Shown here: positions 1-64,000 of the stretch, in pieces
Numbering within the stretch: the stretch's first letter is position 1
Layout: each line of letters opens with the position of its first letter
Assembly (NCBI RefSeq): GCF_036971445.1
Contig: NC_091477.1
Location: forward strand, 120,590,001-120,654,000
Length of the DNA stretch: 64,000 nucleotides
Direction: 5' to 3'
Source: Narcine bancroftii
Lineage: Eukaryota
Made by a program: the position numbers and the translations under genes
Notes under the pieces: model-generated
Databases searched by the model: none
What the model was told of the DNA's origin: nothing
The model's input: only the letters and a program-made list of their open reading frames with translations

Positions 1-187
1 GGACCAGTTGGAGCCCTGGGTGCGCTGAACCATCATAATAGCCAATGTTCACAATGTCAAGTGTACCCTCCGAATTCGTTTGAAAGTTCACCAATTCGTA
101 TTTTGGCATTGGATCTCCGTTTTCATCAAAATACACGGTTTCTCCAGTCTTCACTGTGAAATTGACTATGCGTAGATAGTGGAGGAA
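1..187 (-). CDS. gene A exon 4 (partial)
   Basis: Acceptor tttccag| then FLHYLRIVNFTVKTGETVYFDENGDPMPKYELVNFQ; homologous to exon 4 of B and C. Confidence 0.88.
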
Positions 188-3100
188 CTGGAAAGTATAA
201 AGCAAGGTTTAGGCATTGCCGTGAGTTCAGCGCGAGGAGGTACAGGCGTTCAGCATCACTCTGCACGTCAAACATTGAAATAACTTGCAGGATAATTGCT
301 ACCTTAAGGGGCATATTAATGGGAGGTGACTCATCAATATTATATCCTGATGTATAACCTTGGGTCATATTTACTCGATGTGATCACGAGATGGGACAGT
401 TAAGAAGGCTGAATATGATTGATAGGCCGGCTGAGTTCAGGAGTAGAGGAGATCATGTCATAAAACCACACTTGAAGTACTGTGTTCAGTTCTGGTCATC
501 TTATTATAGGGAGGATGTGGAAGCTATGGAGAGGGTGCAGAGCAGATTTACCAGGATGTTGCCTGGGTTGGAAAACAAACCTTAAGAGGCAATGTTAGCA
601 GAGTTGGAATTTTTCTCTTTGGAGCGTAGAAGGATAAGAGGAAACTTGATGGCGGTCTACACAATTATGTAAGGCATACATAGGGTGGACAGCTACCACC
701 TGTTTCCCAGGGTACGAAGAGCAAACACCAGGGGTCACATGTACAAAGTTAAGGGAGGGAAGGCATCAGGGGTAAATTGTTTACACAGAGATGTCGGTCC
801 TTGGAATTACTTGTCATGGGTGGTGGTGCAGACTAGAATATTAGGTGTATTTCAGAGACTCTTTGACAGGCACATGGATGAAAAAAAAAGATAGAGGGTT
901 ATAGGTTAGGATTATGCTTAGTAATTGTATAAGCAATATAAGGGCCGAAGGCCATGTTCTGTGATGTCGTATTCTATGTTCAAAAATTAATCATTGTATT
1001 TTCAACTTGCTGTTTGCATGTTTCAAGTACCTGCCACGGCTCAAAATGTGAAATCTGTGCACATGTGTGATTCACAAAGGGTCCATTGCCTTCTTCACAA
1101 GTCAATAGGTCGTGGAGCGCATGAGCGATAGCGTAGATTGCCTTATACACCTGATATGAACTTCCGTCCATTATCGCCGGAAGGTAGGAGTTTTCCATTC
1201 CTTTCATTTCTTCTTTCCCCGTACATTGCCGAAATTCAACCGGAGAATTTTGTGGAATTATCCGGTTATCAGTGGTAAAGTTACATGTGAACAAAGTTTC
1301 CCAAAACTCTGTCAACAAACTGTTTGCAGCAAAATTCGAAGGATGGATATTATGAAGAAAATCTCTGAGTTCCGCGATCTCTGTCCTGTAGGTTATCGGA
1401 CCGATTGTCCCGGCGAGATAAATTGCACTTACTTCAGGCGGGAGAGGGTTTTCTGTAAGCCACCCTTCGCTTCCAATCCACTGTATTCCAGTTACATTTT
1501 GACGCCAAATTTCGTCCAGCAAAATCCGCATATCACCGCCAGGAGCAAAGGCCACCACCACTTTTGTGGACGCCTGTTTAATCACCTGGACAATTTTCCT
1601 GATTTTCTCCGCTGGGTCGGTCCTGTGAAATGACTCCGAATAGGCGATACAAACCCCAAACTTTTCCACGTGTTTCACAAATCCTTGCATTCCAAAATTG
1701 CCGTAATCGTTGTTACTTCTAATAGTTCCGATCCAAGTCCAGCCAAACACTCGCACCAGTTCCGCGAGAACTTTAGATTGGTACTCGTCGCTGGGTATCG
1801 TTCTTAAAAATGTAGGGTATTCCTGTTTATCGCTGAGACAGGAACAGGTGGAATAGGGACTGACCTGCACAGAAAGTGATAAATGTATGAATAGCTGTTC
1901 CTTCTTGCATTGGAAGTAACCGATATCGCTGGTTTCAATCTGAGTCATTTTATATTTCTACACCACGGAAGTATTGAACATGTAGAATATAAACGCCATT
2001 GTTCGAATATTTTGCACACATTTCACACATTGCTTCTCAACAAAAAAAAACTGATGGTTAATATTTCCTCTGTTCTTTGGCCATTTTCTGGTGGGTTTCA
2101 AATATTATCAAATTCCAAGCTGTAAAATGCATTTTATATCTTTGTAAAATATATGCCTGTCACCTAATTACTTTCTGGCCTAGAATTTTATTTTTTTGTT
2201 CGTACTAATATCAAAGGCACTTGAGAATCGTCACTATAATATCGCAGACTTATATTTGGTCTTTTACCAGTGGGACGCCGAAGGATCCGATTGTCCTTGA
2301 GGTCACGATGGAGCTTGTGGACCCATCACAGCCAACAATGGCAGCGACATTGGACGAGCTTCTACATTCCGGATATTCAGTCAATTCTTCTTCTCCGTTG
2401 ATCAAAGTGAGCGCTGCTTTCGAAGCAATCGCTGGGGACGAGCAGTCATCATGGATTTTATACCCGAGTGTGATCCCGGGGAGTAAATTTTCATCCTGGT
2501 TTATTTCTTCAATCGCAAAAATCATGGTCTGCGCCAAACGGAAGCTCACAATATTAACACTGCAATAAGAGCAAAATAAGGCAATAAAACAGTTCAAATT
2601 AATCGTTCCATGAAATAATACGTCGAACTATTTAAATTGTCTAATTTACTTATTATTTATACCAGAAGGACGCATCAACATCATAATCCGTTGAAGAAAA
2701 GTGGCTGCCCGCATCCACCCCTCCATGGCGCACTGTGGAAAGTAGAGAAGCTCCCACGAACGCAGAAAGCAGCTGCAAGATCCAACACAAGCTCTGACCT
2801 CCCATCTTTGTGTGACCATGAACGAACCTACCTCCCATGTTTCGGCTTTTTATCACGTCTTTCTCGCGAAAGGAGGAATAGAAGTCTGAAAACTGGCACT
2901 CGTGGGTTGTGCAATAGTTCTTTTTTCAGCTGGCATCAGACTCTTGAAATTTCCCTTGGTAGTCAACCACACGACTGTCTGTACCATTGCAAGTCATTTT
3001 TGCGCACGCAATACGGTGAACATTTATTGTTTATCTTATGTATTATTGTCTTTTTCTTTAATTAATTCAATTAGTGTATCGTTTTTTCTTTAACTGTTTG

Positions 3101-5422
3101 AAAGCAGCAGATACGAATTTCGGTGCACATGTAGATTATATTGAGTGTATGAAAATAAACTCATCGTTACCTCCGATGTCAATTTCAGCACTGGACACAG
3201 ACCTCTCTGCCGTTCCTCGATCTCATCCTTGAACTCGGCCCAACACACATACCTCCTCATCCTTTTACCCTCAGGTGCTCCGAAACCTGATCTCGGCTCC
3301 CGACCTATACTCGTTACTGATATTTCACCACCTCCAAGGTCAAGGCATAAAATAAGATCCATTCTTCACTGACCAGCATTGACCGGATACTGCAGCAGAT
3401 GACGGATGTGCAATGTTTATCCATATTCACCGCAATACATGACTGTCCTTGCAGGAGCACGTATCCGTGAATGGCAGTTCAGTGGTTAGGAAGCTCAGAG
3501 TGCACTCAAACATCAAAGATGACTCACGTTGGACGTTTTATGGTCTCTCTGTTATCACAGAAGTTTATTGACAGAGAAATGATCGGAACTAGCATTCAGA
3601 GGATTATTATACTTGTGACGACACTTGGCTTATGTCTACCCAAATATAGCAATTTAAAACATTACGCGTCTAACCCAATCCATCATAGTATAAATATATT
3701 GGGAAACCATCTAGTGACTTCCGCCAATATTTTGATGTTGTCATTCACATTGCATTAAATGCACGTGATATTATTACTGAGGACAAGAAGGGCTCCCGAC
3801 AGGTCTCGGGCGCTGAGGGGTTCCTGATTGTATCGGAAATTTCGATCCATCTCGGGTCTGTGTCGCTGCAGAGGCTGCAATCGCGCTGGAAACCAACTTG
3901 CTTCTTTTCCTCCGGCAATACTTATAGGGAATTTTTGTTTCTCTTGCCGTAGACAACAGATAGAGTATATCAAGTGTGTTACATTTTAATATATTATTAT
4001 AGGATCGTAAAATGAACCTTGAACCAGGAACATCATTACAGGAATGATCCAGAGAGGTAATTCATCAGGAATTTGCCTCGATTGGAGAACATGCCTTCTA
4101 AAGCAAGATTGGCAGAGCTATCATGCGAGGTAACTAAATTGAGGTGGATAAGATAATGAGGGGTTTAGATAGAATGGGCAGTAAGCATTTTTTCCAAAGC
4201 CCATCTGTTTGAGGGAAGTGGAGGAATTTTTAGGGGCGATGTCAAATGAAGGTTTTATTTTCAACCGAGGAATGAATTCCTGGAATGCAATGCCTGTCTT
4301 GGTGCAATATAAACATTCAAAAGGCACTTAGATATCAAAAAATGAGGATTGCTTGCAAGATTTAGGAAAGTATTGGATTGTTGTAAAGTAGATTTACATA
4401 GGTCAACAAAATATTGTGGACTGCGTCGTAATAGGAAATGTTCCATGATTTATCTGTCAGTGAAACAATTGGGCTACCTGTCGTAATAAGAATATATTAA
4501 ACATTCACTTAATAAAGAATATACAGACTTTCATATTTTTGGTTCGTGTCAGCACATAAGTGTTGTCGTGGCAACAGATCCAGAATAACTTTCGTTCTGT
4601 CATATACATTTGCCAAATAGTTGCCAGTTTACGTTTGTGGAAGATCCTGAGCGTAAGCACAGCCTTTTGAAAAAATGAAACAGGTTAATGGCCAGGAAGG
4701 TCGTGGGACGAAACCGGCCATTATAGATCCCTCTTTATTTTGGGCGACAGAATTTCCAATCAGACGTTGGGGCGCCACGACAAAATGCACAGTCAGCATT
4801 TTGTTTCACTCGATGCTCTGTGTTGGAAAGCTATATCGATACTCCATGCCTTGTTGCTTTGGTGTGAACTTATGATGAAGTAAGTAAACTTATCTATCAG
4901 TGTTCAAAGTTGTATTCGTTGTGTCACCGCAGTACACAAAAATGCTGGAGGCACTCTTGTTTGCTCTCATTGTTCCACTGTTTCCTGAAATGGAACAGTG
5001 GCAATAAAGTTGCACGATAACAACAAAGTATTTTTAATTTAATGTTAACATTTTAAAGTTTAAGTGAAGTGTTAAATGTAACAATAATAGTTAAAAGTCA
5101 AAAATAAAAATCGCGAACTTGTCTGGCAATCATTAACTCTATTTAAAAATCAATTCAATGTTTTCAGTAATTTCTACTGCCGAGCAAACAATGCCGGTTT
5201 ACAATGCAATCTTACTCGCCTTCTGCACTCAGTGCTTTTCGGAGTCAAGGCAAATGAGTGGAAGTGTTCAACTGGGTCTAAATGCAAAGTGAATATTCCA
5301 CCAAGAATGATGTCTCCATCCTTCTCGAAATCAGACAAATTGGCTTTAGCTCGACGTTTACAAACGATTCCATGCGTTTCCCAGGCAGCGAACAGCAGCA
5401 GGAGAACCAGAAACCGGGACAT
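1..5422 (-). CDS. V2R/OlfC-family class C GPCR, gene A (5' part; exons 5220-5422, 2268-2559, 1031-1864, <1-187; continues off the left edge)
   Basis: Signal peptide plus [25 protein letters not shown]...[30 protein letters not shown] and [11 protein letters not shown] Venus-flytrap motifs. Exon lengths of 203/292/834 match paralog B, and C except for its 828-nt exon 3. Intron 1 needs a GC donor to stay in frame. Confidence 0.9.
400..985 (+). mobile_element. CR1-type LINE 3' remnant in gene A intron 3
   Basis: PHLKYCVQFWS...MERVQSRFTRMLPGL, characteristic of the CR1 ORF2 C-terminus; contains stops. Confidence 0.75.
1031..1864 (-). CDS. gene A exon 3
   Basis: ctgtgcag|GTC acceptor, CAG|gtactt donor; 834 nt open (within ORF 980..1948). 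Confidence 0.93.
2268..2559 (-). CDS. gene A exon 2
   Basis: ttattgcag|T acceptor, CTG|gtaaaa donor; 292 nt. Confidence 0.93.
5220..5422 (-). CDS. gene A exon 1 (signal peptide)
   Basis: [14 protein letters not shown]...[10 protein letters not shown]...TECR; 203 nt; donor AG|gcgagt. Confidence 0.88.
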
Positions 5423-5478
5423 TGCTGTATTACAGGGGACCTGTCACGATTGTTCTGCAGTGAAGTGAAGAAATTGGA

Positions 5479-5484
5479 TTTATA
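5479..5484 (-). promoter_or_regulatory. putative TATA box, gene A
   Basis: TATAAA 57-62 nt upstream of the ATG, with identical spacing in A, B and C. Confidence 0.6.
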
Positions 5485-6760
5485 TTGTGTATATCAAGAT
5501 CTGAGTATCTCCCAGTGCGATTTACAAGCACAGCAAGTACTGAAATAATCATGAGGTAATATGTGCGGGACAGGTGTTTGATGATGTTGCATCCAGCTCA
5601 GGGCGAGATTATTTTTTATAGAGAATAAACATTACATCTGTTTTTCTTTTCATGCTGTTTACATTTTCCAGTGATACATGAAGATGTTCCAGGGACTATG
5701 CAGTGGCCGCACGTTCAATGATAACCACCAGAAATGTAATTGACTCACGGTCTCCGTCCCATCTACTTTCACGTCAAATGGCACATCAAATAATACGTGG
5801 GGGGAAATAATTCCATTTTAGAGAAACATGGGGCAACCTTCTCACTAAGATGGCAATACGTATCTGTAGCGAGCTGAAATTGCAGAAGCTGGTGCAAACA
5901 ACGTTCTGAAAACAGGTGAATATATTGGCAGATGTGACGGTCTTGATCGGAAATGGACATAATGCAGGCACATGAATTCCAACTTGGTCAGCATTGACGA
6001 AGGGCCTGTTATATGCTGTATAACTCGGTAATTCCAAATATTTCAACAATGGAGATATTGAATAACGTGCCTGCTCACAATTTTGATACTAATTCAACCT
6101 TGAAGTAAAGCGAACATTTCATTCGCCCTTATAATTACGATAATGAAGTGATTGAGTGATCGGCCACAGTTCACATTAACTCGAGCCTGCCAACCATTTT
6201 GATGTACTCCTGACATAACGCTGAAACAGGTCCTCCGCGGGTGCGATTTTTCCAGCCCCATGCCCAGCCCTGGAGCACCTGGAGAAGAAGAACAGCTATG
6301 CCAGCCTACTATTTATCGAGGACACCTCCACTCTTAGCAAAATTCTACCAATCAAATCCCCTAACCACGTGAATGTCGTCTCAGCAACCTTTCCATGGCC
6401 ATCCTTAATATTGAAACACCAGGGACTTGTGGCCTGGCGCCAGGAAACATACTTTCTCTCAAATGCAGGAAAAGAGCTGGTTATTGACTTCTGGAGGAGA
6501 AGTGGTCTCAACGAATGGTCCTGAAGTAGAGATAGTAACAGCTTTAACTTCCTTGAGATAACCATCTCCAATTAACTGGTCCATCCAAGTCAATGTAATG
6601 GGCATGAAAGCGCACGATAATATCTCCTACCGCAGAGGACTAAGGAAATCTGTCATGCTATCAGCATCTTTCTTGCAATTCCAACAGGTGCTGTCGGGGT
6701 GCATCACTGCGTAGGATTGGAATTATGCTGCCCAAGACTGCAATAATCTGGAAAGTGCTG

Positions 6761-6918
6761 NNNNNNNNNNNNNNNNNNNNNNNNNNNNNNNNNNNNNNNN
6801 NNNNNNNNNNNNNNNNNNNNNNNNNNNNNNNNNNNNNNNNNNNNNNNNNNNNNNNNNNNNNNNNNNNNNNNNNNNNNNNNNNNNNNNNNNNNNNNNNNNN
6901 NNNNNNNNNNNNNNNNNN
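6761..6918. other. assembly gap (158 N)
   Basis: Run of N. Confidence 1.
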
Positions 6919-7500
6919 TGGGAGTCACTTTATTGAGCATCTTGGATCTGTCTGCCGCGGAGATTTCCCAGTGAGCAACAATTTCAATTCCTCATCCCAT
7001 ATCCCTGCCGACACTTCTGTCTATCTTTTCATGCACTGGCTGACTGAGACCACAGGAAAATTTTAGGAATACCCCTCATATTTTTCCTTGGCATCCTCCA
7101 ACCATATCGCATTAAGAATGACTTCTCCGGTTTCCATTTGTACCAACCCCGATCATTCCCTATTCCCTCCCCCCTCCCCTCTCTCTCTTTTTCTCTCTCT
7201 CTCTTTTCTTTTTCCTCTGTATCCTTTCCTCTAGCGCTGTTAACACAGAAAACTAAACATATCCCTTCCCCTAGTCAATTCTCACCTTTCCTCCCTGGTG
7301 TGACCATCCATATCCATAATATCTTTTCTCTATTCGTCCATACCTCTTCCCCTGTCCATTCGTCCCTCCCCAGCCCTTTAATTGAGTAGCCTGTCTGCTT
7401 TTTACTCATACCTCGTTAGGGCTCAGGCTCAAAGCTGCCTTATTTACCTTTACCGCCTATTGACATTGCTGGACTTGCTGAGTTCCTCCAGAAAGCATGT
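6919..7500 (+). mobile_element. Penelope-like retroelement remnant
   Basis: HFIEHLGSVC...PVSNNFNSSSH resembles the C-terminal GIY-YIG region; pyrimidine-rich tail and a ctgagttcctccag end motif shared with the copy at about 45.3-45.7 kb. Confidence 0.5.
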
Positions 7501-8449
7501 GTCATATTTTTAAAAATTATTCTTTCTATCCTACCTTCGTAAAAGGTAAAAATCTCGAATAAAGTTTTTATTTGCAGACACTTCCAATAACTTGGATGCG
7601 TCACCAAAGCTCTCTTTAAATTGCTTACTAAGCCAAATCATATCACTAATTCTTGTGGTATCTTGTGGAAATGAGGAACTTTAATACTAACGCTTGCTTT
7701 CTGTCTGACGCCAATATTTTATATTCGACTCCAGTAAACATGCAGCAACCATTTATGCAAAATTAATTCACTAGATTATATCTGGTGATTCCTATTTAAT
7801 TACCTTCTTGTTTACAACCTGAAAAGATCCAACAAATATTTGAACCCATGTTCTTTCGATCAATACATACTGATTCTCAATGATTAGATATAGATGCTGT
7901 GCTGTCAATTTTTATATCATGGATCCCAGTATTTGCTGGACAAACGCTGTTTTGTGTATTGACCGTTGATCCCCCAATTTCACGCCCATTATTTTTACCA
8001 ATTACAGTGTCAGATGTGTTGCACCTCAATTTACTGGGACTTTTGTGGACTGTAGTTTTTGGAATATTACAATAAAACATGTTTGAATGCTAAAAGATAA
8101 AGCGATCTCGCATACCTTAGTCCCATAAATATCTCACGTGGGTTTTACTTTTATGCCATTGTCTCATGTCATGTCTCATCATGTCTCTTCTACCACAGTG
8201 CATTTTATTCTGCGAGATTCCTACGTTCTATGATATACTTAACGTGAAGAAACGTGTCGATCACTTTTTAGTACGCTCAAGATGTCATATAGGTATACTG
8301 CACGGAGGTGCCATCCAATCTAATTCCAAGCCGACCAAATTTGCCATCTAGACTGGTTCCATTTGCCTATGCTTGACTCGTATCCCCAAGAGCTCCCCCA
8401 TTCATCTATCAGCCAAAATGGTTTTGAATGGTGCAATTGTTCGCATGTC

Positions 8450-9050
8450 AAAGATTAAAATTCAAAGTTCAGACTTATTATTAAAGTAAATACATGACAT
8501 CACATATAACCTTTAGATTTTTTTTGTCTTTTGGGCCAGGCAACTTTTCTACTTATTCGTAGTGCAACAAACACTAGACTCCAAAAAATTACACAAGAAA
8601 GAGAAATTTAAACAAACTGACTGCAACAAAGAATAAAATAAATATTCTGTCATGATTAATGAGCGATGTAAGAGTCCTTAAATAGGTTTATGATTGAGTT
8701 TGTTGTTGAGGAGTCTGATGGTAGAGGGGTAGCAGCTGTTCCTGAATCTGGTGGTGGGAGTTCTGTGGCACCGAGACCTCTGATGGCGGGTGCGAGAACA
8801 GACTGTCCTGGGTGGTGTGCATCCTCCCTGACGCCAACTTTCCATGTCGATTTTTTTGCCTGTGATGTACTGGACGGTGTTCATTAACTTTGTTTCAGCT
8901 CCGGTTTATCTGAGGCCCCAAACCAGTCCGTGAAGAAACCGGTCAGTACACTGCACATCTGCTGAAGTTTGCCAATGTGTCCGCTTTATACCAAAACTCC
9001 GCAAACTCCTGAGGATGTAGAGGGGATAATGTGTTATCTTCACGTTGACA
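8450..9050 (-). mobile_element. Rex1/Babar-like LINE 3' remnant
   Basis: [18 protein letters not shown]-terminal motif; a related copy lies at about 44540-44990. Confidence 0.55.
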
Positions 9051-9272
9051 TGAGTGTGTTGGGCCATGGATAGGTTTAATGCGTTATCACATAGTGAAGA
9101 CATGTGGGGTAGAAGCCATTCAAATGTGACATTCATTCAGAGGAAGTGAATAACGTACGCAGATCAGTATTTTTTTTAAAGGATAGTGTAGGAAAACCTA
9201 CAATACATGGGTTAATGTAGAATGGGGAAATATTTAATGGAATATGAAGTGTAATGTGTTCACACAGAGCAT

Positions 9273-10637
9273 GTGGGAAAAATGATGGAATCCATTATTA
9301 AGGATGTAATAGCGGAGCATATGACTAACAGAGAAGGGATCGGACGGAGTCAACATGGATTTACAAAAGGTAAATCGTGCTTGTCAAATCTATTGGAATT
9401 CTTTGAGATGGTGACAGGTAAAATAGATGGGGGAGAGCCAGTGGATGTGGTGTACCTGGACTTCCAAAAGGCCTTCGATAAGGTCCCGCATAAACGACTG
9501 GCTTACAAAATCAAGGCTCATGGGATTGGGGGCAAAGTATTGATGTGGATTGAGAACTGGCTAGTAGGTAGAAGACAGAGAGTTGGGATAAATGGCTCGT
9601 TTTCTGAGTGGCAGGCGGTGACCAGTGGGGTGCCACAGGGATCTGTACTGGGACCCCAGCTGTTGACAATTTACATTAATGATCTGGATGAGGGGATTGG
9701 ATGTCATATCTCCAAATTTGCAGATGACATTAAGCTAGGAGGGGTTGTGTGCACGGAAGAGGGGGTCAGGAAGCTCCAGTGTGATCTGGATAAATTGAGG
9801 GACTGGGCAGATCCATGGCAAATGCACTACAATGTGGATAAATGTGAGGTTATCCACTTTGGTAATACAAACCGGAGGGCAGATTACTATTTGAATGGCA
9901 ATAGATTAAGAGATGGGGAAGTGCAGAGAGACCTAGGGGTACTTGTACACCAGTCTCTGAAAGAGAGCATGCAGGTACAGCAGGCGGTTAAAAAGGCAAA
10001 TGGTATGTTGGCCTTCATATCAAGAGGAACAAGGATACCTTACTGCAGCTGTACAGGGCCTTGGTGAGATCCCACCTGGAGTATTGTGTGCAGTTTTGGT
10101 CACCTTATCTAAGGAAGGATGTTCTTGCAGTGGAGGGAGTGCAGAGGTGATTCACCAGGCTGATACCTGGAATGGCAGGAATGACATGAGGAAAGATGGC
10201 GCAAATTGGGATTGTACTTGCTGGCGTTTAGAAGATTGAGAGGGGATCTCATAGAGACATATAAAATTCTGGCAGGACTGGACAGAATGGATGCAGATGG
10301 GATGTTTCCAAGGATGGGAAAATCCCGAACCTGGGGCCATGGTTTGAGGATAATAGGCAAACCGTTTAGGACCGAGATGAGGAGGAATTTCTTGACCCAG
10401 AGGGTGGTGAATCTGTGGAATTCATTGTCACAGAGGGCAGTAGAGGTAGGTTCATTAAATATATTTAAGAGGGAATTAGATCTATTTCTTCAGTATAAGG
10501 GAATTAAAAGTTACAGAGAGAAGGCGGGGACGGGGTACTGAACTTTAAGATCAGCCATGATCTCGTTGAATGGTGGAGCAGGCTCAAAGGGTCGAATGAC
10601 CTACTCCTGCTCCTATCTTCTATGTTTCTATGTTTCT
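9273..10637 (+). mobile_element. CR1 LINE, 5'-truncated, RT domain plus 3' tail
   Basis: ORF 9273..10067 has QHGF, YLDFQKAFDKV, GVPQGSVLGP and FADD RT motifs; small deletions frameshift the C-terminus; (ctatgttt) tail. Confidence 0.9.
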
Positions 10638-11545
10638 CTTTATTTCCACTCACATACCCTATGCAATCAGTGCTCGATTCAGAATATTAAACGCGAAGGA
10701 ATTTATCCATTCTCCAAACGTCTGGATGGGTTTCCTCCAGGTGCCCCAGTTTCCTCCCACCCTTCAAAATGTACGGGTGTTTGTTGATCAATTGGGTGTA
10801 ATTGGGTGGTATGGGCTCGTAGGACAAAAGGGCCTGTTAACGTCCTGTCTATCCAAAATTAAAAAGGAAGGTCGAGGGGTCGATTTCTGTGCTACAACCT
10901 TCTATGGTTTCATATATCTAATAAAGGGTCATTTAAAATTGACTAAATTTGTATCAAAATGTGGAAGGAATAGACCATCTTACAACAAAGAATAGCAACA
11001 AAGAAGGAAAGGAAGAAAGTAAACTCATGGGAAAGGCCAAAAGAAACTATTAATAAAGAAATTTTGTAGAAGGAAATTAAAGCTTAGAGCTGATAAAGCC
11101 CAATTACCCTGGGATTTCTTGATCAAATCTAATGCGTTTAGATATGAAAACTTTGTTTCTGTAGTAAATTTTAACATACTACTAAAGAAATAAGGGAGAG
11201 AGGATAGAGGGAAATACTGGCTGATTGGCTTCTCATGGTCTTTTGGAAGACTCTCAGCTTATGTATAGGGATACCCAAGCCCTCTGATTATCAACATCCA
11301 AATCCCTCCCCAATTGCAAACTGCTCAGCATTGCGTTGTTTTCACCACAGCCCTTCTTGCGCATTGTGCTGCACCCGCATGTATTTGCAGATTCCCTCTG
11401 CCTGTTAGTTTCTTTTTGAAGTTCCTCATAATATCCAAAATTCCTCATTTTGTGTCAACAGCTAATTTGAAAATGTTACATTCCCATTGATAACGATCGT
11501 TGATATCTATTGAGCTCCAGCTTGGTGCTTCCTGTACATCACTAC

Positions 11546-12598
11546 TGTTACGAGACCAAAGGACCCCAAAACCCAGCCGCAATAGATATTCACCACGACA
11601 AATGGTTATTTAAACAAAAGTTGTTTTTAATTAACTTTATGCATGAAAATAGAATCAAGCTTTATCTCAATATTTAACTAACCCAAATTAACCCCCTTCT
11701 AATTCTAAGCGCATGTGTATGATGTGAGTGTAAATTTAAGAAATGTTCTTTGGTTCACAGTCCAATCTCACTTCCCCTTCTTCCAAATTCTCTAGTTGCA
11801 GGCAATTCTTATATTGTGCACAGAATTTAACATCTATCAAGTTCACCAGGCTTTGGTGCTCGAAAGGTAAATGTTTAACACTCAAAAAGGTTCTTATAGG
11901 ATTTGCAGAGGGAGATTTGTTGTTCCAGAATTTCCTCAACTGAGGTATCACCATTAGTCACCTCAATGTCTCGCTGATGAAACTTACACCATCAGGGTTC
12001 TCCAGATGACAACCTCTTTCTTTCAGGCTACTACAGAGTTCCTTTCTGTTCCACTTATTCCAAGAGAAACACCAGAGAGATAGCACTCCCAGCCATCTGC
12101 CACTCTGGAGCTTTCTGCTTCCAACCAACTTTTCCTGGCTTATTTCAGCCGTGACTGTTCAGTCTCTTTCAGGGTCATGCACAGTCTGGCTGAGAGACCT
12201 TGTTGAGCCTCTCTCTCTCTCTCTCTTCAACTGCCAACAGCTATAAAGCCCATGTGACTCTCACTTGCAAATTCCCAATTTCTACAGCAAACCACAGGAG
12301 CTCTCCCTCTTGGTCAAGCTCTTGTCTTAGGTAAACAAAACTACTCATTGACCTTTGAGAGAGCACCTTGTAGTTATTCAACCAGCTAGCCTGTCTCAAT
12401 CCAAACAATGTCTATTCATTTCACGACGTCATTTCAATTAGCACCCACTTGTGAAATGTGCATAGCATTCACCATTGTTTCTGTAAAGTTCACTGAATAT
12501 GAATTCTAAAGTCTTTCAAATAAGATCTGCTTTAAAATGTGTGTATGTATGTAGCCTACTCTAATCTTAGCAAATTCTCCCAATATTTATCCATTACA
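11546..12598. mobile_element. solo LTR (TG...CA, 4-bp TSD CTAC)
   Basis: ctac|TGTTACG...CCATTACA|ctac. The empty site is present in the paralogous segment at about 34880 (accactactcacaag). Confidence 0.8.
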
Positions 12599-12659
12599 CT
12601 ACTCACAAGAGAACCCAATGAAAGCAGAAAGAACCCATGGCGAATTAATTCCCTTAAAT

Positions 12660-12827
12660 CTTCTTCTTTCTTTGGCTTGGCTTCGCGGAACAAGATTTAT
12701 GGAGAGATTTATGTCCACGTTAGCTGCAGGCTCGTTTGTGGCTGACAAGTCCGATGCGGGACAGGCAGACACGGTTGCAGCGGTTGCAAGGGAAAATTGG
12801 TTGGTTGGGGTTGGGTGTTGGGTTGTT
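12660..12827 (-). mobile_element. RTE LINE 3' fragment with TSD ccttaaat
   Basis: Matches the 3' end of the RTE at 60316-61688. TSD at 12652-12659 and 12828-12835; empty site at about 34943. Confidence 0.85.
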
Positions 12828-13289
12828 CCTTAAATAATGAACGAACTACCCACTCAATTGTTCGATTAGAGCTGCAGATTTGTTGCGTCCAGTGATGATT
12901 CCAGCTAAAGTAACCTGTTATATGAATCGATGGTCTCCTTAATCCATTTTTCTCATTCTGTGTTATAGCTATGCACGGCCTAGTGGCTCCTGTTTGTAAC
13001 AGGTTTTAATAATCCGAATCGAGAACATTCCTGTTCAACTCACATCAAATTAAACTACGGACACATCAAAAACGAATCAAGACAATTTCAACATGCAGGA
13101 ATCATACGCAAACACGCGTTTTAGTAATGGAACAGAAGCTGGAGGGGCATATGATCTTGATGGAATGTACCGATCTGAAACGTTGTCTGTGCATTTCCCT
13201 CTATGGGGGCTGCCTGGCCCGTTGACCCTCAGTAGCTTCTCGTTGTTTACTAAGGATTCCAGCATCTGTAATTTCGCGTGCTTCTTAGT

Positions 13290-14197
13290 TTATGGTGAAG
13301 TTCCTTTGCCCATCATGTGTTTCTTCGTGTTATTCTGCGGCTTCACTACAATAATGTAACATTTGGGTGCGAAAATACAGGCCAACAAACCAAAGCTTGA
13401 GGCCCAGATAGCAAACACTTCCACGGCCACCGTGTACTTCCCTGGAGAACTCACATAAGCTGGAATGAACGTGATCCAAACCGCGCAGAAGATCAACATG
13501 CTGAAGGTGATGTACTTGGCGTCATTGAAGTTGTCTGGAAGTTTCCGGGCAAGGAAAGCGAGAACTAAACACACAATGGACAAAAGAGCAATATAGGCCG
13601 ATACCAAGTAAAAGGCCGTTAATGACCCCACGTCGCATTCCAGAATAATGATGTCTCGATAATAGCTCATGTTTTTCAGGGGATGGGGAGGTGACACACT
13701 TAGCCAGACAACGCAAACTAAAGCCTGCAGAAATGTCAGGATACACACGCCCAGCCGTTGCTGAGCGGGTCCAAACCAGTTCATCACGCTCCTGTTGGGA
13801 AGAGTTGCTTTAAAGGCCACCACAACTAGAATGGTTTTGCCCAAAATGCAGGAAATGCAGAGAACGAAAACAACTCCGAAAACAGTGCGACGCAACCTGC
13901 AAGACCAGTCGGAGGGTTCCCCAATGAAGCTGAGCGAGCAAATGAAGCAAAGCATGAGAGCGAAGAGAAGGAGGAAGCTGAGCTCGGAGTTGTTCGCTTT
14001 CACCATGGGAGTTTCCCGGTAACGGTAGAAAATAGCAGCGGTGGCCAAGGTGAAGCAGACTCCCACTAGAGCGAGCGTCACCAACACAAACCCCAGAACT
14101 TCTCCAAAGGAAAGGAACTCCACCTTCTTGCGAACACATCGGGTTTTCTGTTGATTTGACCAGTATTCCGAGGGACATTTCATGCAATCTGTGGAAT
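13290..14197 (-). CDS. gene B exon 6 (7TM)
   Basis: cttattcag|AT acceptor; open to the TAA at 13290. Confidence 0.95.
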
Positions 14198-17100
14198 CTG
14201 AATAAGGAAATCCAATGTGAAACTCCAAATATTCGTGAGCACAGAATATGAAATTCCGGAGGCCCCGTGCAATACAGTTACATACTTGCACAGCAGGAAA
14301 GTGGACATTTTGGCGCACCATGTGGCACTGCTGAGGAAGCCGGCAGCGCAATGCAAGGACAAAGTGGCCATGCTCCGGATTCGTACCCGGATCATCTCGA
14401 AGGACTTTGTATGCGTGTATGGGTAGGGTTTCCCCGGATCGGATTTCATCCCACCCTTCAAAATGCACGAAAGTTGGAGGAGGTTGGAGGTTAATTTAGT
14501 CCATTTTGGAAGCATGAGCTTGTGTGCTGTTACCCTGCTGTACATGAATTTTAACACAAACATTTTTCCAATCTCCTCTATATTAATGGACTCACCTGTG
14601 ATGTTGCTAATCTCACCATCGGCACATTCTGCACAGTCAAAACAACATGTCGGTTGCCCTTTCAGACTCACTTTCCTTGTTCCGGGAAGACAGGGTTCTG
14701 AGCAAATTGCTCGTGGGATCTAAAGCAAAACGACACCAAATGCCTATTTTATCATATCCACGTGATGAAACATAGGAAAATCTGTTCCGTTTTTCCCAAT
14801 ACTCATGTTATCCCAGACTCCCAAATTATTCTTCAGATTTTTATTGTTTAATTCACATCAAGGCTCTTCTCTTTGTGGGCCATGTCTAGCAGTTCTCACG
14901 GTCATACAGTCGAAATGTAGACCGGTCTGGGCTGAATGACGCTATCCACTCACACAGGTCTTTTTTTTCAATATTCTTTAGAACCTCCGCACTCAATATA
15001 TTCAACCATTGAACCACACACTGGGACAATGTGGGCATTCTGAACTCCAACGAATAAAAATATAATCCATTCACACTACGCTTGCACAGAAATTGGTGTA
15101 TTCGACAATCGGTATTAACTGCCTCCATCTACCATGTTGTCCTTATTGGCCAGAAAAAGTCCACGGTAAAGCGGCATACCTTATATCTGTTCGTACTCCA
15201 CATGATATCTCCAAAATTCATTACCAGCTCGTGACCTGGCAGAGCTGAGCCTTCATAATAGCCAATATTCACAATGTCAATTGTACCCTCTGAATTTGTT
15301 TGCAGGTTCACCAATTCGTATCTTGGCACTGGATCACCGTTTTCATCAAAATGTACGATTTCTCCAGTCTTCGCTGTGAAATTAACGAGGCGTAGGTAGT
15401 GGAGCAGCTGGGAAAGAATAAAGCACAGAAGGGGAGAAGTTAGCAGTGACGTTGATTCGGAATGCGGAGGTACAGACGTTGAACTTCTCTATACACCCAA
15501 ATTATTTAAATATTCTATAGGATAATTGTCACCTGGAGTAATATGTTGATCTTGGAGGCGCCCCATCAATATAATGTACATATATCTAGCGGTGGGTCAG
15601 GGATGAAGATACTGGCCTTGGTTAACTCGATATCATCACTGAATGAAAATCACTATTTAAGACCCAAGACAAAAACCTCGAACCGTACAGCACGGAAACG
15701 GGTGCTTCCATCCTTCTAGTCTGTACAGGTCAACTTTTCTGCCTAGTCCTACTGGCCTGCACCAGGTCCATAGCCCTCCATACCTCTCTTATCCATGTAC
15801 TTCTACATTGTGTGTCAGTTTCCTGTAGAACATTTGAATACTTTGGGTGTACAGTTTTCATTTTAGATCTCCCCATCTCTTTTGGCTCTTTAAATAGCTG
15901 TCCACTCTGATTTTCAAGGGGACCAATTTTGTCCCTTGCTATCCTTTTGCTCTTACTATACCTGCAGAATCCATTGGGATTTTCCTTCACATTGCATACA
16001 AAAGGAACCTTGTGTCTTATTTTAGATGTTTTGATTTCTTTCTTGGGTTTCTTCTTGCATTTTATACTCCTCATGTACCTCATTTTCTCCATGTTGCCTA
16101 CTATTCACCACTCTCTTCTTCTGAACCAGATCCCCAATCTACCTGACAGGAATATACAAGTGCTTTACTCTCAACATTGTGGTCTCCCACTTAGTCCTCA
16201 TGTCATCACTTGAAAACAATTGTTCAAGTCCATGCATTCTAGGTCCTCTCTTATTTCATCACAATTGCCTTTCTCCAATTTACAAACTCAACCCGAGGAC
16301 CAGAACTATCCTTCTCCATAATGACATTTTGATCATTGGACCCAAAAGGTTCCCCAACACACTTCTATCACCAGTCCTGTCTCGTTACGCAATAGGAGAT
16401 CCATTATTGTATTCTCTCTGGTTGGGAGGCCTCTATGTATTGATTCAGAAAACTTTCCTGAATGCATTTGACAAACTCCAAGCCATCCAGTCCTTTTATG
16501 GTATGGGAGTCAATATATGGACAGTTAAAATGCCCTGCTATCACGACCTATGTTTCCTTCAGTTCTGTTCTATCTCTACATATTTGCTTCTTAAATTTTC
16601 ATTAACTATTGTGTGGTCATACCTTTCCTTTTCCTCTGCTCCACCCATTTAGCCTCAGTAGAGGCAGCTACTTGTCTGTCCCATCTGATAACAGCTGTAT
16701 ATTTTCCCTGAGGAGCAATGCTACTCCTTCCCCTTTCATCCCCGCCCTCTGCTCTCTTGTGTCTGAAGTAATTGAAGCCCAGAACATTGAGCTGCCAGTC
16801 CTGCTCCTCCTTCAAACGTTTCACGAATGGCCACAAGGTCATAATTCCACGTGTCAATCCACGTTCTAAAATCGCCTGCCTTTTCTGCAGTACTTCTTGC
16901 ATTGAAATAGATGCACCTGAGAACAATTCCACCACGTACAACCTTTGACTTCTAACATTACAAATAATTTCCACCTGTCTTTTATTTCCTGCACCCTTTA
17001 TCCATCTGGCACTCTGGTCCTCACCAGGAGAATTATGTTTGAATCCGATAACCCACCCTCCACCCCCATCCCCCAGCAGTACTATCAAATCTTCCCGCAA

Positions 17101-20100
17101 GGATATTAGTCCCGCTCGTTCAGATGCAAAAACAGAACAGGTCCACCTTCCCTGGAATAGAGCTGAATGATCTAGCATCCTAAACCTGCACCATGTCTTT
17201 TGACACGTTTTAAGTTGCATTATCTTCTTATTTCTATCCTCACTGCTAGGACGCGGCACTGGGACCAGTCTTGAGACAACAACCCGAAGAGGCCTTGTCC
17301 TTCAACTTAGCGCTTAACAACCTGAAAACTCTCTTTGCAGGACCTCATTGCCCTTCCTACGCACGTCTTCATCCCCGAAGGCCCCAAAGGTGCGGAAGTT
17401 TTGTTCTGTGGCTGTGCAGCCTGTCAGATGTAAACACATTCCACCCATCCCTTTCCCGCCCCACCCCCACCCCCACAAGAAGCTGGAGAAAAAACTGCCC
17501 TAATATCGTTCATAAACAAGGGATCTTGTACAAGTGCTGATGTCAATATTCATCCTTTACCAATCCCCACTGCTGACGATCTGCACACGAAACACACCAT
17601 CACCGGGGTAATCTTTATCCTGCAAATTAGCTGCCCTGTTCCCCACACTTTGCATATTCATATGTTTAACCTTTGAACCTATTCTCTAAAAGAAGAATTT
17701 TGATAATCACGAAGAAAATTGTGGCCAAAGTGTCTTGGATGGCGAAGAAATGAAAATGGAACCACATAAATTTCAAGCATTGATCATAGCTCTCCCGCAT
17801 TGCCAATGTGCTGTTTGTAAGCACAAGAAAAGCTCATATTTCAATACCTGCCAAGGCTCAAAATTTGAAATCTGTGCACATGTGTGATTCACAAAGGGCC
17901 CGTTGCCTTCTTCACAGGTTAACAGGTCGTGGAGAGCATGAGCGATAGCGTAGACCGCTTTATTCACGTGGTAAGAACTTCCGTCCATTATTGCCGGCAG
18001 GTAGGAGTTTTCTATCCCTTCCATTTGTTCCTTCCCTGTGCATTGCTGAACTGGAACAGGAGAATTTCCTGAAATGATCGTGTTCTCAGTGGTAAACCTG
18101 CATGTGAACAACGTCTCCCAAAACTCTGTCACCAAAACGTTGCCTGGAAATTTGGAAGGATGGACATTATGAAGAAACTCTCTGAGTTCGTCGATCTCTG
18201 TCCTGTAGACTGCTGTACCGATTGTCCCGGCGAGATAAATTGCATTTAATTCGGGCGAGAGAAGATGTCCTGTAACCCAGCCCTCGCTTCCGATCCACTG
18301 GATGCCCGTTACGTTTTGACGCCAAATTTCCTCCAACAAAATCCGCATTTCCCCGGCAGCAGCAATGGCCACCACTACATCCGTGGACGCCTGTTTAATC
18401 ACCCGGACAATGTTCCTGATTTTCACCACTGGGTCGGTCCTCTGAAATGACTCCGAGTAGGCGATACAAACCCCAAACTTTTCCACGTGCTCCACAAATC
18501 CCTGCATTCCAAAATTGCCATAATCGTTGTTACTTCTTATAGTTCCGACCCACGTCCAACCGAACGTTCTCACCAGTTCAGCGAGAACTTTGAACTGGTA
18601 CTCGTCGCTGGGTATAGTTCTAAAAAATGTCGGGTATTCCTGCTTATCGCTAAGGCAGGAGCAGGTGGAGTAGGGACTGACCTGCAGAGAAAATGATCAA
18701 TATATGAATACCATTTTAATTTTACTTCTGGTTCAAAACTTGATAGATCAGGTGGAAATATTGTTGAATATAAAATAGTTAAAATCGTGACAGATTTAAT
18801 GAATGAGATGAGACTTGTTGATAGTTGGGGGAAAGTACGTCCTCATGATAGGGACTATTTTTATACTTTTAGACACAAGACGTATTCACGTATTGATTTT
18901 TTTGAAGTTTCTCCACAATTACAAGCTTAATTTCAGAAGATAGAATATCAAGCAAGTATATTATCGGATCATTCACCTTTAGTGATATCAATTGCGTTGG
19001 GAGAAGAACAAAATGTGAATTATAGATGGAGATTTAATACAATACTTTTAAAGAGGAAGGACGTTTGTGAATTTATGAGGCCAACATAAAATTTTAACTA
19101 GAAATTAATGAACACTCAGTAGCAAATAAATTTATTGTATGGGACTTTGAAAACCTATTTAAGAAGACATATAATGAGTTGCACATCTAAAATAAAGAAG
19201 GAATATATGAAAGCAGTAGATCAATTAGACAAAGATATATTGTATTTAGAAAAGGAATTACATATTCATAAAAATGAAGAGAAACAAAGATTATTGGAAT
19301 CAAAAAAATTGAAACGTAATGCAATCTTATAAAGTAGAACGACGTACTGAGACAGAAATATTATGAATTAGTTGATAGAGCCTATAAAATTTTAACATGG
19401 AAACTCAAAGCTGAGCAATTATCAAGACCAATAATAGCACAAAAAGAGAAACTGGTCAAATTACATAGAAAACGCAAGAAATTAATGATCTTAGGATTTT
19501 TTATAAACAATTATATCAGTCTGAATGTTTAAAGGACGAGGAAAAATAGATGAATATCTATAACAAGTTACATTGCCTAAAATAAATGTCGATGAATAAA
19601 TGAAATTATCCAATTCCTTTACGAATGTTGAATTACATGATGTTTTGATGTTTTTGCCAAATAATAAGACTCTAAGAGAGGATGGTTTCTCTCTGGAGGT
19701 TAATGAAGAACTTAACCAGCTGTTACTTCCTGCTTTATGGTACTTTTTGAACAAATGAAAAACTCTAATGACTTACCAGAATCTTTTAAAATAACATTAA
19801 TAAAAGTTCTTCCAAAAAGGGAAAAATCCTTTATTACCATCGTCTTATAGAACGGTATCATTATTAAATACAGATAATAAAATAGTATCCAAATTATTAC
19901 CTAACACATTAACTAAATATTTGCCTAAAATAATAAATATGGATCAGACTGGCTTTATTAAACATAGAAGATCTGCAGACGATAGAGTTAAAATTATGTT
20001 TATTAAATGTAGCCCATTCTCCGTGACTTTAGACGCAGAAAAATTGTATGATAGACTAGAATGGGACTTTTATTAAAAGTAATGAATTTTTTCGGAATTC

Positions 20101-23100
20101 CAAATGATTTTATAAATTGGATAAGAGCTTTGTATAATCATCCAAAAGCTAAGGTGGGCACGAATAGGCAAATATCTAAACCTTTTCTATTAGAAAGATC
20201 ATCTAGACAAGGATGCCCATTATCATCATTTTTATTTGCATTGGCCATATAACTGTTGACAGAAGTGATAAGGAGAGATAATGAGATTAAGAGTTATTTG
20301 ATAGAAGATAGAGAACATAAAATTAACTTATTTGCAGATGATGTTACTTACAGAACCAGAAATAACATTGAAGAAAATTAATGCACAATTGGTAGAATAT
20401 CGTTTGATATCAGGTTATAAAGTCAATGTAGGAAAGACTGAAGTGATGCCTATGAATGATGAGGAGTATACATACATTAAGTAAGCAGGTGATGATGTTT
20501 AAGTGGTAAAAGGAAGCAATTAAATATTTAGGAATTAATATTGATAGAAATTTAAATAATTTATTTAAACTGTCATTACCAAAAAATTATTTAATATTTA
20601 AAGAGATGGAAAGATTTACCAATATATTTAATAGGAAGGGTAAACTGTATAAAGATTAATATTTTTCCCAGGTTGTAATATTTATTTCATTCATTACCCA
20701 TTCCTATACCAACGAAGGTTTTCAATAATTAAATAAAAGTGTAAGAAAATTTATTAGTCATGATAAAATGCCAAGGAAAGCTTTGGAAAAATTACCTTGG
20801 AAATTTTATCAGGAAGGATTACACTTAGCGAATTTAAAAAATTATTATAAAGCAGCTCAATTAAGATTTCTATCCTCCTGTTATCAAATTGGGCAGAAGA
20901 CAGCAAGGGTACCTATGAAATGAATAATATAGGAGAAACTAATCCAGAACAATTTTTATATAAATGGAACAAAGAACCTTTGAGAGGAGTACCAATTTTA
21001 AAACATTTATTCAAGATATGGGATGGAATTCATGTACAAAGAGGAATTAAGAACTACCAAATAGCTAAGATGATGTTAAAGCAGAATGCACTTCATCCTT
21101 TTACTTTAAATAATCCTTTCTTTGATATCTGGCACAATAATGGGATAAAGAGGATAAAAGAATGCGTCTTAGGTCCTTTTTACTTGACGTTCCAACAAAT
21201 GAAAGAGAAATACAATATAACAATACAGGAATACCTGGTCCTGGCAACTGTAGAATTACATTTGCATGGATCACAGGCATCGTTTGAAAAATATTCAAAC
21301 TTTTCACAAATTACTTATATATTACAACAAAAGTTACACAGAGTTAAACGTTGTACGATTTATTAACCATTTTCCAAGCTCTAAAATGCAATTTTATCAC
21401 GTGTCTTCTCTACTAACTTATTTCTGCTATAGAACGTTATGTCATTGCTCTTTACTAACATCGAACGTCGTTGAAAATCGTCATTATAGTGCCTCATTCA
21501 AATATTTAACCCATTACCAGTGGGATTCCGAAGGATCCGATTGTCCGTGCGGTTACGATGGAGTTTGTGGATAGTTCACAACCAACGATGGCAGCGACGT
21601 TGGAGGAGCTTCTACATTCCGGGTATTCAATCATTTCTTCTTCTCCGTTGATCAAAGTGAACGCTGCCCTCGAGGCAATCGCTGGGGACGAGCAGTCATC
21701 GTGGATCTTGTACCCGAGTGTGATCCCGGGGAGAAGGTTTTCATCCTGATTTATTTCTTCAATGGTAAAAATCATGGTCTGCGCCAAACGGAAGCTTGTA
21801 TAATCAACACTGAAGAAAGGATAAGGGGAGGGAGAGAGAGAGGAAGTAATAAAAACCGTTCAAATTAATCATTCGACTAAATATAATGTCAAACTATTTA
21901 AATAGTATAATTTACTTATTATTATACAAGACAACTATAAAAAAAAACATGAACATCAAATGCCGCTGAAAACGAGTGCCTGTCAGCTCTCCACTCCTCT
22001 GTGGTATGGGATCTGTGTTACTCACAGGCGTACTGTGGAAGGTACACGAGGAGAGAGGGCTGCGAAACGTAGAAAATATAGTTGGGTCCATCTCAGGCTC
22101 TAACTCCCATCTTTGTGAGGCGCTGCCTCCGTCGACACGCACCTCAACTCCCAGGTGGTGGCTTTCTCCCACTCCTTTCTCCCGACAGGAGGTAAAGAAA
22201 CCAGAAAGCCAGCACCCGTGGGTTGAGAAATAGTTTCTTTCCAACCGCTATCAGACTCTTGAACTTCCCCTTGGGACATCAACAATAGACTGCTCCAATG
22301 CCACACATTTATTGTACATCTATATTATTGTCTCTACAATGCCTACCTGCTTGACTGCAGCAAGTAAGAATTTCAATGTCGATCTGCATTGTACAATATG
22401 TTTTTCAATAAACTGATCGTTAACTTCAATGTTTAAGCTTTGGACATAGACCTTCTGAGTTCACATCCTTGAGATGAGCTTCGGGCACAGATCTCCTCAA
22501 CTTTCTACCCTGATGTATTTCGAAACCTGAACTCGGTTCACGACACGCCCTCGCTGTTCATATTTGACCATCTCCAATCTCAGGGCATAAACTGGGATCA
22601 GGAAATAGCAATGACCGGATATTGCAGGAGAGAGCTGAAGAGGGACGCGAAAAGTTAGCCCATATTCCTCGCAATTCATGACTGTCCTTGTATGTGCACA
22701 TTTTTGCGAATGACAGTTCAGTGGATAGGAAGCTCCCAGTGCACTCACAACAAAGATAACTCATTGGACATTTTGTGGTTTCTCTGTGATCTCACAAGAA
22801 GGTTTATTGACAGATAAATGATCGGAACTACAATTCAGAGGATTAATATTCTGATGACTTTAGCTGGGTTTATGTGTAACCAAATATGGTAATTTAAATC
22901 AAAAGGTTAGCAGCGGTAAGGCTTTTCTCTTTATAATGCCGAATGACGAGACGTAACTTAATCAAGGTGTATAAGATCATTAAGATCATGAAGGGTTTAG
23001 ATTTAGTGGACAGCCTATTTCCAGAGCACATCTGTTTGATGGGGAGTGGAGGAAAATTTAGGGAAGATGTCAGATTAAGGTTATTTTTCATAGAGAAAAT

Positions 23101-26100
23101 GTAATGCAGCGTCGACCTGGTGCAATATGAACATTCAATAGACACATAGATGGGCACATGGATGTCAAAATATAGAATTATTTGGGCCAAGTGAGGTAGA
23201 ATTTGATTGTTGCAGAGTTGGTTTATATTGCTGGGTCAATAAAGTGGCTGACGGACCTGTACTGTGCCGTAATGTTCCATGCTTTATTTGTCAAAGTATC
23301 AAGTGTCGTAATAAGAATATTGCAAGTGTTTTCTGTACTCGGATTATGGTGAACATTTATTGTCTATCTTAAGTATTATTGTTGCATTTTAATTTAATTC
23401 ATTAATTGACTATAGAGCTTTTTTTTACACGTACCTACCAGTTCGGAAGCAGGAACTAGGATTTTCGGTGCGTGTGTGCATTGTATAATGTGTATGACAA
23501 TAGACACATCGTTATCTACGATATCACTTTCAGATTAACGTTTTAGCTCCAGACACAGACCACCCCACCTCACTGCCCTCCGGTGTTCCTAATTCTGATC
23601 TCGGCTCCTGAACTACCCTCCTTGTTGATATGTAACCACCTCCAAGCTCAGAGCATAAAACCCTAACCCGTGGAGAGGGCTCTAGGCGGACGCGCAATGT
23701 TTACCTCTATTCCCCCCAATCCATGACCGCCTTTGTACATGCGCGGATCCGAGAATGGCAGTTCCGTGGATAAGAAGCTCAGGGTGCAGTCAGGCAACAA
23801 CTATAAATGTCGCATTCGACATTTTATTGTCTCTTTGTGATCACAAAAGAACATTTATGACAGAAAATTGATCGGAACTAGCATTCATAGGACTACAATT
23901 CTGGTTTTAATTTAAAGTGTTACGCGTCCAACCCAACACGTTATAGTAGAAATATATGTTGCCATCATCCAATGGCTTCCGCCAGTATTTTTTTCTAGTC
24001 CATCGCATTGCTTTAGAGGCGTGTGATGCTATTAATATGCACATATAAGAGTCAGTGAAGCGCAGATTTCACCTTTAAATAGAGATTCACCCTTCATATT
24101 CCTTCACTGTCATTTTTCAATCCGACGTAAAGAACATCATTGATTGTTTCAGCTCAAACTCTATTTCACAGAGCTGAAAATCTTCAAATGAAGATACAAT
24201 TACAACTTTGAAAATATATTTCAAGGGTTATGGACACATTCGGATTCAATGCGTCAAAACAGATAGAGACCACAGCCGGCATGAACAAGATGGGTAGAAA
24301 GGACTCATTTTTGTGATGTGTCTACCTCAGATTCCACGATGATAACTCTTCTGGCAAAAGCTGCATGACTGCCAAATAAAATGGAAAATGCAATGTTTAC
24401 GTAAACTCTGCAAAGGAACAGATTAATCACGCAAAATAATTAAGAATTAATGACTTAAAATTCTGCCTTTGCTGCCATTTGAAAGCGGGAAACTGTTGGG
24501 AAAATCGGCACTTAAGGCAACATTTGACAGGTCACAGGTGAAGCCCAGTTTGGAACATTGCGTGCATTTCTGGTCACCAAATTACAGGAAGGATACCAGT
24601 AAGATGAAGAGTGTGCAGAGATTTACTAGGATTTTGCCGCGTCTTCAAAGTTGAATGGCAGGGAAAGATTAAACAGCTTAAGACTTTATTCCTTGGAGCG
24701 TTGAAGAATGATGGATATTTACAAATCTATGAGGGATATAGAGAGAGTAAATGTGAGTAGGCTCTTTCCACTTAGATAAGGAGAGATAAATACAAGAGGA
24801 CATGGCTTTAGGGTGAAAGGGGAAAGGTTTAGGGGTAACATTAGGGGGAATCTTTTCACTCAGAGAGTGGTGGGAGTCTGGAGTGAGCTGCCATATGACG
24901 TGGTAAATGCAGGGTCACTCTTAAGTTTTAAAACTAAATTCGATAGATGCATGAATGGGAGAGGTCAGGAGGGTTATGGAATTGGTGCAGGAAACGTATT
25001 TAACTGAAAAAGTTGAGGAGAGATTGGATTGGCCATGTTGTAGCATCGTCTTTTAATTCAAAAGCAAGAGGTGTTGGTATTTTAATTCATTTTAAAAAGT
25101 TATCTTTTACACTGGATTCAGTTTTCCAGCTGTTGGTAGATTGTTGTTTGTTAATTGTAAGATTTTTTCGGAGGCTTGGACTCCGATCAATGTTTATACC
25201 CCTAATGTAGGCGATGATTGTTTTATGGCAGAAGCTTTTCTGAATTTAAATCAGGCTTATGATAATGTGTTGGTTAGTGGTGATTTCAACAGCTGTTGGG
25301 ACCCTTTATTAGATAAATCTCCAAAAACATTAGGTAAAACGAAGCTGGCTAAACAGTTGTTGATGGTAATGAAGGATTTGAATTTGGTAGAGATTTGGAG
25401 GAGGTTAAATCTGACAGAAAAAGATTTCTCTTTTTATTCCGCTCGGCATGATTCTTATTCTAGAATAGATCTATTTTTAGTAACAGCACAATTACAGGGT
25501 AGACCTATTCAGGCTGAATATAAAAGTTGGGATTTTGTCTGATCATTCTTTATTATTAATTACTTGTATTGGTTCAGAAAGGGTTGAAAATACATATTGG
25601 TGGATATTTAATATATTGTTGAAAAAAACTGAATTTATTACATTTTTGAGAGAAAATATAAAATACCTTTTGCAAATAAATGAGGGATCAGTGCGAAGTA
25701 AATTAATCTTAGGAGATGCATTGAAAGTCTATCTGAGGGGACAAATTATTAGTTATACAGCTAAAGTTAAAAAGCAATATCTGGTAGAGAGTCAAGATTT
25801 AGAAAAAGAGATAGATAAGTTGGAAAAAGAAGTACAATCAGACACCACAGAAGTTTAAAAAGCTCATATAACTAAATTAAATTTATGGTACAATACTTTA
25901 TAAATTTATACATTTGAAAAATTATTGGAAAGAACGTTATTATGAGCTGGGTGAATGTGCCCACAAAGTGTTAGTTTGGCAGTTGAAGATTGAACAGGTT
26001 TCAAGGACAATAGTGCTATTATACGGGGTACAACAATTACTTATGAACATCAGGAGATTAATGATGAATGTCGTTTATATTATGAGGAGTTGTATACCTT

Positions 26101-29100
26101 TGAAATTTTGGAAGACAATGTTAAAATTAATGCATCTTTGAATAATCAGGCTTTACTGTCTTTAAAGGGTGCAGAAGTTAAAGATTTAGATAATTTTGCT
26201 TTTTTATTACAGTCATGGAAGTTAAATAGGTATTGCAAGCAATGCTTGATGGGAAATCCCCAGATGAAGATGGTTTTACTTCTGAATTTTATTAAGAGTT
26301 TCAGGATTTGTTGCTTCCTGTATTAATGGATGTTTTGAAACTGGCCATTGAGAGTGGTTCTTTTCTAGATTCTTTTTCTAAAGCATTGATTACAGTTATT
26401 CCCAAGAAAGATAGAGACCCATTAAAAGTAGGGTCTTATAGACTTCTTTCTTTATTGAATGTGGGTTATAAGATAGTAGTCAAGGGTTTGGCTAATAGAT
26501 TAGCTAAATATTTACTGGAGCTGATTCATGTAGATTTTTAATTTTAATAGGCTGGGTTTATTAAGAATCGGTATTCTGTGGATAATATTGTGAAGTTAAT
26601 TTCTCTGATTAATGTTTCTCAAGACCAACCCGACCAACTTATGATAGTTGCCTTAGATGCTGAGAAGGCTTTCAATAGAGTGGAATGGGGTTTTCTATTT
26701 AAAGTACTGGAATTTTTTTAATTTATTGGTTGGGTGAAGGGTTTATATAAAAACCCATCAAATAGGGTGGTGACAAATGGGAAAATAGCTCCTTCATTTA
26801 TATTATCTAGATCAACTAGACAGGGGTTTCCTTTTTCACCAGCTTTGTTTGCATTGGTGATAGATCTGTTGGCTCAAATGATTAGGCAGAATGGCAGTAT
26901 TAAAGGTGTATGTAGATGAATATAAAATAAATCTATTTGCAGATGATATTTTAATATATCTAACACATCCTATGCAATCACTGGGGTATCTTCAAGCATG
27001 GTTGGAACAATATGGTAGGTTGTCAGGTTATAAAGTTAATTGGGATAAGAATGAAATAATGCCTTTAGAAATGGAAGATTATTCAGCTTGTCAGCAGGTT
27101 ACAAAATTTAGGTGGTCTGATAAAATTAAATACCTGGAAATAATTGTTCATGAATACAATCATTTATATGATCTGAATTATTTGCCATTATTGACTAAAA
27201 TGAAATATGATTTAAATCAATGGAAAGGTTTGCCAATAATTTTGATAAGGTGAGTAAGTTGTATTAAAATGATAATTTTCCTTGTATACAGTAACTTTTT
27301 CAATAAATTCCGTGTACAATTCTGAAAAAAGTTATTTAAAGATTTGAATGTATTAGTGAGGACGTTTTTGTGGAAAAGCAATTTAGCGAGGGTGTCATTA
27401 CAAAAACTGACATGGAAATATGCTTTTGGAGGATTGCAGTTACCTTATTTTCAAAACTATTATGATGTGGTGCAATTAAAATTTATTAATAGAATATTTG
27501 AAATAGATCAACCTTTGGCATGGGCTAAAATTGAAATGGCTCAGATTCATGAACAAAGAATGGATCAATTAATTTATAAATGGAACCCTCAACTTTTTCA
27601 AAATTAAAATTTACCTGTGTTCTGGCATGAGAAAAAACATATTATAGGGACTGAAAGAAGAAGTTCAGCTAAAACTCTTTTGTATTAGAATAAATTGTTT
27701 TCCTTTTCAATGAGTAATCAACTTTTGAAATTATGGGAACAGAGAGGTATTAAATTGATGGAATATTGTTGTGAAGCTGGGTATTTTGTTTCATTTCATA
27801 GACTGAAGGAAAAAATATGGAATTTCTTCGAAAACGTTATTTACTTATTACCAGATTTGAGCCTTGCTGCTAGATAAATTTGGATGCAGCTTAAGGTTAA
27901 CTAGACTTGAAAATTTACTTGCCAAAAGTGGTGAAATATGGTTTATCTCAGATATGTATGGTTTATTGTATCATCAAATGTTTAAACCAGATGTTTATAA
28001 AACAAGTATTAAATGGAAGAAGGACTTGTCTATTTCAATTTCTCAGGATGATTGGATAACTCTATGTGAAGAGAGCATGACTAAAATAAATAATGTAAGA
28101 TATAGATTAGTCCATTATAACTTTATTCATCAGGTTTATTTAACTCCCGAGAAGTTAAGGAAATATGGACTTTGTTCTTTAGATTTGTGTTTTCGATTAG
28201 GTAAACAGGTTGGGTCTTTTTTTACATTCAGTATGGCTCTGTGAGACATTGAGGCCTTTTTGGAATAGAATTATGGAATCTTTGGAAAGTTTGTTCCAAT
28301 TTAAGCTTTCACGTGATCCTTTAGTATTTTTATTGGGATATATTAAGAAACTCGGTTTGGAATTAAAATTAGATAAGTTTCATATTGCATTTATTGGATT
28401 AGCATTGGCTGTGGTGAGAAAATGTTTAGCTATTACTTGAAAGAATGAAATTGAGTTGAGTATTCAAATATGGCACATGGAGATGTGATCCTGTATTCCA
28501 CTAGAAAAGATAACTTATAATTTATGTAATAATTATTCATTTTTTTGTTAAGATGTGGAGCACTTATATGAAATATATGGCTTTAAATATATAGTAGAAT
28601 TTTTTCCCCAGGTTGAGATGGCACCTAACATGGCGACGGTTTGATTATTATATGTATTAACTCCTTTTCTTTCTTTCTCTCCTTCTTTGGGGTATGTATA
28701 AGTTGAGGGGAGAGGTGATGGGTGGGGACTGGGAGGAACTTAGGGGAGAACATTATGTATATTTGCATTCTTTACTTGATTGCATGCCTTATTTTGAATA
28801 ATAAATAAAATGTACCAAAAAAAGCAAATTGGGATTCGGGAGGGTTCTGAGGGCAAGAAGGCTCCCAAAGGTTTTCGGGCACTAAGGGCTTCCTCGTCGT
28901 GTGGAACATGTGCTTCTGGAGCTCTCGTTGCCGATGGGGCGAACGGGAGTCGCTCAGGCTGCAGAGTTTGCAAAATCACTGGAGGCGAATGTAGGGACAA
29001 TCCGCGTCTCTGAATGAACTCTCTCTTGTTTCTTTCTCGACAATGCTAATGGCGACTCTGTTTGCCTTGCAGTTGTCAACAGTTGAAGTATATCATGCAT

Positions 29101-30559
29101 ATTACATTTTAATGAATTATTACGGGACAATAGAAGTAACCTTGGATTTTGAACTTCATTACAGAAAGGATGCAGGTGCTTCAGAGAGGATGCAGAGGAG
29201 ATTCATCAGGATGTGCCCTGATTAGAGTGCATGTCTTATGAAGCAAAGTTTCAAAGATTGGCTTTTCTCTTTGGAGCAGGTGACTTAACAGTGGTGTACA
29301 AGATCATGAGGGGCTTAGAGAGAGTAGATAACCAGCACCTCTTTTCAGAGCACACCTGTTTGAACGGGGAGATATCATGTGTAGGGTTTTATTCACACAG
29401 AGAGTGGTGGGTGCCTGGAATATTCACAGGGCACCTAGATGGGAACATGGATTTAGAAAAAGTAGGATAATTGAAATGAGATAACGATGGATTAGATTTT
29501 TAGAGAATAGGTTTAATAGGTCAGGACAACGGGGTTGGCTGAAGGGCCTGCGCGTTGCCGTATGCTCGAAGTTCTATGATTAATTTGTTAATGGTTTAAG
29601 AGTATATCCCCCTTAAAAGATACATCATATAGTTCCACTTAATAAAGAATATGCAGACTTTAATATATTTGTTTAGTCTCATCAGATACATGATGTTATG
29701 GCAACAGATCTGGAATGGATTCATACTGTAATATCTATTTGACAAACAGATGTCAATTTATATTTGTGGAAGAGAGCGTAAAATGGTTCTGAGGGTAATC
29801 ACAAATTTTGGAAAAATAAACAAAAGAAAGGGTGAAATGGGCAGGAAGATCACGGGACTAAACCGACAGGGTTTACATACAAAACACATATAACGTATCC
29901 TTTTTCTGAAGACAGAATTTCCAATCAGACGTTGGGCGCCTCGAGAAAATGCTTCACTAGATGCTGTGTGTTGGAAATCTACATCAATGGTTTGGTTGCT
30001 TTGGTGCGGAATCATGATGAAGTAATTGTATTCATTGCGTTCAGAATTGTATTCATTGTGTCTCAAAAGTGCACACAAATGCTGGTGGCACTCATGTGCT
30101 TTCATTATGCCACTATTTCCTGAAAGGAAACCGTTTCCGAATAAACAACAAATGTATTTTAACTTAATATCAACGTTTTAAAGCTGAAGCAAAATGTTAA
30201 ATTTAATATTCTGTAACAATGGTGCTTAACTGACAAAGGTAACAGTGAGCAACGTTGCCAAACAATCATTAACTCTCTGTTTAAAAATCAATTCGATGTG
30301 TCTCAGCAATTTCTACACTATAGAAAAACATGCCGGTTTACAAGGGGTGGACTCACCTTCTGCACACTGTTCTTTTCGGGGTAAATGCAAATGAATGGAA
30401 GTTTTGAACCATATCCATATGCACATTAAATATTCCACCAAGAATGATGTCTCCATCCTTTTCTAAATCCGACAAATTGGCTTTAGCTCGACGCTTACAA
30501 ACGATTCTTTGCGTTTCATCTGCAGTGAACAGCAAAAGCAGAACTAGAAACCGAATCAT
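13290..30559 (-). CDS. V2R/OlfC-family class C GPCR, gene B, complete (exons 30357-30559, 21518-21809, 17848-18681, 15180-15407, 14596-14719, 13290-14197; about 862 aa)
   Basis: All six exons have canonical GT-AG sites and sum to 2589 nt in frame. Venus flytrap, cysteine-rich domain (CCFDCAEC) and 7TM ([27 protein letters not shown]) are present. Confidence 0.93.
14310..14550 (+). mobile_element. degenerate tRNA-derived SINE in gene B intron 5
   Basis: Shares the gggtttcccc...tcccacccttcaaaa core with the SINE at 46866-47100. Confidence 0.5.
14596..14719 (-). CDS. gene B exon 5
   Basis: [16 protein letters not shown]...[17 protein letters not shown]; 124 nt; GT-AG. Confidence 0.93.
15180..15407 (-). 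CDS. gene B exon 4
   Basis: [16 protein letters not shown]...[11 protein letters not shown]; 228 nt; GT-AG. Confidence 0.93.
15680..17340 (-). mobile_element. CR1-type LINE remnant in gene B intron 3
   Basis: Degenerate ORF2 fragments (DWQLNVLGF; NVKENPNGF...[10 protein letters not shown]). Confidence 0.65.
17848..18681 (-). CDS. gene B exon 3
   Basis: tctctgcag|GTC ... CAG|gtattg; 834 nt open. Confidence 0.94.
18713..21228 (+). mobile_element. L1-clade LINE ORF2 internal fragment (degenerate) in gene B intron 2
   Basis: YSRIDF and SDHSP endonuclease motifs, LDAEK, RQGCPLS and LFADD RT motifs; many stops; no 3' tail. Confidence 0.85.
21518..21809 (-). CDS. gene B exon 2
   Basis: cttcag|T ... 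CTG|gtaatg; 292 nt. Confidence 0.94.
24533..24992 (+). mobile_element. CR1 3' remnant
   Basis: [12 protein letters not shown]...[13 protein letters not shown]. Confidence 0.7.
24993..28823 (+). mobile_element. L1-clade LINE, near-complete degenerate ORF2 plus 3' UTR and A tail, in gene B intron 1
   Basis: [27 protein letters not shown] and LFADD motifs plus the C-terminal HSVWLC; AATAAA and an A-rich end. Confidence 0.88.
30357..30559 (-). CDS. gene B exon 1
   Basis: [11 protein letters not shown]...[10 protein letters not shown]; 203 nt; AG|gtgagt. Confidence 0.93.
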
Positions 30560-30615
30560 TGTTCTATTACAGAAAATCTCTCACTATTGTTCTTCGGTAA
30601 AGGGAAGAACCTGGA

Positions 30616-30621
30616 TTTATA
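30616..30621 (-). promoter_or_regulatory. putative TATA box, gene B
   Basis: TATAAA 57-62 nt upstream of the ATG. Confidence 0.6.
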
Positions 30622-31559
30622 TTGTGTCTGTCAAGAATTGGGGATTTCCCAAAGTGATTTAGAAGCCCTGCAACTGCTGTAATATCGTAATTCTCCAATC
30701 ATGGCATGACACACGCGGGACTCGTGAGTTGATGACGAAGGATCTACTCAGGGCGAAATTACTTGACAGAGAATAACAATTACATATATTTTTTTCGATC
30801 TGATTACATTTTCCAGTGATATATGAATTAACCCCAGAGAGTACAAGGCGCCGTCGCTCCGATGAGAGCCATCAGATATGTAATTTACACGCGACCCCAT
30901 TCCATTAGGAATACCTAATTTAAATCTAGTAATACTTCCATAAAATAATACAATTTTATTTATTTCATGAACGAGGGGCACAAGTTTAAGGAGTGCGAGG
31001 TAAGATTTAAAAGGAACACGAGGCAAGTTTTAACCCAGATGTTAATCCGTGTTGGCAGCGAGGTGACAGGTGAAACGACAGAAGCGGACACAAACAGCGT
31101 TCTGAAGACAGAGGGGAAAATTTATGGCTGTGAGCTGCTTGAATGGGATTATGGGCTAGTCCAAGTATTGAAGTATCCCATAATTCCAACTTGGTCGGGA
31201 TGGACAAGGAGCCTGTTCCTAACTCTACCACTCAATGATTCAAAGTAACATTGAAGAGAGTGAACAATGTGCACGTTGATACTCATTCGCCCTTTAAGTA
31301 AAGCCAACATTTAATTTCCATTTATAATTCCCGTCATGAGATTCTTGAGTGGTCGATCACTGCACACATTAACTAAAGCCTTCCAGCCATTTTTCACCCA
31401 CACCATCGCATCCTGCCGAAATCGATCCACAGCAGTTGCCATTTCCCAGTCCTCGAACACGTGGGCTGCAAGAAACCTGTCACCAGCCTGTTATTTATTG
31501 AGTACAGCACCGCTCTCTGCACAATAACACCAAGCAAACGAATCCACAATCTGCGTAAA

Positions 31560-32060
31560 TTTAGTTACAGAATCATCTTTGAAGTTGGCTTCATGAATGA
31601 TTATACACAGGCCGTAATTCATGGAATTGCTGACAGGACCTTCTCCATGATTATCCTCAACATTGGAACACGACAGGGCTGCCTATTCAGTCCTCTTCAG
31701 CACTCTCTATACATACAAATGCCCCAACTCTAAATCTGCGGAAGACTTTTGTAGTTAGCCTCTTCAACAGATAAGAGGAATACAGAAACGTGAAAGAGGA
31801 ACACTTCGCTTGACGCCAGGAAGCAACCTTTCTCTCAATGTCATTCAGACAAAAGAACCGGTGATCCAATTCCGGAAGAGAAGTGCAGATCATCCCCCAG
31901 TTTGAATGAATGGTGCTGAAGTGGATATTGTAGCAGCATTACGTTCCTTGAGGCAATCATCTCCAGTTGCCTGGTCCATCCAGGACAATTTAATGGGCAT
32001 GAAAGTGCACCAGCACTTCTACCTCAGAAAACTAAAGAGATTTTCTTAGCATTAACTCTT
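31560..32060 (+). mobile_element. Rex1-like RT remnant (paralogous to about 6300-6690)
   Basis: NIGTRQGCLFSP fragment; the same remnant sits upstream of gene A. Confidence 0.5.
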
Positions 32061-32069
32061 TTGCAACTT

Positions 32070-32233
32070 CTACACCCAACCCAACCCCAACCCCAACCAA
32101 CCAATTTTCCCCTGCAGCCGCTGCAACCGTGTCTGCCTGTCCCGCATCGGACTTGTCAGCCACAAACGAGCCTGCAGCTGACGTGGACTTTTACCCCCTC
32201 CATAAATCTTCGTCCGCGAAGCCAAGCCAAAGA
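32070..32233 (+). mobile_element. RTE LINE 3' fragment
   Basis: Near-identical to the 3' ends of the other RTE copies ([26 protein letters not shown]). Confidence 0.85.
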
Positions 32234-33099
32234 CTGGTGCACATTTTAAATAATGCTTGCATGGTGAATTACTGCGTGGGATTGAAATTGTGCCGTCCAA
32301 TACCACAAGGATCTGGAAATGGTTGTGAACGTGTTTCTCTCTATCACACACTCACAGGGTTCCCCCAAACGACTGGGAGTCGCTTCTAGTTTCGTCCGCC
32401 GTAATGGCGGGGATCTTCCAATGGTCAAGACTTTCAATCCCTGTTCCATTCCTTTGCCCTCATGTCTTTCCATGATCTCATGTCCTCACAGACTTAGACC
32501 AGCCGAAGATTGGAGGAACAACAGCTTATTTTCTGGTCGGAAATATGTGTGCCCCCACAAAGGGCCGTGAAGCATCCGGCTAGCACACTTTATATTGCAC
32601 GTTTTGCTGAAGTTTTCCACGGTTTCCGTTGCCAAACCAAAACTGCAAACTCCTGAGGTCGAAGAGACGCTCACGATGATAATCGTGAAGGATGAAGATA
32701 CACAGATACAGAGAAGAGAAGACGACACAGACATGGATACAGACACAGAAGATGAGGAAGAAGACCAAGAATTTCAAAGGAAGGAAGAAAGCAAAATAGA
32801 AGGACAAAGTTAATTCATGACCTCAGAGTGAAGATATGTGGGGATAGCAGCCATTCAAATGCGACAGTCAATCGGAGAAAGTGAATAATGAATGCAAGAT
32901 CGGTATTTTTTAGGAGACAATAGGACAGTACAAGAAAAGTTTCAGGACATGGGTTAAGGTACAATAGGGAAATAATAGGAATATTAAAAAGACCGCGTTC
33001 ACACACAGATTGAGGGAACTAACGGCTGAATTTGTACTTGCAAGCTTAATTTTGTCATTTCAGGAAATTTTGAACGGGTTCTAGGATAGAAAGGACATG

Positions 33100-34530
33100 G
33101 AGGGATATTAACCGAGAGCGGGAAAAAATGAAAGAGACACAAGATTTATTGTCACAAAAAAATTGGCGTATTGGAAAACTACAGTTGGCGAAACAACATA
33201 AAAATAGTGGGCCTGAAAGAAGGCAAAGAAGGGTCAAGTATGGAGGAATTTATAAAAGGATGGATCCCGAAGGTGTTGAGAATGACAGATTCACATGAAG
33301 AAATAGAAACTAAAAGGGCGTAAAGAGCACTAGTACCGAAACCACCACCACATCAGAAACTGAGATCCATATTGGTAAAACGTCTAAGATATATGACAAG
33401 AGAGAACATACTGGAGCAGGCAAGTAAGAAGGTTAGAGGAGACAATAAGCCATTGGAATATAAAGGACAAAAAATATTTTTTTACCTGGACATAAACTTC
33501 GAACTTTTATAGAAGAGGAAGGAATTCAACATGGTGAAAACAATCAGTATTTATTTCTGGGAAAGAGAATAGACTGCTCTCAGACCCAAAGAAAGCCCAA
33601 GAATTTGCTGAACATTTGCAGGACAGGAGAAGAGAGGAGGAGAAGTGTCAAGAAGGATGCCCAGCAAGAAAATATATAAAAATATGTAAAAATAATGTAT
33701 ATATAAAGATTTAAAGATGGATAAGAGAAGGGGAAGAAGGGGCAAAGAGAGAGAGCTTTGTTATATATGTAGGAAAATAGTGTTCTCTGGGGTGGGCTGG
33801 GGGGAGAATAATGGTTATTGTGAAAGCGAATGACACTTGTGAGTAATTTCGCAAACCAAATGGAAAGGGGAGTTGTAGTTGTGGTCAAGGGACAAGGGGC
33901 AACCCAAGGAGGTAGGGTTCATTTGGGGTTAAAGGGTTATTACTTGTGCGGAATATTTCATGTCTTAAGTGTGTTGTCATATATAGAGATTAAAAAGGAA
34001 ACCTTAAAAAACAGTAATGGAAAAAAAAGGGGATAGAGGTGGTGAAGAGGTGGAAAAGAAGTGAAAATAAACATATAAGATGGCCACGTTGAACTATATG
34101 ACTATAAACATTAAGGAATAAATAACCAAATTTAAGTGTATCCCATTGGAAGAAAAAAAATCACATATAATTTAAAAGACAAAGTTACAATGTTTGAAAA
34201 AACCTGGGAATCATACATGGAACTTAAAAGAAAGAGCAAGCCTTGGACCACCACCACCTAAAATGATAAGAAGATAAACACGATCAGATTTAATGTGAAT
34301 AAGTAGATGATACGTCTTTTTTGTTTGTATTCCTTTTGTATAAAGATATTGTTTTATTGTATTTTATATGTGCAATATTTACTGTTTTTGGAGGAGGGTG
34401 GGAAGGGAGAAGGGAGGGATGGGGGTTAAAAAAAAAGAGAAAATGTCACTGTGTATATTTAAAGAGATGCATCTGTAAATATTTTGGTTGATATGGTTCA
34501 TGGTGCGATAAAGAATTACCAAAAAAAAAG
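33100..34530 (+). mobile_element. L1-clade element: ORF1 C-terminal part, internally deleted ORF2, 3' UTR and polyA
   Basis: ENYSWRNNIKIVGLKEG...RALVPKP...RSILVK ORF1 motifs. The ORF2 start (ATG 34080, MATLNYMTINI) is fused at about 34135 to the ORF2 C-terminus (CIPLE..ITYNLKDK). A tail at about 34521. Confidence 0.7.
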
Positions 34531-35419
34531 AAAGAAGGAAGAGAGAATAGAGGGAAATACTGGCTGATTTGCTTCTCATGGTCCTTTGGAAGATTCTCAG
34601 CTTATGCACAGGGATACCCAAGCCCTCTGATTATCAACACCCAAATCCCTCCCCAATTGCAAACTTCTCAGCATTGCGTTGTTTTCACCACAGCCCTTCT
34701 TGCGCATTGTGCTGCAGCCGCATGTATCTGCAGATTCCCTCCGCCTGTTAGTTTCCTTTTGAAGTTCCTCATAATATCCAATATTCCTCATTTTGTGTCA
34801 ACAGCAAATATGAAAATGTTACATTCCCATTGACAACGTTCGTTGATGTCGATTGAGCTCCAGCTTCGTGCTTCCTGTACACCACTACTCACAAGTGAAC
34901 CCAATGAAAGCAGAAAGAACCCATCACAAATAACCCTTAATTCCCTTAAATAATGAACGATCGACCCACGACAAGTTAAACTCAATTTTTCAATTAGAGC
35001 TGCAAATGTGTTGCCCCGTGTGATGATTCTACCTGAAGTAACCAGGAATATAAATCTCCTTAATCCATTTCTCTCATTCTGTGTTATATCTATGCACGGC
35101 CCAGTTTGTAGCAGCTTTTAATGTTCTGAATCGAGCACATTTCTTTTCAATTCTCATCAAATTAAACTACCGACCCATCAATAACGAATCAAGAAAATTT
35201 TAATATGCAGGAATCAGATACACTGACGTGCAATAGAACTCACACGCGTTTTAATAATAGTACAGAAGCTGGAGGGGCATCTGAACTCGAAGGAGTGTCC
35301 CGATCTGAAACGTTGGCTGTGCGTTTCCCTCTATGGGGGCTGCCTGGCCCGTTGACTCTCAGTAGCTTTTCGTTGTTTACTCAGGATTCCAGCATCTGCA
35401 ATTTCGCGTGTTTCTTAGT

Positions 35420-35983
35420 TTATGGTGAAGTTCATTTGCCCATCATGTATTTCTTTGTGTTATTTTGCACTAAAATAATGTAATATTTGGGTGCAAAAAT
35501 ACAGACCAACAAACCAAAGCTTGAGACCCAGATAGAAAACACTTCCACGGCCACCGTGTTCTCCCTGGAGAACTCGCATAAGTTGGAATAAAAGTGCTGA
35601 AGGTGATGTACTTGGCGTCGTTGAAATTATCTGGAAGTTTCCGGGAAAGGAAACCGAGAACTAAACACACCGTAGATAAAAGAGCAATAGAGGCCGATAC
35701 CAAGTAAAAGGCCGTTAATGACCCCACGTCACATTCCAGAATAATGATGTCTCGATAATAGCTCATGTTTTTCAGGGGATGGGGAGGTGGCACACTTAGC
35801 CAGACAACGCAAATTGAAACTTGCAAAAATGTCAGGATACATACACACACCCAGCCGTTTATCACGCTCCTGTTGGGAAGAGTTGCTTTAAAGGCAACCA
35901 CAACAAGAATGGTTTTGCCCAAAATGCAAGAAATACAGAGAACTAAAACAACTCCGAAAACAGTGCGACGCAACCTGCAAGAC
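35420..35983 (-). pseudogene. V2R/OlfC exon-6 remnant (copy D), 5'-truncated
   Basis: Homologous to B 13290-13905. Lesions are a deletion of about 22 nt (NWFGPAQQ region), a 27-nt deletion in TM6, a 1-nt frameshift after SSPG and a 9-nt deletion near the C-terminus. No upstream exons. Confidence 0.9.
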
Positions 35984-38559
35984 ACAGATGTTCAAGATGT
36001 TTTTAAATGGCGTAATTGTACCCACCTCTTCAACGACCTGCAGCACTTTGCATTGTTTCTGTGTGAAAAGGTTAAGTTCAGGTCCATTTAAAATATTCCA
36101 TCGCTCATCGCACTCTCGTTTTAAATTTTCCTATCCCAGAATAGTACGTGTGACTTTTCACGTTTGAAATGCCATCTTATATTCTTTATATCCCTGGAAG
36201 GCCGCCTCTCATCCTCCCATCCTTTAAGAATGATAGTCCAAGCCTATCCAGCTTCTATCTTCAATTCTATGCCTTCATTTCCTGTAAAATCCTTGTAAAT
36301 CTTTTTCAACATTTACAGATTAATGTACAGCGGCAACCCATTCTCTCTAACCAATGTTTGTATGTTCGATTGCCATCAAAGTGTACACATCAGAGAGATT
36401 TGAGGCCCCTACAGCCCAGCAAAATCCATCCTGGGCATTAAAACTAGTCTCAGAATATACCCTTTTTATTTGCCTCAAATCTCATGAGCTCCATAAAGGT
36501 GCTACCAGCCACCCTCTTAGCAGTAACCATTTAACTCACGAACCCCCTCCCTATACCTTAGGAATGCTCAAGGACTGGAAATGACCAGTGGAATCATGAA
36601 TGTTCACAGGCTGCACTTGCAATGACGATACAAACAGAGGTTGAGCACGGGATCGAACCAGGGTCATCGGAGCTTTCAGTAAGCGGCTGTACCAGCATGT
36701 TGCCTGCATACATTTCAATCTCTCTCAAATGGTGAAAAGGGGGCGGGAATGGTCATTGTTCAACTCAGATGAGAAAAAGAATGCGGCCCCAGTGAAAGGC
36801 TGGCCATTTTCTTTTTCTTTCCAGTGAATCGAACCTCTCACCAACCTCTAAAAACGAAGTTTTTCTCTGGTGAGGACAAAAATATATCGACGCGATTATT
36901 TTACCAACCGTCCGATGCTTTACGAAGTCTTGCAGAACATGATTTTTCAGATTTGAGAATCTTCAATATTTCCCAGGTTTTTATCTGCAACATCTTGAAC
37001 GATTCCAATTTTAATCGTGGAAATAAAGTGTCTACAGTTGAATGACGAACTACACGCCGTCATTTCAACAAACTATGACAGATGAGCAATACAAATGGGA
37101 TGGGAAGAATATAAGAAATCACGGTGGCCATTCAGCCCAACGTTCAAATTCCTCATCTCTTCCATTGAAATCCTTTCATACACCCGCCTTATTCTAATCA
37201 AGGTCCGTGTTTCACTCATGATTGTTCCAATTATCCAATCACTCTTGGTGTTGCAATCCCAGATTTTCATTTCTCCGTGTGTTTCACTCCTTGGTAACCA
37301 AGAGCAAACATGTCCTACCTCTTTGTTGACCTGCCTATCTGTAAATGCCATTATCCATTTCAGAGATCAACACAATTGTCACCCACATTCATGCAATTTA
37401 ACTTCATGACTGGAGGAGTTTTGTTTTGTTTTTACAAGGTACCTGTTTGGCTGCATCAGGTTCACATGTATATTGTGCTTAGATATATGACAATAAACAT
37501 TATCATTCTGATTTAACTGAATATTGGGTTCCACAACTACATCGTGGTTGCTTCGCCAGTGCATCGCAGACTTGTGCTCAATTCTGAGCGCCACATGCCT
37601 GATGAAAGGTCGGTCCTTAAGAGATAACCAGAAGGTGCTCATTAAGCACATCACATGGCTGAATAACTCCAGTTCTGTGTATAGTCTGGAGACACAGGAC
37701 CTTTCTGCTTGGAATGAAGGAGGATGTGCAGTCATGTATTCGAAGAATTAAATCATGAAGGGTATGGACAGCGTGGACGAAGGGAAGTAGTCCTCATTGG
37801 AATAACATTCAGGATTTGACCATTCTACTCTGGGAAACAGACTGACGATCAATCCCGTCAACGCCTCCAATATTTCATGTGTCAGGTCGCCCCTTGGTCT
37901 CCGACTCTCCAGAGAAAACAATCTAAGTTTGTCCAACCTCTCCTTTTACGTGATGTACTCCAATCCAGGGAATGTCTTATTTTGCATCCCTTCAAAGGCC
38001 TCCACATCCTTCCTGTAATGAGGCAACTAGAGGCTTCTATTTATATCATAGGGAGATGAAGCCATACAGGTCCTTCCGCCCATTACGTCCATGCAGATGA
38101 CGTTGGCATTGTGGGTTCGTCCCATTACCCTGAAAGAAATGGACAGTGTGGATGGAGAGTAAGTTCTTAATAACAGAGTGGTCTAAAATGAACTGGACCA
38201 CCCAAACTTTTCTGCTTTTGTGGGATTTGAGATGTGGGAGGAAACTAATAGGGGCACGATGAGTACTTTCACAAAATCATCTGTGGAGAAAAGCAAAAGT
38301 CCATCGGGCCTTTCGTTAAAAAATAACATCTCCAGCCCATGTCAGGGATTGTTTCAAAATGCATTTCTGATGAACCCCTTTACTTTCACGGTTAAAGGTC
38401 GACCGCTTTATTTCCCTCAGCAATTTGCTTTTGCTTCCTAATCCACCATCTGCCGTCTCTTTGTCTTCTTGTAGTTAACACGCTGCTTAAAACTTTTTCC
38501 CCAAAACTGGACTTTGTTCACAATAAATTATTTATAAAAAAAAGAAAACCGTTCAAATT

Positions 38560-38930
38560 CTTTTACACCTGTTGTACAAATCATGTATATACGTTCCCAT
38601 CAATGTGCATTGTCACATTTGTCCTCTAAATACACCATTACCACCCCGTGACACCTTGTTGCTTCTCCTCCCTCTGTGTCTGAGGGAATTCTCCTCGGTC
38701 TCTGCCCCTCAATTCCTGGTAATGGGAGGACTCCAGATGGTGGTCCTTCCCAACAGCGTCCTGACTGTACCAAACCTCAGCATGTATTCCTGCATCCTGG
38801 AATGTGTCCGTCGGCAGCATTCTTGCGCCTACATGTGCTGAAAGACCAGGAAGTTGACCAAAGGAGGACCGAGGTGGTGGTCTTCCAGCAGTTCTGGATA
38901 TTTGCCTCTGTGTGGGTCCCCGGGAGTAGC
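38560..38930 (-). mobile_element. Tx1-like LINE 3' remnant
   Basis: The minus strand encodes a degenerate ...FLVFQH..ECCRRTHSRMQEYMLR...GRTT, resembling a Tx1 ORF2 C-terminus. Confidence 0.45.
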
Positions 38931-39481
38931 CTGTAGATCATGTGATCTAATTAGATTACTCGAATTAATATTTGGCATAAATGATCCATTAGACAATGGT
39001 GATCGTTACTCAATATCAGCCCTTTCCTTTTCGCTGTTCAAACGTCCTGTTATCAATGATGCCAGGACGCAGTTGTCTTTGGAGGGAAAGAACCCCACTT
39101 AAGGAAGTGGATCTCAACTCTGTCCCCGCACTGTTGAAACAAATCACTCTACTTGTTTTCAGGGTTTATTCTCCAACTTAGAATTGGTTTCAGTTATTCT
39201 TGATGGAATGTGGACAACATGACTACATTATCTCATTGGGGGAACCGAGGCTTTATACTCTCTGGGAGTTCTTATTTCATTGGGCTATGTATATTTTCTC
39301 TGGGGTGACTATTTGAATACTTTCATTAGATATAATTTTTATTCGTTGTTATTTCCCTAGCCACTCGCCAGATGTAAATACATCAATACACGTGTCCCCA
39401 TATACCATGTCATAATTGAATTAATGCACTGGCTGCACTTGAAAATCCATTTGGGAATTCCTTCGATTTTAATAGAGATCA

Positions 39482-39487
39482 TATAAA
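39482..39487 (+). promoter_or_regulatory. putative TATA box, gene C
   Basis: TATAAA 57-62 nt upstream of the ATG at 39544. Confidence 0.6.
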
Positions 39488-39543
39488 TTCAGGTTCTTCC
39501 CTTTAAAGTGTAACGATAGTGACAGGTCCCCTGCAATAGAACA

Positions 39544-39746
39544 ATGCCTTGGTTTCTGGTTCTCCTGTTGCTGGCCGCGACGCGAGAAACACGCGAAATC
39601 GTCTGTAGGCGTCGAGCAAAAGTCAGTTTGTCTGATTTAGCCAAGGATGGGGATATCATTCTTGGAGGAATATTTACGGTGCACATGGATCCGATTCTAG
39701 ACTTCCCTTCGTTCGCTTTTCCTCCGAAAAGCACTGGGTGCAGAAG
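39544..39746 (+). CDS. gene C exon 1
   Basis: [12 protein letters not shown]...; 203 nt; AG|gtgggt. Confidence 0.93.
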
Positions 39747-42700
39747 GTGGGTCCACCTCTTGGAGGCAGGCATTTGGTCGCTATTCGGAACAATGTTGTC
39801 ATCCTTTGGTTTGATATTTGAATTCGAGAGTTAATTATCGTCTGACCACTGTTATCTCTATTTTCCTTTCCTGCCTCTGTAACAATACATTTAACATCGT
39901 ACTTCCACGGAAAAAATGTTGAAATAAACTTTGCTATTCAGCTACTTTATGTCAAATTTGAAAAGAAACTTGACAAATCGAATGCACGTTTGAACGGAGT
40001 GGTATTTACTGTATGTTGTAGTAAGGTACCATCAATGGCCGATTTAAATTTCCATGTCAGATAGTTCAGTAATACGTAATGATACCTTGTGGGCATTTTC
40101 TCTGGGGATCTTCTGGGCAAATTAACTACATTCTTTCGTTTTGTAAGACTGTGGGGATGGACTCTCCAGAGCGGGAGTCTGTGACCGATTCTGACATGAG
40201 GGTTTTTGCAATGAATTCATTCAGAGCTGCGAAATGTAAATAGAAATGGCTGATTTTCGTGCTCTCCCACTAAATCTAAATTGAACTTTTTTGGAAGGGG
40301 AGGGAAATTAAATCATGAATGATATCCAGGCTCCGTTGCCATGGCATTATATGCTAATACCGAATAAGAAAGGAAAGACTATTGTCTTCTCTGATGAACT
40401 GGGAAACATCTCATCTTCTCCCTGCGCTGCAATGACAATGTGGCATTAAGAATCTCAGTACGTGTCTGACCTTGTTGACAAAGCTTCCCTCGATTTCCTG
40501 AAGATATATCTTTCTTGAAATACTCGGAAACTGAATCTACCCTGCTCTCGTGATCTGAAAATTCTATCCTTCTTGATACTCTATCCCTCTTGTGTGAAAA
40601 AAAATCGTTCCTTTCAGAAATACACGACCTACATTTCAAGTGCAAACCAAGCGAAGATCCAAACTAATTCAGGCTTGCTCGATACCTGCTGGAGAACCAT
40701 CTTTATTTTTAAAATAATTAATCATTCTGACTAATAATTATGTCCTTTTCTCATATATATAATTTATATTAGCATTTCGCCTTCCACTTTAATTGGCAGG
40801 TAAGGTAACTTTTATTACCATTGATAGGAGTGTAGTGGAAACGTACAGCAGAGAAACGGATCTGTCGGCCCACGGTGTCTATTATCTCCGTGGATCCGTT
40901 TGAAATGCCAGGCCCGGACACCGTGGCCGTTTTAACGCGATCATTCTATCTGCTTAATGTTATTCGCCCTCTGCGACGGAGCAGATTGTCCTTCTATGGC
41001 CTTGGATTTGAACATTATTGTATGCTATTAATCTGAAGGCTCGCTAAAGCGCACGTCGCTATTTGTGGTTATGGTTTAATGTAAATAACATCGTCAATGT
41101 TGCCTGAATGACGACATCTAAATAATGAGAAAATAGCTGGAAATGGCTTGATGTGTTTATATTATAATTTATTGGGTGTGCAAGACATCTAAAGCAACAA
41201 CATTTGGTACATATGATCTTCAGGCAATATCATCTGAATTCCGCTCATTCTTTTGTCACTAAACTGACTTGAGTGATCACTGAGGGACCTCAAAATGCTC
41301 AATGCCTCGGGTAACACTTTGACCTCCTCGTTACCATCGGAGGATCGCTGCACTTGCGAGATCGACGACGATTTCTGGGAATGGTGGGAGCTCGTCCAGA
41401 TCCCTGGTGCGGGGAACGCCGTTTGCTGTTGGGACGGATTACCTTGGAGGCCTTGAGCTAGGAGGTGGTGAAATATCAACAAGTGCGGGTCCAGAGTCGA
41501 GGACAGAGTTGGGTGCAGGTGGAGAGGTTTGTGCCCAGAGCTGAAACCTGATGCTGGAACATATTAGGGCCGGGGAGCTGGAAGCCATTGATCCTGAGTG
41601 ACACATACGTTTCCTTTTCTATCGACGAGGTATGTAAAATTAATTGCGCGAATAATCAGGACTTGCTGTGGTTTTTGGATGATCCTTTGCGAACGATAAC
41701 TTTTTTACATTTCAATGTATGATTGAATTCCTAACTTTCAGTTTTTATCACATACTTATCCGCAGTATTAACTTTTCGAGCTTCCGAGTAGCGCAAACCA
41801 TGATTTTTGCCATTGAAGAAATAAACCAGAATGAAAATCTACTTCCTGGGATCTCCCTCGGGTACAAGATCCACGACGACTGCTCGTCTTCCGCGATCGC
41901 TTCGAAAGCAGCGCTCACTTTAACCAATGGAGGAGAGGAACTGATTGAATACCCAGAATGTAGAGGCTCCTCCAACGTCGCTGCCATCGTGGGTTGTGAT
42001 ATATCCACAAACTCCATCGTCACCGCAAACACGATCGGATCCTTTGGAATCCCGATGGTAATGGGCCAGATATTTGATTGTAATGTTATGATAACGACAT
42101 TCAACTCGCTTCAGATTCCTTCTTTAGCACAGACATGAACACACATGGTCCGGGCTGTGAGTTGGGGGGTGTGCCATAATTGGTGGTGGTCGTAAGATCG
42201 TAATTCAAAGAGCTCGGGTAATTACCACAATTCATATCCAGCAGAAGCGTGGAAAGATGTTAGTTGTAAAATTGACGTAATTCTGCAAAATAATCTCAGA
42301 ATTCCCGTTCCCTTCTCAATGCTGAATACTTGCTGTTGTGTACAAGGATCAAATATTTCACTTTGAAATGGTAGCGACGTCTCTGTCATTTTCAGTGCAA
42401 GCCTGAGCAAGGTACTCATGTAGTTAACATTTCCTCTGCAGGTTAGTCACTTCTCCACCTGCTCCTGTCTGAGCGATAAGCAGGAATACCCTACGTTCTT
42501 CAGAACGATACCCAGTGACGAACACCAGTCCAGAATTCTCGCAGAACTCGTGCGAGCCTTCGGCTGGTCTTGGATCGGAACCCTTAGAAGTAACACCGAA
42601 TACGGCAATTTTGGAATGCAGGGATTTGTGGAGCACGTGGAAAAGTTTGGGGTTTGTATCGCCTACTCGGAATCATTTTACAGGACCGACCCAGCGGAGA

Positions 42701-45700
42701 AAATCAGGAAAATTGTCCAGGTGATTAAACAGGCGTCCACAAAAGTGGTGGTGGCGTTTCTTGATATTGGTGATATGCGAGTTTTATTGAACGAAATTTG
42801 GCGTCAAAACGTAACGGGTATACAGTGGATTGGAAGCGAGGGCTGGATTACAGGAAACCTTCTGCCGCCTCAAGTAGAAGGAAGGTATATCACCGGGACT
42901 ATCGGGCTGGCAACTCATAGGACAGAGATCGCCGAACTCAGAAATTTCCTTCATAATGTCCATCCTTCCAATTTTCCTGGAAACCGTTTGGTGACAGAGT
43001 TTTGGGAAACTTTATTTACATGTTATTTTACCATTGACAACATAACAGGAAATTCTCCAGTTCCATTTCGGCAGTGCACAGGGAAGGAACAGATGGAAGG
43101 GATAGAAAACTCCTACCTTCCAGCGATAATGGACGGAAGTTCTTACCACGTGTATAAAGCGGTCTACGCTATCGCTCATGCGCTCCACGACCTGTTAACC
43201 TGTGAAGAAGGCAACGGGCCCTTTGCGAATCACACATGTGCACAGATTTCAAACTTTGAGCCTTGGCAGGTAGGAAATCCTACACCTATTTTGTTACCCA
43301 ATCGGCAATGATAAAAGTTTGGACCTTATCTTGTGACATTTGCATTCACCTTGTATATGTTTTTGTGGTGATCGAAATTTTATTTTCAGACTTTACATTT
43401 TATTTTAAAATAAAATTTTATTTTAGAAGGTCAATATTTTAGTCTGTGAAGTGTGGGAAATGGGGCCCCTAATTTGCAGAGATAAGGACTCCCCCGATTA
43501 CCTTGTGATTTTCATTTTGATTAACTGCATTGGGCAACAGCCGAAGGATAATGTTAGACGGGAACTGGTAGAACATTCCAGCTTTCGGAATGATCGAGTG
43601 TGGGGGGTTCGTTTCTCATTTTTGCAGAGCACCATCTAACAGACGGAAACCCTACGGGGCAGTACTCGCTCCGGCTTGCTGTGGAGCGGCAGAGAGCTCA
43701 AGTATATCCTCCCCAGCCTGTGGTTCAGTGGTGATGCCCAGTGAACCGCGGCGTCTATTTTAATACTTGACCCATCTTCAGAAATACTGAAGAGGCGTCT
43801 CAATATGTCTCGCCACAAGGCGTTCAAACTGGGTGGACAGTGACATCGAGCCCACGGCAGGGCTAAAGGTTAACCTTCCTTCCTTCCTTCCTCCCCAGCT
43901 GCTCCACTACATGCGTTTCGTCAATTTCACAGCGAAGACGGGAGAAAATATTTATTTTGATGCAAATGGTGATCCAGTGCCAAGATACGAATTCGTGAAC
44001 TTGCAAACTAATTCGGAGGGTAGAGTGGACATTGTGAACATTGGATATTATGATGGGTCAGCTCCGCCAGGGCGCGAACTGGCAATGAACACGGGGGATA
44101 TAGTGTGGAGCGGGAATGCAAATAAGGTATGCCTTTTTTTTCACCGTGGATTTATATCGGGGAAGTGGAAAATAATGGGATTAGGGTGATATGGTGGATG
44201 TTGTCATTTCTTACCGAATCCTCTGATTTGACCAATTTAAAGTGCACTCTCCCCAGTTTTCCTTCTTGGAGTTCAGAAAAAATAGGGACCACCATCTTCA
44301 AATGTGAGAGACCCTAAGAGACCTTGACAGGGTAGATGTTGAGATTGTTTCACCAGTTTGAACGTGTCGAACGAGAAGATTTTTTTAAAGATCAATGATT
44401 AAGACTAAACAATGTGTAATTTCTCGCCTGAGAGTCTCGAGAATTTATGCTAGATCGTTAGATACATGAATTCGTAGAAAGATCAAGGAATTGACAGTCA
44501 TGCAGAACTACCATAGAAGCGGAGTTGAGGAGGCACAGATTTTATATTTCAGTTTATTATCATACATGACTTCACTTACAACCGCTGGATCCTTTATTCT
44601 GGGGGCGAGGCAGAATTGCCACTTATTGCTAGTGCGAAAAAAAAACTATACACCCCATATACATATAAACAAATAAATAAATGTCAATAGATAAGAAATG
44701 TAGACGAAGCGAACTGTGCAATGCAGAGAGAGAGAGAAAATCACTAAGCGCACAAGCAAGAGTCCTTAAATGAGTCCCTGATTGAGTTTGTCGTTGATGA
44801 ATCTGACGATGGAGGGGTAGCAGCTATTCCTGAACCTGGTGGAGTGAGTCGTGTGGCAGCAGCCAGAACGGAGTGGAGATCCTTGATAATTACTGCTGCT
44901 CTACAACGGCAGCGTTCCCTGTAGATGTTCTCGATGGTGGGGAGGGTTTTACCTGTTATGTCCTGGGTTGTGACCACTACTGTGGAAAGAATATTAACTT
45001 GTTGCAACATGGCTTTGTTTGTCTGCCTAAAGTAACAAACAAAGACAAATCCATCTCTGGCACTTGCCTCCCATCCACTGAAAGCATCAATCTGAGACGC
45101 TGCCTGAAAAAGGAAGCCAACAGCATAAGGGGGCTCCCATCAACCTAGTCGCAGCTCTTGCTGCTGTTCCATTCAGGCAGAAGGTATAGAAGCCAGAGGT
45201 CCAGCACTTTCAGGTTCAAGAATATGTTTTTTTTTTTATCTAACAGCTCCCAGGATGAGACCAACAGATCATCAGAAATGTCTTCATTCTTCTATGCAAG
45301 TTGAAGGGAAACACTTCGTATTTTATCTGGGAGCCCTTCAACCAGATAGCACCAACATTGACCTTTCCAGTTTTCTATTAGCATCCCACCCCATGTCTCC
45401 TTTCCCCCCTGTCTATCTGCCTCTCTATTCCCTTTACCCCCTGCATCCTTTATCCCAGCTCTGCATTCGCAGAGATATTCCTCTTGTCCCTAACATTCCA
45501 ACATTTCCTCTACCCTGGCCTCTTCTCCATATCCAATTATCAGCTTTTTTCTGTAGTTTGCCTTCCTCCCTCTGTCGTTTATTTTATTCATCCATTGCAT
45601 GCATGAAGAAATGTCCAGGGCCGAATCATCTGTAATATATCTTTATCTCTCATGGACGCTGCGAGACCAGCTGAGTTCCTCCTGCATTTCTGTTTTTACT

Positions 45701-48700
45701 ACAATCATAGCATCTGCAGACTTCTGTGTTTCACTTTATCCAACAGCACTCATGCTTTTGAACCTCCATGTCCTACCCTAAAACCAACATAAATTACTCA
45801 GGGACCGCCAAAGGATCTTTTTGCACAACTGAAATGTAACTTTTTTTCTTGCACTAGTTTCACTGTAATTTTTAAATTTGAAATGTATTATCTCTAGTTC
45901 AGTCTTGGCATATATGGTAATTTAATTTATGCTATTGTTGTGGTGTATCTTGTGCACCTGTGTGGCTGCAGGGAGTAAATATTTTGGTACATCATTCTCT
46001 TTCTTTGGCTTGGCTTCACGGACGAAGATTTATGGAGGGGGTAAAAGTCCACGTCAGCTGCAGGCTCGTTTGTGGCTGACAAGTCTGATGCGGGACAGGC
46101 AGACACGGTTGCAGCGGCTGCAGGGGAAAAATGGTTGGTTGGGGTTGGGTGTTGGGTTTTTCCTCCTTTGCCTTTTGTCAGTGAGGTGGGCTCTGCGGTC
46201 TTCTTCAAAGGAGGTTGCTGCCCGCCAAACTGTGAGGCGCCAAGATGCACGGTTTGAGGCGATATCAGCCCACTGGCGGTGGTCAATGTGGCAGGCACCA
46301 AGAGATTTCTTTAGGCAGTCCTTGTACCTTTTCTTTGGTGCACCTCTGTCACGGTGGCCAGTGGAGAGCTCGCCATATAACACGATCTTGGGAAGGCGAT
46401 GGTCCTCCATTCTGGAGACGTGACCCACCCAGCGCAGCTGGATCTTCAGCAGCGTGGACTCAATGCTGTCGACCTCTGCCATCTCGAGTACTTCGACGTT
46501 AGGGATGAAAGCGCTCCAATGGATGTTGAGGATGGAGCGGAGACTTCATTATACTTACAGTATGTATGCATCAACAAACTTACATTGTGTTATGGACATT
46601 TAAGGTGTGAGTAAAATGTTTGCATAGTGATGGTTGCCCGAGCATGCAGTCAAGAGAAATGGTTAAAGATCATAGAGTAGCAATGTTTATAAGGCATCTG
46701 GATGGAGACATGAAGTGGCATTGAATGGAGGGAAATAGACCATGGGCAGGCAGAGATGCCATCATGGTTGGTACAGACATCAAGGGGCGAAGGACAATTA
46801 TCACATTCTCTGGGCCAGTTCTCTTCACAACAGGGAAAGATACAAGGAAGTAAAATATTGCAACAAGGGACGATTAGCCTAGTGGTTAGAGCAACGCTGT
46901 TACAGCACCAACGATCAGGACCTTGGTTCAAATCCGGCGCTGTCTGTAAGGAGTTTGTATGTTCTCCACGTGTCTGCATGGTTTCCCACGGGGACTCTGG
47001 TCTCCCACTTTTCAAAACGTACCATTTGGTGGTTCTAGGTTTAATTGGTGAAACTGCGCGGCATAAGCCGAAACTGTGCTGTATATCTACATTTTAAATT
47101 TTTTAATTTAAATTTAAATTCAACATCATGAATAGTTTGCGGAAGAAAATTGCCGGAAAACAGTGCAGCAAGCTGTGCACCTACCTCATAGCTCTAATGA
47201 CGCATGCTCCATCCTGCCCTGAGCTGCTGGTGGCGTGGAGTATACACGTTCTCCCTGCAACTGCATGAGTTTCTTAAAGGTGCTTGGATTTCTTACCAGA
47301 TGCCAAAGATGTGCTGTTTCGTTGGCAACTAGCTCCTGGTGTGTGGGTGTTAGTTATCAAACACCCCCTCCACTAATCCTGGCATGTTTCCCCAAATTTC
47401 TATCAACTCCCTCAGATTCTGCGTCTCACCAACACACCAGCATATCCCTAGGCCTGGCCCTAACCTTGATCTGAGTCAACAATAAGAGGTATAGAAGAGA
47501 AAGAAACTGACCTGTAGAATATTGTCATGGCAAATGGACAGCCAGCAACTTTGGGAAGAGCATTTTTCTTTCTTTACTTTTTTAATATTAGTATTGAATG
47601 TTATATAATAGGACATTCTTACATAAAAGAATGATGCATAAAATTAATGCAGACTGTAACAGACCGGATGAGCACAATATATCAGAGAGAAAAATATTTC
47701 TATTTTGCAAAATATTATTCAAAGGTCAAAATGAAAAAAGGAAAATAGAAAAAAGTATACAATTAATGAATCTAAACCCCAAACAATTCCTAAGTTGCAT
47801 AACAATATAGAAAACAACTGCCAGTAGAAATAAAAAGATACACATAGCCACAAGAATCACAAAGAACCTGATTATGATCCCATTAGAGGCTGTGAAAATA
47901 ATTCCAAAAAGAACCTCAAAGATTAGGAAAAATTAAATTCGAGCCACTGATGGAACTTATTATTTTCTCCAAGGTTAAATGTTACATTGTATCATGTACC
48001 CATTGATTCTGAGAGGTTGGGACAGTGTCTTTCCACTGAATCAAAATAACTCGTCTTCAATAAGAGAGGCTAATACGTGATATGGAAATGAAGACCATTT
48101 CATGACCCTCTGTTCAACCATCCCAAACAAGGCCACAATGGGTCTGGTGCTGGGTTTACATTAATAATTATTGATACAGTACAGAAGACTGCTTCCCAAT
48201 ACTTGGCAAGGGTTGAACAAGGCCAAAACATATGAATTAATGATCTGTCCTCATTCGTACATCTGTCATAAAAGGAGCTAATATTAGGGTAAATACAAAC
48301 TAGTTTAACTTTAGACATATATGCTCTATGCACAACTTTGAATTGTAACAGTGCATGACGGGCACAAGGAGAAGACGAATTAACCAACAAAAATAGAGTT
48401 CCAAGAATCATCAGAAATAGAAATGTGGAGGTCCGACTGCCAGGCCTTTTTAATTTTATCGCTGAAGCTTGCCTTGATTTCAGCCAAGCATAATATACAA
48501 TCACTATTAACCTTTCTGAGTTGGTTGAAAATTGTAAATTGTAAATTGTTTCTATCAAATTCATAACGGGAACCTGCAAGAATGTTGAATATTGAGAATA
48601 GAGAAAAGTCTCTAATCTGCAAATATCTAAAAAAAAGTGAGAATTTGGTCAATTTTTTTAAAATTGCTGAAATGTAGCAAGATTATTATCAATAAATAAA

Positions 48701-50373
48701 TCAGAAAAATGTTTAATACCTAATCTTGGCCAATCCTGAAAAGCAGGGTCCAAGGTTGAAAAAAATAATTAGATAAAATAGGACTGAAAAGTAGAAACCT
48801 TTAGTGCCCAAAATGTTTTCTGAACTGATCATAGCCTCACATATCTACATTATCTACACTGTAGTGCATTTGCCATACATTTGTCCTTGCATATAATCTG
48901 CCAAACCAACCATCACCCTCTCCCCCATCTCTTGGGAACTTCTTCATCCAGCTTCGTGTCAACTGCAAATATGGAGATATTTTATGCAATTCCTTCATCT
49001 GCAAGGTCATCAAAATATTTTGCAAATGGTTGGGTTACTTCACTGTTCCTCATTAGTAACTCCCTGCCAATCTGAAAAATACCCATTTATTGCCAATCTC
49101 TGCTTACTTCCTGGCAACCAATTATAGCTCTCTGTGATTACAGATACATATGTATGTTCGTTTTGTTTTTAGATTCCACAAGCAATTTGCTCAGAACCCT
49201 GTCTTCCTGGGACACGGAAAGTGAACCGAAAAGGGCAGCCAACATGTTGTTTTGACTGTGCAAAATGTGCCGATGGTGAAATTAGCAACATCACAGGTGA
49301 GTTCAGAGAGAGGGACAGGTTCATGGACAACCTGGTCAAATTGTCTGTTTCTTACTATAAAATTCTGTGACTCTATGTCCCACTATGAGACAGTGTCTCG
49401 TGAATTGCGAAGTACCGTGCTGACCAATATTCTTGTAGGGAACATCGGAAGTTATTATTTTTCAGATTCCACAGATTGCATCAAGTGTCCCTCAGAATAT
49501 TGGTCCAATCAGCAGAAAACCCAATGTGTTCGCAAGAAGGTTGAGTTTCTTTCCTTTGGTGAAGATCTGGGGTTTGTGTTGGTGACGCTCGTTCTAGTGG
49601 GAGTCTGCTTCACCTTGGCCACTGCTGTGATTTTTTACCTCTATCAAGAAACTCCCATGGTGAAAGCGAACAACTCCGAGCTCAGCTTCCTCCTTCTCTT
49701 CGCTCTGATGCTTTGCTTCATTTGCTCGCTCACCTTCATTGGGGAACCCTCCGACTGGTCTTGCATGTTGCGTCGCACTGTTTTTGGAGTTGTTTTCGTT
49801 CTCTGCATTTCCTGCATTTTGGGCAAAACCATTCTAGTTGTGGTGGCCTTTAAAGCAACTCTTCCCAACAGGAGCGTGATGAACTGGTTTGGACCCACTC
49901 AGCAACGGCTGGGCGTGTGCATCCTGACATTTTTGCAGGCTTTAATTTGCGTTGTCTGGCTAAGTGTGTCACCTCCCCATCCCCTGAAAAACATGAGCTA
50001 TTATCGAGACATCATTATTCTGGAATGTGACGCTGGGTCATTAACGGCCTTTTACTTGGTATCGGCCTATATTGCTCTTTTGTCCATTGTGTGTTTAGTT
50101 CTCGCTTTCCTTGCCCGGAAACTTCCAGACAACTTCAACGACGCCAAGTACATTACCTTCAGCATGTTGATCTTTTGCGCTGTTTGGATCACGTTTATTC
50201 CAGCTTATGTAAGTTCTCCGGGAAAGTACACAGTGGCTGTGGAAGTGTTTGCTATCTGGGCCTCAAGCTTTGGTTTGTTGGTCTGTATTTTTGCACCAAA
50301 ATGTTACATTATCTTACTGAAACCGCAGATCAACACAAAGAGACACATGATGGGCAAAGAAGCTTCACTGTAA
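39544..50373 (+). CDS. V2R/OlfC-family class C GPCR, gene C, complete (exons 39544-39746, 41766-42057, 42442-43269, 43899-44126, 49173-49296, 49466-50373; about 860 aa)
   Basis: Six exons with GT-AG sites summing to 2583 nt in frame; full Venus flytrap, cysteine-rich domain and 7TM architecture. Confidence 0.94.
41766..42057 (+). CDS. gene C exon 2
   Basis: ccgcag|T ... ATG|gtaatg; 292 nt. Confidence 0.94.
42442..43269 (+). CDS. gene C exon 3
   Basis: ctctgcag|GTT ... CAG|gtagga; 828 nt (2 codons shorter than in A and B). Confidence 0.94.
43899..44126 (+). CDS. gene C exon 4
   Basis: ccccag|CTG ... AAG|gtatgc; 228 nt. Confidence 0.94.
45248..45734 (+). mobile_element. Penelope-like fragment with TSD of about 13 bp, nested in a Rex1-like 3' end
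   Basis: Flanks are tttatcTaacagc and tttatcCaacagc; ends with ctgagttcctcc...gcatctgcagactt. Confidence 0.55.
45996..46544 (-). mobile_element. RTE LINE 3' fragment in gene C intron 4
   Basis: ORF 46054..46482 ([11 protein letters not shown]...SHKRACS) is near-identical to 61224..61652. Confidence 0.9.
46866..47100 (+). mobile_element. tRNA-derived SINE
   Basis: A box TAGCCTAGTGG, B box GTTCAAATCC, gtaaggagtttgtatgttctcc core and an AT-rich tail. Confidence 0.75.
47570..48830 (-). mobile_element. L1 3' remnant in gene C intron 4
   Basis: [10 protein letters not shown] and [16 protein letters not shown]...HMFWPC from the L1 ORF2 C-terminus. Confidence 0.8.
49173..49296 (+). CDS. gene C exon 5
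   Basis: ttttag|ATT ... ACAG|gtgagt; 124 nt; cysteine-rich domain cysteines. Confidence 0.94.
49466..50373 (+). CDS. gene C exon 6 (7TM)
   Basis: tttcag|AT; open to TAA. Confidence 0.95.
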
Positions 50374-50622
50374 CTCTGGGATACACTCCAATCTATGCAA
50401 ATTGAAATGAGTCAAGTGGCATCCATGGAGTGAAATGGACATCCAGCCTTTCTGCCCTGGGCCTTTTTGCAGTTCAGATGCCACCTGGCCTGCTGTGTCT
50501 CCCTCACCACATCAATGTAGTATCTTGTATTTCTGGTTTGCATTGTTTCCGTGCCAATATGTGTAGTCCTTGCTCATTAAAGAACAGTTGTTCATGCTTG
50601 TCTAATTTTTTAGTGAATTGAA

Positions 50623-50628
50623 AATAAA
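50623..50628 (+). terminator. candidate polyadenylation signal, gene C
   Basis: First AATAAA seen, about 250 nt after the stop. Confidence 0.35.
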
Positions 50629-51443
50629 TGTGTTCCATCAGGTGTCAGTAAAATCACTGTTGCAAACCAAATAGAGCGAATGGTGCATCGGTTTAACAGA
50701 GAATGTGACGAATAGATAAAGGCGGCAGCCAATTTATATTAATGGTTATTTCACATGCATTATAAATGTTACCTAATACAAATGATGCTTTTCTTCCACC
50801 AGTCACTATTGCAAATTTGCATAATGCACAGAGTGAATACATCTGATTGGTCAGTTCATTTGGAACTTGGGGTGGGTCTGTCCTTATTAATAAAAATGAA
50901 GATGTTATGGGAAAGTCTTGATAGGTTTGGTTTTTAAGATCAGCGTGTAATATGAAACACTCTGTCGATGACTTATTAAACATCAGGGAGACAACATCCA
51001 TTTCACAGACCACGGTTGGGTCAGAGGCTTCATGATATTTTTTAAAAATATTTTACTTCACAATTTTTAAATCCACCACAGTAAGTAAATTTCATTCAGT
51101 AAAAAGACTTCAAAAATTACATGTGAGCTATACAACCCCCTTCCTCTCCCTCCCTCCCCAAACACCCCCCCAAAAAAGAAAAAAGTAAAAAAGAAAAGAG
51201 AATAGAAAAAAGAAAGAGAGGAGAATGTCAAGGAGATAAACTGTATATAAGGTAAAGTTTTTAATTATAATAATGAAGATGAGGTCTTCAGAGAGTCTGT
51301 TAAATATTCATTCCCACATTTCATAAACTATTAGTAATCTTCTCAAGTGGATACAGCTACAAATTCCACATGACATCTTTCCATTCCTAAATCTGTGTCT
51401 GATTTCCAAGTAATGGCTATATGCTTCCTAGAAACTGCTAAAG

Positions 51444-52470
51444 CACACATGTCAAACTCTGGCCCGCGGGCCAAATTTGGCCCGTGATGTAATTATATTT
51501 GGCCTGCAAGATCATTTCAAAAATGTATTAGAGCTGGCCCGCTGGCCGCCGCGCCAGTATAGCGCTTGCACAGCTAATACTACAAATCCCAGAATGCATT
51601 GGCGTCAGCCTGCTAATCGCCCCCACCTCCTCTGTTTACGTTGCAGGGTCTCACCATGGACTCTGGTTTTGGGGCCTGGCCGGTGTCAGGGGAATCCAAG
51701 GCCGCTTCCCAGCGCCCAGAACCGGAGGCCTCGGGCCTGACCTCGCCAGGACCGTTGCCCACTCCCACTCCCTGCCGCAGGCTGACCCGTGACTCACGGT
51801 GACGGGGCCGCTGATCCGCCGAGATGCCGCCCTGCAGCGAGAGCCGATGCCCCCGCACTGTCATTGTCCAACCCGATCGCCTGCAAACCCCCCGCCCTCC
51901 CGCACACAGGCCTGAGTAAGTATTATGAACTTTAATCTCAGGATAAAACGATCTTCCAATAGTTTCATGTCACAGTGATAAATATATTCCTGGTTAAAAA
52001 TGGTCCTGCACCTGGATACAAGCTCATTAGGCATAAAACTTGAAAAGTGTGTAAATCAAAGGATATCTGTACCAATGGAAAAAGGGCATGGCAAATAACC
52101 CTGCTAGAGTTCATGCCCACAATCAGTCACCCATTTGATTGTTTCAGGAATCATGTTATTCTCCCACATTCTCAATAGCCCTCAGATTTTACTATTCGAC
52201 AGCACACTAGCAACATTTGACAAATCCTCTATAGAGAAATATTATTTATTGAATATTTTATTTCTCATTTTTTAATGCTTCTGGAAAGAGTTTATCCAAA
52301 ATTATTATTAAACATTTATTTTAATAAGAAAAAGTTTAACATTACATATGTTGAAAGAAGAGAAAACATGCAGATGTTGTTGAAAATTTGCAATAAATAT
52401 TTAGTTCGGCCCTCGACTTAGTCCAAGTTTTTAATTTTGGCCCTCCGTGAATTTGAGTTTGACACCCCTG
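51444..52470. mobile_element. non-autonomous hAT (Charlie-like) DNA transposon
   Basis: Ends are CACACATGTCAAACTC... and ...GAGTTTGACACCCCTG, with a perfect 8-bp TSD TGCTAAAG. It interrupts a minus-strand L1 remnant (about 51040-52680). Confidence 0.88.
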
Positions 52471-52820
52471 TGCTAAAGGAATTTATACAAATTCAACTTG
52501 ATACATAGTTAATTTCAATTTACATCTTATAGTCCTAATATTACTCAACACAAATAATATATTATCCTGTGGGAACTTAACCCCTGTTCTTCATTCCATA
52601 ATGTTTCCAACTTCCAACCAAAAAGGTTTAACTTTAGGACACTTCCAAGATGAATAGAGTCTCATGATTTAGACCAGATAATTTTGAAAGACAGCAATAT
52701 ATTTCCAAAGCTGGATGACATCCAACTTGAAGAAGTTGCTGGTATTATCACATGGTTATTTCACATACATTATAAATATTATCTAATACAACTGAAGCTT
52801 TCCTTGTGGGTTTGGCATGT

Positions 52821-53250
52821 CTTCTTTCTTCTTTGGCTTGGCTTTGCGGACGAAGATTTTTGGAGGGGGTAAAAAGTCCACGTCAGCTGCAGGCTCGTTT
52901 GTGGCTGACAAGTCCGATGCGGGACAGGCAGACACGGTTGCAGCGGCTGCAGGGGAAAATTGGTTGGTTGGGGTTGGGTGTTGGGTTTTTCCTCCTTTGC
53001 CTTTTGTCAGTGAGGTGGGCTCTGCGGTCTTCTTCAAAGGAGGTTGCTGCCCGCCAAACTGTGAGGCGCCAAGATGCACGGTTTGAGGCGATATCAGCCC
53101 ACTGGCGGTGGTCAATGTGGCAGGCACCAAGAGATTTCTTTAGGCAGTCCTTGTACCTTTTCTTTGGTGCACCTCTGTCACGGTGGCCAGTGGAGAGCTC
53201 GCCATATAACACGATTTTGGGAAGGCGATGGTCCTCCATTCTGGAGATGT
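52821..53250 (-). mobile_element. RTE LINE 3' fragment
   Basis: ORF 52883..53239 is near-identical to the other RTE copies. Confidence 0.9.
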
Positions 53251-54529
53251 GTACTGTGTGAGTAACTGCTGGACACTTTGCAGGTGGTGCACAATGTAGC
53301 CATTATTTCCGGACCTTGGGTTGGCACTCCATTTGTCTAAACCCATCTTAATTGACAGAGTCACTAATCCATTTATCCTAACTTCTTTCTCTTCCTAAAT
53401 ACGATGTGTCTTTAAATGCTCATTTAAGTGTTTTTTTTTAAATTTGTATAGTTTATTTAAAATTTTTGACTATACATGCACTCAATTACAATATTAAAAA
53501 ATACAAGTACCAAAGTATTTACTCCATGATGGTTATATCCCAACCCCTCCAAACCCCACCCACCCAAGAAAAAGCCCCAAAGAAAAAGAAATAGAAAGAA
53601 AGAAAAGCAAGAAAAGATAGAAGTCCATCCCAACTAGGAAAAGAGAAGGATAGAGCCTGAGCACCGGCTGCTGTGTCGTGACAACCCCGTAAAACCTTGA
53701 TATATGTCTTACACCTTCATTGTGAGTGTCTTGAATGTTGCGTGTAACTGTGGTTAGTTAAATGTTAAATGTGGTGGATAAGGAGGGAGGGGGAATGAAA
53801 AGAGCTTGAACTCTGCAGAAAACTGTATAAATAGAAAATTGTAAATTGTAGTTAATGCTGACACTGTTAATATTGACACTGATAATGTTGATAGCTGTTT
53901 AAGTTTGGAAAATCATATATAAAATATTCAAAAGAAAAGAAAAGGAATAAGGAAAAGTAAGAAAGAAAAAGAAAGCAGAGTGGATTGCACTGAATATCCA
54001 CATTTTCACATTCCTCTTGATTATTCAGCCTTAATACAAGGTAAATTATTGAACCAATTTATACAGACATTGAAACAATTACAGAAGCAAGCACAACAGA
54101 CCAACTTGTATAAAGTCCAGAAACGTAGTTCATCTTTGATCACCTAACAGGAGCATTGATGAAAGAAATTGGTCAAAAAGAACCTTACCACTTTCTTCAA
54201 TAATTTAATGATCATTGTTTCTTGGAATAATTTAGACTGCTTTTCATGAAAAAATTGAACTGAAGAAACACAGGTAGATGCTAAAAAATCAAATACTGAG
54301 CTCAGTCGGGGTTCAATAAGCTGTGATGCATAACAGGTTCTTATTTCCAAGCAGATTTTAAATTTTAAAACAAAGTTTTATGATACAGCAAGATAAAAGC
54401 CTATTCTGGCCATGGAATATGATCCACGGAAACATATTGGCACGCAATTAACCCACCAACCCTGTATGTTTTGGAGGGTGGGAGAAAACTAGAGGACCAG
54501 GAGAAAACCCAGACCCATGAGGTGAGAAA

Positions 54530-55340
54530 GCTACTCCAAGAGGATAGCTCAACTCTGCGACAGGATATGATAGGCTGGTGGTTTGGTGAAAACTTGGCAA
54601 ATGAATTTAGGAAAATGTAAGATCACTTTTGTAGGAGGAATCAAAATGCATACTTCTGCCTAAATGGAGAAGATTGAAGTGTGGAGTTCAGATCTATCAA
54701 GGTGTTCATGCACATAAAACACTAAAAGTTAGCCTGCAGGTGGAACAATAATTAACAAGGTAAACGGGGCATAGACCTTTATTGAAAGGGGGATTGAGTT
54801 TAAAATGAGAGGTGTTGTCTCAATTATACAGGGTGCTGTTGATACTGTACCGAGAATGTTGTGTACAGTTTTGATCTGCTTCTTTAAGGAAGTCAAGCCA
54901 GTCCTGAAGAGATATGCTGGCCAGGAATGTGGGTTTTGTCCTGAAACAAAAGGCAACAAAAAAGTTAGATCTGTCTCCTTTGGAGTTTAGAAGATCTTAT
55001 TGAAATATATAACTTCTGAGGAGGCGTTACAAGACAGATGCTGAAATATTTTGACTTATGGGAGAGTCTTGAGTAATGGGACGTAATTACAAGATTAGGG
55101 AACACTCATTTAAAAATTAATTGTGTGGCAATTCCTTTGGAATCTTCAGCTGGAAAGTCATAAAGATGAGTTCACCAGAGATATTTAAAACAGAGTTAAG
55201 TTTTTGGAAGATCAGGAAATTGAGGGCTATGGTATTAGCACAGAAGAATTTATGGCTGAGGTAGATCAGCTGTGAAATATTGAATGGCAGGACTGGCTTG
55301 AGGGATCAGCTTGTGCTCCTATTGTGTTCTTTCTTTGACT
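54530..55340 (+). mobile_element. old CR1 3' remnant
   Basis: Degenerate similarity to the 3' part of the CR1 at 9273-10637. Confidence 0.55.
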
Positions 55341-56039
55341 TGAAGACACACAATATTTGGTATTCCAAACATTGCAATAGAAATTCTCCAATTCTCCAGG
55401 ATGACAAGATTAGCTTGCCTCTGGCCTCTTGTGTGGATGTAAGATGTCCCATGACAAAGAAATCTATGGACTTTAACTCTGCCCCCTTATTAACATGCAT
55501 CTATCAATGAGCAATGTTCAGGCTGATTATCTGAATCATTATTATTCTTCAAATTGGAATGGATTTACAGGCAAATTGTTTGCTTTATTTCTAACATCAG
55601 AGACTGAACTTCAAAAGTATTTTCTGCCAAAGTTTCAAACTTCGATGCCAAACTTATGTACCACTTTCTTCTCTGCTCCATGTTTGTTCTTCATTTTTCA
55701 AGTGCAGGGACTTCATTTGGTTTAAGGTCTCTCATGGAAGTGTAGGTTGCTTCTTTTTTAATCATACTTTCATAAATGTGATTCTGATCAAAATAACTTT
55801 GCTGTAGCTGAAATCAAATCACAACTAAAGTTAAGAGCTACTGCCTTTCTGGGCATGAATGTCATATCAGTGGATAAATTCTAGTGCAATTCACATGGAA
55901 TTGAATGCAGAATAACTTGTCTTTGCTGTACCTGGAGCAAATATTTGTGGTTCAATGTAGCAATGTGTAAACATGAGTGAATGCTTCCCTCCTATGACAC
56001 CTCTGGCCAAATCTTGCTCAAATAAAACTTTAAATTAAA

Positions 56040-56260
56040 TTTAGACATACAGCACCAATTTCAGGCCCTTTCATCCAATGATCCCGTGCCACCCAATTAC
56101 TCCCAATTGACCAACAATCCTGTTACATTTTAAAGGGTGGGAGGAAACCGGAACATGTGGAGGAAACCCACACAAACTCCTTACAGGCAGCGCTGGATTG
56201 ATGCCCTAGACACTGGCACTGCAACACCCCTGCACTGGGCACCACTCTAACCATGCCACC
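56040..56260 (-). mobile_element. tRNA-derived SINE
   Basis: Reverse complement of the SINE core (gggtgggaggaaaccgg...caaactccttaca). Confidence 0.6.
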
Positions 56261-57203
56261 CTAAGCATAAAGCTGGTCCTGGAAATTGGTAATAATTACA
56301 AAAAGGTTTACTTTTGTGGAGAGGCCTTCCTGGTGCATTGATCCAGGCAAATCTACACAGTGAATAAATGTGAACATGACTTCATTCTCATGTACATAAA
56401 TACAATGCATGGATGCACCAAATTGCTGTTTGCTGCAGCCAAAGGTACTAAAATGGTTTAAATTATATGTGCTGTGGCTAAAATAATTTGCTGCAATGGG
56501 GCAGAGGAAGACTCTTCTGGGAATGTTCCGTGCCAAATTATAAAAGATGTTGCACAAGAAGATATGTGCCAAAATTCTTACTTTCAGCTGCCAAAAAGGT
56601 AACTTTTAAAGAAAACGTTAAATAGTAAAACTAATTGAATTGAATTAAAAGAGACAACTCTTTTTGCATCTATAGGTGCTGGTTTTGGGTAGCTGTGAGA
56701 AGAGTTGTCACTAGGGTAATGGGAGTCCTTCGTGATGCTGGCTGCTTTCTTGAGGCAGTGCCTCTCAATCAGGCCTGCAGTGGATGGGAGGTTGGAGCCT
56801 GTGATAGCCGTGGCTGTGTTTCTAATCTTTTGCAGCCTTCTTCCTTCCTCAGGCAGTCGAATTCCTGAACCAGCCTGTGAGGCAATCAGTCAGTATGCTT
56901 TCCACAGCACATCAGTAGAAGTTGATCAAGTATCCAACAACATGCCAAATCTCTTCAGAATCCTTCAGATTCAGAAGTAGAGGCACTGGATTTTCTTCTG
57001 CTCCAGGAAAGATCATTTGAAATATGAACTCCCATGAGCTTAATGGTTCTGAGTCTCTCCACCTCTGTCCAATCAATGCAGATAGGTGCATGGTCTTTCA
57101 GCTTCTCCTTCCTTCAATCAACAATCATTTCCTTGGTCTTGATGATGTTGAGAGAAAGATTGTTACACCACAAAATGTTTCTACTTTGAAATGCATTTCT
57201 ATA

Positions 57204-57841
57204 GCCGCTTTCAGGTGCATTCTCCCCCCAAGGATGCGCCTGCAGAAGCCGGATTCAGACCTGGGGAATAGTTGTTCAGGTGGCAGCGCTGAAAGCGCAG
57301 CACTGGCCACCTGAAAGGGACAGCTTCACGGGAGGCTCCTCAGAGCGCACTCCGGCATGTCAGGGTTGGGGCGGCCAGCGCAGGATGTCACCAGCCGCCC
57401 CAGCACTGACATCCTGCGCTGCCTGCCCCAGTGCTGACATCCCATGCCAGTCACCCCAGCTCTGACATCCTGTGCCACCCGCCCCAGTGCTGACATCTTG
57501 CTCTTCCCACCCCAGCTCTGACATCCCACGCCTCCTGCCCCAGCCCTGACATCCCACACTGGCTGCCCCTTCCCTGACATCCCGTGCTGGGGGGGGGGGG
57601 GCAGGGGCAGCAGGGAGGGGGCTGTCATGTGCTCACCAGCTGATTGTCACCCCCCCTTAGCAGCCACTTTCAGGCAGCTGCATTCAGGTGCCGGGGGAGG
57701 GGAACTTCAGTGCTCCGGCGATTATCCCTCTCGGAGGAGGGTTGGAAAGTGAGCCTCGGAGGTGCCTCCTGCTCTTTCAGGTGGCCTCCCGACAGCCAGA
57801 CAGGGCTTTACATCGGGGTATTTTGGCCACCTGAAAGTGCC
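57204..57841. mobile_element. non-autonomous TIR element with an internal 28-bp minisatellite
   Basis: tata|GCCGCTTTCAGGTG ... CACCTGAAAGTGCC|tata; internal repeats of the TIR motif. Confidence 0.7.
57398..57590 (+). repeat. 28-bp tandem repeat, 7 copies (ccccagNNctgacatcc core)
   Basis: Directly visible; an inverted unit lies at about 57355-57372. Confidence 0.9.
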
Positions 57842-58559
57842 TATAATGTTGTCTCCGTCACTTATACCTTTCACGTTAAATACAAAAGATTGAATGAAGT
57901 AACGTATCATTTATTTCCATCTGCTTCTACTCACCTCTCCCCCTTTTTCAGGATGGTCCCAGACTTTATACCACCCAGTAATCGAAACAATAATTGATAA
58001 TGACAGTTCCATCAAAGCAAGTAGGAGAATAATGATTCTCAGACTGAAATGAGATTCCTGGAATGAATCACAAGGGTTTATCAACATGTTGGAGAGTTAC
58101 AACTGAAACAGTAAAAGTTGAACATTAGCAAATTTAACAAATCTCAGAATTATTCCTGGTTGAGTCTTAGAGTCACAAAATTTTACAGCATGGAAAGAGA
58201 ACCTTGTCCATGCCAATCAAATCGTCTGCCTAAATGGTCCTATTTGCCTACATTTAGCCTATAGCCCTTTCAAACTATCTGACAAATATCCTTCAAGTAA
58301 TTGACAAAAATGATCAAATCTCCCACAGAAGAAATCTGGGATCAATTATCAACTTGCTGACCAATTTTAATTTGGGCCCAATTAATTTCTGTAAATGACT
58401 TTTTGTAATGACCAGCTATATGAGATATGTGTTGGAGCAGGAATTGAATAATCATGAAGCAGACAATTTTAGAAGTAGCAGGTAAAGAACTTTCTGTGGA
58501 AAGTAAGAGCAGCTGGGAATTACATTATGAATGGTGGGACATTCAAGAGAATGTTGTAG

Positions 58560-59110
58560 AAAAGAGAGACCCAGCCTTGGAAGTAGCAACTCAGATGGAC
58601 AATGTGATGAAGAAAGCATTTGGTAAACTAGTACAAAAATCGGGATGTGATTCAGTTGCACAAGGCTTGATGAGATCACACTTAGACTATTGTGTGGAGT
58701 TCCAACCACCCAGATAAAGGAAGGATGGCAATAAATTGAAAGGGGCCTTCAGCAGGATGTTGCCAGGTCTGGAGGGGTTGAGTTATAGGGAGAGAATGGA
58801 TCGTCTGGGTCATTATTCCCCAGACCACAGGAGACTGAGAAGTGATCATAGAGAGGTTAATGAGATCAAGAGGGGCATGTACAAACCAAATGCTCTGAAT
58901 TTTTAGGTGGGCATAGGTTAAGCTTAGGACAAACATAAAAGGCAACATTTTCACTCAGAAGGTGGTCCGGCTGGAACAACCTGCAAGAAGGCACAATAAC
59001 AATATTAATTAAACATTTGGACAAAGATACGGGTGGGAAGGTCTTAGAAGGATGTGGACCAAGGGCAGAGAAATGGTACTAGCCCAGAATACCAGGTTGG
59101 TTGGCATAGA
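58560..59110 (+). mobile_element. old CR1 3' remnant
   Basis: LMRSHLDYCVEF... followed by the typical CR1 3' sequence. Confidence 0.55.
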
Positions 59111-59129
59111 CAAGTTGGCCTGAGGGAGC

Positions 59130-59895
59130 AAAATGGAGCAAGGAGTAACAACCTGAGTCTTAACGTGGACAAGATGAAGAAGATGATCGTGGACTTCAGG
59201 AAGGCAAAGAATGACCACCATCCACTATATATCAACAACTCTGTAGTGGAGAAAGTGGAGAGCACCATGTTCCTTGGAGTTCACTTCACTAGTGACCTAT
59301 TGTGGACTCTCAACATCTCCTCACTTGTTAGGAAGGCACAACAGTGACTGCATTTTCTCAGAAGACTGAAGTAGGAAAGGCTACCAGCCAATATTATGTC
59401 AACCTTCTACCAGAGCTCTGGCCAACTGCATCACAGTGTTGTACATTCGCTGCAGAGAAATGGAACAGAGATCAATCAACAGGACCATAGGAGTGAAGAG
59501 GGGATCACTCCCCCCCCTCTCCCGCTTCAGTGTGATCTCCTGGGATTGTTGACTGAAGAGGGTGCACAGAATCATCGAGGACCCCGTCCGCTCCGCATAC
59601 AGAATCTTTCAGCTGCTCCCATCAGGGAAGAGATGCAATGATGCAATGAAGAGATGCAATCAGAGCCAGCGCCACCAGGCTGAGGAACAGCTTCTATTCA
59701 AGAGCAGTGAGAATGTTGAATGACCAAAGGAACAGCTCACACTAAACATATGAGACTCTCATATTTGTGAAATTATATTTATTTATTTGTATATGTGAAT
59801 ATTTGTCCTGCGTATGCATTGCTTGTTTTTATGCTTGTTACATCTGGTTGCGTGCCACATGTTTTGCACCGAGGACCCGAGAACACTGTTTCTAG
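59130..59895 (+). mobile_element. Rex1/Babar-like LINE 3' fragment
   Basis: NNLSLNVDKMKKMIVDFRK...FLGVHFTSDLLWT...RKAQQ; TRLRNSF motif. Confidence 0.75.
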
Positions 59896-60315
59896 TAAGT
59901 CTTCTCTGAACCCTCTCCAATGTCAGCACATCCTTTCTCAAACTGTACACAGTGCTCCAAGTGAGGTCTCACTGGAGTCCTATAGAGACTTATCATTGCA
60001 TCCCTGTTCTTATATGTGACTGTTGTTCTTAGGATAATAGATCATTTCAAAGAATGTTGGAGTTTACAGCTATCACAGAAACGTTCACGTAATTTTAGTT
60101 TGTACTTACTGAAAGATTCACATATTCAGATTTACATTCACCGACTTTGTCACCACAGGTGACATGAGGAACCCATTTCCGTAGATCCATGGCAAACAGC
60201 AGGAAAGCAGATAGGCTGGCCGCAGCACTCAATAGATTAGAGACAGCACAGCACCTGAGCTATCAACAGTTAAAAGATTGAGGTTATTATTTTATAATAA
60301 CAATGTGGAATGATT

Positions 60316-61688
60316 AGAGAACAAAACAAAGGACACTACATCACCTTTGTTGACCTCACCAAAGCCTTCGACACCGTGAGCAGGAAAGGGCTTTGGCAAA
60401 TACTAGAGCGCATCGGATGCCCCCCAAAGTTCCTCAACATGATTATCCAACTGCACGAAAACCAACAAGGTCGGGTCAGATACAGCAATGAGCTCTCTGA
60501 ACCCTTCTCCAGTAACAATGGCGTGAAGCAAGGCTGTGTACTCGCACCAACCCTCTTTTCAATCTTCTTCAGCATGATGCTGAACCAAGCCATGAAAGAC
60601 CTCAACAATGAAGACGCTGTTTACATCCGGTACCGCACGGATGGCAGTCTCTTCAATCTGAGGTGCCTGCAAGCTCACACCAAGACACAAGAGAAATTTG
60701 TCCGTGAACTACTCTTTGCAGACGATGCCGCTTTAGTTGCCCATTCAGAGCCAGCTCTTCAGCGCTTGACGTCCTGTTTTGCGGAAACTGCCAAAATGTT
60801 TGGCATGGAAGTCAGCCTGAAGAAAACTGAGGTTCTCCATCAGCCAGCTCCCCACCATGACTACCAGCCCCCCACATCTCCATCGGGCACACAAAACTCA
60901 AAACGGTCAACCAGTTTACCTATCTCGGCTGCACCATTTCATCAGATGCAAGGATCGACAACGAGACAGACAACAGACTCGCCAAGGCAAATAGCGCCTT
61001 TGGAAGACTACACAAAAGAGTCTGGAAAAACAACCAACTGAAAAACCTCACAAAGATAAGCGTATACAGAGCCGTTGTCATACCCACATTCCTGTTCGGC
61101 TCCGAATCATGGGTCCTCTACCGGCATCACCTACGGCTCCTAGAATGCTTCCACCAGCGTTGTCTCCGCTCCATCCTCAACATTCATTGGAGCGCTTTCA
61201 TCCCTAACGTCGAAGTACTCGAGATGGCCGAGGCCGACAGCATCGAGTCCACGCTGCTGAAGATCCAGCTGCGCTGGGTGGGTCACGTCTCCAGAATGGA
61301 GGACCATCGCCTTCCCAAGATCGTGTTATATGGCGAGCTCTCCACTGGCCACCGTGACAGAGGTGCACCAAAGAAAAGGTACAAGGACTGCCTAAAGAAA
61401 TCTCTTGGTGCCTGCCACATTGACCACTGCCAGTGGGCTGATATCGCCTCAAACCGTGCATCTTGGCGCCTCACAGTTTGGCGGGCAGCAACCTCCTTTG
61501 AAGAAGACCGCAGAGCCCACCTCACTGACAAAAGGCAAAGGAGAAAAAACCCAACACCCAACCCCAACCCACCAATTTTCCCCTGCAACCGCTGCAACCG
61601 TGTCTGCCTGTCCCGCATCGGACTTGTCAGCCACAAACGAGCCTGCAGCTGACTCCATAAATCTTCGTCCGCGAAGCCAAGCCAAAGA
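60316..61688 (+). mobile_element. RTE (BovB-like clade) LINE, 5'-truncated, RT domain plus C-terminus
   Basis: FVDLTKAFD, GVKQGCVLAP and LLFADD motifs; a frameshift at about 60870; C-terminal CxxC...H...C. Confidence 0.92.
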
Positions 61689-63309
61689 ATTCATTGGTCT
61701 GACCAACCACATACAATTCAGTTTTGTTACACAGTGATTTTTAAGTAATCCCGAAGCTCTGCATATTAGTGGCTTTTTTTAGATATGCTTCACCAAACCA
61801 GAGAATAAAGAAACTTGAGTTTCAAATTAATAGGGTGGGTACAGAGGGTGAATGAACAGAGAATTGATGGAATTCTTCCATTGGTTGTATCCCAGAAGTG
61901 ATCAAGTGTCGTAGTCTGGAAGGGCAGTTCCACCAACTCAAGAAGCTTGACAGCATCCACATCCAAAGTATGCCCTTGATTGGGACTCATCATTCACCCG
62001 AGACTTTCAGCCACTCCACCATCAGAAAGACTTGGTTGCATCCTGCACTTCCAGGCACAGAGATCATCTCCCAAGGCCACCCACCATCACTGGACAATGG
62101 GTGGCTTATAGCCGTGGGGGTTCTGTGGTCAAAGGATCTGATTTTCCACTGAATTATGCCAGTAATTCATGAATCTAAGAAAGACAAGGGTCTTGGGGCA
62201 TGGGAACACCACCACTTCCCAGTCATTTATTTTCTTGACTGGGAAGTATGTTGTCATTCCTCCACTGGCACTGGGTCGCAATCTTTGAAATTCCAACTGA
62301 AAACCACAAAAAGAGCATCTCAAGAAGAAGACCACCGAAACCGTTGCATAAAGCAGTTCCTCACTGTCCCCTCGTGGGCAATTAGGGATGAGAAATAAAT
62401 GCTGGCCTTGCCAAAATGGGCATATCCCAAAGATGGTGTATATACTTGATTCAGCCAGGACATTGCACTTAGCCCCAAATGACTGTGCTTCCCCTGGTTA
62501 CCAGTGGATATTGCCCTCAGCTGCTTTGCTGCCAAATGTCAGTTCAAAGGAATTTCTCTCACCCAACATGTCTGATGACCCAAGGCTGAATTGTCACAGG
62601 CATAAAAACAATTAAAAATAATAATTTCCCACTGATAATTTAAACACATGGGGAAAAAAAACAATACATTATTAAGTTGGCAGATGAAATATCATGAACC
62701 AAATAAAATTGATGCATTTAAGAGAATTACAAATAAAGTGCATAAAATTATTTTTAGGACAATGTCACAGAGTTTGCTCAGAATAATTGTTGCTGCACTC
62801 AATTAGACATTTGGCTGGAAATTATAACTTCTTTCAGACCATTTTAGAATGAGACTAGCATTCTCTTCCAAGAAACACAAAACTGCAGATGCTAGAATCT
62901 TGAACAGGCAAAGAATTGCTGGAGGAACTCAACAGATCAGACAGCATCCAAGGGTAGATATAGTCAGTCAATGTTTTGGGTCAGGGCTCCTTATCAAGAC
63001 TTGTTATTTTCTTGCTATAAATTCTTTCAGTTCATGTCAGTTTTCTTTCATTTCATTTAGTTGTGGTGAAGAAAGCTCATTGGAGAAGGACTGAAGCTTT
63101 GGCAAGGTTAGGGATTTCCATGCTGAACCTTGCTTGAATCCTAAAGTTCCTTGCAATTTCACAGAGGGCAGAAATTATTAATTTCAATGTCATTACAACT
63201 GAGTTGTCTGTTCTTGCAAGTCTGAATTATAAGGAAAGGCTGTATAGTCTGGAACTTTTCTTCTCTGGTGTAGAGGAGTCTGAGCAGTGACTTCTGACAG
63301 GCACGTAAA

Positions 63310-63555
63310 TTATTTATTTTATTTATTTAGATGTACAGCACAGTAACCAGCCCTTTAAGCCCACGAGCCTGTGCCGCCCAGTTACACCCAATACAGGTGC
63401 AACCCCGGTACCTGTTGAAGGGTGGGAGGAAACCAGAGCAAACCCACACAGACACAGGGAAAATATCCAAACCCCTTACAGTCAGCAATGGATTCGAACC
63501 CCAACCAGTGGCACTGTAACAGCATTACATTAACTGCTACACTAACCTTGCCAAC
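63310..63555 (-). mobile_element. tRNA-derived SINE nested in a CR1 remnant
   Basis: Reverse-complement B box (gggttcgaatcc), SINE core and (ttta)n tail. Confidence 0.65.
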
Positions 63556-64000
63556 CTAGATAAGCTGAAGGATCACAGTCTTTTCCCCAGTTTAAAACTA
63601 TATGGTATTTAGATTTAAAGGGATGAAGAGAAGCAACTTTTCCACACAGATGGTCATGGATATATTGCCTGAGGAATTGTAAGATGCAGGTACCATTGTA
63701 ACATTAATATTAGATGGGTACAGAGATAAAAAAGGTTTGTATGGGTCTAATGGCAGAAAATCTGACTATCAGATAGACACCTCAATTAACACAATCGAGT
63801 AGGACCGAAGGGCCTCTTTCCATGCTGTATAACACCATGACTTGATATACAACAGGTGATGACAAACAGAAACAGTTAAGGAATCACAGAGTTAGTAAAA
63901 ATGTATAATTGAATAAAGTATTGAATCTTGCATCTCTTATATTTTCTTTTAGGCTGAGGTTAAGGAATGGGAGTCTGATGGATGTTTACTGGGCTTTTGT

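Follow-up and report, generated by a model that had tools for sequence, protein, structure and literature searches.

CpG retention over tandem V2R arrays of Narcine bancroftii and the case for long-lived low germline methylation

The 64,000-nucleotide stretch of DNA analysed here (the window) contains the right-hand part of a CpG-retaining domain that covers a tandem V2R array and ends within one of its genes. The domain is probably a long-lived germline low-methylation region resembling a broad non-methylated island. Four things were observed directly: a step in composition, the match of such domains to two V2R arrays, a smaller excess of CpG substitutions, and CpG kept in old SINE/Rex-like insertions. 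A low level of 5mC in the germ line is the likely reading of these mutational traces.

After masking of repeats and exons, the observed/expected ratio of CpG (o/e) was 0.67 at positions 1–45,000 and 0.22 at 45,001–64,000; the unmasked values were 0.63 across the whole of 1–45,000 (per-kb range 0.16–0.99) and 0.37. The maximum likelihood change point in unique sequence was 44,528 (2-log-unit interval 44,438–45,262), where the density drops from 28 to 9.5 CpG/kb. This position is in intron 4 of gene C (44,127–49,172), about 0.4 kb from the intron start, and agrees with the initial annotation, which had placed the drop near 45 kb in that intron and had proposed a sliding, repeat-masked o/e as a check; the step is present in that measurement. 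Without masking, young CpG-rich repeats on the right of the step smear the change point to 47–53 kb. The right-hand part of the domain thus spans 1–44,528 (GC 41%), its edge (44,438–45,262) contains a decayed LINE-like fragment at 44,561–44,980, and 45,263–64,000 is ordinary CpG-depleted DNA in which the CpG peaks are young repeats. A recount of the stretches on which the annotation had based its contrast gave 39.6 CpG/kb (o/e 0.94) for 3000–4010 and 32.3 CpG/kb (o/e 0.86) for 39,840–41,200, against 8.0, 5.4, 4.5 and 6.5 CpG/kb (o/e 0.12–0.24) for 50,400–51,400, 54,000–56,600, 58,000–59,100 and 61,700–64,000, in good agreement with the original counts. The GC content was 36–41% in all six; these stretches were hand-picked, and the unmasked contrast between the whole blocks is smaller.

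In 5-kb bins, of which adjacent ones are not independent, the median o/e was 0.66 inside the domain (n = 36, one bin below 0.5) and 0.29 in the flanks (n = 81, one bin at or above 0.5), and the o/e of TpG+CpA was 1.18 inside and 1.28 outside. The GC content was 0.407 inside and 0.416 outside, so the domain, contrary to what had been proposed, is not AT-rich relative to its surroundings. Nor is it free of CpG depletion: with an o/e of about 0.65 rather than 1, depletion is reduced, not absent. Classical CpG islands have a GC content over 50% and an o/e over 0.6; no 1-kb bin of 1–45,000 exceeded 46% GC, and the domain is therefore not an island in that sense.

V2R/OlfC genes have six exons. Gene A lies on the minus strand with exons 1–4 at 1–5422 (by tblastn, approximately 5219–5422, 2268–2550, 1031–1864 and 1–188) and exons 5–6 to the left of the window. 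All six exons of gene B are present on the minus strand at 13,296–30,559 (approximately 30,356–30,559, 21,518–21,802, 17,848–18,681, 15,181–15,408, 14,595–14,719 and 13,296–14,198), followed by a broken transmembrane-exon fragment (35,435–35,982, minus strand) and by gene C (39,544–50,370, plus strand; six exons with GT-AG junctions). Gene C straddles the edge, with exons 1–4 inside the domain and exons 5–6 outside, and its intron 4 measures 5.0 kb, compared with about 0.5–1.3 kb in seven paralogs. Pfam matches to ANF_receptor and 7tm_3 were over cut-off for all five exons scanned, which identifies the genes as class C GPCRs. An M13 peptidase exon, possibly of neprilysin to judge by its motif, occurs at a distance of 84 kb from the first V2R gene in the locus.

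The domain is not confined to the 45 kb first described: it reaches about 101–103 kb to the left of the window and totals about 147–150 kb, covering the tandem array (array 1), interrupted by a 24-kb hole of low-complexity, CpG-poor DNA (68–44 kb left of the window). At a distance of 0.5 Mb, another V2R array (array 2) likewise lies in a CpG-retaining domain, of 65 kb. The masked o/e was 0.62–0.67 in the blocks of array 1, 0.66 in array 2 and 0.22–0.33 in the flanks; 40 spaced 10-kb tiles averaged 0.30, with two above 0.5. The domain edges resolve to about 1 kb; they lie either 2–4 kb upstream of the array's first gene or close to where its last gene ends. Taking CpG as a proxy, more than 90% of the gene is inside the domain for 10 of 11 full-length array genes, and about 46% for gene C. 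After exon 1 the o/e shows a mild peak (0.77, versus 0.50–0.57 far away). Since this peak is only mild and single V2R genes are without a zone, pure promoter islands were rejected. Repeat density, or spreading from repeats, was likewise rejected as a cause, because distance to repeats had no effect (o/e flat at 0.61–0.66 inside and 0.29–0.32 outside), as was an effect of the chromosome end, the flanks and the tiles closer to the end having background or modest values.

The hole contains an assembly gap of 200 N, and a step could in principle stem from faulty assembly, through a mis-join near 45 kb or the inclusion of foreign DNA. This is barely credible, since gene C crosses the edge with canonical splice sites, the host's own repeats occur inside the domain, and an 810-base short-read contig (43,970–44,779) bridges the edge in runs X1 and X2. 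The short-read contigs showed 0–4 differences, with equal depth on both sides (about 6–7 in X1 and 10–11 in X2), although these runs may stem from the assembled individual and are then not independent of the assembly. Public contigs compared with the window were mostly repeat matches, with little covered by run X5 and almost solely repeat bins by X6.

Could the CpGs simply be young? A CpG-rich unit recently multiplied or imported would still await decay, and the gene tree, which took in only this genome's own genes, places the array 1 genes in one clade and three of the four array 2 genes in another; young ape duplications are also CpG-rich (PMC13308097). The aligned non-coding paralogs, however, are only 0.75 (array 1) and 0.80 (array 2) identical on average, the inside state needs at least two changes on the gene tree, and later SINE insertions are spared too. 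In syntenic non-coding alignments, the CpG transition odds ratio was 2.6 [2.1–3.5] for array 1 and 1.7 [1.3–2.2] for array 2, after filtering of low-complexity matches; at 25% divergence such a ratio is partly a restatement of composition, and the paralog pairs lack independence. For exon 6 in array 1 the pooled pairwise ratio was 2.9. Among the controls, outside repeat pairs of 60–80% identity gave 8.35 [7.65–9.11], the CpG-poor CD300-like array (identity below 97%) gave 3.4–4.9, and an outside V2R pair gave 5.0 (19/36 vs 28/265); near-identical outside controls (97–100% identity) were also low, at 1.7–1.9. In simulations, the background rate yielded an odds ratio of about 19 at about 25% divergence, not 2–2.6, whereas a CpG multiplier of 2 gave an o/e of 0.70 and an odds ratio of 2.1–2.3 (multipliers of 3 and 6 gave an o/e of 0.54 and 0.31). 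The match with a multiplier of 2 points to a domain close to equilibrium rather than one in decay, and recent copying is quite improbable. Private CpG transitions in array 1 exons inside the domain numbered 37 at 960 CpG sites, against 133 at 4774 other C/G sites. In exon 6 of gene C, outside the domain, they were more frequent (7/64 vs 2/436); private non-CpG transitions were also raised there (12/332 vs 14/2315), and the interaction was not significant (p = 0.14).

The initial annotation had offered maintenance by conversion as another option, and GC-biased gene conversion among paralogs might restore CpG in a normally methylated region. The transmembrane exons are indeed homogenised (92–97% identical; third-position divergence 0.08 vs 0.25 in exons 2–3). 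The introns, however, carry the signal without homogenisation, with identities of 72–82% in 20 of the 21 paralog pairs; neither GC nor GC3 is elevated (GC3 0.48–0.57 inside, 0.55–0.62 outside), private changes run from GC to AT (170) more often than from AT to GC (135), and the outside pair H0/H5, converted to 97.8% exon identity, is CpG-depleted. For non-coding DNA conversion is largely refuted, and as an overall account it is very unlikely.

Repeats are not excluded from the domain (share 0.30 inside vs 0.365 outside), and their fate was mixed. The main CpG dip within the domain, in intron 1 of gene B, is an old LINE of L1/Tx1-like type (25,087–28,563, plus strand); a further AT-rich, CpG-poor piece in gene B (18,942–21,221, plus strand) we take, from its ORF motifs, to be of the same kind, and a CR1-like piece (9255–10,637, minus strand) is CpG-poor (o/e 0.30) despite lying inside. 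Old SINE and Rex1-like copies kept 36 of 52 CpGs (69%) inside, in a small sample of 8 copies, and 386 of 1180 (33%) outside. Together, 16 old copies inside retained 0.615 of their CpGs; compared with 194 copies from outside, shuffling of labels inside family and age strata gave an expectation of 0.449 ± 0.050 (p = 0.0012). No difference was detected for CR1 (3/13 CpGs retained inside vs 30/111 outside) or Tx1 (1/5 vs 13/38), and young RTE-like copies, which are the origin of the CpG peaks outside (3' piece at 45,988–46,544, minus strand; further pieces at 52,818–53,251 and 60,316–61,689), lost CpG equally (27/244 inside vs 161/1321 outside). The earlier statement that old repeats in the cluster keep CpGs thus holds for SINE-like and Rex1-like copies and fails for CR1 and L1/Tx1-like ones. 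That young RTE copies decay equally inside and outside agrees with a methylated region whose CpGs survive through selection or through more efficient repair of deaminated 5mC. This is improbable, as introns and spacers with little conservation show the effect evenly along about 100 kb, old SINEs show it too, and there is no trend with distance from exon 1 beyond the mild peak (0.58–0.71). Hypomethylation in the germ line, as initially proposed, is in line with the composition, with the substitution spectrum among paralogs and with the old SINE/Rex-like copies, and the young RTE, CR1 and Tx1 copies speak against it; for these, low methylation would need the extra assumption that copies are methylated singly or had already decayed on arrival.

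Such a domain, contrary to the earlier suggestion, is not specific to this receptor cluster. Besides the second V2R array, CpG is retained in the Hox clusters (o/e 0.71–0.95 at 36% GC; repeat content 0–2% in compact Hox tiles), in a protocadherin (Pcdh) array with both flanks at background, and in a rearranging T-cell-receptor-like V-segment array. No CpG retention was found in the CD300-like array, a PRY/SPRY region, NLR duplicates, a class C GPCR triplet or MHC I; four further Ig-domain loci were mixed (0.28–0.65) and were left unclassified. The CD300-like array and the NLR duplicates rule out that all tandem arrays retain CpG. One OR was found, leaving no OR array for comparison. All four choice-type arrays sampled retain CpG, and none of five other multi-copy or immune loci does. 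It is conceivable, though doubtful, that arrays subject to single-cell choice (V2R, clustered protocadherins, TCR V segments) are inherited as whole-array low-methylation domains in cartilaginous fish, a shared and possibly ancestral gene-choice state readable from CpG content alone.

The main rival for the cause of the low methylation holds that the arrays are closed, late-replicating heterochromatin poorly reached by maintenance methylation (a partially methylated domain of the CDCA7/HELLS-dependent type), not actively protected. Partially methylated domains are generally far larger. The sharp edges close to the outermost genes also speak against it, as do the background values of four neighbouring single V2R genes, which have no CpG-retaining domain, of nine tiles between arrays 1 and 2, and of both Pcdh flanks. 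In its favour, retention is partial and repeats are tolerated; in mice, the Pcdh, olfactory and vomeronasal clusters of Cdca7 mutants become less methylated and acquire H3K27me3 along stretches of up to 217 kb (PMC10857554), and large hypomethylated domains over duplicated families carry H3K9me2 (PMC3859323). We consider this rather unlikely, and because it also predicts low germline methylation, most of its probability falls within that of the low-methylation reading.

Under long-lived low germline methylation, mutation in the domain would hit CpG about two times as often as other cytosines, where a factor of about six would otherwise apply. Protection would extend around each array gene from some 3–4 kb ahead of exon 1 to 5–10 kb past it, with neighbouring zones merging across the array; in gene C, the zone of the last gene would run out within a repeat-expanded intron and so give rise to the edge. 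Given low methylation, chromatin of the Polycomb/TET type as at Hox is our preferred guess for the protection, held with reserve. The soma of a chimaera is about 70% methylated (PMC5437953), and the depleted background of this genome is as expected. V2Rs are described as the main smell receptors of cartilaginous fish, each in sparse neurons, with main-clade V2Rs so expressed in the catshark (PMC10116579). If the reading is true, a sharply bounded domain over expanded arrays only would be a sequence-visible handle on the set-up of receptor choice, the range of broad non-methylated domains would grow beyond developmental regulators to include arrays of chemoreceptors and antigen receptors, and mutation-rate models for array genes would be affected.

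A neprilysin-linked V2R/OlfC cluster is known from cartilaginous fish (10.1101/2025.06.08.657570), and the present locus resembles it in being a tandem class C GPCR array adjoining an M13 peptidase gene; that text mentions CpG twice, both times about a centromere. Our literature search, which covered mostly open-access main texts, turned up no description of fish V2R arrays as CpG-retaining or hypomethylated; such data, for example skate or stingray methylation tracks, may be in supplements. CDCA7-dependent clusters comprise the same kinds of array (Pcdh, vomeronasal, olfactory), affected as blocks (PMC10857554), but represent a somatic mutant state in mouse, whereas a wild-type germline state is deduced here from sequence. 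The large hypomethylated domains (LoDs) of mouse male germ cells (Ikeda et al. 2013, PMC3859323) cover duplicated families over 10 kb–9 Mb, as the V2R domains of about 147 and 65 kb do; LoDs are mostly X-linked testis-expressed families, while the duplicates here are old and the evidence mutational, and the words vomeronasal, olfactory and Vmn are absent from the main text of that paper. CpG reservoirs in young ape duplications and CHEDs (Son et al. 2026 preprint, PMC13308097) are likewise duplicated and CpG-rich and are tied to low sperm methylation, but are described as transient and young; the V2R domain has endured while introns diverged by about 25%, and the recently duplicated CD300-like array and NLR duplicates of this genome are CpG-poor. 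Broad non-methylated islands or methylation valleys cover whole genes and clusters, including Hox, and in fish combine a high CpG o/e with a GC content equal to the surroundings (Long et al. 2013, PMC3583005). The V2R domain, known here from CpG content, has that signature, as do the Hox clusters of this genome; it differs from the typical islands, over developmental transcription-factor genes with H3K27me3/H3K4me3, in covering chemoreceptor arrays, and from Hox in being repeat-rich with only partial retention.

The CpG observed/expected ratio (o/e) was 0.63 over the whole left part of the window and 0.37 over the right part, and with repeats and exons masked 0.67 and 0.22, respectively (repeats were masked by blastn against ~0.8 Mb of outside sequence; low-copy repeats may remain). 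The change point in unique sequence was 44,528 (44,438–45,262), within intron 4 of the V2R/OlfC gene C. The initial annotation had put the step near 45 kb in this intron, and its CpG counts, when recounted, were correct for the stretches it had chosen. The intron measures 5.0 kb (~0.5–1.3 kb in seven paralogs). GC content was unchanged across the step; depletion is therefore lessened rather than gone, and the 'AT-rich domain without CpG depletion' of that annotation has flanks that are just as AT-rich. Short-read contigs, possibly from the assembled animal, agreed with the assembly, had equal depth on either side and spanned the change point. The step, and the CpG-retaining domain that it bounds, is a real feature.

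On the minus strand the window carries V2R/OlfC genes A (partial) and B, and on the plus strand gene C; a broken V2R transmembrane-exon fragment is also present. All belong to tandem array 1. When 200 kb was added on either side, the start of the domain was traced to two degenerate V2R copies ~101–103 kb left of the window, and the domain was found to contain eleven V2R copies or fragments. It is split by a 24-kb low-complexity hole (C21:120.522–120.546 Mb) that is GC-richer and CpG-poor and includes both a 30-bp minisatellite and an assembly gap of 200 N. Array 2 (C21:119.927–119.992 Mb; four genes), with a transmembrane exon ~62–66% identical to that of array 1, has its own 65-kb CpG-retaining domain (masked o/e 0.66). 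Background CpG levels were found in two single V2R genes 34–71 kb right of the window and in two paralogs, 88 kb apart, that bracket array 2 (transmembrane exons 97.8% identical, exon 2 only ~65%); between the arrays, o/e was 0.23–0.44 in nine tiles. At the V2R locus, lessened CpG loss was restricted to the arrays. Across the 3.33-Gb genome, 40 spaced 10-kb tiles had a masked mean of 0.30, with two of the 40 above 0.5; a random tile at C16:10.00–10.01 Mb held at least 7 kb at 0.7–1.2.

Recent copying was rejected as the source of CpG retention: aligned non-coding paralog DNA has a mean identity of only 75% (array 1) or 80% (array 2), and on each of the two trees no fewer than two changes are needed to explain the inside label. 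The transmembrane exons of array 1 (e.g. 13296–14198, 49465–50370 and paralogs to the left) are 92–97% identical, whereas the ligand-binding exons diverge; judged from these alignments, exon-specific gene conversion acts on the former. The most divergent copy in array 1 is that of gene C, located outside the domain. Gene conversion was nevertheless rejected as the source, since only the transmembrane exon is homogenised, GC3 is not raised inside relative to outside, and H0/H5, the V2R pair outside the domains with the 97.8%-identical exon, is CpG-depleted.

The odds ratio of transitions at CpG versus other C/G sites, which at high divergence partly restates composition and here derives from non-independent paralog pairs, was 2.6 (2.1–3.5) for array 1 and 1.7 (1.3–2.2) for array 2 in syntenic non-coding DNA, 1.1–1.6 at synonymous sites of exons 2–3, and 2.9 (array 1) and 0.4 (array 2) in exon 6. 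For a sample of 2,500 outside repeat pairs it was 8.35, 4.4, 2.9 and 1.9 at 60–80, 80–90, 90–97 and 97–100% identity, for a CD300-like array 4.9, 3.9, 3.4 and 1.7 in the same classes, and for the outside V2R pair 5.0. A simple simulation matched the inside o/e and odds ratio with a CpG multiplier of 2–2.5, and the flanks with one of ~6. These substitution patterns rule out decay of CpG-rich DNA at the background rate.

Methylated CpG deaminates to TpG/CpA, which is inherited only if the event occurs in the germline. The arrays have probably been under long-term low germline methylation, very roughly 1/5–1/4 of the background excess; in chimaera soma, ~70% of CpG is methylated (PMC5437953). Sixteen inside insertions, 4–20% diverged, kept 61.5% of family CpG sites versus 44.9% expected (p = 0.0012; labels shuffled within family and age strata, against 194 outside copies). 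The signal came from SINE-like and Rex1-like copies (36/52 kept inside, 386/1180 outside). There was no inside excess of retained CpG in CR1 (3/13 vs 30/111) or Tx1 copies (1/5 vs 13/38) and no difference in young RTE copies (213/244 vs 1150/1321); these are the chief counter-evidence to the simple model that no DNA in the domain is methylated, and suggest that some insertions are methylated individually or were already depleted on arrival. Domain edges lie 2–4 kb upstream of an array's first gene or 5–10 kb into its last, and a mild CpG peak follows exon 1, which favours putative protected zones anchored at each gene and merging across the array over inaccessible heterochromatin. As a candidate, such protection would be of the Polycomb/TET type, as at Hox.

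Comparison loci were sampled with 1–14 tiles each (masked unless marked; family labels past the Pfam match are our own reading). Compact Hox gave 0.71–0.95 (4 tiles). Besides the four compact clusters, a widely spaced homeobox cluster (C24:59.97–60.34 Mb) gave 0.74–0.75 (2 tiles); it is possibly an expanded HoxC, a topic of a stingray preprint. The clustered Pcdh array (C21:4.72–5.31 Mb, ~45 variable exons) gave 0.44–0.76 (5 tiles; flanks 0.22). A V-segment array (C11:205.15–206.9 Mb, left edge between 205.11 and 205.15 Mb) gave 0.57–0.89; the tiles sampled there extend over at least 1.7 Mb at o/e 0.55–0.9, and the odds ratio of CpG transitions was 1.4. Its segments bear heptamer-23-nonamer signals of the rearranging type, and we read it as TCR alpha/delta-like. 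Values were low in the CD300-like array (0.27–0.53, unmasked), a PRY/SPRY region (0.38–0.42), NLR duplicates (0.24–0.25), a class C GPCR triplet (0.19), MHC I (0.38) and a single OR (0.42), and mixed at Ig-domain loci (C5:139.9, 0.65, unmasked; C8:289.2, 0.55; C12, 0.41; C11:207.7, 0.28). Six CpG-depleted NACHT-domain copies with identical scores (C11:220.37–221.54 Mb) are recent duplicates or uncollapsed haplotypes.

CpG-retaining or hypomethylated V2R arrays in fish were not found in the abstracts or passages searched; skate fin methylomes exist (PMC10115646). The domain, known here from sequence, would behave like the broad non-methylated islands (PMC3583005) and resembles mouse LoDs (PMC3859323), but V2R arrays lack the gene-class feature of the former. 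It is also similar to young ape duplications (PMC13308097), without their recency; all three systems are defined by methylation measurement. Overall, the V2R-array domain appears to be a variant on known low-methylation domains, so far unreported for fish V2R arrays in that literature.

What the first reader, a model, noticed from the sequence alone, without database searches (positions are those of the whole stretch)
13290..50373. Exon 6 homogenised between inverted genes B and C, with one-way CpG decay in C
Seen: B 13505-13985 (reverse complement) and C 49681-50160 differ at only about 13 of 480 nt by eye, including silent sites, yet their 3' UTRs and most of intron 5 do not align. B appears closer here to C than to relic D, which shares B's 3' flank. 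Many of the differences are CG in B versus TG or CA in C (ttttCGgag/ttttTGgag, accCGct/accCAct, tgCGac/tgTGac, aCGgtggcCGtg/aCAgtggcTGtg, accCGatgt/accCAatgt); one runs the other way. Inference: concerted evolution of the 7TM exon across an inverted repeat, with C's copy decaying because it lies outside the CpG-retaining domain. This is independent support for the methylation boundary.
Basis: partly seen in the sequence, partly recalled or inferred. Interest (0 to 1): 0.7.

Follow-up and report, generated by a model that had tools for sequence, protein, structure and literature searches.

The report
Ray smell receptors share membrane exon
In a ray's cluster of V2R smell-receptor genes, seven copies carry a nearly identical membrane-spanning segment while their ligand-binding exons have long diverged, likely because they keep overwriting each other by gene conversion, and gene C, at the cluster's CpG-poor edge, is the copy that has drifted away and lost CpGs.

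Summary
The window lies in a V2R/OlfC receptor cluster of a ray. The cluster has eight full-length exon-6 copies in both orientations, and C is the most divergent: 57 of 906 differences from B, against 28-36 for the other six. Among the seven non-C copies, nt 82-593 have dS 0.015 against 0.27-0.68 in exons 2-4. A second clade has 400 identical nt in three genes. Shark and ray ectodomain and TM trees reject each other, and stingrays show no homogenisation. This is regional gene conversion, not assembly collapse. CpG loss in C is real but modest: 11:2 against B; after polarising, 6 of 68 CpG sites against 6 of 322 other C/G sites (p=0.009). A CpG boundary falls at about 44.5 kb, within C's intron 4. 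Germline methylation is inferred, not measured. Verdict: a known mechanism, not found described for V2R TM exons in my searches.

The parts
13290..14197 (-). Gene B exon 6 (end of cysteine-rich domain, 7TM, C-tail), open frame
   Evidence: AG acceptor; matches protein P0040 at 100%
13603..14114 (-). Homogenised core in B (exon nt 82-593, about TM1-TM5); identical to G2 over 512 nt
14591..30559 (-). Gene B exons 5 (14591-14719), 4 (about 15184-15410), 3 (17845-18681), 2 (about 21515-21810) and 1 (about 30366-30559); not homogenised
35420..35983 (-). Relic D: truncated exon 6 (nt 291-906) with deletions and a 4-nt insertion; keeps the relatives' letters at nt 369, 378, 471
34944..35419 (-). D 3' flank, paralogous to B 3' flank 12828-13289
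39544..44126 (+). Gene C exons 1-4 (exon 2 about 41765-42060, exon 3 42442-43272 ANF_receptor, exon 4 about 43897-44126); CpG o/e 0.90-1.19 in exons 2-4, no CpG loss
44456..45068 (.). Right edge of the CpG-rich domain (best changepoint 44499; CpG per C 0.175 to 0.065 in non-repeat DNA)
44127..49170 (+). Gene C intron 4, 5.0 kb against 0.4-1.3 kb in seven paralogs, with several interspersed repeats including a young LINE piece at 45992-46544
49173..49299 (+). Gene C exon 5 (NCD3G)
49466..50373 (+). Gene C exon 6 (7tm_3), open frame, 27 CpG against 35-39 in seven paralogs; 29 private differences in nt 1-880
49494..50238 (+). Six C-private CpG transitions at 49494, 49523, 49623, 49646, 50232, 50238
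   Evidence: relatives carry the pool letter at three directly, at three by absence of a row
1..5700 (-). Gene A exons 1-4 (exon 3 1028-1864, exon 2 2265-2552); its exon 6 lies just left of the window and belongs to the pool
1..44499 (.). Window part of the CpG-rich domain, which begins about 101 kb left of the window; GC content not raised

Best explanation
Seven V2R/OlfC copies of this cluster share a nearly identical TM1-TM5 segment of exon 6 while exons 2-4 are deeply diverged, likely through recurrent ectopic gene conversion, and gene C is the copy that has likely left this pool and since lost CpGs because its exons 5-6 lie outside a CpG-rich domain inferred to be under-methylated in the germline. 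Shown: the divergence pattern, C's outlier status, the second clade, the conflict of ectodomain and TM trees, the CpG boundary, the direction of C's changes. Inferred mechanism: the conserved, intron-free 900-nt exon is the longest stretch of near identity between paralogs and so templates repair from neighbours in either orientation; conversion of the Venus-flytrap exons does not persist, since homology is lower and it would erase ligand specificity. Inferred order: D dropped out first (three new letters then spread to all eight copies, C included); C dropped out later (six new letters spread to the seven only) and gathered about 20 private changes, 14 of them G/C to A/T. Confidence by step: conversion 0.9; C a late leaver 0.8; methylation as cause of C's CpG loss 0.55.
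For: dS among the seven 0.015 over nt 82-593 (131 synonymous sites) vs mean 0.44-0.51 in exons 2-4. Identical runs of 629 nt (G1-G3, same strand), 512 nt (G2-B, opposite strands), 485 nt (G1-G4, opposite) with unrelated flanks. 223 of 406 informative site pairs are four-gamete incompatible. Second clade: 0 differences over nt 201-600 in three genes whose exons 2-3 have dS 0.27-0.61. Letters absent from two relatives' runs are fixed in all seven copies (nt 174, 180, 240, 266, 453, 708). In 27 shark, sawfish and ray proteins the ectodomain and TM trees reject each other (AU p 1e-93 and 7e-58); P0081 is closer to P0090 than to its paralog P0116 in the ectodomain (0.90 vs 0.83) and the reverse in the TM (0.85 vs 0.93). 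GC3 0.58-0.60 in pool exon 6 vs 0.39-0.56 in exons 2-4. CpG: C exon 6 ratio of CpG to other C/G transitions about 5 after polarising (p=0.009), like the 4.1 of young LINE copies outside the domain and unlike the 1.3 of exons 2-4 inside it (34 of 520 vs 149 of 3056; p=0.018). Old repeats inside keep 24 of 61 ancestral CpGs against 14.2 expected; outside 115 of 488 against 115.9 (permutation p=0.010).
Against: Unpolarised, C's CpG excess is not significant (6 of 68 vs 11 of 322, p=0.09; p=0.14 against exons 2-4). Polarising rests on collapsed contigs of two coded relatives of unknown relationship; three of the six CpG sites rest on a missing row in a table with 4 rows cut, and nt 33, 466, 478 were mixed and dropped. 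Young LINE copies show no difference inside vs outside (ratio 3.8 vs 4.1, p=0.41). Old repeats at the edge keep 10 of 23 CpGs (8.7 expected), which fits either side. D has lost as many CpGs as C over shared columns. Within the cluster the exon-6 data do not reject the ectodomain tree (AU p=0.18), and incompatibility does not fall between adjacent sites (p=0.11). G3's 3' flank is also CpG-poor (0.37) yet its exon 6 stays in the pool. Pool-fixed changes are not GC-biased in the six firm cases (2 up, 2 down).
Confidence: 0.72

Rival explanations
1. C's CpG loss comes only from leaving the conversion pool: without GC-biased repair its exon relaxes towards the general A/T mutation bias, and methylation is the same on both sides of 44.5 kb.
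For: C's derived changes are 14 G/C to A/T vs 4 the reverse, half of the transitions outside CpG; D shows the same A/T drift inside the domain (11 of 184 vs 4 of 257); pool exon 6 has raised GC3; young LINEs do not differ in vs out.
Against: Unconverted exons 2-4 inside the domain keep CpG o/e 0.5-1.3 (0.77-1.3 in exons 2-3) at dS about 0.45; C's exon 5, intron-4 end (0.15) and 3' flank (0.31), none converted, are CpG-poor too; the domain is CpG-rich without being GC-rich.
Confidence: 0.3
2. One reading: B and C exchange exon 6 as the two arms of an inverted repeat.
For: B and C are inverted, 35 kb apart, and closer in exon 6 than in exons 2-4 (p=0.0002).
Against: C is the most distant copy from B; their longest identical run is 111 nt against 217-512 nt for B with the other six; same-strand pairs are as homogenised as inverted ones.
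Confidence: 0.04
3. One recent exon-6 replacement or a few unequal crossovers, not recurrent conversion, gave all copies the same segment.
For: The core is close to one haplotype in the seven.
Against: Both flanks differ gene by gene; tract ends are ragged; variants are shared in conflicting patterns; two waves of fixed letters; the pattern recurs in a second clade and in other elasmobranchs.
Confidence: 0.07
4. Selection on protein and codons, or a low mutation rate, keeps the TM core alike without exchange.
For: The 7TM is more constrained than the ectodomain (dN 0.022 vs 0.08-0.14).
Against: Synonymous sites are homogenised too; lineage-specific letters are shared across paralogs; in Hypanus, Hemitrygon and Mobula proteins the same core is only 0.80-0.83 identical within species, like the ectodomain.
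Confidence: 0.04
5. Assembly collapse or polishing wrote one sequence into several copies.
For: Identical runs of 400-629 nt; no long reads were laid.
Against: In run X3, contigs at single-copy depth (8.9-10.2) match C with 0 differences and bridge into its unique flanks (49100-49553, 50283-50600), while pool letters sit on contigs of depth 32-35.
Confidence: 0.04

Closest known systems
V2R/OlfC (fish-type) vomeronasal type 2 receptor cluster of cartilaginous fishes (PMC9018814, PMC10116579, PMC11979771; passages read)
   Same: Six-exon family C GPCR with ANF_receptor, NCD3G and 7tm_3; tandem cluster with pseudogenes; nearest proteins are elasmobranch receptors at 79-100%.
   Different: 'Concerted' occurs 0 times and 'conversion' 0 times in PMC9018814 and PMC10116579; TM-exon homogenisation and CpG-rich domains are not described in the passages seen.
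Regional gene conversion in clustered protocadherins (fugu, PMC1852091; passages read)
   Same: Paralogs >99% alike in one region, divergent in the specificity domains, raised GC3 in the converted part, lineage-specific, biases trees.
   Different: Other gene family; there the tract lies in one large exon of same-strand genes, here it is the 7TM exon of six-exon genes in both orientations.
TLR1/TLR6 conversion (PMC2077338; abstract read)
   Same: Paralogs closer than orthologs over the transmembrane and signalling part, ligand-side part free to diverge.
   Different: A two-gene case in mammals; here seven copies, a drop-out copy, and a link to a CpG boundary.
GENECONV signals in catfish OlfC subfamily 9 (PMC6588630; passages read)
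   Same: Gene conversion among OlfC paralogs.
   Different: The passages name no domain; its Supplementary Data 4, not read, may show the same TM tracts.

Membership tests
V2R/OlfC family C GPCR | Venus-flytrap + nine-cysteine + 7TM domains | tested here: met
   PF01094, PF07562, PF00003 above cut-off
V2R/OlfC family C GPCR | Six-exon structure with one 7TM exon, clustered | tested here: met
   six-exon norm recalled, not from a call
V2R/OlfC family C GPCR | Placement in the V2R clade, sister to CaSR, in a tree with outgroups | not tested
   Sources label the nearest proteins 'extracellular calcium-sensing receptor-like' and more distant ones 'vomeronasal type-2 receptor 1-like'; no CaSR outgroup tree built
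V2R/OlfC family C GPCR | Expression in olfactory sensory neurons | not testable with these tools
   no RNA holder listed
Regional gene conversion (concerted evolution) | Synonymous divergence far lower in one region than elsewhere in the same paralogs | tested here: met
Regional gene conversion (concerted evolution) | Paralogs closer than orthologs in the tract, reverse outside it | tested here: met
   proteins; DNA letters
Regional gene conversion (concerted evolution) | Mosaic, conflicting sharing of variants along the tract | tested here: inconclusive
   223 of 406 pairs incompatible, but adjacency test p=0.11 and within-cluster AU p=0.18
Regional gene conversion (concerted evolution) | Raised GC3 and GC-biased fixation in the tract | tested here: inconclusive
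   GC3 raised, six firm pool fixations balanced; second clade shows no rise (0.52-0.53 vs 0.54-0.61)
Germline hypomethylated domain | High CpG o/e over tens of kb without raised GC, in non-repeat DNA, with edges | tested here: met
Germline hypomethylated domain | Low CpG mutability inside | tested here: inconclusive
   met in exons 2-4, paralogous non-coding DNA and old repeats; not met in young LINEs
Germline hypomethylated domain | Measured low methylation in sperm or germ cells | not testable with these tools
   no methylome on hand
Pairwise inverted-repeat homogenisation (B with C) | The two arms are each other's closest copies | tested here: not met

The most novel reading that the evidence does not exclude
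A germline under-methylated domain defines which V2R genes can convert each other: both homogenised clades of this genome sit in CpG-rich islands, single genes mostly do not, and gene C left the pool when repeat insertions in intron 4 pushed its TM exon across the domain edge. Elasmobranch V2Rs would then be modular, with old orthologous ligand-binding heads on a lineage-wide shared signalling body, a process switched off in stingrays and mobulids.
Probability: 0.2. Interest if true: 0.78.

Novelty: new member of a known kind. Interest (0 to 1): 0.52.

Why it matters
[quoted passage not shown] Surveys find and count them with TM-domain queries (PMC9018814; its section 15 does not say whether the tree used the TM part alone). 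If the TM core is homogenised within lineages, TM-based trees show false recent species-specific expansions and hide old orthologous ligand-binding domains, and short-read assemblies will collapse copies. Gene C is a natural experiment, one gene across a CpG boundary, that makes the link between germline methylation and ectopic conversion testable with one methylome. The contrast between stingrays and other elasmobranchs offers a phylogenetic on/off comparison.

Tried and rejected
B-C as a special inverted pair: rejected. Young-LINE test of methylation inside vs outside: no difference (41 copies kept at 88% identity or more and 120 nt or more, which left out the two short in-domain pieces at 12.7 and 32.1 kb that keep 8 of 8 and 9 of 9 CpGs). 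Relic D as in-domain control: not decisive. Within-cluster tree test: only one direction rejected. PRDM9 status, as a reason why breaks might go to CpG-rich DNA: one marginal SSXRD hit (E 0.23) on C9 with no PR-domain hit on that contig among 24; PMC5519329 (passages) reports weak or missing SSXRD in some cartilaginous fishes; left open. Expression: no RNA holder listed. Earlier scan notes: none returned. Literature: no paper held all of V2R, gene conversion, transmembrane, concerted evolution; searches listed none whose title or abstract start describes TM-exon homogenisation in V2Rs or CpG-rich V2R domains in elasmobranchs; subscription journals are not searched. PMC3590772 (passages) raises conversion as an untested possibility for V2R clades; PMC10857554 (passages) concerns mutant hypomethylation of mouse gene clusters and did not bear on the claim.
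Full report
Setting. The window is G000:C21:120590001-120654000. Its genes carry ANF_receptor, NCD3G and 7tm_3 domains. Gene B's exon 6 matches protein P0040 at 100%, which its source labels as from the electric ray Narcine bancroftii; the next relatives are sawfish, stingray and shark receptors. I read the genes as fish-type V2R/OlfC receptors from domains, exon layout and clustering; no outgroup tree was built. A DNA search with C's exon 6 found 15 matches, of which seven other full-length copies at 92-94% plus relic D lie within 130 kb. In order: G1, G2, G3 (+ strand), G4, G5, A, B, D (- strand), C (+ strand). G2 lacks exon 2 and most of exon 3 and has a stop in exon 4; G1 has a TGA four codons before the usual stop.

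The observation. But over the whole exon B and C differ at 57 of 906 nt, and B differs from the six other copies at only 28-36. C has the longest exon-6 branch (0.060 vs 0.014-0.027).

Homogenisation. Mean pairwise dS is 0.47, 0.44, 0.51 and 0.46 for exons 2, 3, 4 and 5 and 0.12 for exon 6 (G2 is absent from the exon 2 and 3 sets). Among the seven non-C copies dS is 0.015 over nt 82-593, 0.125 before and 0.25 after; C against them is 0.11 in the core. G1 and G3 are identical over 629 nt, G2 and B over 512 nt, G1 and G4 over 485 nt, so orientation does not matter. A separate three-gene clade 600 kb away has no difference over nt 201-600, 16-25 per 100 nt in nt 1-200, and dS 0.27-0.61 in exons 2-3.

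Assembly. In run X3, contigs of depth 8.9-10.2 match C without a difference and reach from unique intron sequence into exon 6 and from exon 6 into the unique 3' flank; the pool's letters lie on contigs of depth 32-35. This argues against collapse. X3 may be the assembly's own sample, and no long read was seen.

Direction of change. Two runs of other organisms (X7, X11) were laid on C (122 rows cut) and on B (4 rows cut). Of 29 differences private to C in nt 1-880, the relatives carry C's letter at 6 (nt 174, 180, 240, 266, 453, 708), so these are likely new letters fixed in all seven other copies. They are mixed at 3 (dropped), and carry or are not listed as differing from the pool's letter at 20, taken as C-derived. 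At nt 369, 378 and 471 D and the relatives agree against C and the pool. This suggests that D left first and C later. The relatives' contigs collapse paralogs and their kinship is unknown, so this order is inferred.

Across elasmobranchs. I used 66 of the 120 proteins listed (those of sharks and rays, one 560-aa partial left out). Within-species identity of the TM core against the ectodomain is 0.98 vs 0.82 in the six proteins of this species and 0.99 vs 0.90 in four of Pristis, but 0.80-0.83 vs 0.80-0.82 in Hypanus, Hemitrygon and Mobula. For 27 of the 66 (stingrays, mobulids and one long-branch row left out) the two trees reject each other: ectodomains give cross-species orthologs, TM cores group by lineage. 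The set was chosen by likeness to B's exon 6 and clustered at 90% identity, which may bias it.

The CpG domain. Non-repeat CpG o/e is mostly 0.5-0.85 over the cluster, with a 24-kb gap, against mostly 0.2-0.4 in the flanks, at unchanged GC. The second clade lies in a similar island (0.55-0.84). Most single V2R genes do not, though the one beside the second clade is intermediate. The right edge is at 44499 (support 44456-45068), inside C's 5-kb intron 4. C's exons 2-4 have as many CpGs as their paralogs or more; exon 6 has 27 against 35-39. Inside the domain CpG transitions run at 1.3 times other C/G transitions in exons 2-4, and CpG to GpC turnover is 1.0-1.4 in paralogous non-coding DNA against 1.7-2.2 for repeat pairs outside (outside non-repeat classes gave 1.0-1.7). 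Old repeats inside keep more CpGs than expected (13 elements, p=0.010); young LINE copies do not differ (the family name RTE is my recall, Pfam gave only RVT_1).

CpG loss in C. Against B it is 11:2 (p=0.022). Six of the 11 are private to C, one is a gain in B (nt 825), and four are shared with copies inside the domain (nt 318, 430, 561, 870). Polarised, 6 of 68 CpG positions against 6 of 322 other C/G positions changed by transition (p=0.009); unpolarised p=0.09. The ratio of about 5 matches the outside background of 4.1. D, inside the domain, gives 2 of 38 against 8 of 181, but C and D do not differ significantly (p=0.20).

Mechanism. Recurrent ectopic conversion in the long, conserved 7TM exon is the best explanation (0.9). 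C has likely dropped out (0.8); it still has an open frame and 12 of its 20 derived changes are silent. Its CpG loss likely reflects germline methylation beyond 44.5 kb (0.55), with loss of GC-biased repair as the main rival. Whether the boundary caused the drop-out rests on one gene, and G3, with a CpG-poor 3' flank, stays in the pool.

Comparison and novelty. It works like regional conversion in fugu protocadherins (PMC1852091, passages) and TLR1/TLR6 (PMC2077338, abstract). Conversion in catfish OlfC has been reported without a named domain in the passages seen (PMC6588630; supplement not read). My searches found no description of TM-exon homogenisation in V2Rs. Verdict: a new member of a known kind, with an untested epigenetic link. 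Interest 0.52.

Noticed in passing
G000:C21:119.93-119.98 Mb (L010-L012, L040-L044): Second V2R clade of three genes: exon-6 nt 201-600 identical, exons 2-3 diverged, inside its own CpG-rich island.
   Followed up: yes
proteins P0059-P0119: Stingray and mobulid V2R paralogs have a TM core as diverged as the ectodomain (0.80-0.83), unlike other elasmobranchs sampled.
   Followed up: partly
G000:C21 about 120.52-120.544 Mb (L019-L021): A 24-kb GC-rich (up to 0.55), CpG-poor stretch interrupts the CpG-rich domain between G2 and G3; likely an insertion, not examined.
   Followed up: no
L002 (gene G1) and L008 (gene G2): G1 has a TGA four codons before the usual stop; G2 is a partial gene with a stop in exon 4 yet its exon-6 core is identical to B's over 512 nt.
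   Followed up: partly
window 49734-49896 and gene A: C's longest identical run is with gene A (163 nt), and they share a CpG-loss letter at nt 318; C may still exchange short tracts with the pool.
   Followed up: partly
window 2113-5682, 21372-24034, 29025-32041, 39381-39773: Paralogous intron-1 and upstream segments of A, B and C at 65-75% identity; B's intron 1 is 8.5 kb with an AT-rich LINE-like insert at about 25.0-28.6 kb.
   Followed up: no
window 11184-11546 and 34527-34889: A 363-nt duplicate at 93.7% downstream of both B and D, closer than their 3' flanks.
   Followed up: no
L096: Only SSXRD hit in the genome is marginal and has no PR domain on its contig; PRDM9 status open.
   Followed up: partly
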